A stretch of DNA of 64,000 nt. It comes from Stegostoma tigrinum (Eukaryota). Numbering within the stretch: position 1 is the first letter of the stretch; each line of letters starts with the position of its first letter. A program made the position numbers and the translations under genes. Location of the stretch: contig NC_081376.1 in assembly GCF_030684315.1 (NCBI RefSeq), positions 20,937,018 through 21,001,017 of the forward strand, read 5' to 3'. The notes under the pieces were generated by a model. The model did not search any database, was not told the origin of the DNA, and worked only from the letters and a program-made list of their open reading frames with translations. Positions 1 through 64,000 of the stretch are shown here, in pieces.

Positions 1-29
1 GTTGCTTCTGGAAACGAACTAATGAGATG
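1..29 (+). CDS. SLC5A11: SLC5A11-like paralog A, 3' end of an internal exon (truncated by window start)
   Basis: Reads (G)CFWKRTNEM, matching SLC5A11 GCFWKRTNEK. GT donor at 30-31 joins in phase 0 to GAFWGL at 2303. Confidence 0.85.
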
Positions 30-354
30 GTGCCTATTGCATTTATTTCACTAATTACCTTTAGTTAATATGAGGTGATAACATTGAACCTACCTGGGCT
101 CTCCTTGTGTATTTTAGTTTGGTGAACTCCTGTTAACAGTGTCAATGGGGCACACCAAATGAAAACCCAAAGATAATGGTGTAACCTCAGGAAGCACTGC
201 CAAAACTCTCCCACACAACTCTTTAGACATTCTGTAATGTGCTAGACCTTCCCAGTGAGATAATGAAATGTCTAAAGAAGAAGCACAAAAAAGTCTATAG
301 TCTAGTAATCAGAAAGCAAAGCAAATCTTGACCCAGCCATTAAATGATCTCCAA

Positions 355-1335
355 TTCAATTATAGACCCTTTGGCCCAACTCATCCATGTTACCATACAT
401 TCCAATCTGATCTTGTCCCATTTGCCAGCATCTGACCCATGTCCCTCTAAACCCTTCCTATACATGTATTCATGTACCCTCTAGTTTTCGACTCCCCTAC
501 CCTAGGAAAACGATCTTGGCTATTCACCCTACCACGCCCCTCATGCTGATATAAACCTCTATAAGGTCACCCTGCTTCTCAAACGCGCCAGGGAAAATAG
601 CCCCTGCCTATTCAGCCTCTTCCTTTGGCTCCAGCAACATCCTTGTAAATCATTTCTGAACTCTCTCAAGTTGAATATCATCTTTCCAATAGAAGGGCAA
701 CCAGAATTGTATGCAATATTCTAAAAGTTGCCTCACTAATGTTTTGTAGAGCCACAACATTACATACTGACTCCTATACTCAATGTTCTGACCAATGAGG
801 GCAAGAGTGCCAAATGCCTTCTTCAGTACCCTGTCTACCTGCAACTCCTTATTCAACTCCACTTTCAAAGAGCAATGTACCTGCACCCCTAGATCTCTTT
901 GTTCAGCAACATTCTCCAGAGCACTACCATCACTGTATAAATCCAGCCCTGGTTTGCCTTACTAAAATGCCTCACTTCACATTTATCTAAATTAAATTCC
1001 TTTCTGCCACTCCTCAGCTCATTGGTCCATCGGATCAAAGTCTTCGTCACTGTCAATTACACCACCAACTTTGGTGTCATCTGCAAACTTACTAACCATT
1101 CCTCTTATGTTCCCAACCAAATCATTTAAATAAATGACAAAAAGCAGCAGACCCAGCACTGATCCTTGCAGCACACATCTGGTCACAGGCTTCCAGTCTG
1201 CAAAACAACCCTCTACCATCACCCTCTGTCTCCTTTCTTTGAGCCTATTTTGAATCCAATTCGCTAGCTTCCCCTGGATCCCATGTGATCTAACCTTATT
1301 AACCAGTCTATCATGCCAAACCTTGTCAAACATTA
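355..1335 (-). mobile_element. CR1/HER1-type LINE 3' fragment (RT C-terminus and 3' UTR), decayed
   Basis: Minus ORFs contain FDKV.H, QGSVLG.LLF.IY.NDL, SKFADDTK and LYKTLVR..LEYC.QFW.P. Confidence 0.9.
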
Positions 1336-1826
1336 AGAAAATTACATAATCATTATGCAATTGGAGTGAAGGGGTGAAAAAAAACGGGCCTTGAATTAAG
1401 CAGCGACAGGGCTGCTTAGACCAATAGCAAAAGGGATGGAGATGACCAGTCTAAGGGGATGTAAGTCAGCTTCAGTCCTGACATCTCGTTGTCTTCTTAT
1501 CTTAAAATTCAAGATTCCAATGGACTGCTGGTTGTTCAGACACAAAAAGAAAGGCTTGAACTAATATTAAACTTTTCATACCCTCAGGTGATCCCAAAGC
1601 ACTTTCCAGTTAACAGAGTCCTTTTGAGCTGTAGTCAGTGGTGTAATATAGGAAACATGGCACTCACACACAGCAAGGTCCACATGTAATCTTTGATATT
1701 GGTTGAATGATAAATATTGGCCTAGGAACTTCCCTTCTCTTCTGTAAAGTAGTACATGGAATCGTTTGGGTCAGACAGGATTTTAGTTGAACATCTCATG
1801 TGCAAGACAACACATTCTACAGGGTA

Positions 1827-2041
1827 AGTGTGCAATGCTAATGCTGGAGTCTGAGATAACACAGTATGGAGCTAGAGGAACACAGCAGGCCAGGCAGCAT
1901 CAGAGGAGCAGGAAAGCTGATGTTCCGGGTCAGGACCCTTCTTCAGAAATGGGGCCCCATTAAGCCCGAAAGGTCAGCTTTCCTGCTGCTCTGATGTTGC
2001 CTGGCCTGCTGTGTTTCTTTACCTCCACACTGTGTTATATC
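1827..2041. mobile_element. Penelope-derived hairpin mini-element (family A) with 10-bp TSD
   Basis: Inverted arms gataacacagt...actgtgttat (1855-2039) made of pLTR sequence. ctacagggta is duplicated at 1817-1826 and 2042-2051. Confidence 0.75.
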
Positions 2042-2302
2042 CTACAGGGTACTGTAGTAACATGACAATTTCTTAAATGGATATTGAAACACAAACGTTC
2101 AACTGAGTTATCAACTAAATTCTAGTTGACACCTTGTTCAGTACCCCACATGTTCTTTTCAAATGTAACAGTGCCTCAGATTTAGAACTTGATCTTTTAA
2201 CTTTTGTTTCCAATGTAAAAATATAAATCTTGGGAGAATGTGTCTGTGCAGATTTCCTGGAAATCAAAAAGATTTAATGTCTGATTCTGCTTATGTGCAC
2301 AG

Positions 2303-2518
2303 GGCGCGTTCTGGGGCCTCCTCACAGGGATCCTGGTTGGTTGCACTCGAATGGTTTTGGACTTCATTTATCCAGAGCCTCTGTGTGGCCAACCTGATAA
2401 TCGGCCTCTGGTGACCAAGTATGTTCATTACCTGCACTTTTCCATCATCCTTTCTGTCTTTACATTGATTGTTGTGGTGATCATCAGTCTCAGTACAAAA
2501 CCTCCAGATCTAGAAAGG
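2303..2518 (+). CDS. SLC5A11: SLC5A11-like paralog A, 216-nt exon (TM12-TM13)
   Basis: AG at 2301-2302 and GTAAGT at 2519. Translation GAFWGLLTGILVGCTRMVLDFIYPEPLCGQPDNRPLVTKYVHYLHFSIILSVFTLIVVVIISLSTKPPDLER closely matches SMIT2 (LVLDFIY..P.C.QPD.RP..VK..HYL.FS.IL). Confidence 0.95.
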
Positions 2519-2831
2519 GTAAGTGATTCAATCATCTCAAATATTTCAGCTGGGCAATTCAGAGATGCCGATGGGCCTTGACCTACTTACTTTAAGGCAG
2601 CACAGCCTTGGAGACTACCTGCTGGAAGTCAAATAAACAAAGGATTGGATTGTAAACCTACTGAGATTGTTCCAGTTCAACGGAACCAGGGAGCATTTAC
2701 TTAAGCTACATGAGGGTTGTTGGGTATTCGATGATTTCTCCTTGTCATCACTGGAAGTGTTTAGTCACGATGCTGTTTTCATACCTGGCAATTTCGGATG
2801 TTCTTATTCAATCAAATCTAAGTCTCAAGTG

Positions 2832-2927
2832 CTCTCTGATGAAGGATCTAGGCCCGAAATGTCAGCTTTTATGCTCCTGAGATGCTGCTTGGCCTGCTGT
2901 GTTCATCCAGCTCCACACTTTGTTATC
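2832..2927 (+). mobile_element. ~95-bp Penelope family A 3'-end insertion (hammerhead motif and tail)
   Basis: CTGATGA-AGGATCTAGGCCC-GAAA-TGTC at 2836-2863. Flanking direct repeat atctaagtctcaagtg at 2816-2831 and 2925-2940. Confidence 0.85.
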
Positions 2928-3222
2928 TAAGTCTCAAGTGAGTGTGTTTGAGCAGTGAGAGAGTTAGATAGAGCCTTTTATGTTGATTGTATGTGTACTT
3001 TGTTTAATTTTTATGTGGGTAGAGGAATTCACTTGAGCTCTGTAAGTAGGCACAAGGGACAGGCCCATTTAGCAGACTGATAGAATCCCTACCTCTGGGC
3101 CAGTAAGCCTGGGTTCAAGACTCACTTTCTCCATCTCTGAACAGGTTGATTAGGAAACATCTTAAATAGACACAAAAACATTTTAACTTAGTCCTGTCCA
3201 CTCTTTCTATCTTTCTTCACTA

Positions 3223-3672
3223 TTGTTGTGATCGCACTGTGTACCTGACAGGCTTTGCACATAAATTGCTTATTTCGTTAGAGAGGTGGGTGATTTAGTG
3301 ATGGAGAATAAAAGAAAAAAAAGGGTGATTTGGTGGTGGAAAAAATGCTCAGTGGTGCATAAAATCATCTCAGGACAAAAAAGGTAGACACATAACCACT
3401 TTAATTTAGTTCCCTCAGTCTCTCCCTACCTTATTCCACTTTTGTTGGTGCGCTGCCATTTTGGGTAAACAGTGCAGTGCTCTCCATTAGACATGTGTCA
3501 TAACATCTCTGGAGAGGTTGCTTAGAAAACATCTCAATAGACACAAGCTAAAACTGTGGTTGTTGGGTTAGTAGACATATGCGTGTAATGTGTAACTCTG
3601 TCAATAAATATCAAAGTGTGTAAAGATTGGTTCCAGTTCTGTCTTTCACCAGCTGGTTTTTGGAATAGAATA
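3223..3672 (+). mobile_element. Possible solo LTR
   Basis: Starts TGTTGTGA, has AATAAA near 3603 and an LTR-like U5 end. Based on general appearance only. Confidence 0.3.
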
Positions 3673-4384
3673 TTTTGCTAATCAAAAAAATGAGAATGTC
3701 TCTGTCTCTGTGTAGTTGGCGAGTTTCAGTCTCATCCTGTTTTTATTTAGCTGCTTCCTCATTTTAAAAAGCAACCTTCCCATCAGTGACTCAAAACGGC
3801 AGATGCCTAAAGGAAACAGGAAGTTCAATATGCTTGACGGAACAGGCAATACTTGTCTTCACAGAAACAGATTTAACATTTCAGATCAACGATTTCTTTG
3901 GCATACTGACAAAAAATATTGGAGATCTCAGTGTTATTAAGCAGATAAGAGTCAAGGAAAGGAGAACAGTGGAGAAAAGTGGAAAAGGGAAGCTCAGCAA
4001 TAAGTTGGAAAGCAGGATAGATAAAATGGCCAAAATGTACGGCAGTGCAGAGTTGGATAATATGACTAGAAACTTAACAGGGAACCTGTAAATGGGAACA
4101 TCATCGCTTGTCCAAAAAAAGAATGAGGACTGGTTATGATCTAAAATTGTTGAACTCTGTAACAAGCCTGGACTGTTATAAAGTGCCCAAGCGAAAGGCA
4201 AGATGCTCTTTCCTCAAGCATGGGTTCGACTTCAGTAGATCTGCACAGATCAAGGACAGAGAAGTTAACGTGGGAGCAGAGCTGAAAAATAAAATGACAG
4301 GTGCCAGAAGCTGCCATTAGTTATAGATTTACCTCATTGATTCTCGAATTTCTTTCCATGTTGGCTGTGTCTGTGGTGCTATGA

Positions 4385-4580
4385 TATGGAGGTGTCAGTG
4401 TTTGACAAGGTGGACCAAGTCAGAAATCACATGATACCAGGATATTGTCCCAAGCTTTTGGATTACTGCTCCTTCAGCAGGTCAAATCATTTCACCTGAT
4501 TAAGGAGCAGCACTTCAAAAGCTTGTGATTTCAAATAAACCTGTTGGACAATAACTCGGTGTTGACTGATTTTTGTCTAT
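4385..4580. mobile_element. Penelope family B hairpin fragment with degenerate hammerhead motifs
   Basis: aagcttttggattactgctccttcagcagg faces cacctgattaaggagcagcacttcaaaagcttgtg, followed by aataaacctgttggac. Same family as 44063, 46388 and 56385. Confidence 0.65.
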
Positions 4581-5699
4581 GGTACTAGACCAGGATCAGC
4601 ATCTTAAAGACAAGGAAACCTATTTTAAAAAATTAGTCAAAAATGCAGAATCAGTAGAATTATAATCAATTACTCAAAAGATTAGCAACAAAAGAAAATC
4701 AAGACAGAGGGACATATCTGGATTTCTGTGAAACTCCAGTTAGCTGAGGTTCTTTCACATGCCCACAGAGAAGATGAAACAGTTTCTTTTGAAAAAAGAA
4801 ATCTGTTAATGTTGATATTCCTCCCAGTACGACTTACGAATGATGAAAAAAGTTCTGTTTCTTGTATCTTGTTTTGGCAAAGCATCCTGAAAGCAATACT
4901 TGATTCCATATTTACTTGAAATCAGTCATGCCTCTAACATCTGCAAGACATGGAAGATTTGAAATGTTAACATTGTTTTTGCCAATGCAAATACTGGCTG
5001 ATCTGCTGAGCGTGTCCGGCTTTCCATTTTAGATTTCTAGAATCTGCAGTTTTGTGTTTTTGCAATTGTAATGACTAGTTAGTTCCTTACTTATGCACCC
5101 GTCTGCATCTATGAGTGACTCACATGTTGAACTGGTGTATGTTACCTAAATCATTGATGAGAATCTGCGTGAAGTTATCAATGACTGTAACTCATTATTA
5201 CTATTGACCTAAGCAAGTTTTTCATAGAATTTGGTACATTTATGATTAAACTTTTCTCAAGTTCTGTTATCCTTTAAAATATCTGAGCAGATTTTCAAAA
5301 AGCTGATATTCTTTGTAAACTACAAACATATTTAGATAGCCATTGTCTAAAAATTGATGGAGGAAGACTAAGTTTGTTCAGTTAAAGTCAGAATCCGTAC
5401 AAGAGTCCTTTACTGTGCTGCATGGAGAGCCCTGCACTACAGTCTTTCAGTTTGGCTTTTTCAATGTAAAAGGTTTGACTGCTCTTAGAACCAGGAGAAG
5501 TTGCTGAACAGCATGTATTATTGTTGCTGTCAAAACTAAACAGTTCTGGAAAGAGAGAGAGCTAGAACTTGACTTATGACAAATAAACTTTGAAAAGGCC
5601 CCAGTTCTTGAAAACAATGTCAGCCAAGTGAATCCGATGTCAGTGGGGGTTCATTTAGGAGATATGGTGGAGAATCACATAATTAATCCAGAGTAATCA

Positions 5700-8600
5700 A
5701 CTGATCAAGAGCTGACTACAAAAGTGCAGGAATGGGGCTGGCGAGGATGGACTACAGTGAAAGATTACAAGGAAAAACAGTAACAGAGCCATCAGCTACC
5801 TTCAAAGAGAAGATGGTGCAGGTATAGTCAAGATATGATACCTCAAACAAATCTGGAGCTGCCTGGATGAAAAAGGAGACAGAAATTAAAATAAAGAAGA
5901 GAAAGTGTGCTTATGACAGGTATCAAATAGAAAACACAATTGAGATCTAACAGGGATAAAAAAGGTTCAGAGGGGAGGTCAAAAAACACATTAGAAAAAA
6001 AAGGAATTATGAGAAAAGACTGGCATCCAACATAAAGAATCATCTCAAAGTCTTCTAAAGGCATACAAATAGTAAAATCAATGGAAAAATGAGGAGTAGG
6101 ACTGCTTAGTTTCTAAAACTGGAATTGACAGTTGCAGGAAGCAGGCATGACCGAGGTTTTAAATGATACTTTACATTGACTTTTCATTGGCTACAGAGGG
6201 ATTGGACAGAGTAGTAGAGTGGGGAGAGTGTGGCAAAGAAAGCACAGATGGACTACAATGTGGGCAAGTGTGAGGTTGCGCACTTTGGTAAGAAGAATGA
6301 AGATGTAGATTATTTTCTAAATGGGAAAAGGCTTCGGAAATCTGAAGCAGGCAGGATCTTGTTCTAGTTCAGGGGATTCTCTTAAGGTTAACATGCAAGT
6401 TCATTTGGCAGTTGGGAAAGCATATGCAATGACATATTTGTTTGAGAATTCATGAGAATACAAGAGCAGGGATGTATTACCAAGCTGTATAAGGCTCTGT
6501 TCGGACCGTACTTGGAATATTGTGAGCAATCTTGGGCCCCTTATGTAAGGAATGATGTGTTGCTCTTGGAGTGGGTCCAAGGAGATTTACAAGAATGATG
6601 CTGGAGATGAAGGGCTTGTCATATGCAAAGTGGTTGAGCTCTCTGGGTCTGTACTAGTTGGAGTTTAGATGGATGAGGGGGAATCTCAATGAAACTTATA
6701 GAAGCTTGAAAGGCCCAGATAGAGTGGACATGGAGAGGATGTTTCCACTAGTAGGAGAGACTAGAACCCAAGGGTACAGCCTCAGAGTGAAGGAACAACC
6801 ATTTAGAATCGAGATGAGGAGGAATTTCTTCAGCCAGAAAGTAAAGAATCGGTGGGACTCAATGCTGAAGTGGGCTGAGAAGACAAAATCATTGAGTGTA
6901 TTTAAGACAGAGATAGATAAGTTCTTGATTAATAAGGGGTCAAGGATTATGGAGATAAGGCAAGCAGAATGGGGTCAAGAAATGTATCAGCCATGATCGA
7001 ATGGCAGAGCAGACTGGTGAAAGAGGAGGTAGCTCTGTCACTAGAATGATTTATAGTTGATAAACAATAAGTGTTGGATAGATTGTTGGTACCTAAAGTT
7101 GACAAGGCTCTGGAATCGAACTGGATGCATTCAAGGATATTGAAGGACGTGTGAGTGAAAATTGCAGGGAAACACTGGCCACAAGTCTTTCAGTCTTGCC
7201 TAGTCTCAGGGGGAGACTGGAGCATTGCAAATATCATGTCACTGTTCAAAACAGTCTGTAAGGATAAGCCCCGTGATCATAGACCAGTCAGTTAAACTTC
7301 AGAGCTGGGTAGGCTTCTAGAAATAATTATTTGGCATCGAATTAGTAGTCATGCGGTAAAAGGTGTATTGACTCGGAAGAGACAGCCTGGATTTCTCAAG
7401 GAGAAATCATGTTGAACTTACTTGTTGGAGTTTTTTTGATTAGGCAAGGGACAGAATTGATGAGGGTAATGCCGCTGATGTAGTGTACATGGACTTCCAG
7501 AAGGCATTTGATACAGTGCCACAGAACAGACCTGTAAGGAAAGTACAGCTCATGGAATATAAAAGATAATAGCAAGGTAGATACAAAATCAGCTGAATGA
7601 TAAGCAAGTACTGTAATGATCACTGGATGTTTTTTGGGCTGGAGGAAGGTTTAAAAAGGAGTTGCCCAGGTTTAATATTGGGATCCTTGCTTTTCCTGAC
7701 ATGCATTAATGATCTGAATCTTGGTGTGCAACAGACAATTTGTAGGTGATACCAAAACTTGGAAGAGTTATAAACTGTGAGCAGGACAGTGTAGAACTTC
7801 AAAAGGCTTTGACAAATGGTTGGGTGGGCAAACAGATAGCAGATGAAGTTCAATGCAGAGAAGTGTGAGATGATGCATGTTGGTAGAGGGACAGGAGACA
7901 ATGGGGGATACAATTCTAACAGGTATGCAGTGCAAAGGGACCTGGCTGCATATGTGCACTGATCACTGAAGGTGGTAGGACTGGTGGAGAGACCAGTTAA
8001 TAAAACATGGCCTTATTAATAGAGGAATACTGTAAAAGAGCAAGGAGGTTATGTTGAGTTTATGCAGGACACTTATTTGATCTCAGCTGCAGTATTGTGT
8101 ACAGTCTGTGTGACACATGATAGAAAGGATGTGAACACATTAGAGAGAAAACATTCCCTTTAAATTATGTGTCTGTGCAGCTGTGCAGACACTCAGAAGT
8201 CCCAGGTATGCCAATCAGTGTGCTGTGCGTTGAATCCCGCACAAGTTGCTGCTACACATGGACACTGGAGGTCTGTGCAGTGGACAAACAAAATTAGAGG
8301 AATGTAGGTTGTGTGACCAAATTGGAGAGGTTAGGAGTTTGTCCTTGGAGCAAACGATGCTAGCACTAAATGTTTTCAAGATCATAAAGGAGCTGGATGG
8401 AGTAGATAGGGGGAAACTGTTCCCACTCATAATTAGATCAAGAATGAGAGGGCACAGATTTAAAGTGATTCACATAAGCACACATGGAAGGAGAGAAAAG
8501 TTTTTCATACAGTGAGTAGTTAGTGTCTGGAATGCACTATCTGGAATTTGGTGGAAGCAGGTTCAGCTGACACATTCATGAAGGTACTGGATGAGTATAT

Positions 8601-8725
8601 GAATAGAAACAATGGAGGAAAAGCAGGAGAATGACACTGTCATGATGTTTGTGTGGAGAGCTGATACAGAGACAAAGGACTGAATGGTCTCCTTCTGTAC
8701 CATAATACTTATGGGATTCTGTGAC
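5700..8725 (+). mobile_element. Decayed CR1 LINE ORF2, interrupted by a nested CR1 3' fragment (~6188-7015)
   Basis: W.IAN...LFK near 7218, RPVS near 7281, DVVYMDFQKAFDTVPH near 7477 and a CR1 3' end near 8680-8725. The nested piece has its own ORF2 end (6658-6996) and 3' tail. Confidence 0.85.
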
Positions 8726-8729
8726 ATCT

Positions 8730-9640
8730 TGTTTATTTATTTATTCATGGCATATGGATATTGCTGGTTAGACCAGCATTTACTGCCAATTCCTAATTAC
8801 TCTGGAGAAGAGCAATGAGCTTCCCTCTTGAACTCTGCAGATTGAAGGGTGTAGGCTCCTCCTTAACACTGTTAGTAAGGGAGGGTCATTGATGAAGCAA
8901 TTAAAGATGGTTGGGCCTAGGACACTATCCTGAGAAACTCCTATAGCAATGTCCAGGAGCTGAGTTAACTGACTTTAAACAACCACACCATCCTCCTTGT
9001 GAAAGGAACGATGCCAGCCAGCTGAGGGATTTCCTATTGATTCCTGTTTTCTAGAGGTCTTTGTTGCCACACTCGATCCAATGTGACCTTTAAGTGAAGG
9101 ACAGTCAGTCTTATGTCACCCCTGGAGTTCAGCTTTTTAATTTATGTTTGGACCAAGGCTATAATGAGATCAGGAAGTGAATGGCACTGGTTGAACTGAA
9201 TCTGAGCATTACTCCTTTTCAGGTGCTGCTTGATAGCATTGTTGACAACCCCTTCCATCACTTTACTGATGATAGAGAATGGACTGATAGGGCATTAATT
9301 GGCTGCATTGGATTTATCCTGCTTTTTGGGCACAGGACATACCTGCGTAATTTTACCCGTTGTCGGGTAGATGCCAGTGTTGTAGCTCTACTGGACCACA
9401 TTAGCTAGCAGCACAGTTCTGGAACACAGGTCTTCATTACTGTTACTGGAATGTTCTCAGCCCATAGTTTTACAGTAATCACTGTCTTCAGCTGTTTCTT
9501 GATTTCATGTAAAATGAATTGGTTGAAGGCTGGCATCTGTGAAGCTGTGTATTTCGGAGAGGGCGGTGCAGGAGCTGAGATGGATTATCTACTTGGCAGT
9601 TCTAGTTGATTGGAGATGCTTCAGCTTTTGTCTTTTGCAC
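8730..9640 (-). mobile_element. Old LINE remnant sharing its 3' tail with SacSINE1/Deu-type SINEs
   Basis: Degenerate reverse complement of the agggatgggcaataaatgctgg tail at ~8745-8800, followed by decayed RT-like sequence. Confidence 0.55.
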
Positions 9641-9645
9641 TGACC

Positions 9646-9930
9646 TTGGAGGCAATGATGTAATGTCACTGGACTAGAACTATGCATTGGTATTCTGGGG
9701 AACATGGTATCAAGTCAAAACATGGCTACTGGCGAAATGTTAATACAATGGAATTCTGCATCTTAAAAACTGACTGCGTAGCCACTGTCATTTGTCATAA
9801 AAACTCCTCTAGGTCCCTTTTAGTAAAGAAGATGTGCTATCCTTAACTGGCCTGCATGTGTGTTCAGACCCACAGTAATGTGATTGACTCTTAACTGTCC
9901 TCTGGACATTTAGGGATGGGCAATAAATGA
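9646..9930 (+). mobile_element. SacSINE1/Deu-type SINE, degenerate
   Basis: tRNA-like head (gtaatgtcactggactag), core agacccacagtaatgtgattgactcttaactg, tail tagggatgggcaataaatg. Confidence 0.6.
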
Positions 9931-11499
9931 TCAAAGAGAAACACATATGTTGGGCTCCTCATTGTTGGTATTTATAGAGCCTCTACCCCCTGAAGGTTGA
10001 TTAATTATCCACTTCTTCTCACATGGTGCAGTGACTAGAAACCACGACACAGAATCTGTCAAAAGCCAACTGCCTCTGTTTCTGTCATTGTTAAAAAAAG
10101 AATCAAAGGAATAAAAGATGAAAGCAGGTTAACTTGATCAGCACAATTTTACAAAGTCATAAATAAGTACAATTTTAAAGTCAGAAGTTTTCAAAAGAGA
10201 CAAATATTGGATCATTTCAAAGACTATTTAAACAAGCAATGATACCTTGTTAAATCCACCTAAACATTTTAAAAATCTGATAAATTGAGTTTGAGAAAAC
10301 GTAACAAATCTACTTATGTCCAACAGGGTTTTGGAAGTTCCCTATTGGTATATTTGTCCTTATTAAAGATTCACAAAATGAGAGAACTCCCACAAAAGCC
10401 AACATTTTTCAAACAGAGTAATTTGTGAGTGGGCATTTCGATCTGCAGGGTGGCTGATGACTGATACCATGAAGCTTCTGGAGAACTGGAGGGTGGCCCC
10501 CTGTAACTTCTGGATTTACACACCGGAATGCTCATGTAAGTTGCCGGGCCTCTCCACCATGTCCGTACAGTTTGAAGGCTTGGTTGTCATTGCTTCAGTA
10601 AAATCGTGGCCAATAACTAATATCGTTGTCATGAGAGACATTGCTTTTAATTCCATTTGCTTCTGGGCAGGTAGATAGTGAAGTGAGTTGAAAAATGTTC
10701 CAGAACTGAAACCCAGGCCACTTTAACTCCAAAGTTGCATTCAAATTCCCATTGGTTGATTTTCCAGCAACTCTGGATGGAAAAGCAGTGGAAAATGACA
10801 TGATCCTGTTGTAAGGCCTAGGACCAAGGACAAGTGATCTTCTCTTCTTCCTATTTCTTCTGGTCTTCAAATTGAGAGGCAGATTGACTCCACTTTGATA
10901 CAAGGTCGACAGGTTTCTGATCCTCTATCTGGCGTGCTGGCCTGGGTTGTGCTGTGAACATAGATCTCACTTGATACAGAACAAGAGGCTTAAATGTTCC
11001 TGGTGAGGTCTTAAGGGGCCTGACTGGCCCTGATAGGCTTTCACTAGTCAAAACTTTAGGTCAAATTCCCTGCTGAAACTTCAGTGAAAATTATCATTGC
11101 ATCTCATGGGGACCTGAAATATATTTGTGAAATAGAACGATATTTGTTGCCTCGGTATCCTTGCCCAGTATAGAAGGTTGAAATGTCATACAGTGGAATC
11201 ATGACTGCTTCGGGTTTGAGAGTACCTCAGACAATTTTAACTGCCCATTCCTTCCAGATTCTGCTGGGCAGTTCAAATCATCCTTTAGATCTTTTTTGAT
11301 TTTTAGGAATGTCTCCACAACTTGGAATGGATTCAATACACCTGAAATAAGTCTCTGGCAATTCTACTGCAAAACATTCTTCCTGGCTCTGAACTATGGA
11401 GCAGGGCTACATAAGTCAAGGTGAGCAACTCTCACAGTTGGAAATATGCAGACATTGTAAACTGGGCCTGATTCATTGAAAGTGTATGATCTTTAACAT

Positions 11500-11860
11500 T
11501 CCTTCTTTCATGGGATGTGGTCATTCTGGTGAGGCCAGCATTTGTTGCTTATCCTTAACTGTCGTTTAATTAAGGAATTTGCGAGGATGTTTCAGAGAGC
11601 AGTTAGGAGTCAACCACATTATTGTGGATCTGGAGTCACATGCAAGCCAGGGACATAGGGGGACTTGCCAGTGACACAAGGTGGACTTGGGCAGAAATTA
11701 AAAAATCATATGGTTCTTTGCTTCGATCAAAGATAGTTTCATGGTCACCATTACTGAGATTCTTCAGATGTCAGATTTATTCATTCAGCCAACTATTTGT
11801 CAGAATTTGTGATCATGTCCCCAGAATATTATCTTGGGTCTAGTATTGCAACCACCATCA
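11500..11860 (-). mobile_element. SacSINE1/Deu-type SINE, degenerate
   Basis: Reverse complement of the same tail and core as 9646 and 26325 (gagtcaaccacattattgtggatctggagtcaca). Confidence 0.6.
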
Positions 11861-12012
11861 TCCCAACAGCTATTCATATATTTTACCGGGGGAAAGTCTG
11901 CTTGATGTGTCCAGTTAACAAGAGTTCTTGTTTGAAATGCCTAGCCAACATTAACCACAGCAAAATTAGCATCCTCGTATGTTGTGCTATAACCTTTCTT
12001 CTCCAATCTTAG

Positions 12013-12079
12013 ATTAGCCGCTTGACCTGGTTCACCCGTTTTGAAAGAAACAATTCTGTAGTAAAACAGCCTGATGAAG
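12013..12079 (+). CDS. SLC5A11: SLC5A11-like paralog A, 67-nt exon (start of TM13-TM14 loop)
   Basis: Pyrimidine tract and AG at 12011-12012. Reads ISRLTWFTRFERNNSVVKQPDE (SMIT2 VSHLTWFTR). Strong AAG/gtaagc donor at 12080, phase 1. Confidence 0.9.
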
Positions 12080-12677
12080 GTAAGCTACATGTCAAGGAAC
12101 TGCTAACATGAGCAAAATCACACTTTCAAGGAAGAAGTCCTTGACGATCATTGCAATGATACATGATATACTAGAGGCAGAACAAAAACCATACCCCTGA
12201 CATGAATGCAACACAGCTATAATTATGTACAAGTGTAGCAACTACCCAATGTATAGGGCAATTTGATGTGATCTAAGGTAAGCCTTTCTTTCTGATGTAA
12301 TGCTGCATCAACATGATAAGTTATGATTTAGTACCTTCCAGATGCAGGAAAGAGAATCATGTATGTTGTTTGGAAACTGTTAAAGAGTTCTGTGTCTCTT
12401 AGAGATGCACAACTCTCTCACTAGTCTGAGCAGTGGATAATGCAGAGCTTATGGTACCCCCCTGTCTTGGGAAACAATTGCATCAAGAAGGAATGTCCTT
12501 TCTGTGTAGAACATTCTCTATTGTGGCTGTTAAAAGCTGATTCATGCGTCAGTTCCACCTGCAGATGTATTGGACAACTGATGCTTACTCCTTCTGGCAG
12601 GCTCACTTTTCTGCCATCCGCTGGTTTCTTTTGTCCTTTGCTCTCTCTATGTTCTTCCTGACTGCTCATCTCCAGGC

Positions 12678-12777
12678 CTGAGACACTGCGAACGCACAGA
12701 CTGAGACACTGCGAACGCACAGACTGAGACACTGCGAACGCATAGACTGAGACGTTGCGAACACACAGGCTGAGACA
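12678..12777. repeat. 23-bp minisatellite, ~4.3 copies
   Basis: Unit ctgagacactgcgaacgcacaga at 12678, 12701, 12724, 12747 and partially at 12770. Confidence 0.95.
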
Positions 12778-13073
12778 TTTTGCCTTTGGTCATGGTGCAT
12801 AATGTTGCCAGGTTGAACAGTTTGCTGTCACTCTGCCTCCTGCAGGTGGTTAACTTCATTTGAATTAGCATAAGTGTGAATGTTAGAGTATATCATTATC
12901 ATTTGGGAACTTAGATTCTAAAGTAAAAGTAAATGAGATTTTGGTTTTAGTTCTGGGAAGGTGAAATTTTTTTATGCGCTCATGGTATCATTGCCATTTG
13001 TAGCTTGTCCCTAGTTAGCCTTGACCAGGTTACGAAACAAAAAACAAGAATGGCAGTTGCTGGGAAATCGTTG

Positions 13074-13170
13074 AACAAACAGAAATTGCTGGAAAAACTC
13101 AGCAGGTCTGGCAGCACCTGAGGAGAAAAAGCAGAGCTAATGCTTTGTGTCCAGTGAGCTTTCTTTCAGA
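13074..13170 (-). mobile_element. Penelope family C terminal-repeat fragment
   Basis: aaattgctggaaaaactcagcaggtctggcagca, shared with the end of the element at 16680-18900. Confidence 0.6.
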
Positions 13171-14439
13171 AGGTGCGCTTGAGAAGATGGTGGTGAACTG
13201 GCTTCTTGGACCACTGCAGTCCATGTGCTGTAGGTTGACCCACAATGCGTTACGGAGCAAATTTGGGGATTTTGACCCAGTTAAGTTCCATGACGGACCT
13301 TCACAGTAACCAAATGGCAAAAAATTTCAAAAAAAAGGGAATGGCCAAGCAAGGAGAGATAATTCAGCTCCCCACTTTTTCAACACCTCTTGGTCAGGCA
13401 GAATAAACAATTATTTTTCTTTTTAGCTGCAGTGAACATACTTCAAGTAAAACGTAGTACCAGTCAAAATTAAGGAGCCATTTACCCAGTTTTCATGAAT
13501 GAAATGAAGATGAATGCTATTACATAATAACCTAGAGAAAAATAATAAATTTGTGACGTAAGACACACACAATCGCAGGTGTAAAGTTTAAAAGGGGAGA
13601 GTGTACCAGGGACAGTAAGAGGACTTTTAATGTCCTCAGAGTGCTGGAGGTGTTAAATTTTAACCTGAGTCAACAGTTGTTTAATGGTTGCCTTGTATCC
13701 TTAGCAGTAGCAAAGTCTGAGGGGATTATTTAATTGTTCATAAATGGTTGGAGTAATCTTGTAGGGGTCTGAGTAATGTAGGCTTATGGCACAATTTGTG
13801 GCAGAATCAGACCCAAAGTCCAGTGAAGCTGATCATACTTCGGAAGCTTCTTGCTCTGTCTTTTATGATTTTCATAAGTAGCACAATTAGGTTTCCAGCT
13901 CAATAGTGGTGAGTTGACAATTGATCTCCTTGTTAAATGGCTTTTTGATAGCCCAACCCACCTCATTAATATTCAGCTTCCTTACTTACCAAACAAGATA
14001 GACATTGAGAAAATGCAGCATGGAAATCAGAGCAGATACCTGGTAAATTCAGCTCACCACTTCCTCTGCAGGATCTCCACACTGGACATCAAGCACCAAC
14101 ATCTCAGGCTACAGTATTTGGGCACTGGACACATACGCATCATGTCCACTGACATTGGCATCTGATAACGAGCCACCCTGTAAGAACCATCATGCTACAT
14201 CTCTGGCCAACTCACAAGAAACTTCTGCACTTCAATGCTGTATCTTGGGCTACTCTGGTAACTGTTATTGTAATGTAGCAGCAAGGACACACAGACTGGA
14301 CCAAGCTGCATCTCTGCATGCTTCATTCACAATCATAGTGCTTACTCATTCTGGGCCTACCTTGATGCTCACTGCATGTCTGACTTGCCTTGCCTTTTTG
14401 CACTTTTCCCCCTCAGCCAGAGATACCAATCTCACATTA

Positions 14440-14575
14440 CTAATGAACAAGGACCGCTGGATTCAAAATGTTAACTCGGATTTCTCTCCACAGACACTGC
14501 CAGACCTGCTGAGTTTCTCCAGCAATTTCCATTATTGTTTCAGGTTTCCAGCATCAAAAGTTCTTTGTTTTATGT
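14440..14575 (+). mobile_element. Penelope family C terminal-repeat fragment
   Basis: gttaactcggatttctctccacagacactgccagacctgctgagtttctccagcaattt. Confidence 0.6.
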
Positions 14576-15295
14576 TAGTTAACGAGCTGAGTTTGATAAG
14601 GTACCCTAATAGAGCCTGCTTGGCATTGCAGCAGAATTCCCTTCAAAAAACTTGACACAACTTAGGCTTTGCCAACAAAAAAACAAAATTCAGTCTGTGT
14701 TGTTTTTTGCTTTTTTCACTGAATGCTGTTTTTGACATAATGAGGAGAAATTAGAGAGAAAGAGATACTTAGGACTTTCAGTTACCAGTCAGTACTTCTT
14801 TCTGTCTGTTAAATGCTCTGCCAAACAGTTACTAAAATATGGTTCAGTTTTCTATTTCTGAGTCTGGCTCTTTTGTCATTTCAAGCTGGATATTTGCAGG
14901 CAGCCCTTTCATTTGCAATACATGCAACTTCTCACCCAAGTGTAAATTAACACAGGTGGTGTGAGTTTCTCAACACCTGACACAGTTCAACAGTTTGGAT
15001 GTCTTTAGCTGAAATGGTAATTTCATTTTAGATAATTTTATTTATTCTGCATTTGTGTTTATTCTGTGAACAACTAATTGTTGCAGCTAGTTTAGGTTAC
15101 TGTTTGTCTTTTTAAAACAATTTTAGTCTACAAAAGTTCTCAGGTATTAAAATCAGATGATGGAAGTTATAAACTGACAGTCAATATTTACCAATATCTT
15201 CACATTAAGGGAAGGGATTAGATGCAAGAAGAGACTACAAGTATCATCACATAACCAGCAGAATCCCAAAACAATCTATTGTATTTCTTCTCCAG

Positions 15296-15394
15296 CAGCT
15301 GCATCTGAAATAGATTGTACAATGAAACAGCCTACAGAGAGTAAGCAGCACCAAGAGGATATCAGCAATGCAAACAGCATCACCTTCTCAAAAG
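15296..15394 (+). CDS. SLC5A11: SLC5A11-like paralog A, loop exon (99 nt; alternative donor after 15340 gives 45 nt)
   Basis: tatttcttctccAG acceptor. Open phase 1-1 frame AAASEIDCTMKQPTESKQHQEDISNANSITFSK. Donors AGA/gtaagc (15341) and AAG/gtagac (15395). Loop sequence is not conserved, so support is splice signals, frame and similarity to neighbouring exons. Confidence 0.65.
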
Positions 15395-15486
15395 GTAGAC
15401 AATCCAGCAGGATTATTGATTTGGTGCACAATGCAACAGGATTGTAACTGAGACGTAATGCTGTCACCAATTCTGCTCTCTCCCAG

Positions 15487-15555
15487 ATCAACCAGACGAT
15501 GGTAAGGTTTATTTAGAGGAAGTCAGTAACATGAGCAATGCCAGCTTCTCAGTGG
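15487..15555 (+). CDS. SLC5A11: SLC5A11-like paralog A, loop exon (69 nt; alternative donor after 15501 gives a 15-nt microexon)
   Basis: ttctgctctctcccAG acceptor. Open phase 1-1 frame DQPDDGKVYLEEVSNMSNASFSV. Donors ATG/gtaagg (15502) and TGG/gtaagt (15556). Confidence 0.65.
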
Positions 15556-15843
15556 GTAAGTAACTTTATGTTTACATCTCTATAATAGCACACAGGGCAC
15601 CAGGATTGTAATTTCAACCCAAGACAAGGATAAATAATTGCAGTGGGGATCTTGTGCCTAAATCCCATGCTATTTTTGACATTTCATAAGTTAAAATCAA
15701 GGCAAGTAGTCTCATCAAGCAAATCAGGAAGGAAGAAACTGTTTCTTCAGTACTGACCCATTCCTAAATGATTTGATTTTATACTCAACGTGCTCTGGGA
15801 TATTCTGGATCATAACTTTTGACTCCTTCCCTCTCTCCCACAG

Positions 15844-16055
15844 ATGAATCAGTGAATAAACGTTCAAAGCTGATCTCCTTCCTGTTGTGGTTCTGTGGGA
15901 TGGATAATAAGAAAGAAACAGTTAATGCTCCTACAAGTGAAGTTTTGGACACTGCTGACTCGCTCAGTGAAGACCGTCACATGCGCAATTTTGTTAATGC
16001 TAATTTAATCATCTGTTTGAGTGCTGCTGTCTTCCTCTATGGTTTTTTCTCTTAA
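15844..16055 (+). CDS. SLC5A11: SLC5A11-like paralog A, terminal coding exon (TM14)
   Basis: ccttccctctctcccacAG acceptor, phase 1. Reads DESVNKRSKLISFLLWFCGMDNKK...SLSEDRHMRNFVNANLIICLSAAVFLYGFFS then TAA, matching the SMIT2 C-terminus (SK..K.ILWLCG...NLIFCVSCAIFIWGYFA). Confidence 0.95.
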
Positions 16056-16679
16056 AAGACTAACACAATCGTTTATAGTAAATTGAAAATTGTATAAATC
16101 TAGAAATAACCAGTGTAAAGATTACTCAGTGTCAAGATTTTATTTGGAAATACAAACTGGAAAATGGAATTTTGGAATCTCAATTATTTCCTCCTGTGAC
16201 TTGATGGAAAGGTGGAACTGTCTGGTTATTCTTTGGCTGGAACTGGATTTGCTGCATTTGTACAGGTACCAGGTGTCTTTGATAAAAACAATACCTGCTC
16301 AGCAACTTGATGTTGGTCCTGTTGTAAGTGGCAGTTTATAACAGCATTGAAATGAGAGAGGGTAGTTGGGTCTTAGATCGTCAAATCTGCCAGCAAGAGA
16401 AAATTACTTCCTCTCTGACTGACTGTGTGGGCAAAATAATAATACTCAAAGACATGACAGAAAGGAGAAAAAAAAAATCTCAAGACAAAACCTAGGTCCA
16501 ACTGATAGCTGCCAAATCGAAACTAGTGGCAGTTAACAAGCACATCATCACCGAATACCAAAAAGTGCAATAGTGATAAGGTCACTTCATTCCATTCCTT
16601 TTGGGCTGGACTCTGATCCACGGATTTTGTGCTTTTTTGCCTATATTTTCTACCTGCAAAATTCCAAAAAAGATGAAAT

Positions 16680-18900
16680 AATACAAAAGAAATGTGGATG
16701 CTAGAAATCAAACTCAAATGGAATTTGCTGGAAAAACAGCAGGCCTGGCAGCATCTGTAGAGCGAGATTAGAGTTAATGTTTGGGTCCAGTGATCCTTCT
16801 TCAGAACTGAGTAGCTAGGAGAAGGTTAGTTTTTTATGTTAAAGAAAGGGTGGGGACAGGGGTAAGCAGTAAATGGTAGATGGTGATGGAACCCAGGCAG
16901 AGCGAGAGAGAAAGAGTAAAAAACAGTTGGATGGACAAAGCAATTGGTAAAGATCAGCTTCGGAGAATGCATAGCTGCAAATGGAGACCATTAGTTTCTG
17001 ACAATAGGCTGTTCTTGCAGTTTGTGCTGAAATTCATTACAGCACAGCAGCAAGCCTCGGGCAGAGATGTTGGCCGGGGAACATGGTGCTGCATTGAAAT
17101 GGCAGGCTACCGGAAAGTTTCGGGCCATTTTTGTGGTCGAATGTTGTAGGTGTTCCGCACAGTGGTCGCCCAATCTGTGTTTCATCTCCCAGTGTGGAGT
17201 AGTGTGAGCAGTGAATGCAGCCAATTAGACTGAGTGAAGTGCGGGTACATCGCTGCTTCATCTGGAAGGTGTGGATGGGCCCTTGGATAGTGAGGATAGA
17301 GGAAAAAATGGCAGGTGTTGCACCTTCTGTAATTGCATGGGAAAATGGTGGGGGTTAGTGGGGTGGTCAGTGGATGGTATTGGGATAGAAGGAGGAGTAG
17401 ACCAGTGTCCTACAGCAAATGGTCCCTGTGGGAGGCTGACAAGGCAAAGGAGGGAGGTAGGTATCTGATGGTGAGATCCCACTGGAGGTGGTGTAAATGG
17501 TAGCTGATGATCCTTTAGAAATGGATGCTGTTGGGGAGCAAGGGCCGAGGTGCAGCAGATGGATTAGAATACGTTGGTGGGAAATCCTCAGCTGAGGAAG
17601 AAGGTGGACATTTCAGAGGCCCCTGGTCAAAATTGACATCAGACTAGATGCAACGGAGATGGAGGAACTTAAAGAATGGAATGGCGTCTTTACAGGAAGC
17701 AGGGTGTGAGGGCATGGTAGAAATTGGAAGCCAAACTGATAAACTTTTCCAATTCCAGATGAGAGAGGGAAGCAGCACTGATGATCTTATCAATGTATCA
17801 GATAAAGAGTTATGAGTGGGTGCCAGAGTAGGATTGGAACAAGGGATGTTCCATGTATCCTACAACGAGACAGGCATTACTGGGCCCCATGCAGGTACCT
17901 ATGGCCATCCCTTTGACCTGTGAAAGTAGGAGGAATTAAAAGAGAAGTTGCTCAGAGTGAGGACACGCTTGGGCAGGCAGAGGAGGATGGTGGTGGATGG
18001 GGATGGTTCAGGCATTTTTTCCTGGTAAAAGCGGAGAGGCCTGAGACCATCCTGAGGGGGGATGTAAAGGGATCGCACATCTATGGTGAAGAGGAGGTGG
18101 CTGGAGCCTGTGAACTAGAAATTATGAAACTGACATAAAGCATCAGAAGAGTTGCAAATATAAGTGGGAAGGGACTAGACAAGGGGAGAGAAAAAAAACT
18201 TGAGTCAAGGTAGGAAGAGATGAATTCTGTGGGGCAACAGCAGGCTGACACAATGAGTCTGCCCATGAAAGAGGTAGAAGCAAGCTGTGTGGGTTGGGGG
18301 TTATGAGCTTGAATGGCAGTGGAAGCGGGGGTGAGATCCCAGATGAAACGAGATTAGCGACCATTGTAGACACATGGCCTGGTGCTCCATGGTAGGGTCA
18401 TGGTCCAGGGGAAGTCAGGAGGAGGTATCTGACAGCTGGCACTCAGCCTCTGCAATGTAGAGGTCAGTACGTCAGACAACAACAGCATAAAATTAGGGTT
18501 GGATCTGACAGCATGGAGTGCAGTCAGTTCAGAGGGTGATGGTTTGAGTGAGTAAGTGGTGGGGGTGGGGGGTGGCAGTGGGGATGGTTTCAGAGAAATT
18601 GATTTTGACCAATGTCACTTGGACAATTATCGATGAACGGGGCTAGTGCAAGTACAGAGCCAGACGTGGGGGTCCAAGCGGAGGGAGAGTTTTGGACACG
18701 GGTGTTTTTGGTGGAAGAGAGCAGACGGATTTTTGACTGCAACTTGAATCAGTTGGCGAATGTACTCTATCAGCCTCTCAGGAAGAACAGCTCAGTGACA
18801 GAGCTGATTAAAGCAAACCCCAGAACACAAGGAGAACTGACATAGTCAGTGCTGCTGATCACTCGAGACACCAGTTAAACAATGGCCATCTCAGGTTAAA
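16680..18900 (-). mobile_element. Decayed Penelope-like element (family C): RT, GIY-YIG endonuclease and terminal repeat
   Basis: Minus-strand AIGTCMGP (RT) near 17885-17905. CIHCS..GE.K.RLGDH.AEH and PVACHFN at 17000-17260. Degenerate hammerhead at ~16775-16808. Confidence 0.85.
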
Positions 18901-19639
18901 ACATTCACATCTCATGGACATCCTAGAGGTTTTATATCATATATTCTGTTCATCTTCCTTTTGTATTCAACACAATCCTTTCATAATTTTGTACTTCTAT
19001 GCCCAGATGTTTGACATTTTACCTTTATTATTTTTCTCAGTGTTAACATAAGAAAACTGCTCCTTCTTTCACTCAACAAAATGTTAGAAGAGACATTCAG
19101 TTACCCCATTTTTATTTCAGAGGTATAGCTCATGCTAGAAGAGAGTTGTTAACATTGGTCGTGGCCAACTGAAGAGATTGAAAACAGAGGAGATAATTCG
19201 CTCCATCTCACCTTGCCATAAAAGTACTTTGAAGTGTGTTATTTTGAAAAAAAATTCTATTTACTCGTGTTTGTTGTCATGTGCTGATTTAAATATTGTG
19301 GTGTCGAGAAAATAAATCCTTTCTTTGTGTGTCGTGGTTTTAAATTTAATAGACAGTTGACGATTAGTGAAGTTTTTAATAAATTCACCTCATTACGCTC
19401 TTTTGCAAATACAAATGCCTTAAATGTCAACATGAATACAGCGCACAATAATTCTATGTGATACATCATCTAATGAATGAGGTAGTGAGAATTGGAAAGG
19501 CACCCCTGAAAATCAAAGAATATAGTCACTTGCACATGATACCAGGGTTAATCTGGAGATTGCTACTTTTAAAATCCTGCTGGCTAATTTTCTACTAGCC
19601 TCCTAAATTTGAATGTAGGATCACACCCCCCTTCTCTAT

Positions 19640-19830
19640 ACGGCGTTCATACCAAATGAATTGTGACAGCTGATTGTTCACCTTGCCCCTTTAAGGGGTT
19701 CTGCGACCACTCAGTGACATTCTTGACCCTAGCACCCAGGAGGCAACACACCATCCCAGCCTCATGTCCGCACCACAGAAATGCTCATCTCTTCCGAGAA
19801 CTATCCAATAACATAGTGCTACTGCTCTTC
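19640..19830 (-). mobile_element. CR1 ORF1 (SGNH esterase-like) fragment
   Basis: Minus frame reads VCCLLGARVKNVTEWSQNPLKGQGEQSAV, resembling the CR1 ORF1 motif VCCLPGARV.DV. Confidence 0.6.
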
Positions 19831-19945
19831 CAACGTTCCTGGTATACCCTGTAGGACTGAGCCACCCAGGGTGCTTTTGATTTGAGATAACACTGTAGAG
19901 CTGGATGAACACAGCAGGCCAAGCAGCATCAGAGGAGCAGGAAAT

Positions 19946-19979
19946 CTTGACGTTTCGGGTTGAGACCCTTCTTCAGAAA
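19946..19979 (-). ncRNA. Minimal hammerhead ribozyme motif in a ~100-bp Penelope family A fragment (19880-19980)
   Basis: Minus strand UUU-CUGAAGA-A-GGGU cuca ACCC-GAAACGUC-AAG, with an intact core. Confidence 0.65.
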
Positions 19980-20635
19980 TTTCTCATCATTATTCCAAAT
20001 TGAAAACCTGTTGGAGAGTGGAGTGCATTTAGAGTTCTCCTGTATTATCTGCCTGTTTCTCTTTGGCAGTAGCTAGCCATCTATTGTGTCTCTCTCTCTC
20101 CCTCCTTGACGCTATGCGATGATCTGATCTATAAATGCCTATCGGCGTGTTCTCAGCTTCATCGATTTTGTTTTTATTAATACCACATGCCATTCATTTT
20201 CTGAAAAGTGGAGTTCAAGCTGCTGTAACTGGTGACACATCCTGCAGAAATGATCAACTAGAACACAGGAAGGTGCCTTGAGATCCCAAGAGACAAAGCA
20301 TGTTCACTTTGGAGGTTGCATTGGCCTTGCAATTTCTTGATTTATTAGTTAACCTTGCTAGAGTACAACAAAGGCTTTACTGATACTATAATGACTTAGT
20401 GATTAATAAACCTTCTGAGGCTGATAAATCCTATTAATACCCTCATATTTTTACCAGTGGTAATAAACACTCATTAAAAATAAAACACAGGAATATGCAC
20501 CAGCTACTCAGTTGTTATTTATTATCAAGACTATGTCATTACTTTTAATCTGTCTATTCCATCAAAATAATGAGTTATTACAGCTAGAAAAGCCTGAACC
20601 ATGAAAAAATTATTATTAGTATATTACAGGTTTCA

Positions 20636-20930
20636 CAGATTAGATTCCCTTCAGTGTGGAAACAGGCCCTTTGGCCCAACAAGTCCACACCGCCCCTTGA
20701 AGCATTCGACCCAGACCCATCCCTCTAAAACCCACACACCCCTGAACACTATGGGCAATTTCCCATGGCCAATCCCCCTAACCTGCACATCATTGGACTG
20801 TGGGAGGAAACCCACACAGACACGGGGAGAACGTGCAAACTCCACACAGACAGTTACCCAAGGGTGGAATTGAACCCGGGTCCCTGGTGCTGTGAGGCTG
20901 CAGTGCTAACCACTGAGCCACTGTGCTGCC
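20636..20930 (-). mobile_element. HE1-type tRNA-derived SINE
   Basis: Minus strand starts ggcagcacagtggctcagtggttagcactgc (A box), has a ggttcaattcc B box, a V-SINE-like core and a HER1-like tail ggcctgtttccacactg. Confidence 0.9.
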
Positions 20931-21019
20931 TGAGAAGCAAAATACATACATCAATCACCTGTTTTCCTGTGATGTCAAACAGTGTTATCTTTGGACATGG
21001 TAGATCAGACCGATTAGAT

Positions 21020-22010
21020 ACTCTCACCTCCTCTCTGCACTCTCCCCTTCATGTTGCATACAGCCCTAAAGTGTCCCTGTGCTATCCGTCTGCTTCCTGT
21101 TCTCTCTCTTTCCACTCCCTGTCCTCGCTCCCTCTGCTCCCTCCCTGTCCTCCCTCTCTCTCTCCGCTCCCTGTCCTCTCTCCCTCTGCTCCCTGTTCTC
21201 TCTCTCTCCACTCACTGTCTTCTTTCTCTCTCCACTCCCCACCCTCCCTCTCTGCTCGCTTTCTTCTCTCTTTATCCATTCCCTGTCTTCTCTGTCTCCG
21301 CTCTCCGTACTGTCTCTCTGCACTCGCTTTTCTACCTCTGCTCCCTGTCCTCTCCCCCTCTGCTCCCTGTCCCCTCTCCCTCTGCTCCGTGTCCTCCTCC
21401 CTCTGCTCCCTGTCCTCTCCTTCTTCGCTCTCTGTTCTCTCTCTTTCCACTCCCCGTCCTCTTTCTCTGCTCCCTGCCTTTTCTCTCTCTTTGTTCCATG
21501 TTCGCTCTTTCTCCACTCCCTGTCCTCTCGGTCTCTCCGCTCCCCAGCCTCTCTCTCTCTGCTCTCTAGCCTCTCTCTCTCTGCTCCCTGTCTTCTCTCT
21601 TTAGCCGCTCCCTGTTCTTCCTATCCACTCCCTGTCTTCTCTCTTTATCCACTCCCTGTACACTCTCTGCTCTCGTCTTTCTCCCTCTGCTCCCTGTTCT
21701 CTTTCTCCGTTCCCTGTCCTCTCTCCCTGCTCCCAGTCCTCTCTCTGTCTCCACTGCCTGTCCTTTCCCTCTCTTTCCACTCCCCCTACTCTAACTCTCT
21801 GCTCTCTGTTCTGTTTCTCTCCATTCCCTGTACTCTCTCTGTTCCTTGTTCTCTCTCTGCTCCCTGTTCTATCTACACTTCCTGTCCTCTGCTTCTCTAC
21901 TTCCTGTCCTCTCCTTCTCTGCTCCCTGTCCTTTCTCTCTCTGCTCCCTGTCCTCTCTCTCTCTGCTCCCTGTCTTCTCTATGGTCTGACCCGTCTCTCT
22001 CCGCTCCTCA
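21020..22010. repeat. ~1-kb pyrimidine-rich degenerate tandem repeat
   Basis: The + strand is overwhelmingly C/T, with a recurring ctctgctccctgtcctctct-like unit. Confidence 0.95.
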
Positions 22011-22460
22011 AACTATCAGGCCCCTGAAAGAAGCGATGGATGTTTATCAGACAGGAAGCACTAGTATGCGGCAGTTCCAGGCAGCGAGTAATACCAGGAA
22101 TAGAAAAACAGATGAATGATACAAATGATACAAGTAGCCTTGCAGATAAAGGCAGCTGCTGTTACAAATATGAAAGGGAAACAGGTGACAGTTACAGATC
22201 TGGGAATACTGGAAGATGAGATGTGACAACAGGAAAGACATGACAGTTACAGGCAGTTATGAAGTGCCAAGTGTCTGTTCCAAACAGACAAAAGTTGACA
22301 GATAAAACGAGTAAATAAATGTAAAGCGAAGTACTACTGTAGGAGTATGAATTCTGCGCCACGTATGTCCATTTAAATAGGGTGATATCATCAATGCGTG
22401 ACCACTTCTGTGTGTCGGACAAATTACCCTGAAGACTGGTTTTAAAAAAAGCCTCATGTG

Positions 22461-22565
22461 ATTGGGAGATAGAATAGGATAACCTGAGCCAATCAGAGGT
22501 GGTGGAATGAATACCAACCAAACAAACAACAGGAGCCAGCAACCAGCAGCCAATCAGGTTTAAAC
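22461..22565 (+). promoter_or_regulatory. Candidate promoter of paralog B (three CCAAT boxes and a TATA-like TTTAAA)
   Basis: ATTGG at 22461-22465. CCAAT at 22489-22493 and 22550-22554, both in AGCCAATCAG context. TTTAAA at 22559-22564. Non-repetitive sequence upstream of a good donor at 22831. Confidence 0.45.
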
Positions 22566-22589
22566 AAAGGAGAAGAGCTCTGTCCAACT

Positions 22590-22830
22590 GTCATCAACTG
22601 CCATTCTTCAACTTGACCAACTTGGATGCAAATTCAAAAATCTGGCCACCTCGGAGGCAGCAACCTGAAGTCAAATCGTTTCTGTCTACATCCCAGAGCT
22701 GTTACAAAGGAAAAACTTCTAAGGATAGCATTGATAACATTTGTTAATAAACTGAAGCAGCAGAATATTTCCAAACTGGAAGGAAAAAGCATACAAAGTT
22801 GTTTAATCATTCATCCAACGGCTCTATAAG
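22590..22830 (+). other. Candidate non-coding first exon of paralog B (start approximate)
   Basis: AAG/gtaatg donor at 22831. The ATG exon at 25006 begins with a T-rich tract and AG acceptor, implying an upstream exon. Confidence 0.4.
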
Positions 22831-25006
22831 GTAATGATGTTCTGCCTCAAAGCATGAATAACACTAGCTCTTTTGTTTTACATCTAGCCACTTTAATTGT
22901 TGAAGAACATTTTAAGGGTGCTTCAGTGAGGAATAAAAATGGATTCAGACCTGACATTGATATAACTGGTTGAGTGCCTAAAAGCTTGGTCAAAGAGGTG
23001 GATTTAAAGGGGAACCTAATGGGGGAAGAGAAACACAGAGATACTAATAGGGGCATTCCTCAGCCAATAATGTTAAATACACAGCCAGCAATGCCTGGCA
23101 GAAGGTGCAGATTTTTAAAGTATATTCTTCCCGTTAATGTGGTCATCAACGGCCTGGGCAGTACTTGTTGCCCATCTTACTTGTCATTGAACTCAATGGT
23201 TTGCTAGGCCTATTCCGAAGGCAGTCAAGACTTTGAGATCTGCTGCAGATCTTCAACCATGTTGAACCTCTGGGTTCCTAGTCCAGTGCTTGTTGTAAGG
23301 TTGGAAGTGTTAGAAATAAAAAGCCATGAAATGGTTTACACAGGTGGTTGAAAAATGTAATTCTGAACATTGTATGAAGATGAACAAATATTCTCAATGG
23401 ACCTCATAATAGAGGGAAGGTCATAGATAAAGCAGCTGAAGGTTGAAGCCTGAAGAAATCCTGCAGTGATGTCCTGGGTCTGAAATTATTGACCTCTGAA
23501 ATGCACAACTATCTTCATTTGTGTTCGGTACAACTTTGACAGAGAGATTTTCTCTTGTTTCCCACTGACTCCAGTTTTGCAAGGGTTCCTTGATGCCACA
23601 CATGACCAAATGCTGCCTTAATATCACTTCATCTTCAGAGTTAAGCTTATTTGTTTGTGTTTGGATCAATATAATTCTGCTGCTGCTGATGGCCTTCAGA
23701 GTCTCGTGGCTGCCCAGTTTTGAGTTGCTGGACCTATTAAACATTGGTCTTATTTAGCATGGTGGTAGTGCCGCACATTGGGGAATGTGCGGTAATATAA
23801 TTTTTCTCCCTCTTTTGGTTGCTATTGCTATGATTGCAGTAATCTTGGTCAAGAATAATAACATTTTTATCATTTATTATACAAATCTGAAAACCCAGAT
23901 ATTTGCTAAAAGGATCAAGCCATAAGGTTGTAACAGAAAACTGCGCAAAAATCTAATAACATCGAAGCTGATAACTATATTTTAGTAGTCTGTTACATTA
24001 ATGTGATTATAAGTACAATGATTATAGTTACATATACTCAAAACAAACTGCTCAGCTCAAATTGCCTTCCACACCCATTTGAAATGCACCCACAAAAGAA
24101 CTGAAGTCAGGCAGGGTCCTAGTCTCCCTGCCTAATGGAAACAACTTCCCAGCGTCCACCCTTTCTAAGCCATGCATTATCGTGTAAGTTTCAACAAAAG
24201 GCCGGCTCTAAACATTTATATGGGAAATGGGATTGTTCTGGGGAGGTGATATGCTGCATTTGGGTAGTCTTATAATCCCAGCTGACAGTAATATTGGACA
24301 AGTCTGATCCCAGAGTGAGGCAAGGCTTGATAGACCATAATTTTGCTTTTTCCCTTTTATTTGATGTGGAGGTCAGAAACTGAACACATTCACAAGAGCT
24401 GCCAATACACTTACAACAAAAAAAACCCCCAGGAAATCAAGATTAACACTTGCTCCACATTGTATTTCAAATGTTCGCATAAAATTTGAGATTCCTTGAG
24501 ATTTCCATTGCTTTGGAAAAATCATTCCTTTAAATCTCCTCCAACTGCCCATTTCAACATAGGTATCTTTAGCATTTTAAGTGTGGCCATCCAGATTCAG
24601 AATGGTCTTCATGCTATTGTTTTTACTGTCTGGCATCTTGCAGCTAGGAAATTTGACCCTCTCTTCTCAACGCAGCTGTTCCAGAAATCTAACTGTTAGA
24701 ACAGCCCTTCAGTTATCAAAGGTTCTAATTCCTTTTAACCAGTACACAGAATTTCAACTGAATTCTCCCCAGACAGATTTTCCCGCATCTCTTGTTCTTA
24801 CTTAAACTGCTTGTTCTAATCTAATCTGCTTGGGAATCACGCTTGGAAATCTATTCCCATTACTCCCCCCCCCTTAATTAAATTCCTGATTATCCTGTTG
24901 ATTTATAATTAATTAGTTCTCAAGCAGCTCGATCAGAGTATATTCAGATATAATATATATTCTATTCGCATAATCCTTATTTTATTCATTTATTTTATGT
25001 TCAAGT

Positions 25007-25165
25007 ATGAAGACAATTACAGGGAACCCTTACTTCAGGGCAGACAAAACTCCTGCCAGCACATTGGAACCCCTCGAATGTGTCATCATGCATCAGAAAC
25101 TGGATGAGATTGACGCTGTTGTCCTGGGTCTCTACATTTTACTTATTTTATTTGTAGGAGTCTGG
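25007..25165 (+). CDS. SLC5A11: SLC5A11-like paralog B, first coding exon
   Basis: ATG at 25007. Reads MKTITGNPYFRADKTPASTLEPLECVIMHQKLDEIDAVVLGLYILLILFVGVW (SMIT2 L...DIAVLVLYFLFVLAVGLW). TGG/gtaaga donor at 25166. Confidence 0.85.
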
Positions 25166-25837
25166 GTAAGATCCTTATCTACTTACTAAACTGCTGGTTG
25201 CAAACACACTCTTGGTTAAAATGTCTTCTTCTATGTCCTTTGAAGAATTAGACTCAGTATCATGAGTTATTTTGAAACATTGCCATTTACAAGGGTTAAA
25301 TGTGAACGTGGGCCCCAAAATTTCAGGTGCAGTGCAGATGGATCAGGCAAATATGCATAACTGCAGCTGTAATTTAGGGATGGAATGTACTATCTCAATA
25401 CACTTACAACAAAAAAAACCCAGGAAATAAAGATTCAACACTTTTCCTCTAACAATATTCTTACTATTAAACCTTAGTGAAAGGTTACCCCAATATCCAC
25501 GATAAAACTCCTTGTTCCAATGAATTGGGTGTAATCGATAACTTTCACTTGATGCTTTTCTCCAAAATTAATGTCTATCCTCATAATCTTTAAACAAGAT
25601 GCTAATTCAGCTCACTATTACAAGCAAGTAGGCTTGCAAACAGGAGTCAAAGCAGACTGCTCCATCTCTCACTGAAACAAGACCAGCATGGATGGAGTGT
25701 GGTGAGGGAGTGAAGAATGTGTTAAAACCCAGCTGCAAAGGTCCAGTTTCAGGGTGAATAGCAAGATGTGATGCTAATCAAGCAGTGTTGACTTCAAGCA
25801 AGTGTGCACAATAGCTGAGTTCAATACTGCAGCTACA

Positions 25838-26000
25838 AAAACTGAAGTTGCTGGAAAAGCTCTGATCTGAGGAAGAGTCACTGGACCTGAAACATTAACT
25901 CTGATTCTTTTCTTCACAGATGCTGCCAGACCTGCTGAGCTTTCTCAGCAATTTCTAATTTTGTCCCTGATTTAGAGCATCTGCAGTTTTTTCTATTTTT
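25838..26000 (+). mobile_element. Penelope family C mini-insertion with a short 5' inversion and degenerate hammerhead
   Basis: Inverted gaagttgctggaaaagctc, then CTGAGGA-AGAGTCACTGGACCT-GAAACATT and the family C tail. Confidence 0.65.
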
Positions 26001-26324
26001 ATTCAGTAATGCAGCTACCTGATTGACCAACTTGTTAACCTTAATCTTTAATATTATTAGGGTAGAGGAGAGCTTAATGTACCAGAATTGATCAATCTGA
26101 TCTCATTCCCATCTGTTTAAAATTTGACAAAGACAAGTCAGACCATCAACAAGGGTCCCACAAAACACATGGGGGTGAAACAAATATTGCAAAAGTCTGG
26201 ACCAAAGGCATCATGACATCATTGATGTTGAATTAAGTGAGTGGACGGGGTTGGGGGGGGTGTTGTGGGATGGAGTTGAGGGGGGAGTTTAAACTACACA
26301 ATTCCTGGCAACTATTCAGAGGCA

Positions 26325-26675
26325 GGGGAGATGGTTGCAGGGTGGTAATGTTGATAGACTGGTAATCCTAGGCACTTGGGCTCAAATCTCACCACAGCAG
26401 CTGGTAACATTGTAGTTCCTAATGAATAAATCTGGAAACTAAAATTAGTTCCAGCAATGGTAGCTGCAATGAAAAAGAATCTCATTTACTATTGCCCTTT
26501 ACGGGAAGAAAGTTACCATCCTTTTCCGGCCTATACCTAACTCCAGACCACAGCAATGTTGTAGATTCTTAATAGTCCATAAATGGCTTAGCTAGCCATT
26601 CACTTTGAGGAAAAATTAGGGATGGGCAAAAAATGCTGCCCTTGCCGGTAATGCCCACATCTTATGCAAGTGTAA
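26325..26675 (+). mobile_element. SacSINE1/Deu-type SINE
   Basis: tRNA-like head, core ctccagaccacagcaatg, tail ttagggatgggcaaaaaatgctgcccttgccggtaatgcccacatc. Confidence 0.65.
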
Positions 26676-28866
26676 CAATAACACAGTATCACTCTCTATT
26701 CCTCTGATGACAACTCTGTCAAGATCCCCCTTAAATAAATAGTGATCATGTTGATCTGTACTTCCTCCTGATCACAACCCCATAGTCCTCTGTCATCTCC
26801 TGAGCCTGATCCATTGTCCTCTCCCCATGTGCCCCTCCTTTGTCCATGATGATGACCCTGTTATCCCCTTCATCATCCTGCTCAGGATCCCATTGCCCCC
26901 CCTAACAATCACCACATTTTCATTTCAACTTTCTCAATTGTGATCCATTCTCTTGATCCCTTCAGTCCCTTGTGATCCATTGCCCTTTTCCATGGCTCAG
27001 TGTTGCAATGGACATCTTTCTACTTTATCCCCTGAGCCACTGGAAAGTCTAACATTGAAAAGAAAATGTGAAGAGATGAAACAGAAAAAATTGGATAGTG
27101 CCCAAAAGCAGGCACTGGGGCTGTAATTCACAATTAACCTGCACCAGTTACTCCTGATATATGTGGGTAGACGTTTCATATGACTTCATCATTTACTTGA
27201 CAGGTAGATGTATTAAATATACTGATGAATAGCTGCATTCTGCAACATGCTCAAGCTCGTACAAGTCTAACCTTATATTAGAGGCAGCTTCAGCCCTAAA
27301 GGGAAGGTGCATTCTGTGGAGGAACAAGAACTTGCCAACGTTGAAATGGCCACACGGATGCAGTGGTTCAAGAAGCCCACTTGTCATGTCCGTTTCAAGG
27401 GCAATTGGGGATGGGCAATAAATGTCAGCCAAGCTGATAATGCTCACATCCTACAAGTGAACATAAAATACTGATGTCATGACTAGCAATGGGGCTGAAA
27501 CTGTTGAACACTGTGATATTTTAAAACCCAATCCTGCTCTTTGTTTTCCCATCATTTCACAATCTCCTCTGATTTAGGAGTGGCAGATGGGTCAGCAGTC
27601 CATGACTACCCCTCACCTGGAGCTTACCCTGTGCCTCACTTCTTTCAAATAGCCAAGAATCACAATCTGACCAAGAAGTGGTGCAAGTCTAAGAGATACT
27701 GGGGAAGAAACAACTGATACTGAAGAAATATTTTGACCCACTTTCACACTTGCAGCCATCAGCTTGGATGCTGTGGCTGTGTGCACTTTAGAAGGTACTT
27801 ACAAGATGAGACCTGCATTTGCTGAGCCACCAGGCTGCAGCTGGACAATGGGGTTGTGCAGATGCCAGTTTGTTGGACTAAACGTTCTGCTGCAGATGAA
27901 GACTTTGATGAATATGCACACAACAACATTTGGCAAGGCTGCCTGACAGCCTATGGACATTGTCAAGGTGCATGGAGAAGTCTGACATGCAATGATGCAC
28001 AGGGCTTTGTGCAGAGCTTAAGACTAATCCCTCCGTGGGAATACTGGTCAACTTTGGGAGAACTCTAACCATGATACAGGAACTGATGGCCAAAATCTCA
28101 GCTTCCAGTATTAGCCGATGCCATGCAATATCTGGATGCTGCACTGGAAGCTCAGACTGGTGTTAAATAAGCACAGCTTCCTGCTCTGCAGGCTCAGCGT
28201 GCTGCCGTCCTGGCTACAGATACCACTGTTCAAACAGGCTTGCAGGCACTTAGTGCAGTCTGCAGTATGTTCCCTAGCTCATCTGAGGAATTGCTGAAGT
28301 GCTGATCTGGGGTGAATGGCAGTGGCTCTGTGCAGCACAGAATTGCTCTCAGGGTGACTACTTTTCTTCCACTGCCAGTGCCTGACTGCTGGCTATCAAG
28401 CTGAGTTGGTACTGCCCAGCCTTCTTTTGCAAAGCCTCATGAGGTCATCCTGCCCGGCCATTTGTAGTCTCTCCCACAGATAGTCAGTAGCTTCTCACAA
28501 ATCATGCTGCAGCTCCTGGACTAGTACTAGGCCAAGCAAAAGGCAGGCAGTCAGGGAATATATTTAAAAAATGGTTATTTCTGCACTGGTTTGTTTTTGG
28601 TGGTAATTTTTATTCTGGTGTTGAGGGCAAGGGGATATTGTGATGATCTGTAAAAGAGGGAGTTTTCTTGGAGAAATGGGAAGTGTTCATTGGTACAAGT
28701 CAATTAAGTCAATGATGCTCTTCAGAGGGTCAGTGTCGATTTGATGGGCTGTGATGAGGAGGCAGAGATACACAGCTAGTTTTCCAGGGTTTGGGGTCTA
28801 ATTCTTCAGAATAGCAGCATTGTATTAGATTAAGAATGATATATTGTTTCTGATTTTCTTGAACAG

Positions 28867-28938
28867 TCCATGTACAAGTCAAAGAGGAACACTATTCGAG
28901 GCTATTTTTTGGCAGGAAGGAACATGACTTGGTGGCCA
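28867..28938 (+). CDS. SLC5A11: SLC5A11-like paralog B, coding exon 2 (72 nt)
   Basis: [24 protein letters not shown] (SSS motif GYFLAG..M.WWP). AG and GTAAGT boundaries. Confidence 0.97.
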
Positions 28939-29020
28939 GTAAGTATTCTGATTCACAGCTAACATTGGACAGCCAGCATCTGACATTGCCTGGTCTGAGA
29001 CTTCAATTTCTTTTATACAG

Positions 29021-29125
29021 GTTGGAGCATCACTATTTGCCAACAATGTAGGAAGCGGCCATTTCATTGGGTTGGCTGGAACTGGAGCAGCCTCTGGAAT
29101 TGCTGTTATTGTGTTCGAGTGGAGT
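29021..29125 (+). CDS. SLC5A11: SLC5A11-like paralog B, coding exon 3 (105 nt)
   Basis: [37 protein letters not shown] and GTAAGT boundaries, 82-nt upstream intron. Confidence 0.97.
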
Positions 29126-30199
29126 GTAAGTTATTTCACATGTTGAAATGTTTACTTGTAAAAAAGCTTCTGACCAGAACAAAGCATTCAGTTACAGGAA
29201 CAAGATTTAGCCAAGCAATTTCTTGAGACTGCTCTGCTATTCAATAAGATTGTGGGCAAATTGTAATTCCTTTTATGTATCTGGCTTGATGCTGTACGGC
29301 AGAAAATTAAGGTTTAGACAAGAGATGCAGAGAGACAGTGAAGAAACACATTAAACAACAAGTGGTAACAATCTGGAAATAATTGCGTGTGAGGGTGATG
29401 GAGTTGATGATAACAAGTGATATCAAAAGTAACTTGTATGGGCTCCTCAGGGAAGTAAACCAATGGTTTCAGAAATAAAGTAAGGGAACAGAACTGAATA
29501 GATATTGGAGCTCAACCTGCGGTCTGTGGGCCATAAACGGCCTGCTGGAGTGTTCCATACAGACTGACATATGTTTTACTGCTAAACAAATCTACAGGTC
29601 ATTCATAGAGTCCCATCATTAGTAATTACATAATCTTACACAAAAAGGATCATAGACCAGGATGATATAAAGTGAAAGTTTATTGTTGCTTTTAATTTAT
29701 TTTGTTTTCCTTCTTTTATTTTGAGCCCAGAGTTTCAAATATAGGTAAGTATAAGCGGAAGATCTTAAAAGGAACTGCTCCTCCAATTAGAATCCTTACT
29801 CTCCATGTGTGCTGCAGTAGGTTGATGGTGAGCCTATCTGCAGCAAATATGGGAGGGAACTGTGTGTGACTGGAGGAGCCACAAACAGCCCAAAGCCTGG
29901 ACCTTGCAGCCTGGAGCCTGAAACCAGGAGCGGCCTGAGGTCAGGAGTGGAGCCAGAAGTATCCTGATGTCGAGAGCAGACCCCCAGGAGCTTCGTGAGG
30001 CCCAGAGCTGCAAAGCTTGGCTGAGGAATTTGTAACCATTTTCAGCCTGACACATTGAGTAGATAATCCATCTTAGCCTCCCCAGCAGCACAGATGCCAG
30101 TCCTCAGCCATTTGATTCACTCCTCGTGATAATAAATGAAGACACAGGATACTGTTAAGGCTACAGACACTGCCAACATTCCAACAGAAGTACTGATGG

Positions 30200-32113
30200 G
30201 GGAGAGAGATAATGGGAACTGCAGATGCTGGAGAATCCAAGATAATAAAATGTGAGGCTGGATGAGCACAGCAGGCCCAGCAGCATCTCAGGAGCACAAA
30301 AGCTGACGTTTCGGGACTAGACCCTTCATCAGAGAGGGGGATGGGGAGAGGGTTCTGAAATAAATAGGGAGAGAGGGGGAGGCGGACCGAAGATGGAGAG
30401 AAAAGAAGATAGGTGGAGAGGAGAATATAGGTGGAAAGGTAGGGAGGGGATAGGTCAGTCCAGGGAAGACGGACAGGTCAAGGAGGTGGGATGAGGTTAG
30501 TAGGTAGATGGGGGTGCAGCTTGGGGTGGGAGGAAGGGATGGGTGAGAGGAAGAACAGGTTAGGGAGGCAGAGACAGGTTGGACTGGTTTTGGGATGCAG
30601 TGGGTGGAGGGAAAGAGCTGGGCTGGTTCTGTGGTGCAGTGGGGGGAGGGGACGAACTGGGCTGGTTTAGGGATGCGGTGGGGGAAGGGGAGATTTTGAA
30701 ACTGGTGAAGTCCACATTGATACCATTGGGCTGCAGGGTTCCCAAGCGGAATATGAGTTGCTGTTCCTGCAACCTTCGGGTGGCATCATTGTGGCACTGC
30801 AGGAGGCCCATGATGGACATGTCATCTAAAGAATGGGAGGGGGAGTATCCCCTATTCCCAATTCCTCCGCCTCCGCCGCATCTGCTCCCACGATAAGACA
30901 TTCCACTCCCGCACATCCCAAATGTCCAAGTTCTTCAAGGACCGCAACTTTCCCCCCACAGTGATCGAGAACGCCCTTGACCGCATCTCCCGTATTTCCC
31001 GCAACACATCCCTCACACCCCGCCCCCGCCACAACCGCCCAAAGAGGACCCCCCTCGTTCTCACACACCACCCCACCAACCTCCGGATACAACGCATCAT
31101 CCTCTGACAGTTCCGCCATCTACAATCCGACCCCACCACCCAAGACATTTTTCCATCCCCACCCCTGTCTGCTTTCCGGAGAGACCACTCTCTCCGTGAC
31201 TCCCTTGTTCGCTCCACACTGCCCTCCAACCCCACCACACCCGGCACCTTCCCCTGCAACCGCAGGAAATGCTACACTTGCCCCCACACCTCCTCCCTCA
31301 CCCCTATCCCAGGCCCCAAGATGACATTCCACATTAAGCAGAGGTTCACATGCACATCTGCCAATGTGGTATACTGCATCCACTGTACCCGGTGTGGCTT
31401 CCTCTACATTGGGGAAACCAAGCGGAGGCTTGGGGACCGCTTTGCAGAACACCTCCGCTCAGTTCGCAACAAACAACTGCGCCTCCCAGTCGCAAACCAT
31501 TTCCACTCCCCCTCCCATTCTTTAGATGACATGTCCATCATGGGCCTCCTGCAGTGCCACAATGATGCCACCCGAAGGTTGCAGGAACAGCAACTCATAT
31601 TCCGCCTGGGAACCCTGCAGCCTAATGGTATCAATGTGGACTTCTCGAGCTTCAAAATCTCCCCTTCCCCCACCGCATCCCTAAACCAGCCCAGTTCATC
31701 CCCTCCCCCCACTGCACCACACAACCAGCCCAGCTCTTTCCCTCCACCCACTGCATCCCAAAACCAGTCCAACCTGTCTCTGCCTCCCTAACCTGTTCTT
31801 CCTCTCACCCATCCCTTCCTCCCACCCCAAGCCGCACCCCCATCTACCTACTAACCTCATCCCACCTCCTTGACCTGTCCGTCTTCCCTGGAACTGACCT
31901 ATCCCCTCCCTACCTCCCCACCTATACTCTCCTCTCCACCTATCTTCTTTTCTCTCCATCTTTGGTCTGCCTCCCCCTCTCTCCCTATTTATTCCAGAAC
32001 CCTCACCCCATCCCCCTCTCTGATGAAGGGTCTTGGCCCGAAACATCAGCTTTTGTGCTCCTGAGATGCTGCTTGGCCTGCTGTGTTCATCCAGCCTCAC
32101 ATTTTATTATCTT
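30200..32113. mobile_element. Young Penelope family A (Neptune-type) insertion: inverted 3' copy plus forward 3' copy, 14-bp TSD
   Basis: agaagtactgatgg at 30186-30199 and 32114-32127. Near-identical inverted arms 30239-30846 and 31505-32113. + frame has IPYSQFLRLRRICS, PCNRRKCYTCP and NVVYCIHCTRCGFLYIGETKRRLGDRFAEH, with a single stop at 31105-31107. Confidence 0.95.
30303..30334 (-). ncRNA. Minimal hammerhead ribozyme motif (family A)
   Basis: Minus strand CU-CUGAUGA-A-GGG ucuagu CCC-GAAACGUC-AG. The mirror copy on + at 32020-32047 has CAUC instead of CGUC. Confidence 0.65.
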
Positions 32114-32636
32114 AGAAGTACTGATGGCTTGTGCTCTTGAACTAGTCACACTCTGAGCCAATTTTCTCCTATTCCAGTTCCACTACTGCGACATTGCTAA
32201 CATCAATTTAGCAATGTGAAGAATTCTCCAAGTCTGACCTGCCTACAAAACACAGGATGAATCCAGTTTACATTCAATGGTATTGCCATCGTTAATACCC
32301 ACAGTATCACCATCCTGAGGATTACTATTGAGCAGAAACTGAATTGAAACAGCCTCATAACAGCTGTGACTATTAGAGCAAGTTAGAGACAATGAATTCT
32401 ACATCTGGCAGGGAGAGCAAAAGGGAATTAGCTGTGCCTTGCTGGCTATAAGATAGCTGTGTCCAGTGTGGGAATGATAGCTGCGTCTAATGGGAGAGAA
32501 TAGCTGTGTCTGGTAGGAGGGGAGGACATTTGTTTCTGGTGGTGAAGGGGAGAACCCTTTGTGTGAAAGGATAATGCTGTAATGCCAGATAATACAAGAT
32601 CATACTGTTATAATTTCTTTGCTTTTTCTTCTGTAG

Positions 32637-32696
32637 GGAATGTATGCTTTGATGTTACTAGGGTGGCTGTTTCTACCCATATATATTGCAGCAGGG
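32637..32696 (+). CDS. SLC5A11: SLC5A11-like paralog B, coding exon 4 (60 nt)
   Basis: GMYALMLLGWLFLPIYIAAG. Long pyrimidine tract with AG, GTAAGA donor. Confidence 0.97.
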
Positions 32697-33099
32697 GTAA
32701 GATTACATTTTAACTACTTCTAATGCAAAACTCTCATTTTCACAAAATGGAAAATGTCCTATTTCAACTTTAAATCTTATCCTTTATTCAACACCTTGCA
32801 TAACCCCAGAGAGGCAAAATCAGAGTAGGATTCTGCAAAATATCAGAACAGACTACTTCATGGAGAGTTTTGGGATGGAAAGGTAATTGATTTTTAGCAA
32901 AAATACACAACAATTGAGAAAAAATCAGCAGCTTGGGGTAATCATCAATTTTGCAAAAAAGACCAACTTCACTCCAAAAAATTGCATCCTTAAAGACAGT
33001 AATGTGATTCAAAATAATAAAAATGGAGTTTGATTTACTAGTTATCATAAATCAGTGAATCTGATTATGTTTTATGAATCAGCCACTCTTTATGTGTTC

Positions 33100-33520
33100 T
33101 TTTTTCAAACTGATGGAAACAGCAAGTCACCTGCCTCATAGCCATATGTAGCAGTCAATATCCTGACAGACAGTAGCAACAGTGTGAACCATCTGCAAGA
33201 TGCACTCCAGCAGCTCACCTAGGCTCCTTCAATTTCATCCAAACATGCAACTTCTACCACCCAGGAAGACAAGTGCAACAGACGCATGGGAACACCACCA
33301 ACTGAACATTCCTCACAAGCCACACACCATTCTAACTTAACTATATCACTGTTTCCAGGTCAAAGTCCAGTGACTTCCTTCCCAGTAACATTATGGGTGT
33401 ACCTACTCTTGTAAACTGTATAAGTTGAAGAAGAACGCACTACTGTAATCTCAAAGGCAATTAGGGATGGGCAATAAATTCTGGCCTGGTTAGCTTGTTT
33501 GCATCCAGTTAATGAAAAAA
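33100..33520 (+). mobile_element. LINE 3' end with SacSINE1-shared tail
   Basis: catgggaacaccacc...ggcaattagggatgggcaataaattctggcc followed by an A-run. Homologous to 53860-54070. Confidence 0.65.
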
Positions 33521-33734
33521 AAACTATGGTGGGAGATCTTTACTTCTAATGGTGACTGTGGGAGAAGTAGAAAGATTTCTGCCTAATCAAAGTGGATGTC
33601 ATCTGAATAGGGCTCTGATAATGGGACCAGTGAAATTCAGATGTTTTTCTTCTATTTGGCCTCTGAATTTCCAATTAATGGTTAATTCCCAATTTCCATG
33701 TTCGCCCTAAAATGAGCATATTATCTCTTTGCAG

Positions 33735-33839
33735 GTCACCACCATGCCTGAATATCTACTGAAACGATTTGGAGGCCAAAGGATTCATTTTTTAATAGCT
33801 TTACTTTCTTTGATTATCTATATATTCACGAAGATAGCA
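33735..33839 (+). CDS. SLC5A11: SLC5A11-like paralog B, coding exon 5 (105 nt)
   Basis: [35 protein letters not shown] (TMPEYL.KRFGG motif). AG and GTAAGT boundaries. Confidence 0.97.
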
Positions 33840-35682
33840 GTAAGTCTGATTCTTTTTTATGATTCCACATATATTGCAAATTTTGCAAGTATTTTTGAGA
33901 ATACCCGAATTGAATATGAAGTGAACAATTGGGAAAACTGCATTTCCACTGCATGCCACTTGTGACTACTTGACATTCACTGTAGGTCCAACACATTATC
34001 TCTCACCATCCCCAACCCCTAAAATACAATAAACCTCAATGCTATACTCTCCAATCTGTTGTATTGCTTTGAATAACTTTCAGGAGGAGACAGATGGAGT
34101 TTTAGTAGGGAATGGTTTGAAGGGTTATGGAGAGCAGGCAGGAAAGTGAAATTGAGGCTGAGATGGGTTCAGCCATAATCGTATTAAATGGCACTGCAGG
34201 CTCCAAGGGCAGCATCGCCTACTCCTGCTCCTAGTTCAAATGTTTTTGTGTTTCATACATAAAATCCTGTGTCCTTGACCATTTCATACTGCCAACATGG
34301 ATGGTCGTATCACAACAATTGTAATAACAAATCAGTAGCTCATTTTATATGTACTCTAATTCATTTTCTATTGACTTGAAAGAAACAGAAAATCATTCAT
34401 GACACAAAGTTGTGGTATAAAATGCATCGTATTACAGTAGGCCCCAAGCAGGATAATGGCACTAGCTGCACTCTCAGCCAATTCTGGTGTAGGCCGCAGG
34501 GTGCACGGTGCATACGAGTGTGTTGTGCTTACACCAGAAGCGAAGGAGTGTTAACGTTGTGATGTTGGCTGATCATTCCGAATGCTTTTGTGTTGGGTTC
34601 AGAAACTCTGTTTATATATGTGATTTTTCAGATGCACTTCTCCCACCTCCATCTGACTCAGGACCATTTCTGGTGGGGACTTGTGTTCAACAAAAGGGTA
34701 GTTGCTGAACTGGACCACTCCTATAAGCTGACCTGGAGCCCTTAGACAGTCTTACCAGTGGCTTTCACGTCCACCGTGGCTCCCGAAGAGAGTACATTCT
34801 CTCCTCCTTTAGCAGTGACAAGCACGGTGATAGGGCATGATACTTTGCTTAGATAGTTCCATTCCTGTTGGGGCAGCATGCATCAACTGCATGTGGTTGA
34901 CTCTGCTGATTCTTATGACAATAGAGATAGGAACGGCTAGCATAAGGGCTGCCATTTGATAAATGTGCTGTCGGTATGTCAGCATGCTAATATATCATAT
35001 CAGTGAGTGCCCATTATCGTACCAGCAACAACTGTAATGTCAGCCATTCTCACTGGTCTCAGCGCTACTCAGAGAACAAGAGCACGGTTGCTTGAGGTCA
35101 AAGGGTAAAAATAAATGACTAGTGTGCATCTTTATTTGCCATCCAACCAGAGGAAGGAAGCAGGCACATAATGAGAACCACAGAGATGTCATGGATCTGG
35201 CAATCAGCCTACAAAGGCAACAGCTTCACTTCTTTGACTGTGTGGTTGGGGCAGAAGCAGGTTACAAAGTGTAAGGTGGTCAGATACGTCCTTCATAATG
35301 GTACCATCTTTCAAAATTTGGAATAAACTTCGCAAGAGGAGGAAAGGTCAGGGTGTAGAAACCCAGGGCTCTTTCATTGCTAGAGGCTATGGCACAGACC
35401 CCAATTTCAATAAAGTTCTGCTGATAACCATTGTAGCCAGCCACCATAGGCACGGAGAAAAGATTCTATGTGATGCCATCCACCATCTTTGGGGATAGTT
35501 CCACCATGATCTTTGAGAATGATGATAAACTTTCTGGTCAGCCTGCCAATGTATCCTGGTATGTGAATGTGCATCACCAGCACTCTCCCACATGGTACCC
35601 CTTCTCATTCCTCATCTGAGCCCCCTAGGCATGTGCCAGCTGAGACTGTGCCCGCTGGGGAGCTGACACAGGAACTGTCCTA

Positions 35683-36277
35683 GATAACAAAGTGTGTAGC
35701 GGGATGAACACAGTAGGCCGAGCAGTATCTCAGGAGCTGACGTTTCGGGCCTAGACGCTTCGTCAGAGAGGGGGATGGGGAGAGGGTTCTGGAATAAATA
35801 GGGAGAGAGGGGGAGGCGGACTGAAGATGGGTAGAGGAGAAGATAGATGGAGAGGAGAGTATAGGTGGGGAGATGGGGAGGAGACAGGTCAGTCCGGGGA
35901 GGACGGACGGATCCAGGAGGCGGGATGAGGTTGGTAGGTGGGGAATGGAGGTGCGGCTTGAGGTGGGAGGAGGGGGTAGGTGAGAGGAAGAATGGGCTAG
36001 GGAGGCGGGGACGAGCTGGGCTGGTTTTGGGATGTAGTGGGGGGAGGGGACGAGCTGGGCTGGTTTTGGGGTGCAGTGGGGGAGGGGGAGATTTTGAAGC
36101 TTGTGAAGTCCACATTGATACCATTGGGCTGCAGGGTTCCCAAGCGGAATATGAGTTGCTGTTCCTGAAACCTTCGGGTGGCATCATTGTGGCACTGCAG
36201 GAGGCCATGATGGACATGTCATCTAAAGAATGGGAGGGGGAGTGGAAATGGTTTGCGACTGGGAGGTACAGTTGTTT
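35683..36277 (-). mobile_element. 5'-truncated Penelope family A copy with 9-bp TSD
   Basis: actgtccta at 35674-35682 and 36278-36286. Homologous to 31480-32113. Minus-strand hammerhead CUGACGA...GAAACGUC at ~35735-35770. Confidence 0.92.
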
Positions 36278-37860
36278 ACTGTCCTATCGTCCCCCCACCG
36301 ACCCTGACTGAAACTTAACGTGACTAACCTTGTGCGTTATCAATTCAAAAGTTAGTTCACTGCTAGCATCACAGCTGGTACCTGCAAACCATCAGGTCCA
36401 GTTTCAGTCCTTCATTGTCACCAATGTTCCTTTTGAACACTTTGTGCACCTCTGTTGTCGAATGCATGGCCATTAAATTTGTTGCACCAAACATGCTTGT
36501 GTATATCTTAAGGGGAACATTGTTTGTGTGCAACCTATTGATTTCCCGCATAAGGAGTTCCAGAATGGTGTGCATCACGCTCTTTTACAGCTTAGACAAA
36601 ACATTGCTTATCGCTCATGTGGGCTTGCTTTCTCCTGTATTCCCGGGTGTGCCTGAAGTTGGCTATAAGGAAGCATTAATTCAGAAGGGAAAAGTTGCAG
36701 TATGGATGGGAAAACAAGCAATCCACGGTCACAGTATCTGCACCTTGCGTACCAGGCCAGCTAGCAGGATGACTTAAGGCAGGAATGTAACATCCATGAT
36801 AGTCTCAGCAATATCAGATGCTATGGACTCTATCAAGGGTGGCCGTACAATGCACATCAACATGTCCTTGGTTGCTATCGGGGAGTGTAAGCCTGCTACG
36901 GAGGGTTGGGCCAGCTGGTCCCACAAGAGAGATGGACATCTCACTCAAAATGTTGTGGTGCCTTCAGATGATGTGTTTTCCAAGGCTGGAAATATGTGGA
37001 GGCTGCAAGAGTTAGTTTTGAGAATGACATCATAGAAAAGAGTGTGAGGGTGAGTTGCAGTATGTAAATGTTTGGTATGAATCCTTAATGTTAAGAATCA
37101 TTAGTCAGTGAGTGGTGCGGGGGGGGGGGGGGGTAATGTATTGATCATTGTGAGGTACTAGATGTTTGGCAGGTATGGAATATTATGAGAAAATGCAGCC
37201 ACTGATCTTCACCATTTGGTTTGGGTCATTAAACATTCCAAAGAGCTGCTCCCAGAATCTGAGCATCGGCCTCTCTTGCTACGTCTTTTCATTTGAAAGC
37301 TTCCTGCGTTTTCTCCATCATCAAATCATAGAATCCCTGCATTGTGGCAGCAGGCCATTCGGTGTATTGAGTTGCACTGACCCTCCAAAGAACATCCCAC
37401 AAGATCCACCCTATCCCCTATCTGAGCCACCATACTGCCCCTCTGTCTAACTCCATGAATAATACTTTCAACCATTGTACTTCTCCACACCATACTCCCA
37501 ATAACTCTGGATGGAGCTTAATGCCCAACCCAGTAGCAAATTTGGTGATGGGGTTAGTTAATTGTGTGGGAGTGTAATAAGTGGGGGCCCCAGCACCCCT
37601 GCCCTGATTGAGTCTGTGACAGGATGGTTTCAACATGGCTTTACTGCCCAGCCACTAATTGAGACCATCAAGTCATTATTAATGCTGACAATCCTGCTCC
37701 AGCTGTCAGTGGGCAAGTGTTTCACCATGCAGGGGCACTGTAAAACATACTCTACTGAGCTTACTTGTGGCCCTGTGGTGATGGGTGGTGGTGATGATGG
37801 TGTTGGGAATGGTGACTGGTGCTGGTGTTGATCTTCTTGGTGTTGGTGGTGGATGGTGAT

Positions 37861-38087
37861 GATGCTAGTGGCAGGCAGTCTGGAGAATGGCGGCTAGTAT
37901 TGGTAGTAGTCGGGGATGCTAGTGGCAGGCAGTCTGGAGAATGGCGGCTAGTATTGGTAGTAGTCGGGGATGCTAGTGGCAGGCAGTCTGGAGAATGGCG
38001 GCTAGTATTGGTAGTAGTCGGGGATGCTAGTGGCAGGCAGTCTGGAGAATGGCGGCTCGTATTGGTAGTAGTCGGGGATGCTAGTGG
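37861..38087. repeat. 54-bp tandem repeat, four full copies plus 11 bp
   Basis: Unit gatgctagtggcaggcagtctggagaatggcggctagtattggtagtagtcggg at 37861, 37915, 37969 and 38023. One substitution in copy 4. Confidence 0.97.
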
Positions 38088-39104
38088 TGATGGTTGTTGT
38101 TGTGGAGGTGGTAGGGGTTGGGCGCTGAGTTTCTCATTCAAAAGATCTCAATGCTTGATATTGGACCTGGTATTAAGAACGGTAAATGCTCAGAGTATCT
38201 GACCAGGGGATCACTTTTTTAGCATAGAGCTTGCCAGGTACTTGTTTGTCCCATATGGTTAAGTAATACAATGCATACCCATCAGAGAAATTTCCCAAAG
38301 CAGCCTTTCAGAGCCCTCATCATCAACCCCTTATTGCCCACCTTCAGGCCTTCTGACCTTTCTCCACATACCACCTTCAACCCAATAACAGATCCCATTG
38401 AAGCCAGGAAAGTGTGAACAATGTGAAGAGTATGCCACTGGCTGTGTCACTGGAGCTGCTACCTGACATAACTGGCCTTGTATGAGGCAGGCAGAAACCC
38501 TTAGAAAGCTGACTTCAAAATCCAATACAAGGCAAGGGTGCTGCAATATGGCCTAGATTTCAAGGTGCACAGGCCTGAAACTTACACAACACTTACATGA
38601 CCTCACAGCATATGACATTTCGATGTAAAGATATTTTCTTGGCTTTCAATCTCTCCCTCTGTGTAATGGAGTCAATGTAGTTTGTAGACTGAGAGTTTGT
38701 AATATACACTAACATCAGCAAGTGCAGAACCCAGACCAAGACTGTGATATTCTCGCCTCATAAACCGTTAATATTGTAAGCAACTTTTAAGATATCTGTC
38801 TCAAAAAAACCAAACCATTGGTGATATATGTTATGTTAATGTAGACACAGAATCAGATTCTTGCTGTTTTCTATTGAATTCTAGTAACTCTGCAGGAATT
38901 ACAGCTTATGGTAGAAAATCCACCATGGAGTTTCAGGACCTGGTGTATTATTCCTTTATTACAGGCATGGATCCAATATAAATGTTCATCTCCTGCTCCC
39001 TTAGTAGCACAACCTGCAAAGCATGCATGGAACTCTTTCCCCATTTTACAATATTCTATCAATAAGGGCAAATGGTTTAGGGCAATTACAATGAAATATA
39101 ATAA

Positions 39105-40800
39105 CACTGCAGGAGACCCTGGATGTACATGTCATCTAAGGAATGGGAGGGGGAAGTGGGAGACAAAGCGGGTGGCCATGGGTACCCACATGGGCCCAAG
39201 CTATGCCTGCCTCTTTGTAGGTTACGTGGAACAATCCCTCTTCCAAAGCTACACTGGCCCCGAACTCCACCTCTTCCTCCGTTACATTGATGACTGTATT
39301 GGCGCCGCCTCGTGCTCCCACAAGGAGCTCGAACAGTTCATCCACTTCACCAACACCTTACACCCCAATCTTAAGTTCACCTGGACCATCTCTGATGCCT
39401 CTCTCTCTTTCCTGGACCTCTCTGTCTCCATCTCTGGCAACCACCTGGAAACTGATACCTATTTCAAGCCCACCAACTCTCACAGCTACCTAGAATACAC
39501 CTTCTCCCACCCACCTTCCTGCAAAAATGCCATCCCTTATTCCCAATTCCTTCACCTCTGATGCACCAGCTCCCAAGATGAGACATTCAGTCCTATACAT
39601 CTCAGATGTCCTCATTTTTCAAGGACCACAACATCCCTCCCTCAGTGGTTGAGAACGCCCTCAACTGTGTCTCCCGCATTTCCTTCAACTCATCCCTCAC
39701 ACCTCCAACCTGCAATAACCACTAAACAGAATCCCCGTCGTCCTCACGCACCACCCCACCAACCTCCGGATCCAAAGCATCATCCTCCAACGCTTCCACC
39801 ATTTGCAATCCGACCCCACTACGAAAGATATATTTCCCTCCCCAGCCTTATCTGCTTTCCAGATGGACCGCTCTGTCCGTGACTCCTTTGTCTGCTCCAC
39901 ACTCCCCTCCAGCCCTGCAACCGCAGGAAGTGTTAACCTGTCCCTACACCTCCTCCCTCACCCCCATCCCAGGCCCCAAGAAGACCTTCCACATCAAGCA
40001 GATGTTCACCTGGAAATCTGCCAATGTGGTATACAGCATCCGCTGTTCCAGTTGTGGCTTCCTCTACATCGGGGAAACCAAGCGGAGGTTTGGGGACGGC
40101 ATTGCGGAACACCTACATTCAGTTCGCACTAAACAGGTGCACTTCCCAATCGCAAACCATTTCAACTCCCCGTCCCATTCTTCAGATGACATGTCCATCA
40201 TGGGCCTCCTGCAGTGCCACAACGATGCAACCTGAAGGTTGCAGGAACAGCAACTCATATTTTGCTTGGGAACCCTGTTGACCAATGGTATCAATGTGGA
40301 CTTCACAAGCTTCAAAATCTCCCCTCCCCCTACCTCATCCCAAAACCAGCCCAGCTTGTCCCCACCTCCATAACTTCTCCTTCCTTCCACCTATCCCCTC
40401 CTCCTACCTCAAGCCCCACCCCCATCTCCTACCCCAAGCCCCACCCCCATCTCCTACCCACCAGCCTCATCCTGCCCCCTTGACCTGTCCGTCCTTCCTG
40501 GACTGGCCTATCCCCTCCCTACCTCTCCACCTACACTCACCTTTACTGGCTCCACCCCCACCTCTTTGACCTGTCTGTCTCCTCTCCACCTATCTTCTCC
40601 TTTATCCATCTTCTAACCAGCACCCCCTCTCTCCCAATTATTTCAGATTCCACTTCCGCTCCCCCATTTCTGAAAAAGGGTCAAGGCCTGAAACATCAGC
40701 TTTCCTGCTCCTCTGATGCTGCTTGGCCTGCTGTGTTCATCCAGCTCTATGCCTTGTTGTCTCAGATTCTCCAGCATCTGCAGTTCCTACTATCTCTGAC
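39105..40800 (+). mobile_element. Penelope family A (Neptune-type), 5'-truncated with a short 5' inversion
   Basis: VAMGTHMGPSYACLF, LRYIDD, LSFLDL, IPYSQF and NVVYSIRCSSCGFLYIGETKRRFGD. Terminal repeat with degenerate hammerhead near 40670. 39105-39165 is inverted. Confidence 0.93.
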
Positions 40801-41929
40801 AGTTACCTGTTTTTGCTGTATCTCTATTTCAGTGATGGCCCAACCAATCAGAACCCTTTTCTTATGCTGTGTGAATTGGTGTTCCATTACTTGTCCGTTT
40901 CTTGCACCCTCGACCTGATCACTGCATGACAGAAAGCTTCAACAACTTTTCTCCCTTTTGCAATGTTTTTACTACTAAACAACTAAATTATATCACATGG
41001 AATTGGGAATAATATACTAGTATGGATTGAGAATTAGCAGTCAGAAAATAAACTGAAAGAAATGGATCATTCTCAAAATGGAAGGCTGTTACGAGTAAAA
41101 TATACAATGATTAGTGCTGGGGCCACAGATGCTCATATCAGTATCAATGATTTGGACGTGAGTATCAAATGTAACTTTCCCAGATTTTCTGATGACTTAG
41201 AACTAGTTTGTAATGTAAGTTTAAGGAGGCTACAAGAGGCTTCCTGGGGACTTGGACAGTCAACATGAACGTGTAAAAACATGGCAGTTAGAATACAATC
41301 TAAATAAATTGAGATGATACCCACTTTGTTGATAATTGCTTTAGTAAAATTGATTTAGCATCCTGTTAAACACATGTCAATGTGAGAGAATATGAAAGTG
41401 TATAAGCAAAGTACGGAGGGCACCAATATGAGTACTGGCTATTCAATACTGAGCTTCCATGGATGCCATGTTCTGGCTGCTCCTTAGCTGCCTGTGGACA
41501 TTAGCTGCATGAATGTCAACCCCTTTGCCAAAAAGGCATCCAACAAGATCATATGTGTTCACCATTCCCAAATACCACTTTGGGACTTCGAGGGCTCTCA
41601 TAGCACCAGAAAATGGATGCAGCTAAGTTTGCGTTTGCTCCCTGTTACTTCATTTTTAAAATTCTCATAAGGACCTATTAGGTAGATCTTGACTTTGCTT
41701 GCATAAATTGGCTGGTAGTGAGTCAGCAACCCTTTTTACATTGCTCACAATTCCCATTGATTTCAGAGATATCTAAGAGCTCCCCATTCTTACTATAGTT
41801 ACATGCCACACTGTAGACAAACCATACATTAAACTGTCCCACAATAGAAGCCAACAATGCAGTTAGTGAAATATTGTTCAGTGTGGTTAATGTTACTGAG
41901 TAGCATATTTTATGATGTATTTTGTCCAG

Positions 41930-42035
41930 GTTGATATCTATGCTGGAGCCATCATTATTCACATTGCTTTGCAATGGGATCTGTACTTTTCTGTGATTGG
42001 GTTACTCTTTCTTACTACAATATACGCTGTTGGAG
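41930..42035 (+). CDS. SLC5A11: SLC5A11-like paralog B, coding exon 6 (106 nt)
   Basis: VDIYAGAIIIHIALQWDLYFSVIGLLFLTTIYAVG plus one G. AG at 41928-41929, gtaggt at 42036, phase 1. Confidence 0.95.
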
Positions 42036-43559
42036 GTAGGTCTGTCACCCAGCCTAACAATTGATTACTATTACTTTTAAAAATGTGTCATTCCTTGAAT
42101 TCTGGTTTTCTTAGCAGTATTATTACACAACTGTTTATTACGCACTTGCAGTTATTAGTACTTTCTCTACTAAAACGCTGTGCTGGCATTGTCAATTAAG
42201 TGGTGCATTTTCACACAATTTCCTTTGTGCGCATCAGGAATTATGTTTCTTGAGAGTGTTGTTTTATGAGAGTCCATATGCGAGTGGTACGAATTTGAAC
42301 ATGACCTCAACTCAGCCTGTTGAGAAGTGATACTACCCAGAACTACGAAGACCATAAAGAACTTAGAAAAGTTTTTAGTAAAATCATAAGGCTAAGGAAC
42401 AGTTTGCCCATTCCCAGTTTTAATTACACAATGATTGTATTTGTTTATGGAGAAACAGGTCAGACATAGGACTATATATCTGCCTTGTCATAAAATTGAG
42501 TGTTTCAAAAAGACAAGAAAAACTCAAGCCATTTCCAAGCCTCTGAGAATCATGGCATGTTAAAGCATTGAAACAGTCCATCAAGTCCATGTCAGCATGT
42601 TACTGCAAACCTCTTTCCATTTCTTTAGTATTCCAATCTTTTGTGGTCATTTAGTTCCTTTGTAACTGATTGCCTACAGTGACTCATGATTGAGAGTATA
42701 ACATTTTGGCCAATCTGTTTAAAGGATATCTTTTATCTTCTGGTGCAAGTTACAGTGACTGATTTTTCGAATACAAGTGGTCATTTGTTCACTGATTAGC
42801 ATTACAGGAAAATGTTTTCCTTCTCTTCTAATAATATCTTGGAAGTTTTAATATTCACCTGAATATGAAAATGGTGACTTTATTCTGAGTCTCAACTCAA
42901 AGATGACACAATGTAGCTCACCCTCACTTCAGCATTATACTAGATCTTGTTTTCTAGAGTCTTGAACCATTTACTATTAAGGTCTATACTCAGAAAATGG
43001 TGTGATTTTGGAAATGGAGATTTGGAAGCGATTGAGGTGATTAATAAAGATGCATTTGAGGGTTTCTGTGTTGTGAAATGCTCTGTATTTGAACATTAGT
43101 TGGGGTGATCTGAAACCATTTTCAAGGCTTTTAAATGTTCTCCTTTTAGTTTTATTTAACTTAAAGCAAAATATCTGATTTGTAGTTTGTCCTATTTTCA
43201 AAACAGCAGCAGTGGACTTGGCAATTTTCAAAGAAATTGACCTCTAATGGAAGTTTCTCAGACCTCAGAATGTTTCCCTGGTCTGATTGGTTGCTTTAGC
43301 TTTTAGAACAACTTTCTCACAACTCAAATTCAGTTCTGAAACTATTGTCTCCGGCATTCAGCTTGGACAGTGCTATTTTTCTAAGCTGCTCTATCTTAAT
43401 GGTATAGGTTGTAGGTTATACCCACTCCCCCACAGCAGCATTCTGCAGCACTTCCTTTTGATGTTTCCCTTTGGACTTTTGTGGATTGTACGCATTGTTA
43501 TTTAAAGCCTTGAAACTGCCTCGGAAGCCAACAATGTTTGAGATCATTTTCTTGACAAA

Positions 43560-44150
43560 ATTGAATCAGTCTCGGCCTTTTTCATATTTTGTTCCAAGGC
43601 CATTTTAACTGTTGTGCATTTCTCATTTTCCCTCACTGATTCTGTGTTAACGTTGCCCAATATGATTGCCACATCGGGTGATTTAACTGGATTAGAACAA
43701 TTCAGGATGCCACTATAAAAATAGTAATAGTCACTCACTGTGATCTTGTATCAGGGCATAAACGTACGTGACATTTGCATCCAAAGTCTTTCCTTTGATC
43801 TTACATCTATCATGTTATTCCAGCCATTTGGTTTGTCTCCAGCACCATTTCATTTTTACTTTTTAGTAATTATCTCTCAGCCTCAATTAATCAATCACAG
43901 GTCATCTTTTCACTTGCTATTTGGTTGGTCACATGTTACTCACACTGTCTGACACTTCTGATCACCGCAGAGATTTGTTATTCAGCCTGTTGACACTCCA
44001 TTCACGCCAACTGTATGATCTTTTGATCTCTCTGCCTATAAACTATGTGCCTTCCTTCATTTCACCTGACAAAGGAGCAGCTCTCTGAAAGCTCGTGAGT
44101 TCAAATAAACCTGTTAGACTTTCACCTGGTGTCATGTGACTTCTGACCTT
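43560..44150 (+). mobile_element. Penelope family B 3' fragment
   Basis: Ends in cacctgacaaaggagcagctctctgaaagctcgtg...aataaacctgttagact. 5' boundary uncertain. Confidence 0.55.
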
Positions 44151-44199
44151 CCTTCAATTTTAATCATGGTTATTCATTCATCTCTCATATCTTATTAAT

Positions 44200-45800
44200 A
44201 CTTGGATACTCACTTCATTCCTACAATTCTCAGCTTCCAAGAAGTAATGCATTGATTCTTTTTTTTCCCAATTGACCAGACTCTATCTTGCTTTTGCAAA
44301 TTGCAGTCAATATGATCTCTATCCACATATGCAAGTGTCTAACTCTCCCAGCTGATTAAAAGTTCCTATATTCCACGTTCCTATTGTCAGAAAACTACTT
44401 CTTCCACTGAATGTCATTGGCTCAGAAATTTATTTGTTCTATTTCCTGGGCATGGGCTTTAACTTCCCTGTCACTACATGAAAGAGAATTGGCTGCAGGG
44501 CATCAAAACACTGCTATTGTTTTTCCAATTCTTTGGCTATGATTTTCCATGACTAACTCTGGGGCTTATACTGTTTTACATCATTTCACACTTGAATAGC
44601 CACCTTGTTTTACTTAGCACCATGATTATCTCAGTTGCATAATAGTTCTGAAAGTGTCCATGTTCAGGGAATATGGGCTTCAACAATTCTACTGAGGTCA
44701 CACAGAGTAGGCGTACCCAAGGAGATCTGCTCTGGCTTTCAGACAAATCAGGTTGATCTGCACCACCACCTGAAAGTCCTCATAATTCTTCAGAAGAATC
44801 TTCAGATTCTTCTCTCTGAATACTATATGCTGGTGTATCCTCCAATACTAATCATGAAATAGGCCCAAGACAAAACAACAACAAAGGAGAATTCCAGGGT
44901 TCTTCAGAATTAGTGGCAGTGAACCACCTCCAACAATCCTACCCATTACCATATATTGGTCAAAGTACCAGCAGTTGCCAACTAGGAAAACACCACAGTG
45001 CCCTTATGTGTGTCACACATCTTGATTTCCTTCTTGATGTTCTAACACCACATCAGCCTCAGCTGGTGTGCTCCCCATTTAGTCTTACACAACTGCTGAG
45101 ATGAGACACCATGATATGACCACTTGAATTCATGAGCGAGAGTTGCAGGGTTGTGAAACACCAGTACCCCTTGCTCATACCGTTCCTGATTTGGTCGTGT
45201 AACTTGGCATGGATACTCATCCTTATAAATATCTCCCATATATTTTATACCTTACCCCAAGAACCAGTAAGGACCTGAAGTCAAAGTGATGCCCAAGCTG
45301 TTCACAAGCTTAGCTCCTACACATTCCAACACCAATTCTACCCGGCCATTTGAAGTTATTAGGAATTATGTCCATCATTTGCCAAACTGCTCCCCTGTGC
45401 CTGAACTTGCCCACTGATAATACAAAGCCTTACAGTTCTGCAAAACACTGTAATTTCCGAGGCAATTTGAGATTTGATACTGCATGTTCTACTATGGCAG
45501 CACATTAATTCTTGTGCAAGTCAATTGAAAGCCTTTTACTTCAGACACAAATGTTTGCTGGAACCTAAGACTCAACCTAGCATATGCCCAGCCATCAACA
45601 AAGCAAACACAGCCAAAATAGCAGGATACAAGTTGGGGAAAATGCCATTAAATTGTAATATGTTCTGATCGGCCAACTTCTGAAGAACTGTGTAAATTTC
45701 TAACTAAGACACAAAAGAAATATTTATGCTCTGGATTTGAAGAATAGAGTCACAAGATCCCTAAACAGCAGCAAAATATATGAGCATTTTTGTAACAACA
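44200..45800 (-). mobile_element. Possible highly decayed L1-type LINE ORF2 C-terminus
   Basis: Minus-strand traces LYYQWA (~45415) and GTLTNIW (~44960) resemble L1 ORF2 motifs YY.A and GTL.H..W.C. Confidence 0.35.
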
Positions 45801-46387
45801 GGAGCAAATTAGCTTTTCTGTCTTGAAAGGTGGTGACTGAGAGATTCCTTTTAAGGCTGTACAAGGTATATAAGTGATAACTTATATCTATAGAGTGCAC
45901 CTAACAAAGAAAGTATTTCAAATTATAGGGAGGGCAGAGAAAACATATAGAATAGATAAAGGAATGTACATTTACCAACAGAGGGAGAATTGGGAGAAGT
46001 GAACAAAGGTTTTGGGAAGGTTTTAATGTGGACGAGAAATGTGAACAGGGAAAAGGCCATGGAGCAAGTTCTAGAGGGTAGGACTAAAACAGCTGAATAC
46101 TGTCTCAGGGAGCAGAGTAAAGAGGGGAATGAACATATAAAAGCTCACAAAGAGAATACCGAAACTCCTGTATTGAGTATTATTCTTCTGGAGAGAGCTG
46201 TGGCTAAAGGAGAGGTTAGATGACTAGCAGGCAGGGAACAGAGGAGCATCTTACATTCAGAGCATTTTCAGGATAGAGAGATGATGCAGGTCAGTATGTT
46301 TATGGATAATGAGTAATTATAGCGCACGAACAGTCACATGTGAATACACATGCATAGCTAAGTTATTATATTATAAGTCTCACAACA

Positions 46388-46495
46388 GGTGAAGGAGCAG
46401 CGCTCCAAAAGCTTGTGATTTTAAACATACAACATGGTGTTGTGAGACTTCTGACTTTGTCCACCCAAGTCTAACACTGACATTTCTACATCATT
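46388..46495 (+). mobile_element. Penelope family B terminal fragment
   Basis: tgaaggagcagcgctccaaaagcttgtgatt...gacttctgactttgtccacc. Confidence 0.6.
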
Positions 46496-48472
46496 TAATT
46501 ATTTTGACAGGCATTTCCAATGGCAAAACTGGAAGTGTGCACACACTCTAGGCGTCCTGCTTTTTCTGGCTTCTCATGAGATTGAAAATAGTATTTAAAG
46601 GCTAGTAGCATGCACAGGACAGTTCTGTAGCAGGGTAAAGTTTTCATCGGCAAAACTTGCAATCAGTGAATAATGCTGCAGTGACAAGTCTGTTAAATAA
46701 GAGCCTTCTGATCAAGCAGGAAGGTTCTGAATTGCTAATGGAATTTTTCAGAGTCTTAAGAATCCTATCAACTTAATTTGAAGACCCATCAGAATCCTCT
46801 GCCCTCCTCAAATTTCTCTCCCAGCATACCGGCCACAGTCACACACTCGTCCTTCCCACTGTTCCATCATTTAAGTCCCCACTTCACTACGTTGCAACTA
46901 GGACAGAGGAGTAGGATGGTAATCAAGACCCACTACTCCACAAATTGCACTATTAATACAAATGTTTTGATTCAATCACTAAACTGGCCAAATGCTTGCT
47001 CTTTGTACTGCTATCCAGAACAAAAAACTCAAAACAATTGGTTTATTATAAAATGAAACTCACTCTTAAAAACAAGTGAAAAAAGTGGTTTACATCTGAG
47101 ATATAATCTGGAACTCAATTTATACACCCATTTAATCCCAAAACGGACACATTCACACAATACAAAATTGGGCAAAAACTCTGCAGGGGTGATATTTTTA
47201 CAAAAGGCAAAATGGAGAATAACTCTTATTGGCTCATGGTCTGAAGAACAACAAATATTATCTGATTAATTATCAGTCCATCGGATGTCTTACTGACAAA
47301 ATTAATTTGCTGACAGATGTAGACCATAGGAGCATCTTTTAACCAAGTTTCATTTCAGATGGAAAGCAGACTGGGCTGACTCTTTTGGTAGTGATCACTG
47401 TTCAAATTTTCAGGATTACAAACTAATCAGAATACAGAAATGTGGAATTTTATCAGGTTTCCAAGTACTGTTGCTTTGGAGATTTGCTCTTTGTTTTTTG
47501 ACCTCCGAGTTATCAAATGCCAAGGCCAGAAAGGGTTGCTGTTCAGCCATCGGTACAGAGCCACGTCATCCAACAAGTAATAGCAATAAACCTCATCGCT
47601 AATCAAAACTTCGCTTGCCTAATTTCCAAAGTCACTTGACTTTCTGCAATCAGCAGGTGGATTGCTAAACTGTGATTTAATTTATGAGAGGTCGCATAGG
47701 TTTCATTCTACCATTGGTGAACAACCCTTTTCAATCTGGAAAATTGCTTCGCAGTTCAACATCTTTCAGTCTCCACATATTCCCTAAAAATAAATGTGTA
47801 ATTCCAACAACCGTCAATCCTTTCTTACGGTGTTAAATAAGCGTCGATGTGTTTTCCCGCCTGGGTTTTATTCTCTGGGGTCCGTTGCGATGGATTGCCT
47901 CAATTCCGGGTTTCCTCCATAGTGGAATGTATATGGGGTCGAGTTCAATGTGTTTATTAATAGCGTGTTTTGTGGAGAGCCATGCTTCCAGGAATTCTCG
48001 TGCTTGTCTGTGCCTAGCCTGTCCCAGGATCTTGGTGCTGTCCCAGTCGAAGTCGTGGTTCTCCTTATCCATGTGGATTGGGATGAGTGAGTATTGGTCG
48101 TGTCTTTTTGTAGCCACTTGGTGTTCATGTTCTCTTGTTGTTAATTTCCTTCCTGTTTGTCCGATGCAGTGTTTCTCACAGTCTCTGCAGGGAATCTTGT
48201 GGATGACATTGGTCCTGTCGATGGCGGGGAGTGGGTCTTTAGTTCGGGTGAGCAGTTGTCGTGGGGCTAATGTGGGCTTGTGTGCCACTCTGATGCCCAG
48301 CGGTCGTAGAAGCCTTGTGATGAGTTCCGACCTGTTCCTGATGAGGGTAGTGTGATCAGTGTGTCGGGACGTGTGACCCAGTTCTTTGGATATCCATTAT
48401 CGTTGAACATTTGGAAGAAGTATTCCTCCTCCTCTTGCTGTCATAAAAAACACACCGACGCTTCGTCAAAGG

Positions 48473-48516
48473 CTGCACTGAGGATGTTACCAAGCACGGT
48501 AACGAAACGTCTGCAG
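48473..48516 (+). ncRNA. Minimal hammerhead ribozyme motif in the 5' pLTR (best preserved copy); predicted cleavage after C48511
   Basis: CUGCA-CUGAGGA-U-GUUACC aagcac GGUAAC-GAAACGUC-UGCAG: 5-bp stem I, 6-bp stem II, full core, GUC triplet. Confidence 0.8.
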
Positions 48517-50919
48517 AACAACAAACTAGCTCAGCGAGCCAACCAACCTCATCGCCCACAACCTGAGCTACAGATCTACTCCAAAACCTTAGAGACCTAC
48601 GGGCACATCACACTCTAACTGGCAAGGAAATGGGAAAACTACGCCAAATGAGAGAGCACAGCCTGTGAATAACTCTACTTCCTACATGGATGCCTCAGGA
48701 ACCAGGTGTTACCACGCTAAGTATAAACCCCCACCCATCAACAACCCACAGGCCCGGAAAACAGCAGAACAGAACAGCTGCAAGATGGTAAGGGTAATGA
48801 TAAACAACGCACACAACCGGCTCCATGAATACAACAGAGAAATTACGCGCCGAAAACATTATTCCAGGAAGCTACCAATCAAGACTGGACAACCGACATG
48901 GAACGAGCCGTTAACATCAGCCGACAGACCACAAGAACCAAGAAAAGTCAGACCCTGCAAGACAAACTAACCACACTTACCCACAAAAACGACAACAACA
49001 GAACTGACCTATGGACAAGGAACCTCTCCGACAGGAAACTGACAGACACGGAAGAAGCCATTTTCACCCGAGGGCTGAACTACAACTACAGGGAGGCCAA
49101 CAAAATGGAATGGCTAGCTACACTGGAAGCCACACTCAAGGCCAACTATATCAACAAAGAAACACATCAAACCAGAAGACAGACAGTAGTCCCGACACTA
49201 ACCAGAAAGAGGGAACTCAACACCCTCAACACACGGGAAAGACAAGCCTGGACACATTAAAGAAGGACAAGAACATAACTATACTACCTGCAGACAAGGG
49301 GCGCATGACAGTGAAAATGAATAAAAAGGACTAAATCTCCAAAGTACAAGCACTGCTCGCCGACAAGAACAGTTACTGGCCAGTACAAACTGACCTGACA
49401 CCATAACTAGGCAACAAAATTCTATACATGCGACAAAGACTAAGAATAAAACCCGAAGAAGCTAACACACCCCGATTCTATGCCTCCCTGAAGCACACAA
49501 GCCGGCAGTCCCCCTCAGACCCATAGTCACTCCACCAGGCACTCCATCGCACAGACTAGCCAGGGAACTACAAAGAAGACTCAAGCAACTAGTAAACAAA
49601 TCACCTCACTCCATCCACTCAGCCCAAGAATTCCTCAATCCCATCAAAGACATAAAGATAGAGAAGAAGACACCATGATATCATTTGATGTCACCGCCCT
49701 ATTTATGTCAATAGACACACCACTAGCAAGGGAAACAATGACAACACGACTTGAACAAGAACATGGCCCCAGTGAGACCATCTCCAAGGACAACATGCTT
49801 CAACTCCTGGACCTCTGCCTGACCACCCACTTCACCTTCAACGGCCAAACATATGAGCAAATCAAGGGGACACCCATGGGATCGCCTATCTCTGGACTCG
49901 TAGCAGAAGCAGTGATGTAAAGACTGGAAAGGACGGCCCTTCTGCAAATCGAACCTAAATTATGGATACGCTAGGTAGACGACACCTTTGTCATCATTAA
50001 AAGGTCCAAATTAGAAGAGACACACAAACCCATAAACAACACCCTCACTGGAATAAAATTCACCACAGAGGAGGAGAAGAGCAAACAGCTTCCATTCCTG
50101 GATGTCATGGTAGAGTGCAAGGCAAATGGGGAACTGCAAACGAAAGTACACCGAAAAGCCACACACACAGACCAGGTACTGAGCTTCAACAGTAACCATC
50201 CCAGCACACACAAACAAAGCTGCCTGCGAACATTTAAAAGGGCAACAACACACTGCAGCAACATGGAACTGCGCCAAGAGGAGGAGGAATACCTCTTCCA
50301 AGTATTCAAGGATAATGGATATTCAAAGAACTGGGTCAGGAGATGCCTACTGGAACAGCATCAGAAAGAGTCTACATGCCCCGACACACTCATCACACTA
50401 CCCTACATCAGGAACACGTCAGAACTCACCACAAGACTTCTATGACTGCTGGGCATCAGAGTGGCACACAAGCCCACATCAACCCCACGACAAGTGCTCA
50501 CCTGAACTAAAGACCCACTCCCCGCCACGGACAGGGCCAATGTCATCCACAAGATCCCCTGCAGAGACTGTGCGAAACACTGCATCGGACAAACAGGAAG
50601 GAAACTAACAACAAGAGAACATGAACACCAAGTGGCTACAAAAAGACACAATCAATACTCACTCATCTCAATCCACATGGACACGGAGAACCACTGCTTC
50701 GACTGGGACAACACCAAGATCCTGGGACAGGCTAGGCACAGACAGGCACGAGAATTCCTGGAAGCATGGCTCTCCACGAAGCAGGCTATTAATAAACACA
50801 TTGAACTTGACCCCATATACATTCCATTATGGAGGAAACCCGGAAGTGAGGCAATCCATTGCAATGGACCCCAAAGTTTAAAAACCAGGCAGGAAAACAC
50901 ACCGTCGCTTCATCAGCGG

Positions 50920-50962
50920 CTGCACTGAGGATGTTACCCAGCACGGTAATGAAACGTCTGCG
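50920..50962 (+). ncRNA. Minimal hammerhead ribozyme motif in the 3' pLTR
   Basis: CUGCA-CUGAGGA-U-GUUACC cagcac GGUAAU-GAAACGUC-UGCG, with G-U wobble substitutions in the stems. Confidence 0.7.
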
Positions 50963-51978
50963 GAACAACTCGGCGAGCCGACCAACCTCAACACCCACAA
51001 CCTAAGTGACAGATCTACTCCAAAATCTTTGAGATTAGATTAATGTAGGAAATCAGGTTGGCATGGACGAGTTGGACCGAAGGGTCTGTTTCCATGCTGT
51101 ACATCTCTAAGATTCTATGACCTTACTCAAAGATGCATTTATGCCAACTTCCTGTTTGCTGTTAGCTAAGCAGTCTTTTGTAAATGAAATATGTTAGTGT
51201 CTACACCAGCCATTCCTGACATCTTTGAGTTTGTTCTCCAATACAGGACATGTTGCTGCAGGATCAAGACCCTACAATGTTGTCAAACCAGGAGACTCTA
51301 CCTCTGGGGATAATGAAGCCACTGTCTATGAGGATGCACTGTCACCTGTCTTATCAGCCTCTGACATTGCAGTTACTGTCACTAGGTCCGAGAAGGGCTG
51401 ATGTTTACATTCAGGGCCACAGTCTGGTGCAGCTCGGGGCAGTAGTGTAGCTGAGGGAGGCTACTCTTTCTGTGCCCTGAGCTACAACACAGGGAGGCCC
51501 CACAGACAATTGGAGGAAAACTGGGGACCAGGCTCCTGTTGAGCTACAGTCTGATGACAGGCCTCTGGTCGTGGCGACAAAAGCTCTACTCAACACGCTA
51601 CAGAAGTTGGGGCAAGGATAGCAGAGCTACATGCAGCTTTGTGTGGAATATGGAGAAGCCTGCATTATCTATAAGTGCTGCCCCTTCCCAGGCAAGTGAA
51701 AAAAAAATGTCGATGAAAAGCCAGGCTGAACATTCATCCCAGGTATCCATCACCTGAGGCTTGTGCTTAACACAGCTGTTGGTTGAATGAGAAGAGGACA
51801 AGGAATCTCGACCTACCACCAGGAATCCTTCCACCTCAGGGAACAAAATGATAAAACAGCATGTACCAGCTGCACCAAGGTGTTCGCCTCTGGGCCATTC
51901 GCCTCTGATCTCCTCACTCTCGCTACCGTTGATCCCAATAGCTCCTACAGCTGACGTAATGGATATATCCCTGCACTA

Positions 51979-52293
51979 ATTAGATCAGATTCCCTACAGT
52001 GTGGAAACAGGCCCTTCAGCCCAACAAGTCCACACTGCCCCTTGGAGGATCCCACCCAGACCCATCCCCCTATAACCCACACACCCCTGAACATTAAGGC
52101 AATTTAGCATGGCCGATCCACCTAGCCTGCACATCTTTGGACTGTGGCAGGAAATGGGAGCACCTGGAGGAAACCCACGCAGACACAGGGAGAATGTGCA
52201 AACTCCACACAGACAGTCACCTGAGGCTGGAGTTGAACCTGGGTCCCTGGTACTGTGAGGCTGCAGTGCTGACCACTGAGCCACCATGCCATC
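51979..52293 (-). mobile_element. HE1-type SINE
   Basis: Colinear with 20636-20930. Confidence 0.9.
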
Positions 52294-52469
52294 CTACTGC
52301 AGGAGGCCTCAAGGCTTTGTCTGTCTAGAACTGCTTGACATGATCATTAGATAACAGGACAGCCCAGTTAACAGAATGCTTCGACCTCAGCTGCTGCTGT
52401 TGGGGTAGCACATAGTTCCAGAAATGTAAACTTTAAACTTCAGGAGCAAGAAAGTGGAATGAACGAAGA

Positions 52470-52710
52470 ACAAAGAAAATTACAGCACAGGAACAGGCCC
52501 TTCAGCCCTCCAAGCCTGCGCTGATCGAGATCCTCTGTCTAAGCCTATCATCTATTTTCTAAGGGTCTGTGTCCATTTGCTCCCTGCCCATCCATGTACA
52601 TATCCAGATACATCTTAAAAGACGCTAACGTGTCTGCGTATACCACCTCCGCTGGCAACGCTTTCCAGGCACCCACCACCCTCTGCGTAAAGAACTTTCC
52701 ACGCATATCT
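52470..52710 (-). mobile_element. CR1/HER1 LINE 3'-end fragment
   Basis: acagcacaggaacaggcccttcagccc...ttccaggcacccaccaccctctgcgtaaagaac, a typical CR1 3' end in reverse. Confidence 0.7.
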
Positions 52711-52959
52711 GGTGATCATTTAATGGTGATCATTGTGAATATATTTCACTTGTGAATACATCAAAAATATATTGTTTTGCTGGATTCAAATGTATGTAAC
52801 CATAATTTTTCAGGATCTTGGTAATGGGACAGCTAAATTGAATGGCAAGCCTCATGGTTGGCATAATTTGCTGGTTCCAAAGGAGATAAGGACTTTGCAT
52901 TTATTTGTGAAGGAGATAGTTTTCAATTACATGAATCTTCAAAGAATATTTGCTTACGT

Positions 52960-54070
52960 TTGTGGTTTTGTACTTGCTAGTCAATGGATCGTGGCTGAAG
53001 ATGCAGATTCAGCTGCAACTCACTGTCCCACACTCCATTAATGTCCTTTTATGTTCTAAAGCAGATTGCTGCTCACTATGGGTATAACTCAGGTGCACCT
53101 TGAAGGTGGAGCTGGATGAAATTAATCAGTATATTTCTGTCCAAGTGTAGGGTAGGCGTGAGTTTGGGGAACAAAGCTCCACTGCCTGGTTTATTCTGGG
53201 TGGTAGAAAGTGCTGGTTTTTGGTTAATTTGCGAAGTAGAATGGTAGGCAAGCAGCTACATTGCAGGAAGGTGAAGAAGTTCTGGTGATGGGATAATGGC
53301 AAACAGTGTACCTATAATGTCCTAGAATCCTGTGCACATCTCTCCACAGCCTGGCATCCATTAAAGGGTTATTCATGTCTACTGCCTCCTCCTCAAGCTC
53401 ACATTCAATTCATCTTCAATCAGGGAGAAGTGATTGCTCCTCATTCCATTCCTGTTGTAACATTTGGGGCGGTTGCATGTCAGGTTTTGCATTGTCCAGC
53501 TATCATTGTGGTGTGTCTTGCAGAGTATGTCGATCAGTCAAAGCAGTAGAGGCTGATTTTATGTAAGGCAATGGTATGTTCAATGGTTGCTGTGGCGAAG
53601 GTATGAACGTGATTGTACAGCTCTTTTATTACACTCATGAGATGCATCACAGGTATCATCGAGCATGTCTGGAGTGGACAGTCCATATCACCTAGGATCC
53701 AGCCGTTAGCCCGGGCAAGGACTAAAAATTCTTGATGGCGCAAGATGAATGCATCGTTCCAGCTCCCTGGGAAAGATGCACACACCCTTCAATGATCCGT
53801 CACCTGTCATCTCCAATCAGCTGTATGTTTAAGAGGTGCAATCCTTCACAATTCACAAATGTGACTTGGAAATATATCACCATTCCTTCACTGTCACTGA
53901 ATTAAAATCCTGAAATTCCCTCCCTAAGGGCATTGTGGGTCTACTTACAGCATATAGACTGCAACAGTTCAAGAAGACAGCTCACTATCACCTTCTCAAG
54001 GGCAACTGGGGATGGGCAATAAATGCTGGCCAGCTAGCAATGCCCACATCCCACGAATAAATAAGAAAAA
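52960..54070. mobile_element. Old LINE fragments (minus ~52960-53790; plus-strand 3' end ~53860-54070)
   Basis: Decayed RT-like sequence. Tail ctcaagggcaactggggatgggcaataaatgctggcc...cccacatccc. Confidence 0.55.
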
Positions 54071-55249
54071 CATACACGGCTGGTCCCAGGGATTGCTAAT
54101 AGTCACAAGTGTAGTCTGTGACCTCTTAATTTGATTTATTTATTGTCACATGTATTTTTTACAACATACAGTGAAAAATGTTGCAGAGTGTCACCACTCT
54201 TCGACGCCATGTTAAAACACAGAAAAATAAACCAAAAGATAGAACAATAAAGGTAGAAAAATAAAGAAATAAAGGAAAAGTGTTCAACACCACAGTTCTC
54301 CTGGTTACGTTCTCCACCATGGGCCATGGGCCTAGTGACCAGGCATGAGTTCGTTTTGCCATTCCACCACCGCTGGAACTAAAGTTGCCACGTTTCAGCG
54401 CCATCTTGCCTCTACCAACCCCCTCACTAGCATCTGGCTGCCATCATCTGTGGAGAAATGGATAGAGATATTGGCATGATGGAAGGGAGCATTGGTCACC
54501 TCATTTATTCACCGATATCTGAAATGAGACACATCTGTCACCGGTGAATCCACCACTGGTGAAGAAACTGAGCACCTCAGTGCCCTTGACTGCCTCTGGC
54601 ACAGGGCTCCTACCAAATCTACACAGATGCAGGTCTTGCTGAAGATTCCACATTGTCAGTGACTGTTTCCCAGTGCATCGTCAGGTTATTTTTGTAATGC
54701 TCCTCCAACAACTACATACGGTTAGATCTTCTCAGAGAACTGTCAAGAAGTCCGTTGTCGGAGAACCGCATTTCCGACACATCGTGACCAGGCAGGCCCC
54801 CGATGCTGCTGTCGGGACCTCTGTTGTCAGCTAACAACAGCTCTCCCCTTGTTGCATCCTTTCGAGCTGCTTCCAATATTTCAGCAATATTTGAGCCTCT
54901 TGGTTGTTTAAACAATCGAACAAATAATAGTGCATGATATCTTCAAAGCCCAATCCTGTGCCTTCCAGCTTCCTCCTGTTGTATCATGTATGCCGTCACT
55001 GCCCTAGGCCACTTAACATAGCCTTGTACTTTCCATCTGTAACTACACCCAGCACAATTGGCCATCCCCTCTCACAATTCCATGCACTCAAATACAGTCA
55101 TTCAATTCCTTCAATCCCTAACTTGTGCTTTCCAGTCCTGAGCCTCCATGTAAACTGCAATAATCCTGATCCTCTCCCGCGAAGTGCAGAGTTGAGCAAG
55201 GAAAACTGCTGACCTTAAACACAACTGCACAAAGCTGACTGGCTCACGG

Positions 55250-55437
55250 AGACAGTAGAAACTGCCGATGCTGGACAATCTGAGGTAACACGGTGTGAAG
55301 CTGGATGAACACAGCAGGTCAAGCAGCATCAGAGGAGCAGGAAAGCTTGACAGTTCAGGTCGAGACTCTTTTTCATAAACAAAGAAGAAGGGTCTTGACC
55401 CGAAACGTCAAACTTTCCTGCTCCTCTGATGCTGATG
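55250..55437. mobile_element. Penelope family A hairpin mini-element
   Basis: cagcatcagaggagcaggaaag...ctttcctgctcctctgatgctg inverted arms around two degenerate hammerhead motifs. Confidence 0.8.
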
Positions 55438-55674
55438 GGCTCATGTCTGTTTTGAACCAAGGCAAACCTGGTGCCCTGAGATTCTCATTCATCACTGACT
55501 TAATTGTGAGTAATCTTGACATAATTTTTGGAAAGCTTCAACACAAGAAGCATTCACAGCATGTAACTATATTTCGTGTAGGAACCTGCCAAGGGATGGT
55601 GTGAAACCTAACACACCGCAAACATGACACTGACTTAATTTCAATTCTTGCAGGCTCTAAAAATAACTGCAAAT

Positions 55675-55676
<2 letters not shown>

Positions 55677-55712
<36 letters not shown>

Positions 55713-55729
55713 ATACACACACACACACA
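55677..55729. repeat. (CA)n microsatellite with two interruptions
   Basis: Read directly from the sequence. Confidence 0.98.
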
Positions 55730-56060
55730 AAGGTACAAATTCCAACGCACCTAAAGAAATGTTTATGTGCACACATGCGCACAGTTGCACACGGACATAA
55801 GTAAAGATAGAAACAAAAACATCAATAAAGATAAAAACTTCCAATAAATATTCAGAAGACATGAGCATTTAAGCATTTAAATTAAAGACAGGTATGCACC
55901 GCTGTATAATTATGTGCAAGTATGCGGAAGATTGGAAAGTGCAACAGCACTGTGGATGCATATTTAAACTCTACACATATGCTCTCATATGTTCTCAATA
56001 TACACACTTTTTAATCATGTTTGTTTCAAAGATTTATTTCTGCTCTCTCTTTTCTGACAG

Positions 56061-56141
56061 GTGGGCTGGCTGCTGTTATATATACAGATGCACTGCAGAC
56101 AGTGATCATTCTGGCTGGATCGCTGACTCTCGCAATATTTG
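56061..56141 (+). CDS. SLC5A11: SLC5A11-like paralog B, coding exon 7 (81 nt); the gene continues beyond the window
   Basis: GGLAAVIYTDALQTVIILAGSLTLAIF (SSS signature GGL.AV..TD..Q). ctctcttttctgacAG acceptor, GT at 56142. Confidence 0.95.
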
Positions 56142-56468
56142 GTACATATAATTGAGTCTTTGTTACTGTTATGTGTCCTCATTTCCTGCATTAGAATTTA
56201 GGAAGATAATTCTCACAACAGTTAATTGGCATATAGAGGGGAACCTATCTGGTATTCTTCAAATCTCTGCCTTTTCATGAACCTCCCTTAGCTTAATGTC
56301 TCTGAAAGACTTTCCTTAACTCCAGAAGCTAGAATAACAACAATACCATTTGCAACCTTATGTCAGAGCATGTCTCTGAAAGATGTGAAGGTACTGGTGT
56401 TGGCCTGGGGTGGACAAGGTCAGAAATCACACAACACCATGTTATAGTCCAACAGGTTTATATTAAAT

Positions 56469-56503
56469 CACAAGCTTTCGGAGCTTCGCTCCTTCTTCAG
56501 GTG
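56469..56503 (-). ncRNA. Minimal hammerhead ribozyme motif in a Penelope family B fragment (~56385-56600)
   Basis: Minus strand CAC-CUGAAGA-A-GGAGC gaa GCUCC-GAAAGCUU-GUG. Confidence 0.65.
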
Positions 56504-57656
56504 TTAGTGGGAGAGGGAAGATCAGACACAGAATTTATAAGTAAATGATCAAAGGGTCAGATCACTGATCAGGATGTATTAAACAAGCCTGAGATGCTGC
56601 ATAACTGTTGACAAGAGCCGGAAGTGGGATTAGCAAAACAGTAAAAAGTTGTAATGATATCACTTAATCCCAATTTGGATTTATTCATGAGATTCCATTT
56701 TGTTTCAGATGGAAGTTCTGGCTGCTGGTGTTATTATTCAATTGGAAAATCAGACCAAACCTAAAAGTGACAATCAGGGGTAGGGGGAGCACAAATTCAT
56801 TCTGCATTTGTTACTGTTCTGCCTTTAAGGAGATGAAACTGTCACACCCCAAACCCATCTCTCTTAAACCTTATCGATAGCTCTCGCACTGCAGAGATTG
56901 CCTCTGTTGTGATTTCTCTCTCTTTCTGCTGCCCCTTTGTTTCGTCTCCCATTCTTAGGTCTTACACTCTCTCACACTGTTCTTTGTCCTCAGATTTTGA
57001 CAAATTAATCAAACTGAAAAAAAAACCCAGAGTTGTCAAATGGACTTCCAATAATCTCTCAATTTACACATTATTGCACAGTCAAATTCTGCTCTGTTTA
57101 TTGCTTTGGAAAATTTCAAAAAACATCTGTTCTCACAACCTGGCCGAATTTACTTTATTGTCCACAGCACAACAGGAACAGTTTTCTTTTCTGTGCTTTT
57201 TTTTGTAGCATTGGAATCCTGTTCTTATATACATTTGGTTTTGGCAAAAAGCATAAATTCTTGCTCATCCCTTTCTTCTATAGAAGCTTCTACTCTGCTT
57301 TATGATTTAGCTTCTCCTGGAATTTGGGTGTTTATAGGTCAAATGCAAAGCAAATAAGATCTTAGTACCACATCTGCCACTACTGCTACAGTACTGCATT
57401 TAACACTTCCCCTTTTGGAAACCATTATCTCCACAGTTCCAGAGCTACCTTTCTTCAAGATATGGAAAGAGCTGTCCAGTATTAAAAATTCATTTGGAAA
57501 GGCAGTTTTCAGTTGCTTCTAGATCTTTGCCCTCAGGATGATTATCTATTACCAATCATCATTCTCTACCTGCTTGTAAGGTATGAAACAGCTCTCAAAG
57601 CATATGTTTCATAAACCTCTCTACTAACTAAATGCAATAAAGCATTTCTTACTGTT

Positions 57657-57963
57657 AAAATCTCTACAATGTGGAAGAAGGCCATTCAGCCCACTGAGTC
57701 CATACCAACCCTCTCGTGATGTAAAATTTCTTTATATCCCACACAGACCAAAGCCCCTACCCTATCCTTGCATTTCCCACGGCCAATCCACCTAAGCTGC
57801 ACATTTTAGAACTGTGGGAGGAAACCAGCACACCCAGAGGAAACCCACACAGACACAAGCAGAATGTACAAACTTCACAGAGCACGTCGCCCAAGGGTGG
57901 ATTCAAACCTGGGTCCCTTGTGCTGTAAGGCATCAGCGCTAACCACTGAGCCACCGTGCTACC
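57657..57963 (-). mobile_element. HE1-type SINE
   Basis: Colinear with 20636-20930. Confidence 0.88.
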
Positions 57964-58750
57964 AATGTTCTTAAGAATGAAATGAAAACAGCTGAAGGAA
58001 TTTTCTAAAAGTTTATTCTGAATGATCTAACCATCCAGGCGTTCCAATTTCTGACTGAATTAAGGAACATCCATATCTGGCGAGATTTAGTAGCTCTGAT
58101 ACTTGGCAAGATTGACACAAATGCCTGCTGAAACTTTATTTAACACGTGCCAAATAAGATATAAATTTAAACAATTAACTTATTTATAGTTACTTGGTAG
58201 TACTGAACTTTAGAATTGCTAACAGGTATACTGTCAAAGCTTCTTATCCTGAGGCGGAATTGCAAGAATACCAAATTCCAGTTCCAAAATTTTGGTTTTC
58301 TTGTGATGCTATCCTGATGACAGCAAGATGAAAAGCTTTAACAGTTTTGTCTTCTTCCCAGAAATGCTCATACTTATTCAAAATACCATCTTAAGATATG
58401 TTCTTGAGGAAGAAGCTGACTCCCAACACAGCAAAATACAGTTGTAAAATCTAGTCCCAACTTCACATTTTCTTATGATAACATTAGAGACTAATTAATT
58501 TTAGAAATAAATGGATTTCCCACTGACTTATGAACCTAAACTAAAGGACCTGTTTTCTTGGTTTAAGACTTTTAGTATAATAAACCAACTAATATCAACG
58601 GAAATCAAATATTATTTAGCAGCCAATTAATATAGTGTAACAACGAAAATGTACTTCTGTATTAACTAAGGCAATCAATATACAATTCATAATCAAATAT
58701 GTTACTATAAGACAGGGCATGTAATGGCAGACTAAATTGAAAGCTACGCT

Positions 58751-58989
58751 AAGATAACAAGGTGTAGAGCTAGATGAATACAGCAGGCCAAGCAGCATCA
58801 AAGGAGCAGGAGGGCCGATGTTTCGGGTCTAGACTCTTCTTCAGAAATCAATTCTTCATTTTCTGAAGAAGGGTCTAGGCCCAAAACATCAGCATTCCTA
58901 CTCCTCTGGTGTTGCTTGGCCTGTTGTGTTCATTCAGCTCTACACCTTGTTATCTCAGATTCTCCAGCATCTGCAGTTCCTACTATCTC
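58751..58989. mobile_element. Penelope family A hairpin mini-element with degenerate 13-bp TSD
   Basis: Inverted arms 58752-58848 and 58860-58955. tgaaagctacgct at 58738-58750 versus tgaatgctacact at 58990-59002. Confidence 0.85.
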
Positions 58990-61900
58990 TGAATGCTACA
59001 CTGGTAGCTTTTGTGAGTATGGCTAGCGTTTCTGCAGAACCTGCTGTACCTGTGAGTTAAGCTTGTATGAAATCAGAACATTGAAAAATGTAGGAGATTT
59101 ACACATTTGAGTACATGATAGGTCCATTTGTGTCAGATAAAGAGGCATAAAAAATGATTGTCCTTTGAGAAATTAAATTAGCTCAATCCCTGATGTTGAC
59201 AACAGGCATGAATTTCTCTGTAGAGAAATTTCACTTATCTGAAGTATATTAAAACAGGGTATTGACCAAAATTGTTTAAATTGTAGGGTGAATTTAAATT
59301 GTCCTTTAGTCAATAGATCTGTTATTACTGGAGTGGTGTATAAATTACCTATTAACGATGTTGATTTCATACCAGGAAAAGGCGTCGTGAGAGATAAGTT
59401 GCTGCTGTCTCCAGAGATGGTAGGCAAGTCCATTGAAACTGACAATAAAGCAAAGAAGTGAATGATCTTTTGTAATCCTCCTGTAGAAAGTACTGTTTCA
59501 ACTAAAGATGTGTCCAAAGAATCAAAGCTCAGACTTCTGAGTGTAAAGTGGCAGTGGAATCAGATTGACAGCAAAGTGGTAAAATCAGCTGGAAATGAAT
59601 TAGGTCTGTCTCAATTAAACTGGCCTACAGATCCTCAGTCACCGATGTCAAAACAGAATGCAGCAATAAAGTTCCATGCTAATAGATGAACGAGTAAAGG
59701 CAATAATTAACTAAATCTTCTTTGCTGTAACGGTTGCTATTACTGTAGGGTTACATGGACAGACTTGAGTCCTAAATTGGAAAATGAAACTTCGAAGTTG
59801 AGAAGCGATGGCTCTTGTTCTGAAAGAACTGAACAAAGTTTGTTCTAAAGTGGAAAGACCAAATCACAGACAGATTGTAAAAAATAATGGAAATTTGGTT
59901 AAAAAGAAATATCAGGATTTTTATCCAAATATCAATGTAATCTCAACAAGATTCTTAAAGCAGCAAAGGGACCATAGTTATACATGTAAGAAAGATAACT
60001 GAATGGCTGGTAGCTGAGACAATTTTTATGTATGGACAATATAGAAAGGATATCTCTGAAAGAGAAGGGACATGTAAAGACTCAGTTAAAAATGCAACTC
60101 CCTGATATCACTGTAATTTATTGTGTTAATGAAGCACCGAAGAAAATATTGAATCCAGAGAGTAAATAGCATAACTACAACGAATATTTTCGGAGCCTAC
60201 ATTTTTCACCTCTTGGTACTCAAAAGCCAGAGGAACTATCAGAAATAAGTATCACTGTTTTTGACAAGATGAATCAACCAAGGATACAAATGACTAACCA
60301 AGGATATGGAAACAATGTGAACTTTAATCATCATGTGGAAAGAATTTGACAAATATTGTATGTCAGAAGGTGGAGCTGCTGGCTGCAAAACAAATCCTCA
60401 CATTTGAAAGAAGAAGAACTTTAAGAAGAAATATTGAGTGACTTAATATCCTAATTGTGACATGTAGTTGGGTTAATACAAAATATTGTGATGCTACCAA
60501 GATGTACTGTTTAAAAGAACATGTGACCGTGCGGGGATTGGGGAAAGGAGGGGAAGAATATTACTCATACTGTTTGTACTAAGTTGGTTGTTAAAGTGCA
60601 TCAAATGTTATAAGTTGTACTTTGAATGGTGTCTATGAAAACTCTTCACAATGGTAAAATTTTCCATTGTTCAGAGGGGGAGATATTACAATGATAAAAT
60701 TTGTAAGACTGCATCTTTAATTTAAGGTAAATATGAAAGAATGCTGTGATCTGTTCTAAAGTCTGACTGACAGCAAGGCTGGGTGGTTTCATTTCACATT
60801 AAAGACAGTCCTAATTGTTTACTGAGAAGAAGGGGTAAGGTGTAAGCCCTTAGAGATAATGGCAGGAGCCTGTGTGGTAAAGTGGACAGGCTGTGAGTTT
60901 CCGAAGTCCCAGAATGGTGATGAAAATATTGGATTGTACGTGAGCGTTCTTTAATCTGTCCATTTTCTTCCAAGATGAGAGAAAGTTAGGGTCTCAAGGA
61001 TAACTAACCAGCATTTATACATGGATATAAGGCCTCTATGATTTGTAATTCCATAAAGATGGGCTTTGAAGGGTAAGGATCTATGATATCCCTGAAAACT
61101 TATAAGAAAGGTTAATATTTCAGGATCCAGGACAGCAAGAGCAGCTATGGACAACATGAAGTTATGGTTCACCACACAGGAATATGGGTGAGATCTTGCA
61201 CTTGAATAAAACAAAGACTAAATTCATGAGGAGCTAAAACAAAGCTGGAGACTGGGACTAGTGAATGCTAGAAGAAAAATGTATGGGAGAGAAAACTCAG
61301 TGAAAGACAGTACTGAGATTAAAATTTCCCAAAGTGGGAAAGGAAGATCACAGAAGTCAACCTTTTAGGAGCTAAGAATCACCTTGGAATGATTCTGGGA
61401 GGAGTGAATAGCTACTTAAAGGATAGTAGAAAGTATTCTGTAAGAGAGATATTGGCCAAGTACAGACAGGTGAGACTAGTTTAGTTTGGGATTATGGTCA
61501 GCAAAGACTGGTTGGATCTAGGGTCAGTAGCTGTATTTTATGGCTCTAAACGTCTTATGCTTAAAAGAAAGGGAAATGCCCTATTTGTGTATAAGTTGTC
61601 TCCAAAGATAGTGTTTAGTCCATAGTGTTTTTATTTTCTTTTTATTGCAATATAAGTCTTAAAATATTAAATCTTGTTGTGTCATTTTTTTCAGCCATTA
61701 ACTGGAAGCTTGAATTTCTTTTTATAAATTGTCAGTTTCTACAGAGATCAAAACCATGTAGAAGTCACTTTTGACTTATCTCCAACTATCATTAATTCTT
61801 TCTTTTCAGCCTGATGCTCCTATGCCATTTGAAAAATAGAATGCTGAGTCGGTGACTCTTTGGACACATCTTTAATCAAAACATTAATTCTCGCGGCTGG

Positions 61901-62789
61901 GTTACAGGGATTCTTTTAGGTTATTCAGTTCTTCTTGAAAAACATCAGTTTCCACAGTCTCAATGGGCTTTTCTCAAACTGCTAAAGATGGTAGCACCTT
62001 ATCCCCAGTCAAACCATTTCCCAATAATTCAACCCATGCTGTCAATAGGACACTTACCAACTATTCCCACAATTACAGAACTACTAATTAAGCTATGCTC
62101 TAAATTAGCTCCATACAAATGACTGGGTATGCTATTCCCATTAATACCTTGCATCAAAATGCTTTTGTTTAACAAATTATCTGGAGGGACATTTCTGTCG
62201 CTTCCCAATATTAAAGATTGTGTTAATCCTGTAGATCTTAGAATTACAATTAGTTATCCTCCCTCATTAAACAGGAAAAAGAACACTTCAATTTTAAACA
62301 AGAAAAGTTTGATAATTTTCTGCACTTCAATCCACATTAGTAGTTAATACAAGAGAACACATCAGTTGGTCATCAATTTTACCCGCTGGACAGATTTCTT
62401 TTAAAAGAGTATTGAATGCCCTGACAAATGTCACAGTCTTGTTTTTTTTTAAAAATTCTAACATTTACCCTTCACATGTCATTTTCTTCACTGTAATCAG
62501 ACCTCTCGAATCTCCAGTTTGTCTATGATACCAAAAAGGGTTGTTTCTAACACAATTGTGAGTCAATCTTTAGTCATCTGCCATTACTGCAGCTTCTCTT
62601 AATTTAGAAACTTTCTGGTCTTAAAGGTGATGCTGTATTTTCACTGGCATCACCCTCTCCAAGGTCTTCAAAATCTGATTGAACATTCATTAAACCATAC
62701 CACCTATCAAACATCAGTCTTGAGGCAACTGTTCCCTAGTTCATTCTCTACAGCACAATGCTTTGAACAATTAACGTCCACCTGCCAAC

Positions 62790-62886
62790 CAGTCCAGTCG
62801 CTGAACTCAAAACATTAACCTTGCTTTCTCTTCACAGAAGCTGTCTGAGCTGCTGAGTTTCTCTAGCACTTTCTGTTTTGTTTCAG
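62790..62886 (+). mobile_element. Penelope family C terminal fragment, degenerate
   Basis: aaacattaaccttgctttctcttcacagaagctgtctgagctgctgagtttctctagcactttctgtttt. Confidence 0.5.
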
Positions 62887-64000
62887 TATTAGTTATTGTT
62901 CCCTTTGAATTCATTAGGATACTCAATTTCAAGTTGCAAAGCTTCAACACCTCTCTTTTCCGCAATAAACACCATTTCCTTTATCTCTAGTAAATTTCAC
63001 AGAAGTCTGACACTGTTACTTGCTTAAATTTCCACATATTTGCCTATAAGGCTCTGGCCCTAACTCATAGGCCTAGATAATGGCAATTTTCACTTTATCG
63101 TAGTCTCCAGACTGTCTACCTGAAAGAGTTCAGCACCCAACTTTTCTCACCAACACACTCCACAGTAAAACTGTCAAGTTTTCTCTTGGCCACTGCAATA
63201 TTGTGGCAATTTTCTCAGTATTCCAAATACATTTCAATACCTATCTCACTGAATATTGGCATGATGTGAATATTTATGGTCAAATCCAAAGTGTAACTAA
63301 AGCCAAAGTCATCCTTAAGTTATAGCAGCATTTCCCATTTGTGTAATCTAAGCTTTTCTCCATCCAATTCAAATGTTCTGCTATTTCTTTCTCTTTGAAA
63401 TTTCAGTTTAAGTTTTCACATTTCTATTTCTTTTCTGTTTCTTTCCAAGTCAAGGTTGTTTGCCTTTGTTTGGGGGGGTGAAGGAGTAATCGAATGGCAC
63501 AGGTGACCTCAGGGCTATTAGGATGACATGGGGAATGGGGACAGAGTGATGGGATGTGGGGTGACAGGAGGATAGTTTGGTATGAGAATGACGTAATGAT
63601 CTGAAGAGGGGGCAAGAATTGGCAACAGTGTGATTGTTGGAAGATGTCTGGGGGCCTTTAAACAATTTTGGGAGCTGATCTGGAGTTACGTTAGAGAACA
63701 CAGGCTTGCCTCCGTATTCACACTCCTTACTTCCTCCAAGCTGACTCAAAAAATACAATTTGAATCTGACCCCTGTGTGAAAAGACAGAAGGTGCAGGGA
63801 AAATTGTGCATAGGTTGTATGTGTATTTTGAAAGGTGTAAAAATGGGCAAGTTGAATAGAAAATGATATGAGTCCTAGCACAGGCACTTCTTCCTTCATC
63901 GCACGGTTATGTATATCAGGAATTCACACCAGTGATTCCCCTCAGTCAGCTCCCAACTCAAACTTAATTTTAAGAGGAGAACCAGTTCCTTCTTCATCTC

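Follow-up and report, generated by a model that had tools for sequence, protein, structure and literature searches.

Analyses of a 64-kb window (the whole stretch of Stegostoma tigrinum DNA analysed here, 64,000 nt) and of the genome that carries it indicated that the recurrent hammerhead motifs are probably the minimal hammerheads of the ends of Penelope-like elements (PLEs), copied with each insertion, that most copies are likely inert, and that the motif likely acts only in the RNA of the element.

Hammerhead copies in the window and in the genome

A blastn search across the window identified 24 arms, 12 of family A, five of family B, five of family C and two of family D. All 17 positions cited in the first-pass annotation correspond to a copy of the named family to within about 30 nt, which confirms that observation; the stem II strings quoted there hold as consensus sequences, the exact family A string occurring once in the window and the family C string not at all. 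Several of the cited positions are the low coordinate of minus-strand copies. A full fit, defined as an intact core, a palindromic 15.2-16.2 and a helix II of at least 4 bp, was found in four of the 24 arms only (19976-, 48478+, 50925+ and 56500-). The core CUGANGA...GAAA...UH is intact in at most eight of the 24 and is broken at 4496, 16804, 40670, 44066, 46386, 55384 and 58863. With a strict descriptor (core intact, helix II of at least 3 bp and helix I of at least 2 bp) six motifs were detected in the window versus 0-1 in each of 12 dinucleotide-type shuffles. Since the Rfam scan of the window returned no hammerhead family and two chance matches, the claim that standard annotation misses these motifs is true for Rfam. 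Families A and C are related, a downstream tail being common to both. The features of the window are as follows.

1..16055, forward: host gene 1 (SLC5A/SSF family), 3' part, with exons near 1-29, 2303-2518, 12013-12079 and 15844-16055
1919..1946, reverse: family A motif with GGAA in place of GAAA; left fold-back arm, the right arm (1965-2041) lacking the 5' core
2836..2863, forward: family A stub beginning 4 nt 5' of the core; stem III CpG-decayed, helix II broken
4496..4524, forward: family B motif with a broken core, paired in a fold-back with 4448-4487 (reverse)
13140..13170, reverse: family C, degenerate; found by blastn, absent from the first-pass annotation
14443..14472, forward: family C, degenerate; likewise found by blastn and absent from that annotation
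16776..16804, reverse: family C, GAAA broken; between the two host genes
19949..19976, reverse: family A variant, full fit; helices I and II of 3 and 4 bp
25867..25896, forward: family C with an intact core but a decayed helix II and palindrome
28867..64000, forward: host gene 2 (SLC5A/SSF family), 5' part, with exons near 28867, 29021, 33735, 41931 and 56061
30305..30332, reverse: family A1 motif with helices I and II of 2 and 3 bp, in the inverted arm of an element that is young and truncated
31108..31791, forward: 3' part of a family A ORF that encodes a CX4CXXC linker and a GIY-YIG endonuclease in a Neptune-type layout (PF01541, E 2e-4, just under the cut-off)
32020..32047, forward: family A1 motif about 230 nt 3' of the GIY-YIG stop, its stem III palindrome being decayed to CA
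35739..35766, reverse: family A1 motif following a GIY-YIG remnant, with an intact core and a broken helix II
38878..40281, forward: older family A element, broken RT and GIY-YIG frames
40670..40697, forward: 3'-terminal family A2 motif of that older element; G8 changed
44066..44094, forward: family B motif, G8 changed
46386..46414, forward: family B, core destroyed
47833..51034, forward: dead complete family D (Poseidon-type) insertion with inverted 3' arm, 5' motif, broken ORF, 3' motif and tail
48478..48511, forward: family D motif, full fit; helices I and II of 5 and 6 bp; contains the ATG at 48484-48486; predicted cut at 48511/48512
50925..50958, forward: family D motif, full fit; ORF TGA at 50926-50928 within the core; 2447 nt past the first family D motif
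55324..55434: two degenerate family A stubs in fold-back arrangement, 55324-55374 (reverse) and 55384-55434 (forward)
56472..56500, reverse: family B variant, full fit; helices I and II of 3 and 5 bp, AGCU palindrome
58749..58958: two family A2 stubs in fold-back arrangement, with motifs at 58817-58844 (reverse) and 58863-58890 (forward), both damaged
62790..62892, forward: family C, 5' core lost

The introns of the two SLC5A-family genes hold 21 of the 24 arms; the remaining three (16804, 19976 and 25867) have no intron placement because the first coding exon of host gene 2 was looked for and not found. The family A variant at 19949..19976 lies either between the two host genes or in the unmapped first intron.

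A genome-wide descriptor search of the kind proposed in the first-pass annotation revealed very many core-intact motifs, 191,993 versus 920 with a reversed control pattern, or about 60 per Mb on average; one identical 31-mer, the dominant family A, accounts for 89,060 of these matches. The window had been called dense, which was not borne out: five core-intact CG motifs in 64 kb (78/Mb) compare with 48 in 600 kb of random stretches (80/Mb), and this equal density rules out a hotspot. The window is ordinary for the S. tigrinum genome. In unbiased DNA (n=166) positions 15.2-16.2 were CG in 100 motifs, GC in four and CpG-decayed CA/TG in 46.

Element context and structure of the families

The motifs of families A, C and D sit at the 3' end of Penelope-like RT/GIY-YIG frames, in a pseudo-LTR; complete elements carry the motif at both ends, and truncated stubs start just 5' of the core. 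This position at the ends of ORFs supports their identification as minimal type I hammerheads of PLEs. The first-pass annotation had counted at least four Penelope families, which stands for A, C and D but not for B, since no ORF was found beside 11 picked family B loci or 50 blastn matches; family B nevertheless has the stub and fold-back layout of the other families. Partial tandem and inverted arms are present around the motifs, as in EN+ Penelope-like elements.

A near-intact family A RT/GIY-YIG element (L182) carries identical motifs about 3.53 kb apart; its RT and GIY-YIG Pfam matches were both weak and under the cut-off. The family A linker reads C-NRRK-CYTC ahead of GIY-YIG, so that the CX2-5CxxC linker and GIY-YIG of Neptune/Nematis-type PLEs are present (linker as defined in PMC8557442); this linker was not seen in the family D ORF. 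Family C showed GIY-YIG remnants upstream, on the same strand, in 4/30 loci, and its clade assignment is by endonuclease similarity to family A only; the proposed placement of A and C with Neptune/Nematis and of D with Penelope/Poseidon follows linker and similarity. A PDB search with the family A protein gave no match. Selenocysteine read-through at the TGA located 33 nt before the main family A frame was rejected as unsupported because the tail frame shifts among copies.

Family D combines an RT match and GIY-YIG similarity in one frame. Its insertion lies in sense orientation in an intron of the second SLC5A gene, and the broken ORF of 2445 nt runs from ATG 48484 to TGA 50928 between motifs that are 2447 nt apart. 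The core motifs of this family hold both the stop and the start codon of the ORF, the stop being a TGA in the core in D1 and a TAG in loop II in D2, and no UTR is left.

Comparison of 12 representatives indicated that all have one extra base before helix II and the G10.1-C11.1 pair. Stem III is the bare palindrome (15.2-16.2) without loop III that had been described at first reading. Helix I measures 2-3 bp in family A, 3-5 in B, 4-7 in C and 3-5 in D; among 36 core-intact family A copies from random DNA it was 2 bp in 31 and in none longer than 3 bp. Helix II is at least 4 bp, with compensatory changes between families. At seven pair positions in 12 hand-picked motifs 84/84 cells were paired (shuffle mean 51.4, reached by 0/10,000), and a tool count of covariation gave 83% versus 57% paired (0/500 shuffles), two family B rows being misaligned. 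Covariation of helices I and II across families, on which the first-pass annotation had made its proposal depend, was thus found. The structure appears to have been selected between lineages, core letters and pairs being kept by compensatory change.

Dispersed copies and copy ends

A chance origin of the motifs, or one without any relation to Penelope elements, is scarcely credible: the lack of a Rfam hammerhead match and of an ORF link for family B would fit, but the 191,993 matches versus 920, the ORF-end position and the covariation refute chance for families A, C and D. Very improbable, too, is that the dispersed intronic copies are working ribozymes which cut host pre-mRNA, alone or in trans, and shape transcripts genome-wide. 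The density of core-intact motifs, the full core and palindrome kept by 44/81 young family A copies and the sense-strand family D pair in the SLC5A intron, whose dimer is predicted to be favourable (-12.3 kcal/mol), would speak for such activity. Against it, the core decays like the tail (non-CpG mismatch in the 81 young family A copies of 3.3% in the core, 3.5% in helix II and 3.3% in the tail), and 482 kb of SLC5A-family gene bodies hold 17 sense versus 17 antisense core-intact motifs (strict 12:11) in a small test of 34 motifs and one gene family. Moreover, monomers were uncut in a published assay of minimal hammerheads, and stubs often occur in fold-back pairs (33 among 252 arms) whose arms would anneal. 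A same-strand family partner within 5 kb was detected for 12/104 motifs. The expectation of very many intronic ribozyme motifs therefore holds for their number and, with 21/24 arms, their intronic position, but neutral decay, the 17:17 ratio and the few cis partners speak against working ribozymes; the bulk of the copies in the genome are likely passengers without activity. About 60 core-intact motifs per Mb are tolerated in the genes of a vertebrate, with no bias for either strand, which argues that lone copies cut host RNA little.

Copy ends were located relative to the predicted cut, the core beginning at -28. Among truncated young family A arms 34/60 start at -36 to -23 versus five at -99 to -37. 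Uncleaned counts of arm starts were 3,043 at the cut, 394 at +1 and 162 at -2. Clean joins at the cut were found in 9/26 fetched loci and number about 900 by extrapolation from 9/30 rows, more than the 394 and 162 arms counted at +1 and -2 without such cleaning. Among the first 100 rows for the cut position, 73 showed a palindromic or microhomology join, and the true end of such a join may lie anywhere from 0 to +4. Perfect fold-backs amounted to about 670 at the AGCT just 3' of the cut, extrapolated from 22 of the first 100 rows, versus 31 at the ACGT just 5' of it. No sharp peak at the cut was seen in an unbiased 1.22 Mb sample (one arm at 0, nine at +1 to +6). The excess of copy ends before the core, and the weaker one at the predicted cut, are a fossil trace that hints at cleavage in vivo; similar ends could also result from stalling of the reverse transcriptase, since the hairpin predicted for the family A1 monomer (-11.4 kcal/mol) encloses the core and terminates at +1.

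We consider it unlikely that family A is never cut in vivo, its motif being kept as a promoter/initiator or as a protein-binding/packaging structure and the NUH excess coming from reverse-transcriptase stalling at the CUGAUG/CGUCAG hairpin together with AGCT microhomology. Such a role would agree with the 2-bp helix I of 31/36 copies, the inhibitory hairpin and an active A1 dimer predicted to be unfavourable by 4.7 kcal/mol, the palindromic joins that form most rows at the cut, the main pile-up of ends before the core, and the good proliferation of PLE clades without hammerheads described by Craig et al. 2021 (PMC8557442). It does not readily account for a core, a G10.1-C11.1 pair, a 15.2-16.2 palindrome and first two helix I pairs kept with compensatory changes, nor for the clean joins at the cut, and hammerheads with a 2-bp helix I have been published from Culex, Drosophila and Oikopleura. 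A splice acceptor at helix I of family A, which would lengthen this helix as in Drosophila virilis, was looked for in the sequence and not found, and such a spliced form is unsupported. Contigs from putative RNA runs of another organism, which matched in small shares, likewise displayed neither starts, ends nor splice joints and are uninformative on expression or cleavage.

If the motifs are, as we favour, PLE-end hammerheads copied with each insertion, transcription of the element would start a few bases 5' of the core, and reverse transcription from the tail would run to the 5' end of the RNA, leaving thousands of motif and tail stubs. A minority of element RNAs would be cut after NUH, as a dimer through the ACGU/AGCU palindrome, probably aided by the element's own protein because family A is predicted to be unable to fold the active form alone. 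More tentatively, the genome might be a fossil record of in vivo, protein-helped NUH cleavage by a hammerhead unable to fold alone, the dominant family A, which has 89,060 identical motifs, a 2-bp helix I and a self-burying hairpin and would be transcribed from a start just 5' of the core; its cut RNA ends would be recorded in insertion junctions numbering from hundreds to a few thousand. For family D, the cut would remove the start codon and so turn the RNA from a message into a template, and the circle formed by ligation would measure 2,447 nt, all of them ORF except two bases. The in vitro activity of the hammerhead of Penelope elements is weak, and in the one purified system insertion was possible without cleavage. 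The approximately 190,000 copies are a base-level record of the RNA start and possible cut of the element, and the role of the hammerhead is therefore testable from DNA alone.

Comparison with known systems

Minimal hammerheads of PLEs are an already published phenomenon, described as min-HHRs of metazoan Penelope-like elements by Cervera and De la Pena 2014 (PMC4209133). The min-HHRs presented there likewise have CUGANGA, one extra base, G10.1-C11.1, GAAA, a palindromic 15.2-16.2, NUH and a short helix I, without loop III, and likewise form several consensus families per genome, mainly as single dispersed copies with opposite-strand pairs and few full elements; weak cleavage as a dimer is reported. 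The 2-3 bp helix I of family A lies at the low end of the published range. The scale is different: about 190,000 core-intact motifs were found here with a looser descriptor, versus about 9,000 in Xenopus and about 4,000 in coelacanth, that is about 20 times the highest single-genome figure found in PMC4209133 (9,000), and 89,060 copies of one 31-mer contrast with the variability emphasised in that paper. No shark entry was found in the searched part of its supplement.

Protein-assisted cleavage was described by Frangieh et al. 2024 (PMC11167929) for PAc, a Poseidon element of Anolis carolinensis, where cleavage was dispensable for insertion in vitro in one purified system and zero reads ended at the cut. 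Family D resembles PAc in having an ORF that begins at stem II, a predicted cut 28 nt past this beginning (26 in PAc) and tails of two lengths behind the motif. The family D ORF also ends inside the motif, while PAc has at least 145 nt of pLTR before the start; and copy ends here hint at cutting, in contrast to the PAc reads.

Our literature search, which did not extend to the 2016 work of Lunse, Weinberg and Breaker, returned no report of shark or Chondrichthyes hammerheads or of cut-site footprints in PLE insertions. These authors reportedly described small hammerhead variants cleaving as dimers, with the same motif class and dimer model as here, and are said to have obtained about 150,000 matches over all genomes.

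The non-LTR retrozymes of Li et al. 2026 (bioRxiv 10.64898/2026.07.22.740005) also contain PLE-derived hammerhead units, but these form tandem arrays, unlike the dispersed stubs and fold-backs of the window, where the blastn arms included no tandem of two or more consecutive units. A 362-nt three-copy tandem, seen by spacing only, is located elsewhere in the genome (G000:C1:49657969-49658693).

Hammerhead motifs in the window and the genome

Homology search of the window, part of a 3.2 Gb vertebrate genome, recovered 24 arms (motif-bearing element copies or stubs), 12 of family A, 5 of B, 5 of C and 2 of D. All 17 sites listed in the first-pass annotation carried a copy of the named family, and the motif observation is real; a strict descriptor found 6 motifs in the window versus 0-1 in each of 12 shuffles. 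The fit was complete in only four arms (19976-, 48478+, 50925+ and 56500-), the other 20 having a broken core, a broken helix II or a CpG-decayed palindrome. The stem II strings quoted for the families held as consensus and not as literal occurrences, the exact A string being present once and the exact C string never in the window. The exon map placed 21 of the 24 arms within introns (13 sense, 8 antisense) and left three unassigned. An Rfam search of the window returned no hammerhead match, so the first-pass inference that standard annotation would miss these motifs holds for Rfam.

An SLC5A-family gene contributes its 3' part to the window (G000:C27:20937018-21001017), and a tandem paralog whose exons are arranged in the same way contributes its 5' part. 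For one exon of gene 2, a PDB search ranked SGLT1 as the closest relative.

Features of the window
1-16055 (+): SLC5A-family (sodium/solute symporter) gene 1
28867-64000 (+): SLC5A-family (sodium/solute symporter) gene 2
650-1450 (-): LINE reverse transcriptase fragment, presumably CR1/L2-type, with an RVT_1 match for 1019-1447
6658-6996 (+): LINE reverse transcriptase fragment, presumably CR1/L2-type
31108-31791: family A GIY-YIG (endonuclease) frame, motif downstream
39726-40281: family A GIY-YIG frame, motif downstream
48484-50928: ORF of the Poseidon-type, UTR-less family D element; D2 copies elsewhere include loci L082, L155 and L215
48455-48477: CTTCATCAG upstream of D motif, as also at loci L001-L010
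50902-50924: CTTCATCAG upstream of D motif

A long CT-rich low-complexity tract (20729-22119) gives spurious open frames, a putative formin FH2-like exon lies ~56 kb upstream, and two genes of the SSF family, both without introns, lie on opposite strands at G000:C14:21183970-21185286 and 21306502-21307818.

The proposal that the genome holds very many such motifs was borne out, CTGANGA-N11-19-GAAACGTH giving 191,993 matches versus 920 for the reversed control; because this pattern sets no helix-pairing requirement, the number of full motifs with this palindrome type can be no higher than this figure. A single family A 31-mer occurred 89,060 times, while the exact D, C and B strings occurred 108, 41 and 11 times, and these families are therefore older or rarer. 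In the motif-defining paper (PMC4209133), counts of ~9,000 for Xenopus and ~4,000 for coelacanth, obtained with a stricter descriptor than ours, are called remarkable. An unusual density of the window was not found: 5 core-intact motifs (78/Mb) compare with 48 across sixty arbitrary 10-kb stretches (80/Mb), tail counts are in line, and the window is ordinary for its genome.

Helix pairing and element structure

Covariation of stems I and II was observed between lineages. In 12 hand-picked core-intact motifs spanning the four families, standard pairing was found in 84 of 84 cells (helix I pairs 1 and 2, four helix II pairs, and the stem III palindrome pair 15.2-16.2), the shuffle mean being 51.4 and 84 being reached in 0 of 10,000 shuffles; as the rows are related and hand-chosen, they amount to ~4-8 independent lineages rather than twelve. 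A count on the MAFFT alignment gave 83% paired versus 57%, above all slid registers, the B rows being misplaced by one column. Of 36 core-intact family A copies from random stretches, 31 had a helix I of 2 bp and none exceeded 3 bp; a published alignment has 2-bp helices I also for Culex, Drosophila and Oikopleura. At L026, L035, L038 and L040 some fold-back (inverted-arm) or jump junctions put GAGCT 5' of the core, giving an accidental 4-6 bp family A helix I. For the A1 monomer, folding predicted a hairpin (-11.4 kcal/mol) in which the core is paired to the cut region. With helix II alone as the reference, the predicted active dimer was unfavourable for A (+4.7 and +7.3 kcal/mol), marginal for C and D2 (-0.5 and -0.3), and favourable for B (-3.1 and -6.3) and D1 (-12.3).

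The motif lies within pseudo-LTRs. In the near-intact family A element L182 an inverted arm and the motif come first; an RT/GIY-YIG frame that includes a CX4CXXC linker follows (Pfam matches weak), then a 3' region rich in pyrimidines, and another copy of the identical motif lies ~3.53 kb from the first. In its ORF the N-terminal domain is separated from the RT by a low-complexity insert containing 21-nt repeats (PPTADGT; minus strand, ~3830-3690). L087, L088, L094 and L097 are short family A units with an internal deletion that brings the 3' region up against the 5' start of the ORF; one of them has two motifs at a spacing of 474 nt. Families A and C have a common tail, and at 4 of 30 loci the C motif lies downstream of GIY-YIG remnants resembling those of A. 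Family B shows the stub and fold-back layout of the others, and no ORF adjoined 11 picked loci or 50 blastn matches; of the at least four Penelope families proposed, A, C and D are shown to be such.

The window holds one whole dead family D element with motifs 2447 nt apart. In family D the hammerhead's A9, extra base and G10.1 together make up the ATG, an arrangement also described for the Anolis Poseidon element (PMC11167929). In D1 the UGA of the core serves as the stop codon (ORF 48484-50928), so that only two bases of the unit lie outside the 2445 nt ORF. The D2 subfamily, which is commoner, has a frame that reads on across the core and terminates in loop II. The predicted cut, 28 nt 3' of the AUG, would strip the AUG from the RNA. 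About 10 nt 5' of the D motif, CTTCATCAG is the reverse complement of the CUGAUGAAG core, with which it could pair as an inhibitory strand.

Copy ends and possible cleavage

Among 109 young A1 arms in 1.22 Mb, 49 continued upstream and 60 were truncated. The truncated starts piled up around the core start at -28 from the predicted cut (34/60 at -36..-23), with 5/60 in the 63 positions upstream of -36, 9/60 at -22..-9, 2/60 at -8..-1 and 10/60 at 0..+6. The pattern is consistent with an RNA 5' end shortly upstream of the core, which would account for the short helix I.

Genome-wide, 3,043 arms started exactly at the cut, 394 at +1 and 162 at -2. Of the first 100 cut-start rows, 63 had a palindromic fold-back flank and 10 a microhomology flank, joins that leave the real end position ambiguous. 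Twenty-six distinct loci comprised 9 clean joins (to host DNA, untemplated bases or another part of the element), 15 ambiguous ones and 2 artefacts, which extrapolates to ~900 clean joins at the cut; perfect fold-backs extrapolate to ~670 at AGCT past the cut versus 31 at ACGT before it. These data favour a real RNA end at, or immediately past, the cut for no more than a few percent of copies. A live rival for the ends near the cut is reverse-transcriptase stalling at the modelled A1 hairpin, which terminates at +1. In the proposed mechanism, transcription would start just upstream of the core, reverse transcription from the tail up to the RNA end would yield stubs and fold-backs, and occasional cleavage past the NUH triplet would occur as a dimer, probably protein-assisted by likeness to the Anolis element (PMC11167929).

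Novelty and activity of dispersed copies

The scale, the near-clonal family with 2-bp helix I, the UTR-less D layout and the putative cut-site footprint are new; in the literature searched, itself partial, no account was found of shark minimal hammerheads or of cut-site footprints in insertions. Work by Lunse in 2016 is reportedly on the same motif class and dimer model. The motif class, its PLE link, its abundance and the dimer model are already published (PMC4209133).

Decay after insertion was neutral: in 81 young A copies, pre-filtered by overall similarity, the non-CpG mismatch rate was 3.3% for both core and tail and 3.5% for helix II. Core-intact motifs within SLC5A-family gene bodies (482 kb) split evenly by strand, 17 sense and 17 antisense (12 versus 11 with helix filters), a small test sensitive to strong bias only. 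A same-strand family partner lay within 5 kb for 12 of 104 motifs, and 252 arms included 33 fold-back pairs. The dispersed copies are probably not active; the sense-strand D pair is the window's best candidate for a live cis dimer. Family A derivatives occur in tandem at L184 (G000:C1:49657969-49658693, 362-nt spacing) and L185 (C1:80047947-80048262, 315-nt spacing), possibly retrozyme-like arrays capable of cis dimers. The tail of family C (e.g. window 25897-25925) has, directly past the predicted cut, a pyrimidine tract and then CAG/ATG, an arrangement that resembles a 3' splice site and is not found in the A2 subfamily.

Follow-up and report, generated by a model that had tools for sequence, protein, structure and literature searches.

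The three-exon loop of zebra shark SLC5A11 is probably a product of two old tandem duplications of one exon end

The loop that precedes the last transmembrane helix of zebra shark SLC5A11 is spread over three homologous modules, which most probably are copies of one exon end, produced by two old tandem duplications in the ancestor of sharks and rays, with one fixed splice donor per exon (12080, 15395 and 15556). The source of the new introns can still be found in the DNA: positions 12080–12133, at the start of the first intron, are homologous to exons 2 and 3, and the start of the second intron (15395–15486) is homologous to the start of the intron at 15556.

Gene and exon layout

The analysed window is a 64,000-nt stretch of the Stegostoma tigrinum genome (GCF_030684315.1, NC_081376.1, 20,937,018–21,001,017, forward strand), and all positions are window coordinates. 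The gene belongs to the SLC5A11/SMIT2-like family by its PF00474 (SSF) domain and RefSeq names, and the top outside matches in a similarity search, made without a tree, were teleost and mammalian SMIT2. Its predicted product is a sodium-coupled, SMIT2-like myo-inositol transporter. A search of the Stegostoma genome with loop exon 1 returned this locus only. A second SMIT2-like gene, paralog B, starts at ~25037 and ends beyond the window (25037–64000 plus L005–L007). Paralog B stands in tandem with SLC5A11, an adjacency also seen in bamboo shark from the locus tags chiPu_0006059 and 0006060; it is diverged and has a single loop exon.

RefSeq model P0003 maps to 2303–2518, 12013–12079, 15296–15394, 15487–15555 and 15844–16055; the loop exons themselves are thus already annotated. 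All features lie on the plus strand. Loop exon 1 (12013–12079; 67 nt, phase 0 to 1) ends at the donor AAG/GTAAGC at 12080, which is used in all evidence, comprising RefSeq models P0001–P0003 and joints in transcript runs X1 and X2. Loop exon 2 (15296–15394; 99 nt, or 96 nt from the NAGNAG acceptor at 15299; phase 1-1) contains module copy 2 (15328–15394) and ends at the donor AAG/GTAGAC at 15395. It is separated by a 92-nt intron (15395–15486) from loop exon 3, which is itself module copy 3 (15487–15555; 69 nt, phase 1-1) and ends at the donor TGG/GTAAGT at 15556. The last loop intron (15556–15843; 288 nt) occupies a phase-1 position common to paralog B and the outgroups, and the last coding exon (15844–16055) encodes the end of the loop and the last transmembrane helix. 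Two latent in-frame donors lie within these exons, AGA/GTAAGC at 15341–15346 in exon 2 and ATG/GTAAGG at 15502–15507 in exon 3, the use of which would leave a 15-nt microexon; no use of either was seen.

Homology of the three modules

The first-pass annotation had described phase-1 GTAAG donors at 12080, 15341 and 15502, with a second phase-1 GT 54 nt after each of the latter two. All of these sites are present and in phase 1, the second members being 15395 (GTAGA) and 15556 (GTAAG). Since the equal spacing of the two pairs is explained by duplication, it counts as one fact rather than two. The claim that the frame is kept in every combination also holds, as exon 12013–12079 joined to short, long or skipped copies 2 and 3, with both NAGNAG acceptors, reaches the normal stop in 15 of 15 cases.

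Tandem exon duplication, proposed in the same annotation, is borne out by three homologous modules of ~22 codons that resemble one another above chance, although copy 1 is not exonic beyond 12079 and the description of three exon regions therefore stands in part only. Copies 1 and 3 agree in 34 of 54 columns, a score reached by 0 of 3000 background stretches from the window, and copies 2 and 3 agree in 31 of 54 (1/3000). For copies 1 and 2 the agreement is 30 of 55 columns (4/3000 background stretches, or 77/3000 with GTAAG left out), and copy 1 resembles exon 2 in the sequence before the module as well (12/3000). Homology between copies 2 and 3 continues ~53 nt into the introns that follow them (32 of 56 columns; 6/1000 background), and the duplicated unit therefore carried the donor. 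Both of these introns share an 11-mer (15437–15447 and 15601–15611). The acceptors of copies 1 and 2 have 11 nt in common, the second longest match among 171 acceptor pairs, which is suggestive, but only that, of a copy 2 acceptor inherited from the exon 1 acceptor by duplication.

The remnant of copy 1 in the intron

Copy 1 (12080–12133) appears to have been turned into intron and to have decayed. It carries a 1-nt deletion near 12101, a TGA at 12109–12111 and no GT at +53/+54, so that its distal donor is lost. It had earlier been presented as an exon region, with dots in its printed peptide that hide the frameshift and the stop. Contigs of two DNA-like runs, X4 and X5, match 11700–12650 with 0 differences and 0 gaps, although they come from one sample that may be the source of the assembly; an assembly error behind the frameshift was ruled out by this identity, and the break in copy 1 is therefore real.

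A module HMM, built from 29 modules of other species with the Stegostoma rows left out, was searched against 5814 window pieces. It recovered copy 1 at E 1.9e-5 when read through with X at the break, and the intronic part alone at E 0.079. Compared with copies 2 and 3, the purely intronic 31 nt of copy 1 ranked 5th of 63,969 window positions, a ranking that includes two self hits.

Further downstream, a second AAG/GTAAGC occurs at 12275–12283 (donor 12278). This 9-mer is identical to the 12080 site and phase-compatible, and its use would include the TGA at 12109, a possible poison extension. A fourth module at 12278 was considered and discarded as not significant, since 156–1515 of 2000 background stretches score as high. 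The gained intron also contains a 23-nt tandem repeat of 4.3 copies at 12678–12777.

Splice forms in transcripts and gene models

Splice evidence comprises gene models and the assembled contigs of two runs (X1 and X2) from one relative, whose pieces are ~93–98% alike; rare forms drop out of such contigs. One 624-nt contig of run X2 joins 12079 to 15296, 15394 to 15487 and 15555 to 15844, and run X1 also joins 12079 to 15296. Removal of the gained introns is thus seen as GT..AG joints in the relative's contigs, and likewise in the RefSeq models. The three RefSeq zebra shark models (isoforms X1–X3) use 12080, 15395 and 15556 only, and their loops differ only by the alanine of the NAGNAG acceptor (15293–15298), by which isoforms X1 and X2 are told apart; the extra Ala is found in a Pristiophorus model too. 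Joints from 15341 or 15502 were absent from the relative's X1 and X2 contigs, in which rare forms are lost. A search for protein fragments with a shortened loop gave P0004 only, out of 71 candidates.

These data do not bear out the earlier proposal of a loop tuned by splicing in 18-aa steps, as one fixed donor per exon is used in every transcript and model seen (the relative's contigs and the gene models). A single fixed donor per exon had been named in advance as the outcome that would speak against tuning, and it is what the relative's assembled contigs and the gene models, as opposed to multi-tissue reads, display. Of the 18-aa steps themselves, the 54-nt separation of the donor pairs is correct, but the steps given by exon skipping are 23 and 32–33 aa. 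A tunable 18-aa ladder is accordingly unsupported and very unlikely.

In the relative's runs, intron sequence precedes exon 12013 (window ~11345–11420 and 11703–12012). In run X2 a segment ending at 11420 (donor AAG/GTGAGC) is spliced onto exon 12013; in run X1 the preceding intron sequence is retained, and from exon 12013 both runs continue by splicing into exon 2. In zebra shark the segment contains an in-frame TAA. It may represent a cryptic exon, or an internal start may produce a short 3′ transcript here.

Conservation and strength of the internal donors

A phase-1 GT requires an NGT codon, and hence Gly, Ser, Cys or Arg at the split position. Among 15 species, copy 2 has Asp at this position in 11 and Ser in the other four, all carpet sharks. 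In copy 3 it is Gly in 8 of 16 species and Asp, Val, Phe or Ile in 8 of 16, with Gly-Lys in one of the 16. An internal GT codon is therefore impossible in 11/15 species for copy 2 and 8/16 for copy 3, and is not conserved across the clade that bears the exons, although a conserved GT could lie behind the copy 3 Gly of eight species, were that Gly encoded by GGT. Parsimony, applied to the protein sequences without a tree, suggests that Asp codons likely gave rise to the GT independently in copy 2 and in copy 3, and that the pair was not inherited as one design. Both sites, 15341 and 15502, are probably no more than latent by-products, as one or two changes turn the usual Asp-Lys codons into GTAAG.

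Donor strength was gauged by energy of pairing with the U1 motif only. Each internal donor pairs less well than its own distal partner, at −5.3 kcal/mol for 15341 vs −6.5 for 15395, and −8.5 kcal/mol for 15502 vs −11.9 for 15556. The 15 donors inferred to be real in the two paralogs span about −4 to −14, a range that includes both latent donors, and by this measure 15502 outranks 15395.

Loop variation across sharks and rays

From 49 elasmobranch proteins retrieved, 44 with a complete loop, representing 17 species, were compared; the other five were excluded as truncated or alternatively ended. As the counts rest on gene models, they say nothing about expression levels and do not prove that a form is absent. 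Of the 44 complete loops, 36 contain exon 2 together with exon 3, and a loop shorter by 18 aa occurs in 0 of the 44 (gene models of 17 shark and ray species). The differences found within a species are of other sizes: −1 in Stegostoma; −23 in the Pristis X2 and Rhinoraja X2 models, two rays in which exon 3 is skipped whole; −30 in the Hypanus X3 model, where exon 2 is skipped; and −17 in Mobula hypostoma (P0047/P0048), where an unrelated 17-aa exon replaces exon 2. Exon 3 is missing from the Carcharodon model, which retains exon 2; the S. canicula model (P0009) lacks exon 2 and carries two near-identical exon-3 modules (21 of 23 residues identical).

The loops of S. canicula and M. hypostoma look like ongoing exon turnover. 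The 17-aa exon of M. hypostoma presumably resembles a mobile element, and a mobile-element origin was dropped when a search of 94 kb gave no match.

Loop identity to zebra shark is 25–74%, vs 85–95% in the core. Between fixed anchors the loop measures 91–94 aa in most sharks vs 58–80 aa in five named bony-vertebrate proteins.

Outgroups and proposed history

The single-exon loop that had been given for tetrapods, and which human SLC5A11 presumably shares, agrees with all outgroups compared. In paralog B a single exon of 139 nt, with a phase-1 donor at its end, encodes the loop, and bamboo shark model P0088 is the same by length. In five read-through ORFs (P0056, P0064, P0069, P0076 and P0090; teleost-like and bird-like SLC5A11) the loop is likewise one exon from its start up to a single intron-like insert. 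The gained introns thus appear to be absent in outgroups, as judged indirectly from paralog B and the read-through ORFs.

The module HMM found no match in paralog B or the outgroup loops (scores below 0 bits or unlisted), so the module is identified as an ancestral exon end by its position, its phase and the homology of its flanks. A module-like stretch in the last intron of paralog B was set aside at E 0.38; a corresponding exon is absent from the bamboo shark model of paralog B. Loop exon 1 ends at the same aligned residue in 17 of 17 species, and the split therefore predates the shark–ray divergence; no chimaera ortholog was found, and the duplication date is bounded only at its young end.

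It is proposed that the ancestral loop exon (phase 0 to 1) was duplicated together with its donor and flanking intron. Two copies of a phase 0-1 exon cannot both be read in one frame; copy 2 was therefore likely re-phased, by trimming to an acceptor in phase 1, and splicing of copy 1 would have moved to a GGT-AAG donor in its interior. The last 18 codons and the old donor of copy 1 would thereby have become intron and then decayed through the frameshift, the stop and the loss of the GT. A second duplication, at an offset of 161 nt, would have made exon 3 and the 92-nt intron. The net outcome would be two new introns and a loop of 91–94 aa, a change likely tolerated because conservation of this flexible loop is low. 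The symmetry of exons 2 and 3 allows them to be skipped whole, as in some ray models.

Alternative readings

It is quite unlikely that carpet sharks use and regulate 15341 and 15502 as donors, so that the loop would lose 18 or 36 aa and the 15-nt microexon would be among the products. Such use would be in frame and without stops, yet it is absent from 44 of 44 complete loops, from all three zebra shark models and from one full contig. While 15502 pairs with U1 better than 98.5% of GTs in the window, both distal partners pair better still and sit nearer the next acceptor, and internal exons of 45 and 15 nt are poorly recognised in vertebrates. In favour of such use, the relative's contig has no difference listed at 15341–15345, and Gly-Lys (GTAAG) occurs in copies 2 and 3 together in zebra shark only; the copy 2 donor, however, is not conserved beyond carpet sharks. 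A more elaborate form is held to be very improbable, namely that carpet sharks re-armed the latent donor in two duplicated exons and that, with exon skipping, graded loops (5-, 15-, 23- and 33-aa pieces) set SMIT2 trafficking or activity by tissue or salinity. If true, the re-armed donors would be the intron gain repeating itself, at the same latent donor that once split the ancestral exon.

Regulated whole-exon skipping in the loop is possible and can coexist with the two-duplication account. It is somewhat unlikely that loop length is tuned in this way through exon 2 (30–33 aa) and exon 3 (23 aa), both kept for trafficking or regulation. The Pristis, Rhinoraja and Hypanus skips and the Carcharodon and S. 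canicula arrangements speak for this reading, as does the in-frame retention of the two exons across most of the 17 species; however, these skips are gene models, silent on levels or tissues, a skip form is absent among the zebra shark models and the relative's X2 contig, and fast divergence together with the unrelated exon of M. hypostoma fits relaxed constraint. Selection for the copy 1 remnant as an RNA element, either a splicing enhancer or a poison extension to donor 12278 that feeds nonsense-mediated decay, is highly improbable. The remnant matches copy 3 (59% identical) as closely as the two live exons match one another (53%), and the site at 12278 has the phase and the intervening TGA that a poison extension would need, but no joint from 12277 was seen in the relative's contigs. 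The plain introns after copies 2 and 3 have kept 57% identity too, so that slow decay suffices; the remnant, being no better kept than they are, fits slow neutral decay. Epaulette shark has a mutation rate of 7e-10 per base per generation (PMC10587355), and a rate this low makes a long-lived fossil plausible.

Comparison with known systems

The two-duplication account best fits imprecise intron gain by tandem duplication, a kind already described (PMC3443670), with the source, to judge from the DNA, still visible. Its closest counterpart is the potato RdRp intron (PMC4974935), nearly identical as an event, in which duplication activated a cryptic exonic GTAAG. In both cases the duplication spans an exon–intron boundary, a cryptic GTAAG in the former exon of the upstream copy serves as donor, the new intron begins with former exon and the coding sequence grows. 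Unlike that intron, the shark case is vertebrate, old rather than recent and has a second duplication round; its unit clearly carried the donor and downstream intron, its fossil is frameshifted and ~60% alike, and its new intron measures 3.2 kb. The precise (Rogers) model of AGGT duplication was rejected, because the copy-2 GT follows acceptor 15296 by 45 nt and residues are added to the protein.

Tandem exon duplication is reported for 7–17% of metazoan genes, generally with mutually exclusive splicing (PMC3342872). Shark exons 2 and 3 likewise are homologous neighbours of equal phase. Unlike such exons, they are included together, in the relative's X2 contig and in 36/44 models with a complete loop, and so form a protein repeat with optional skipping in place of mutually exclusive splicing.

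Intron gain is extremely rare in vertebrates, according to PMC3257199. Gains with a visible source are few, and here two introns appear to have a source still readable in the DNA. One step, the conversion of an exon end to intron through an internal GTAAG, would survive as a fossil, which the slow evolution of sharks probably made possible. The value of the locus is as a clean teaching and test case of a known mechanism rather than as a new one. No published description of the shark SLC5A11 loop was found in the literature outside subscription papers.

The loop in the transporter

For transporter biology, the shark and ray proteins offer naturally occurring length variants of an SLC5 loop about which little is understood. 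It corresponds to the last cytoplasmic loop of SGLT1 and SGLT2 (TM12-13, structure numbering), with the same last intron phase, and it is invisible in SGLT2 cryo-EM maps (PMC10803289) and was reported to be partly re-entrant in SGLT1 (PMC4854415). Unlike these transporters, the shark and ray SLC5A11 paralog builds the loop from three exons and an acidic, Asn/Ser-rich repeat. The likeliest role is that of a tolerant linker that accepted in-frame additions. An AlphaFold model of the protein, with a mean pLDDT of 35 overall, was given no weight. SLC5A11, without distinction of paralog, is among the high values in a stingray kidney expression table (PMC9396271).

Shark loops carry up to four N-x-S/T sequons (window 15489–15555 and orthologs) and those of four rays carry none; they would matter only if the loop is re-entrant. 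Sequons exceed the shuffled expectation in 5 of 17 elasmobranch loops (p under 0.05), the rows being related by descent.
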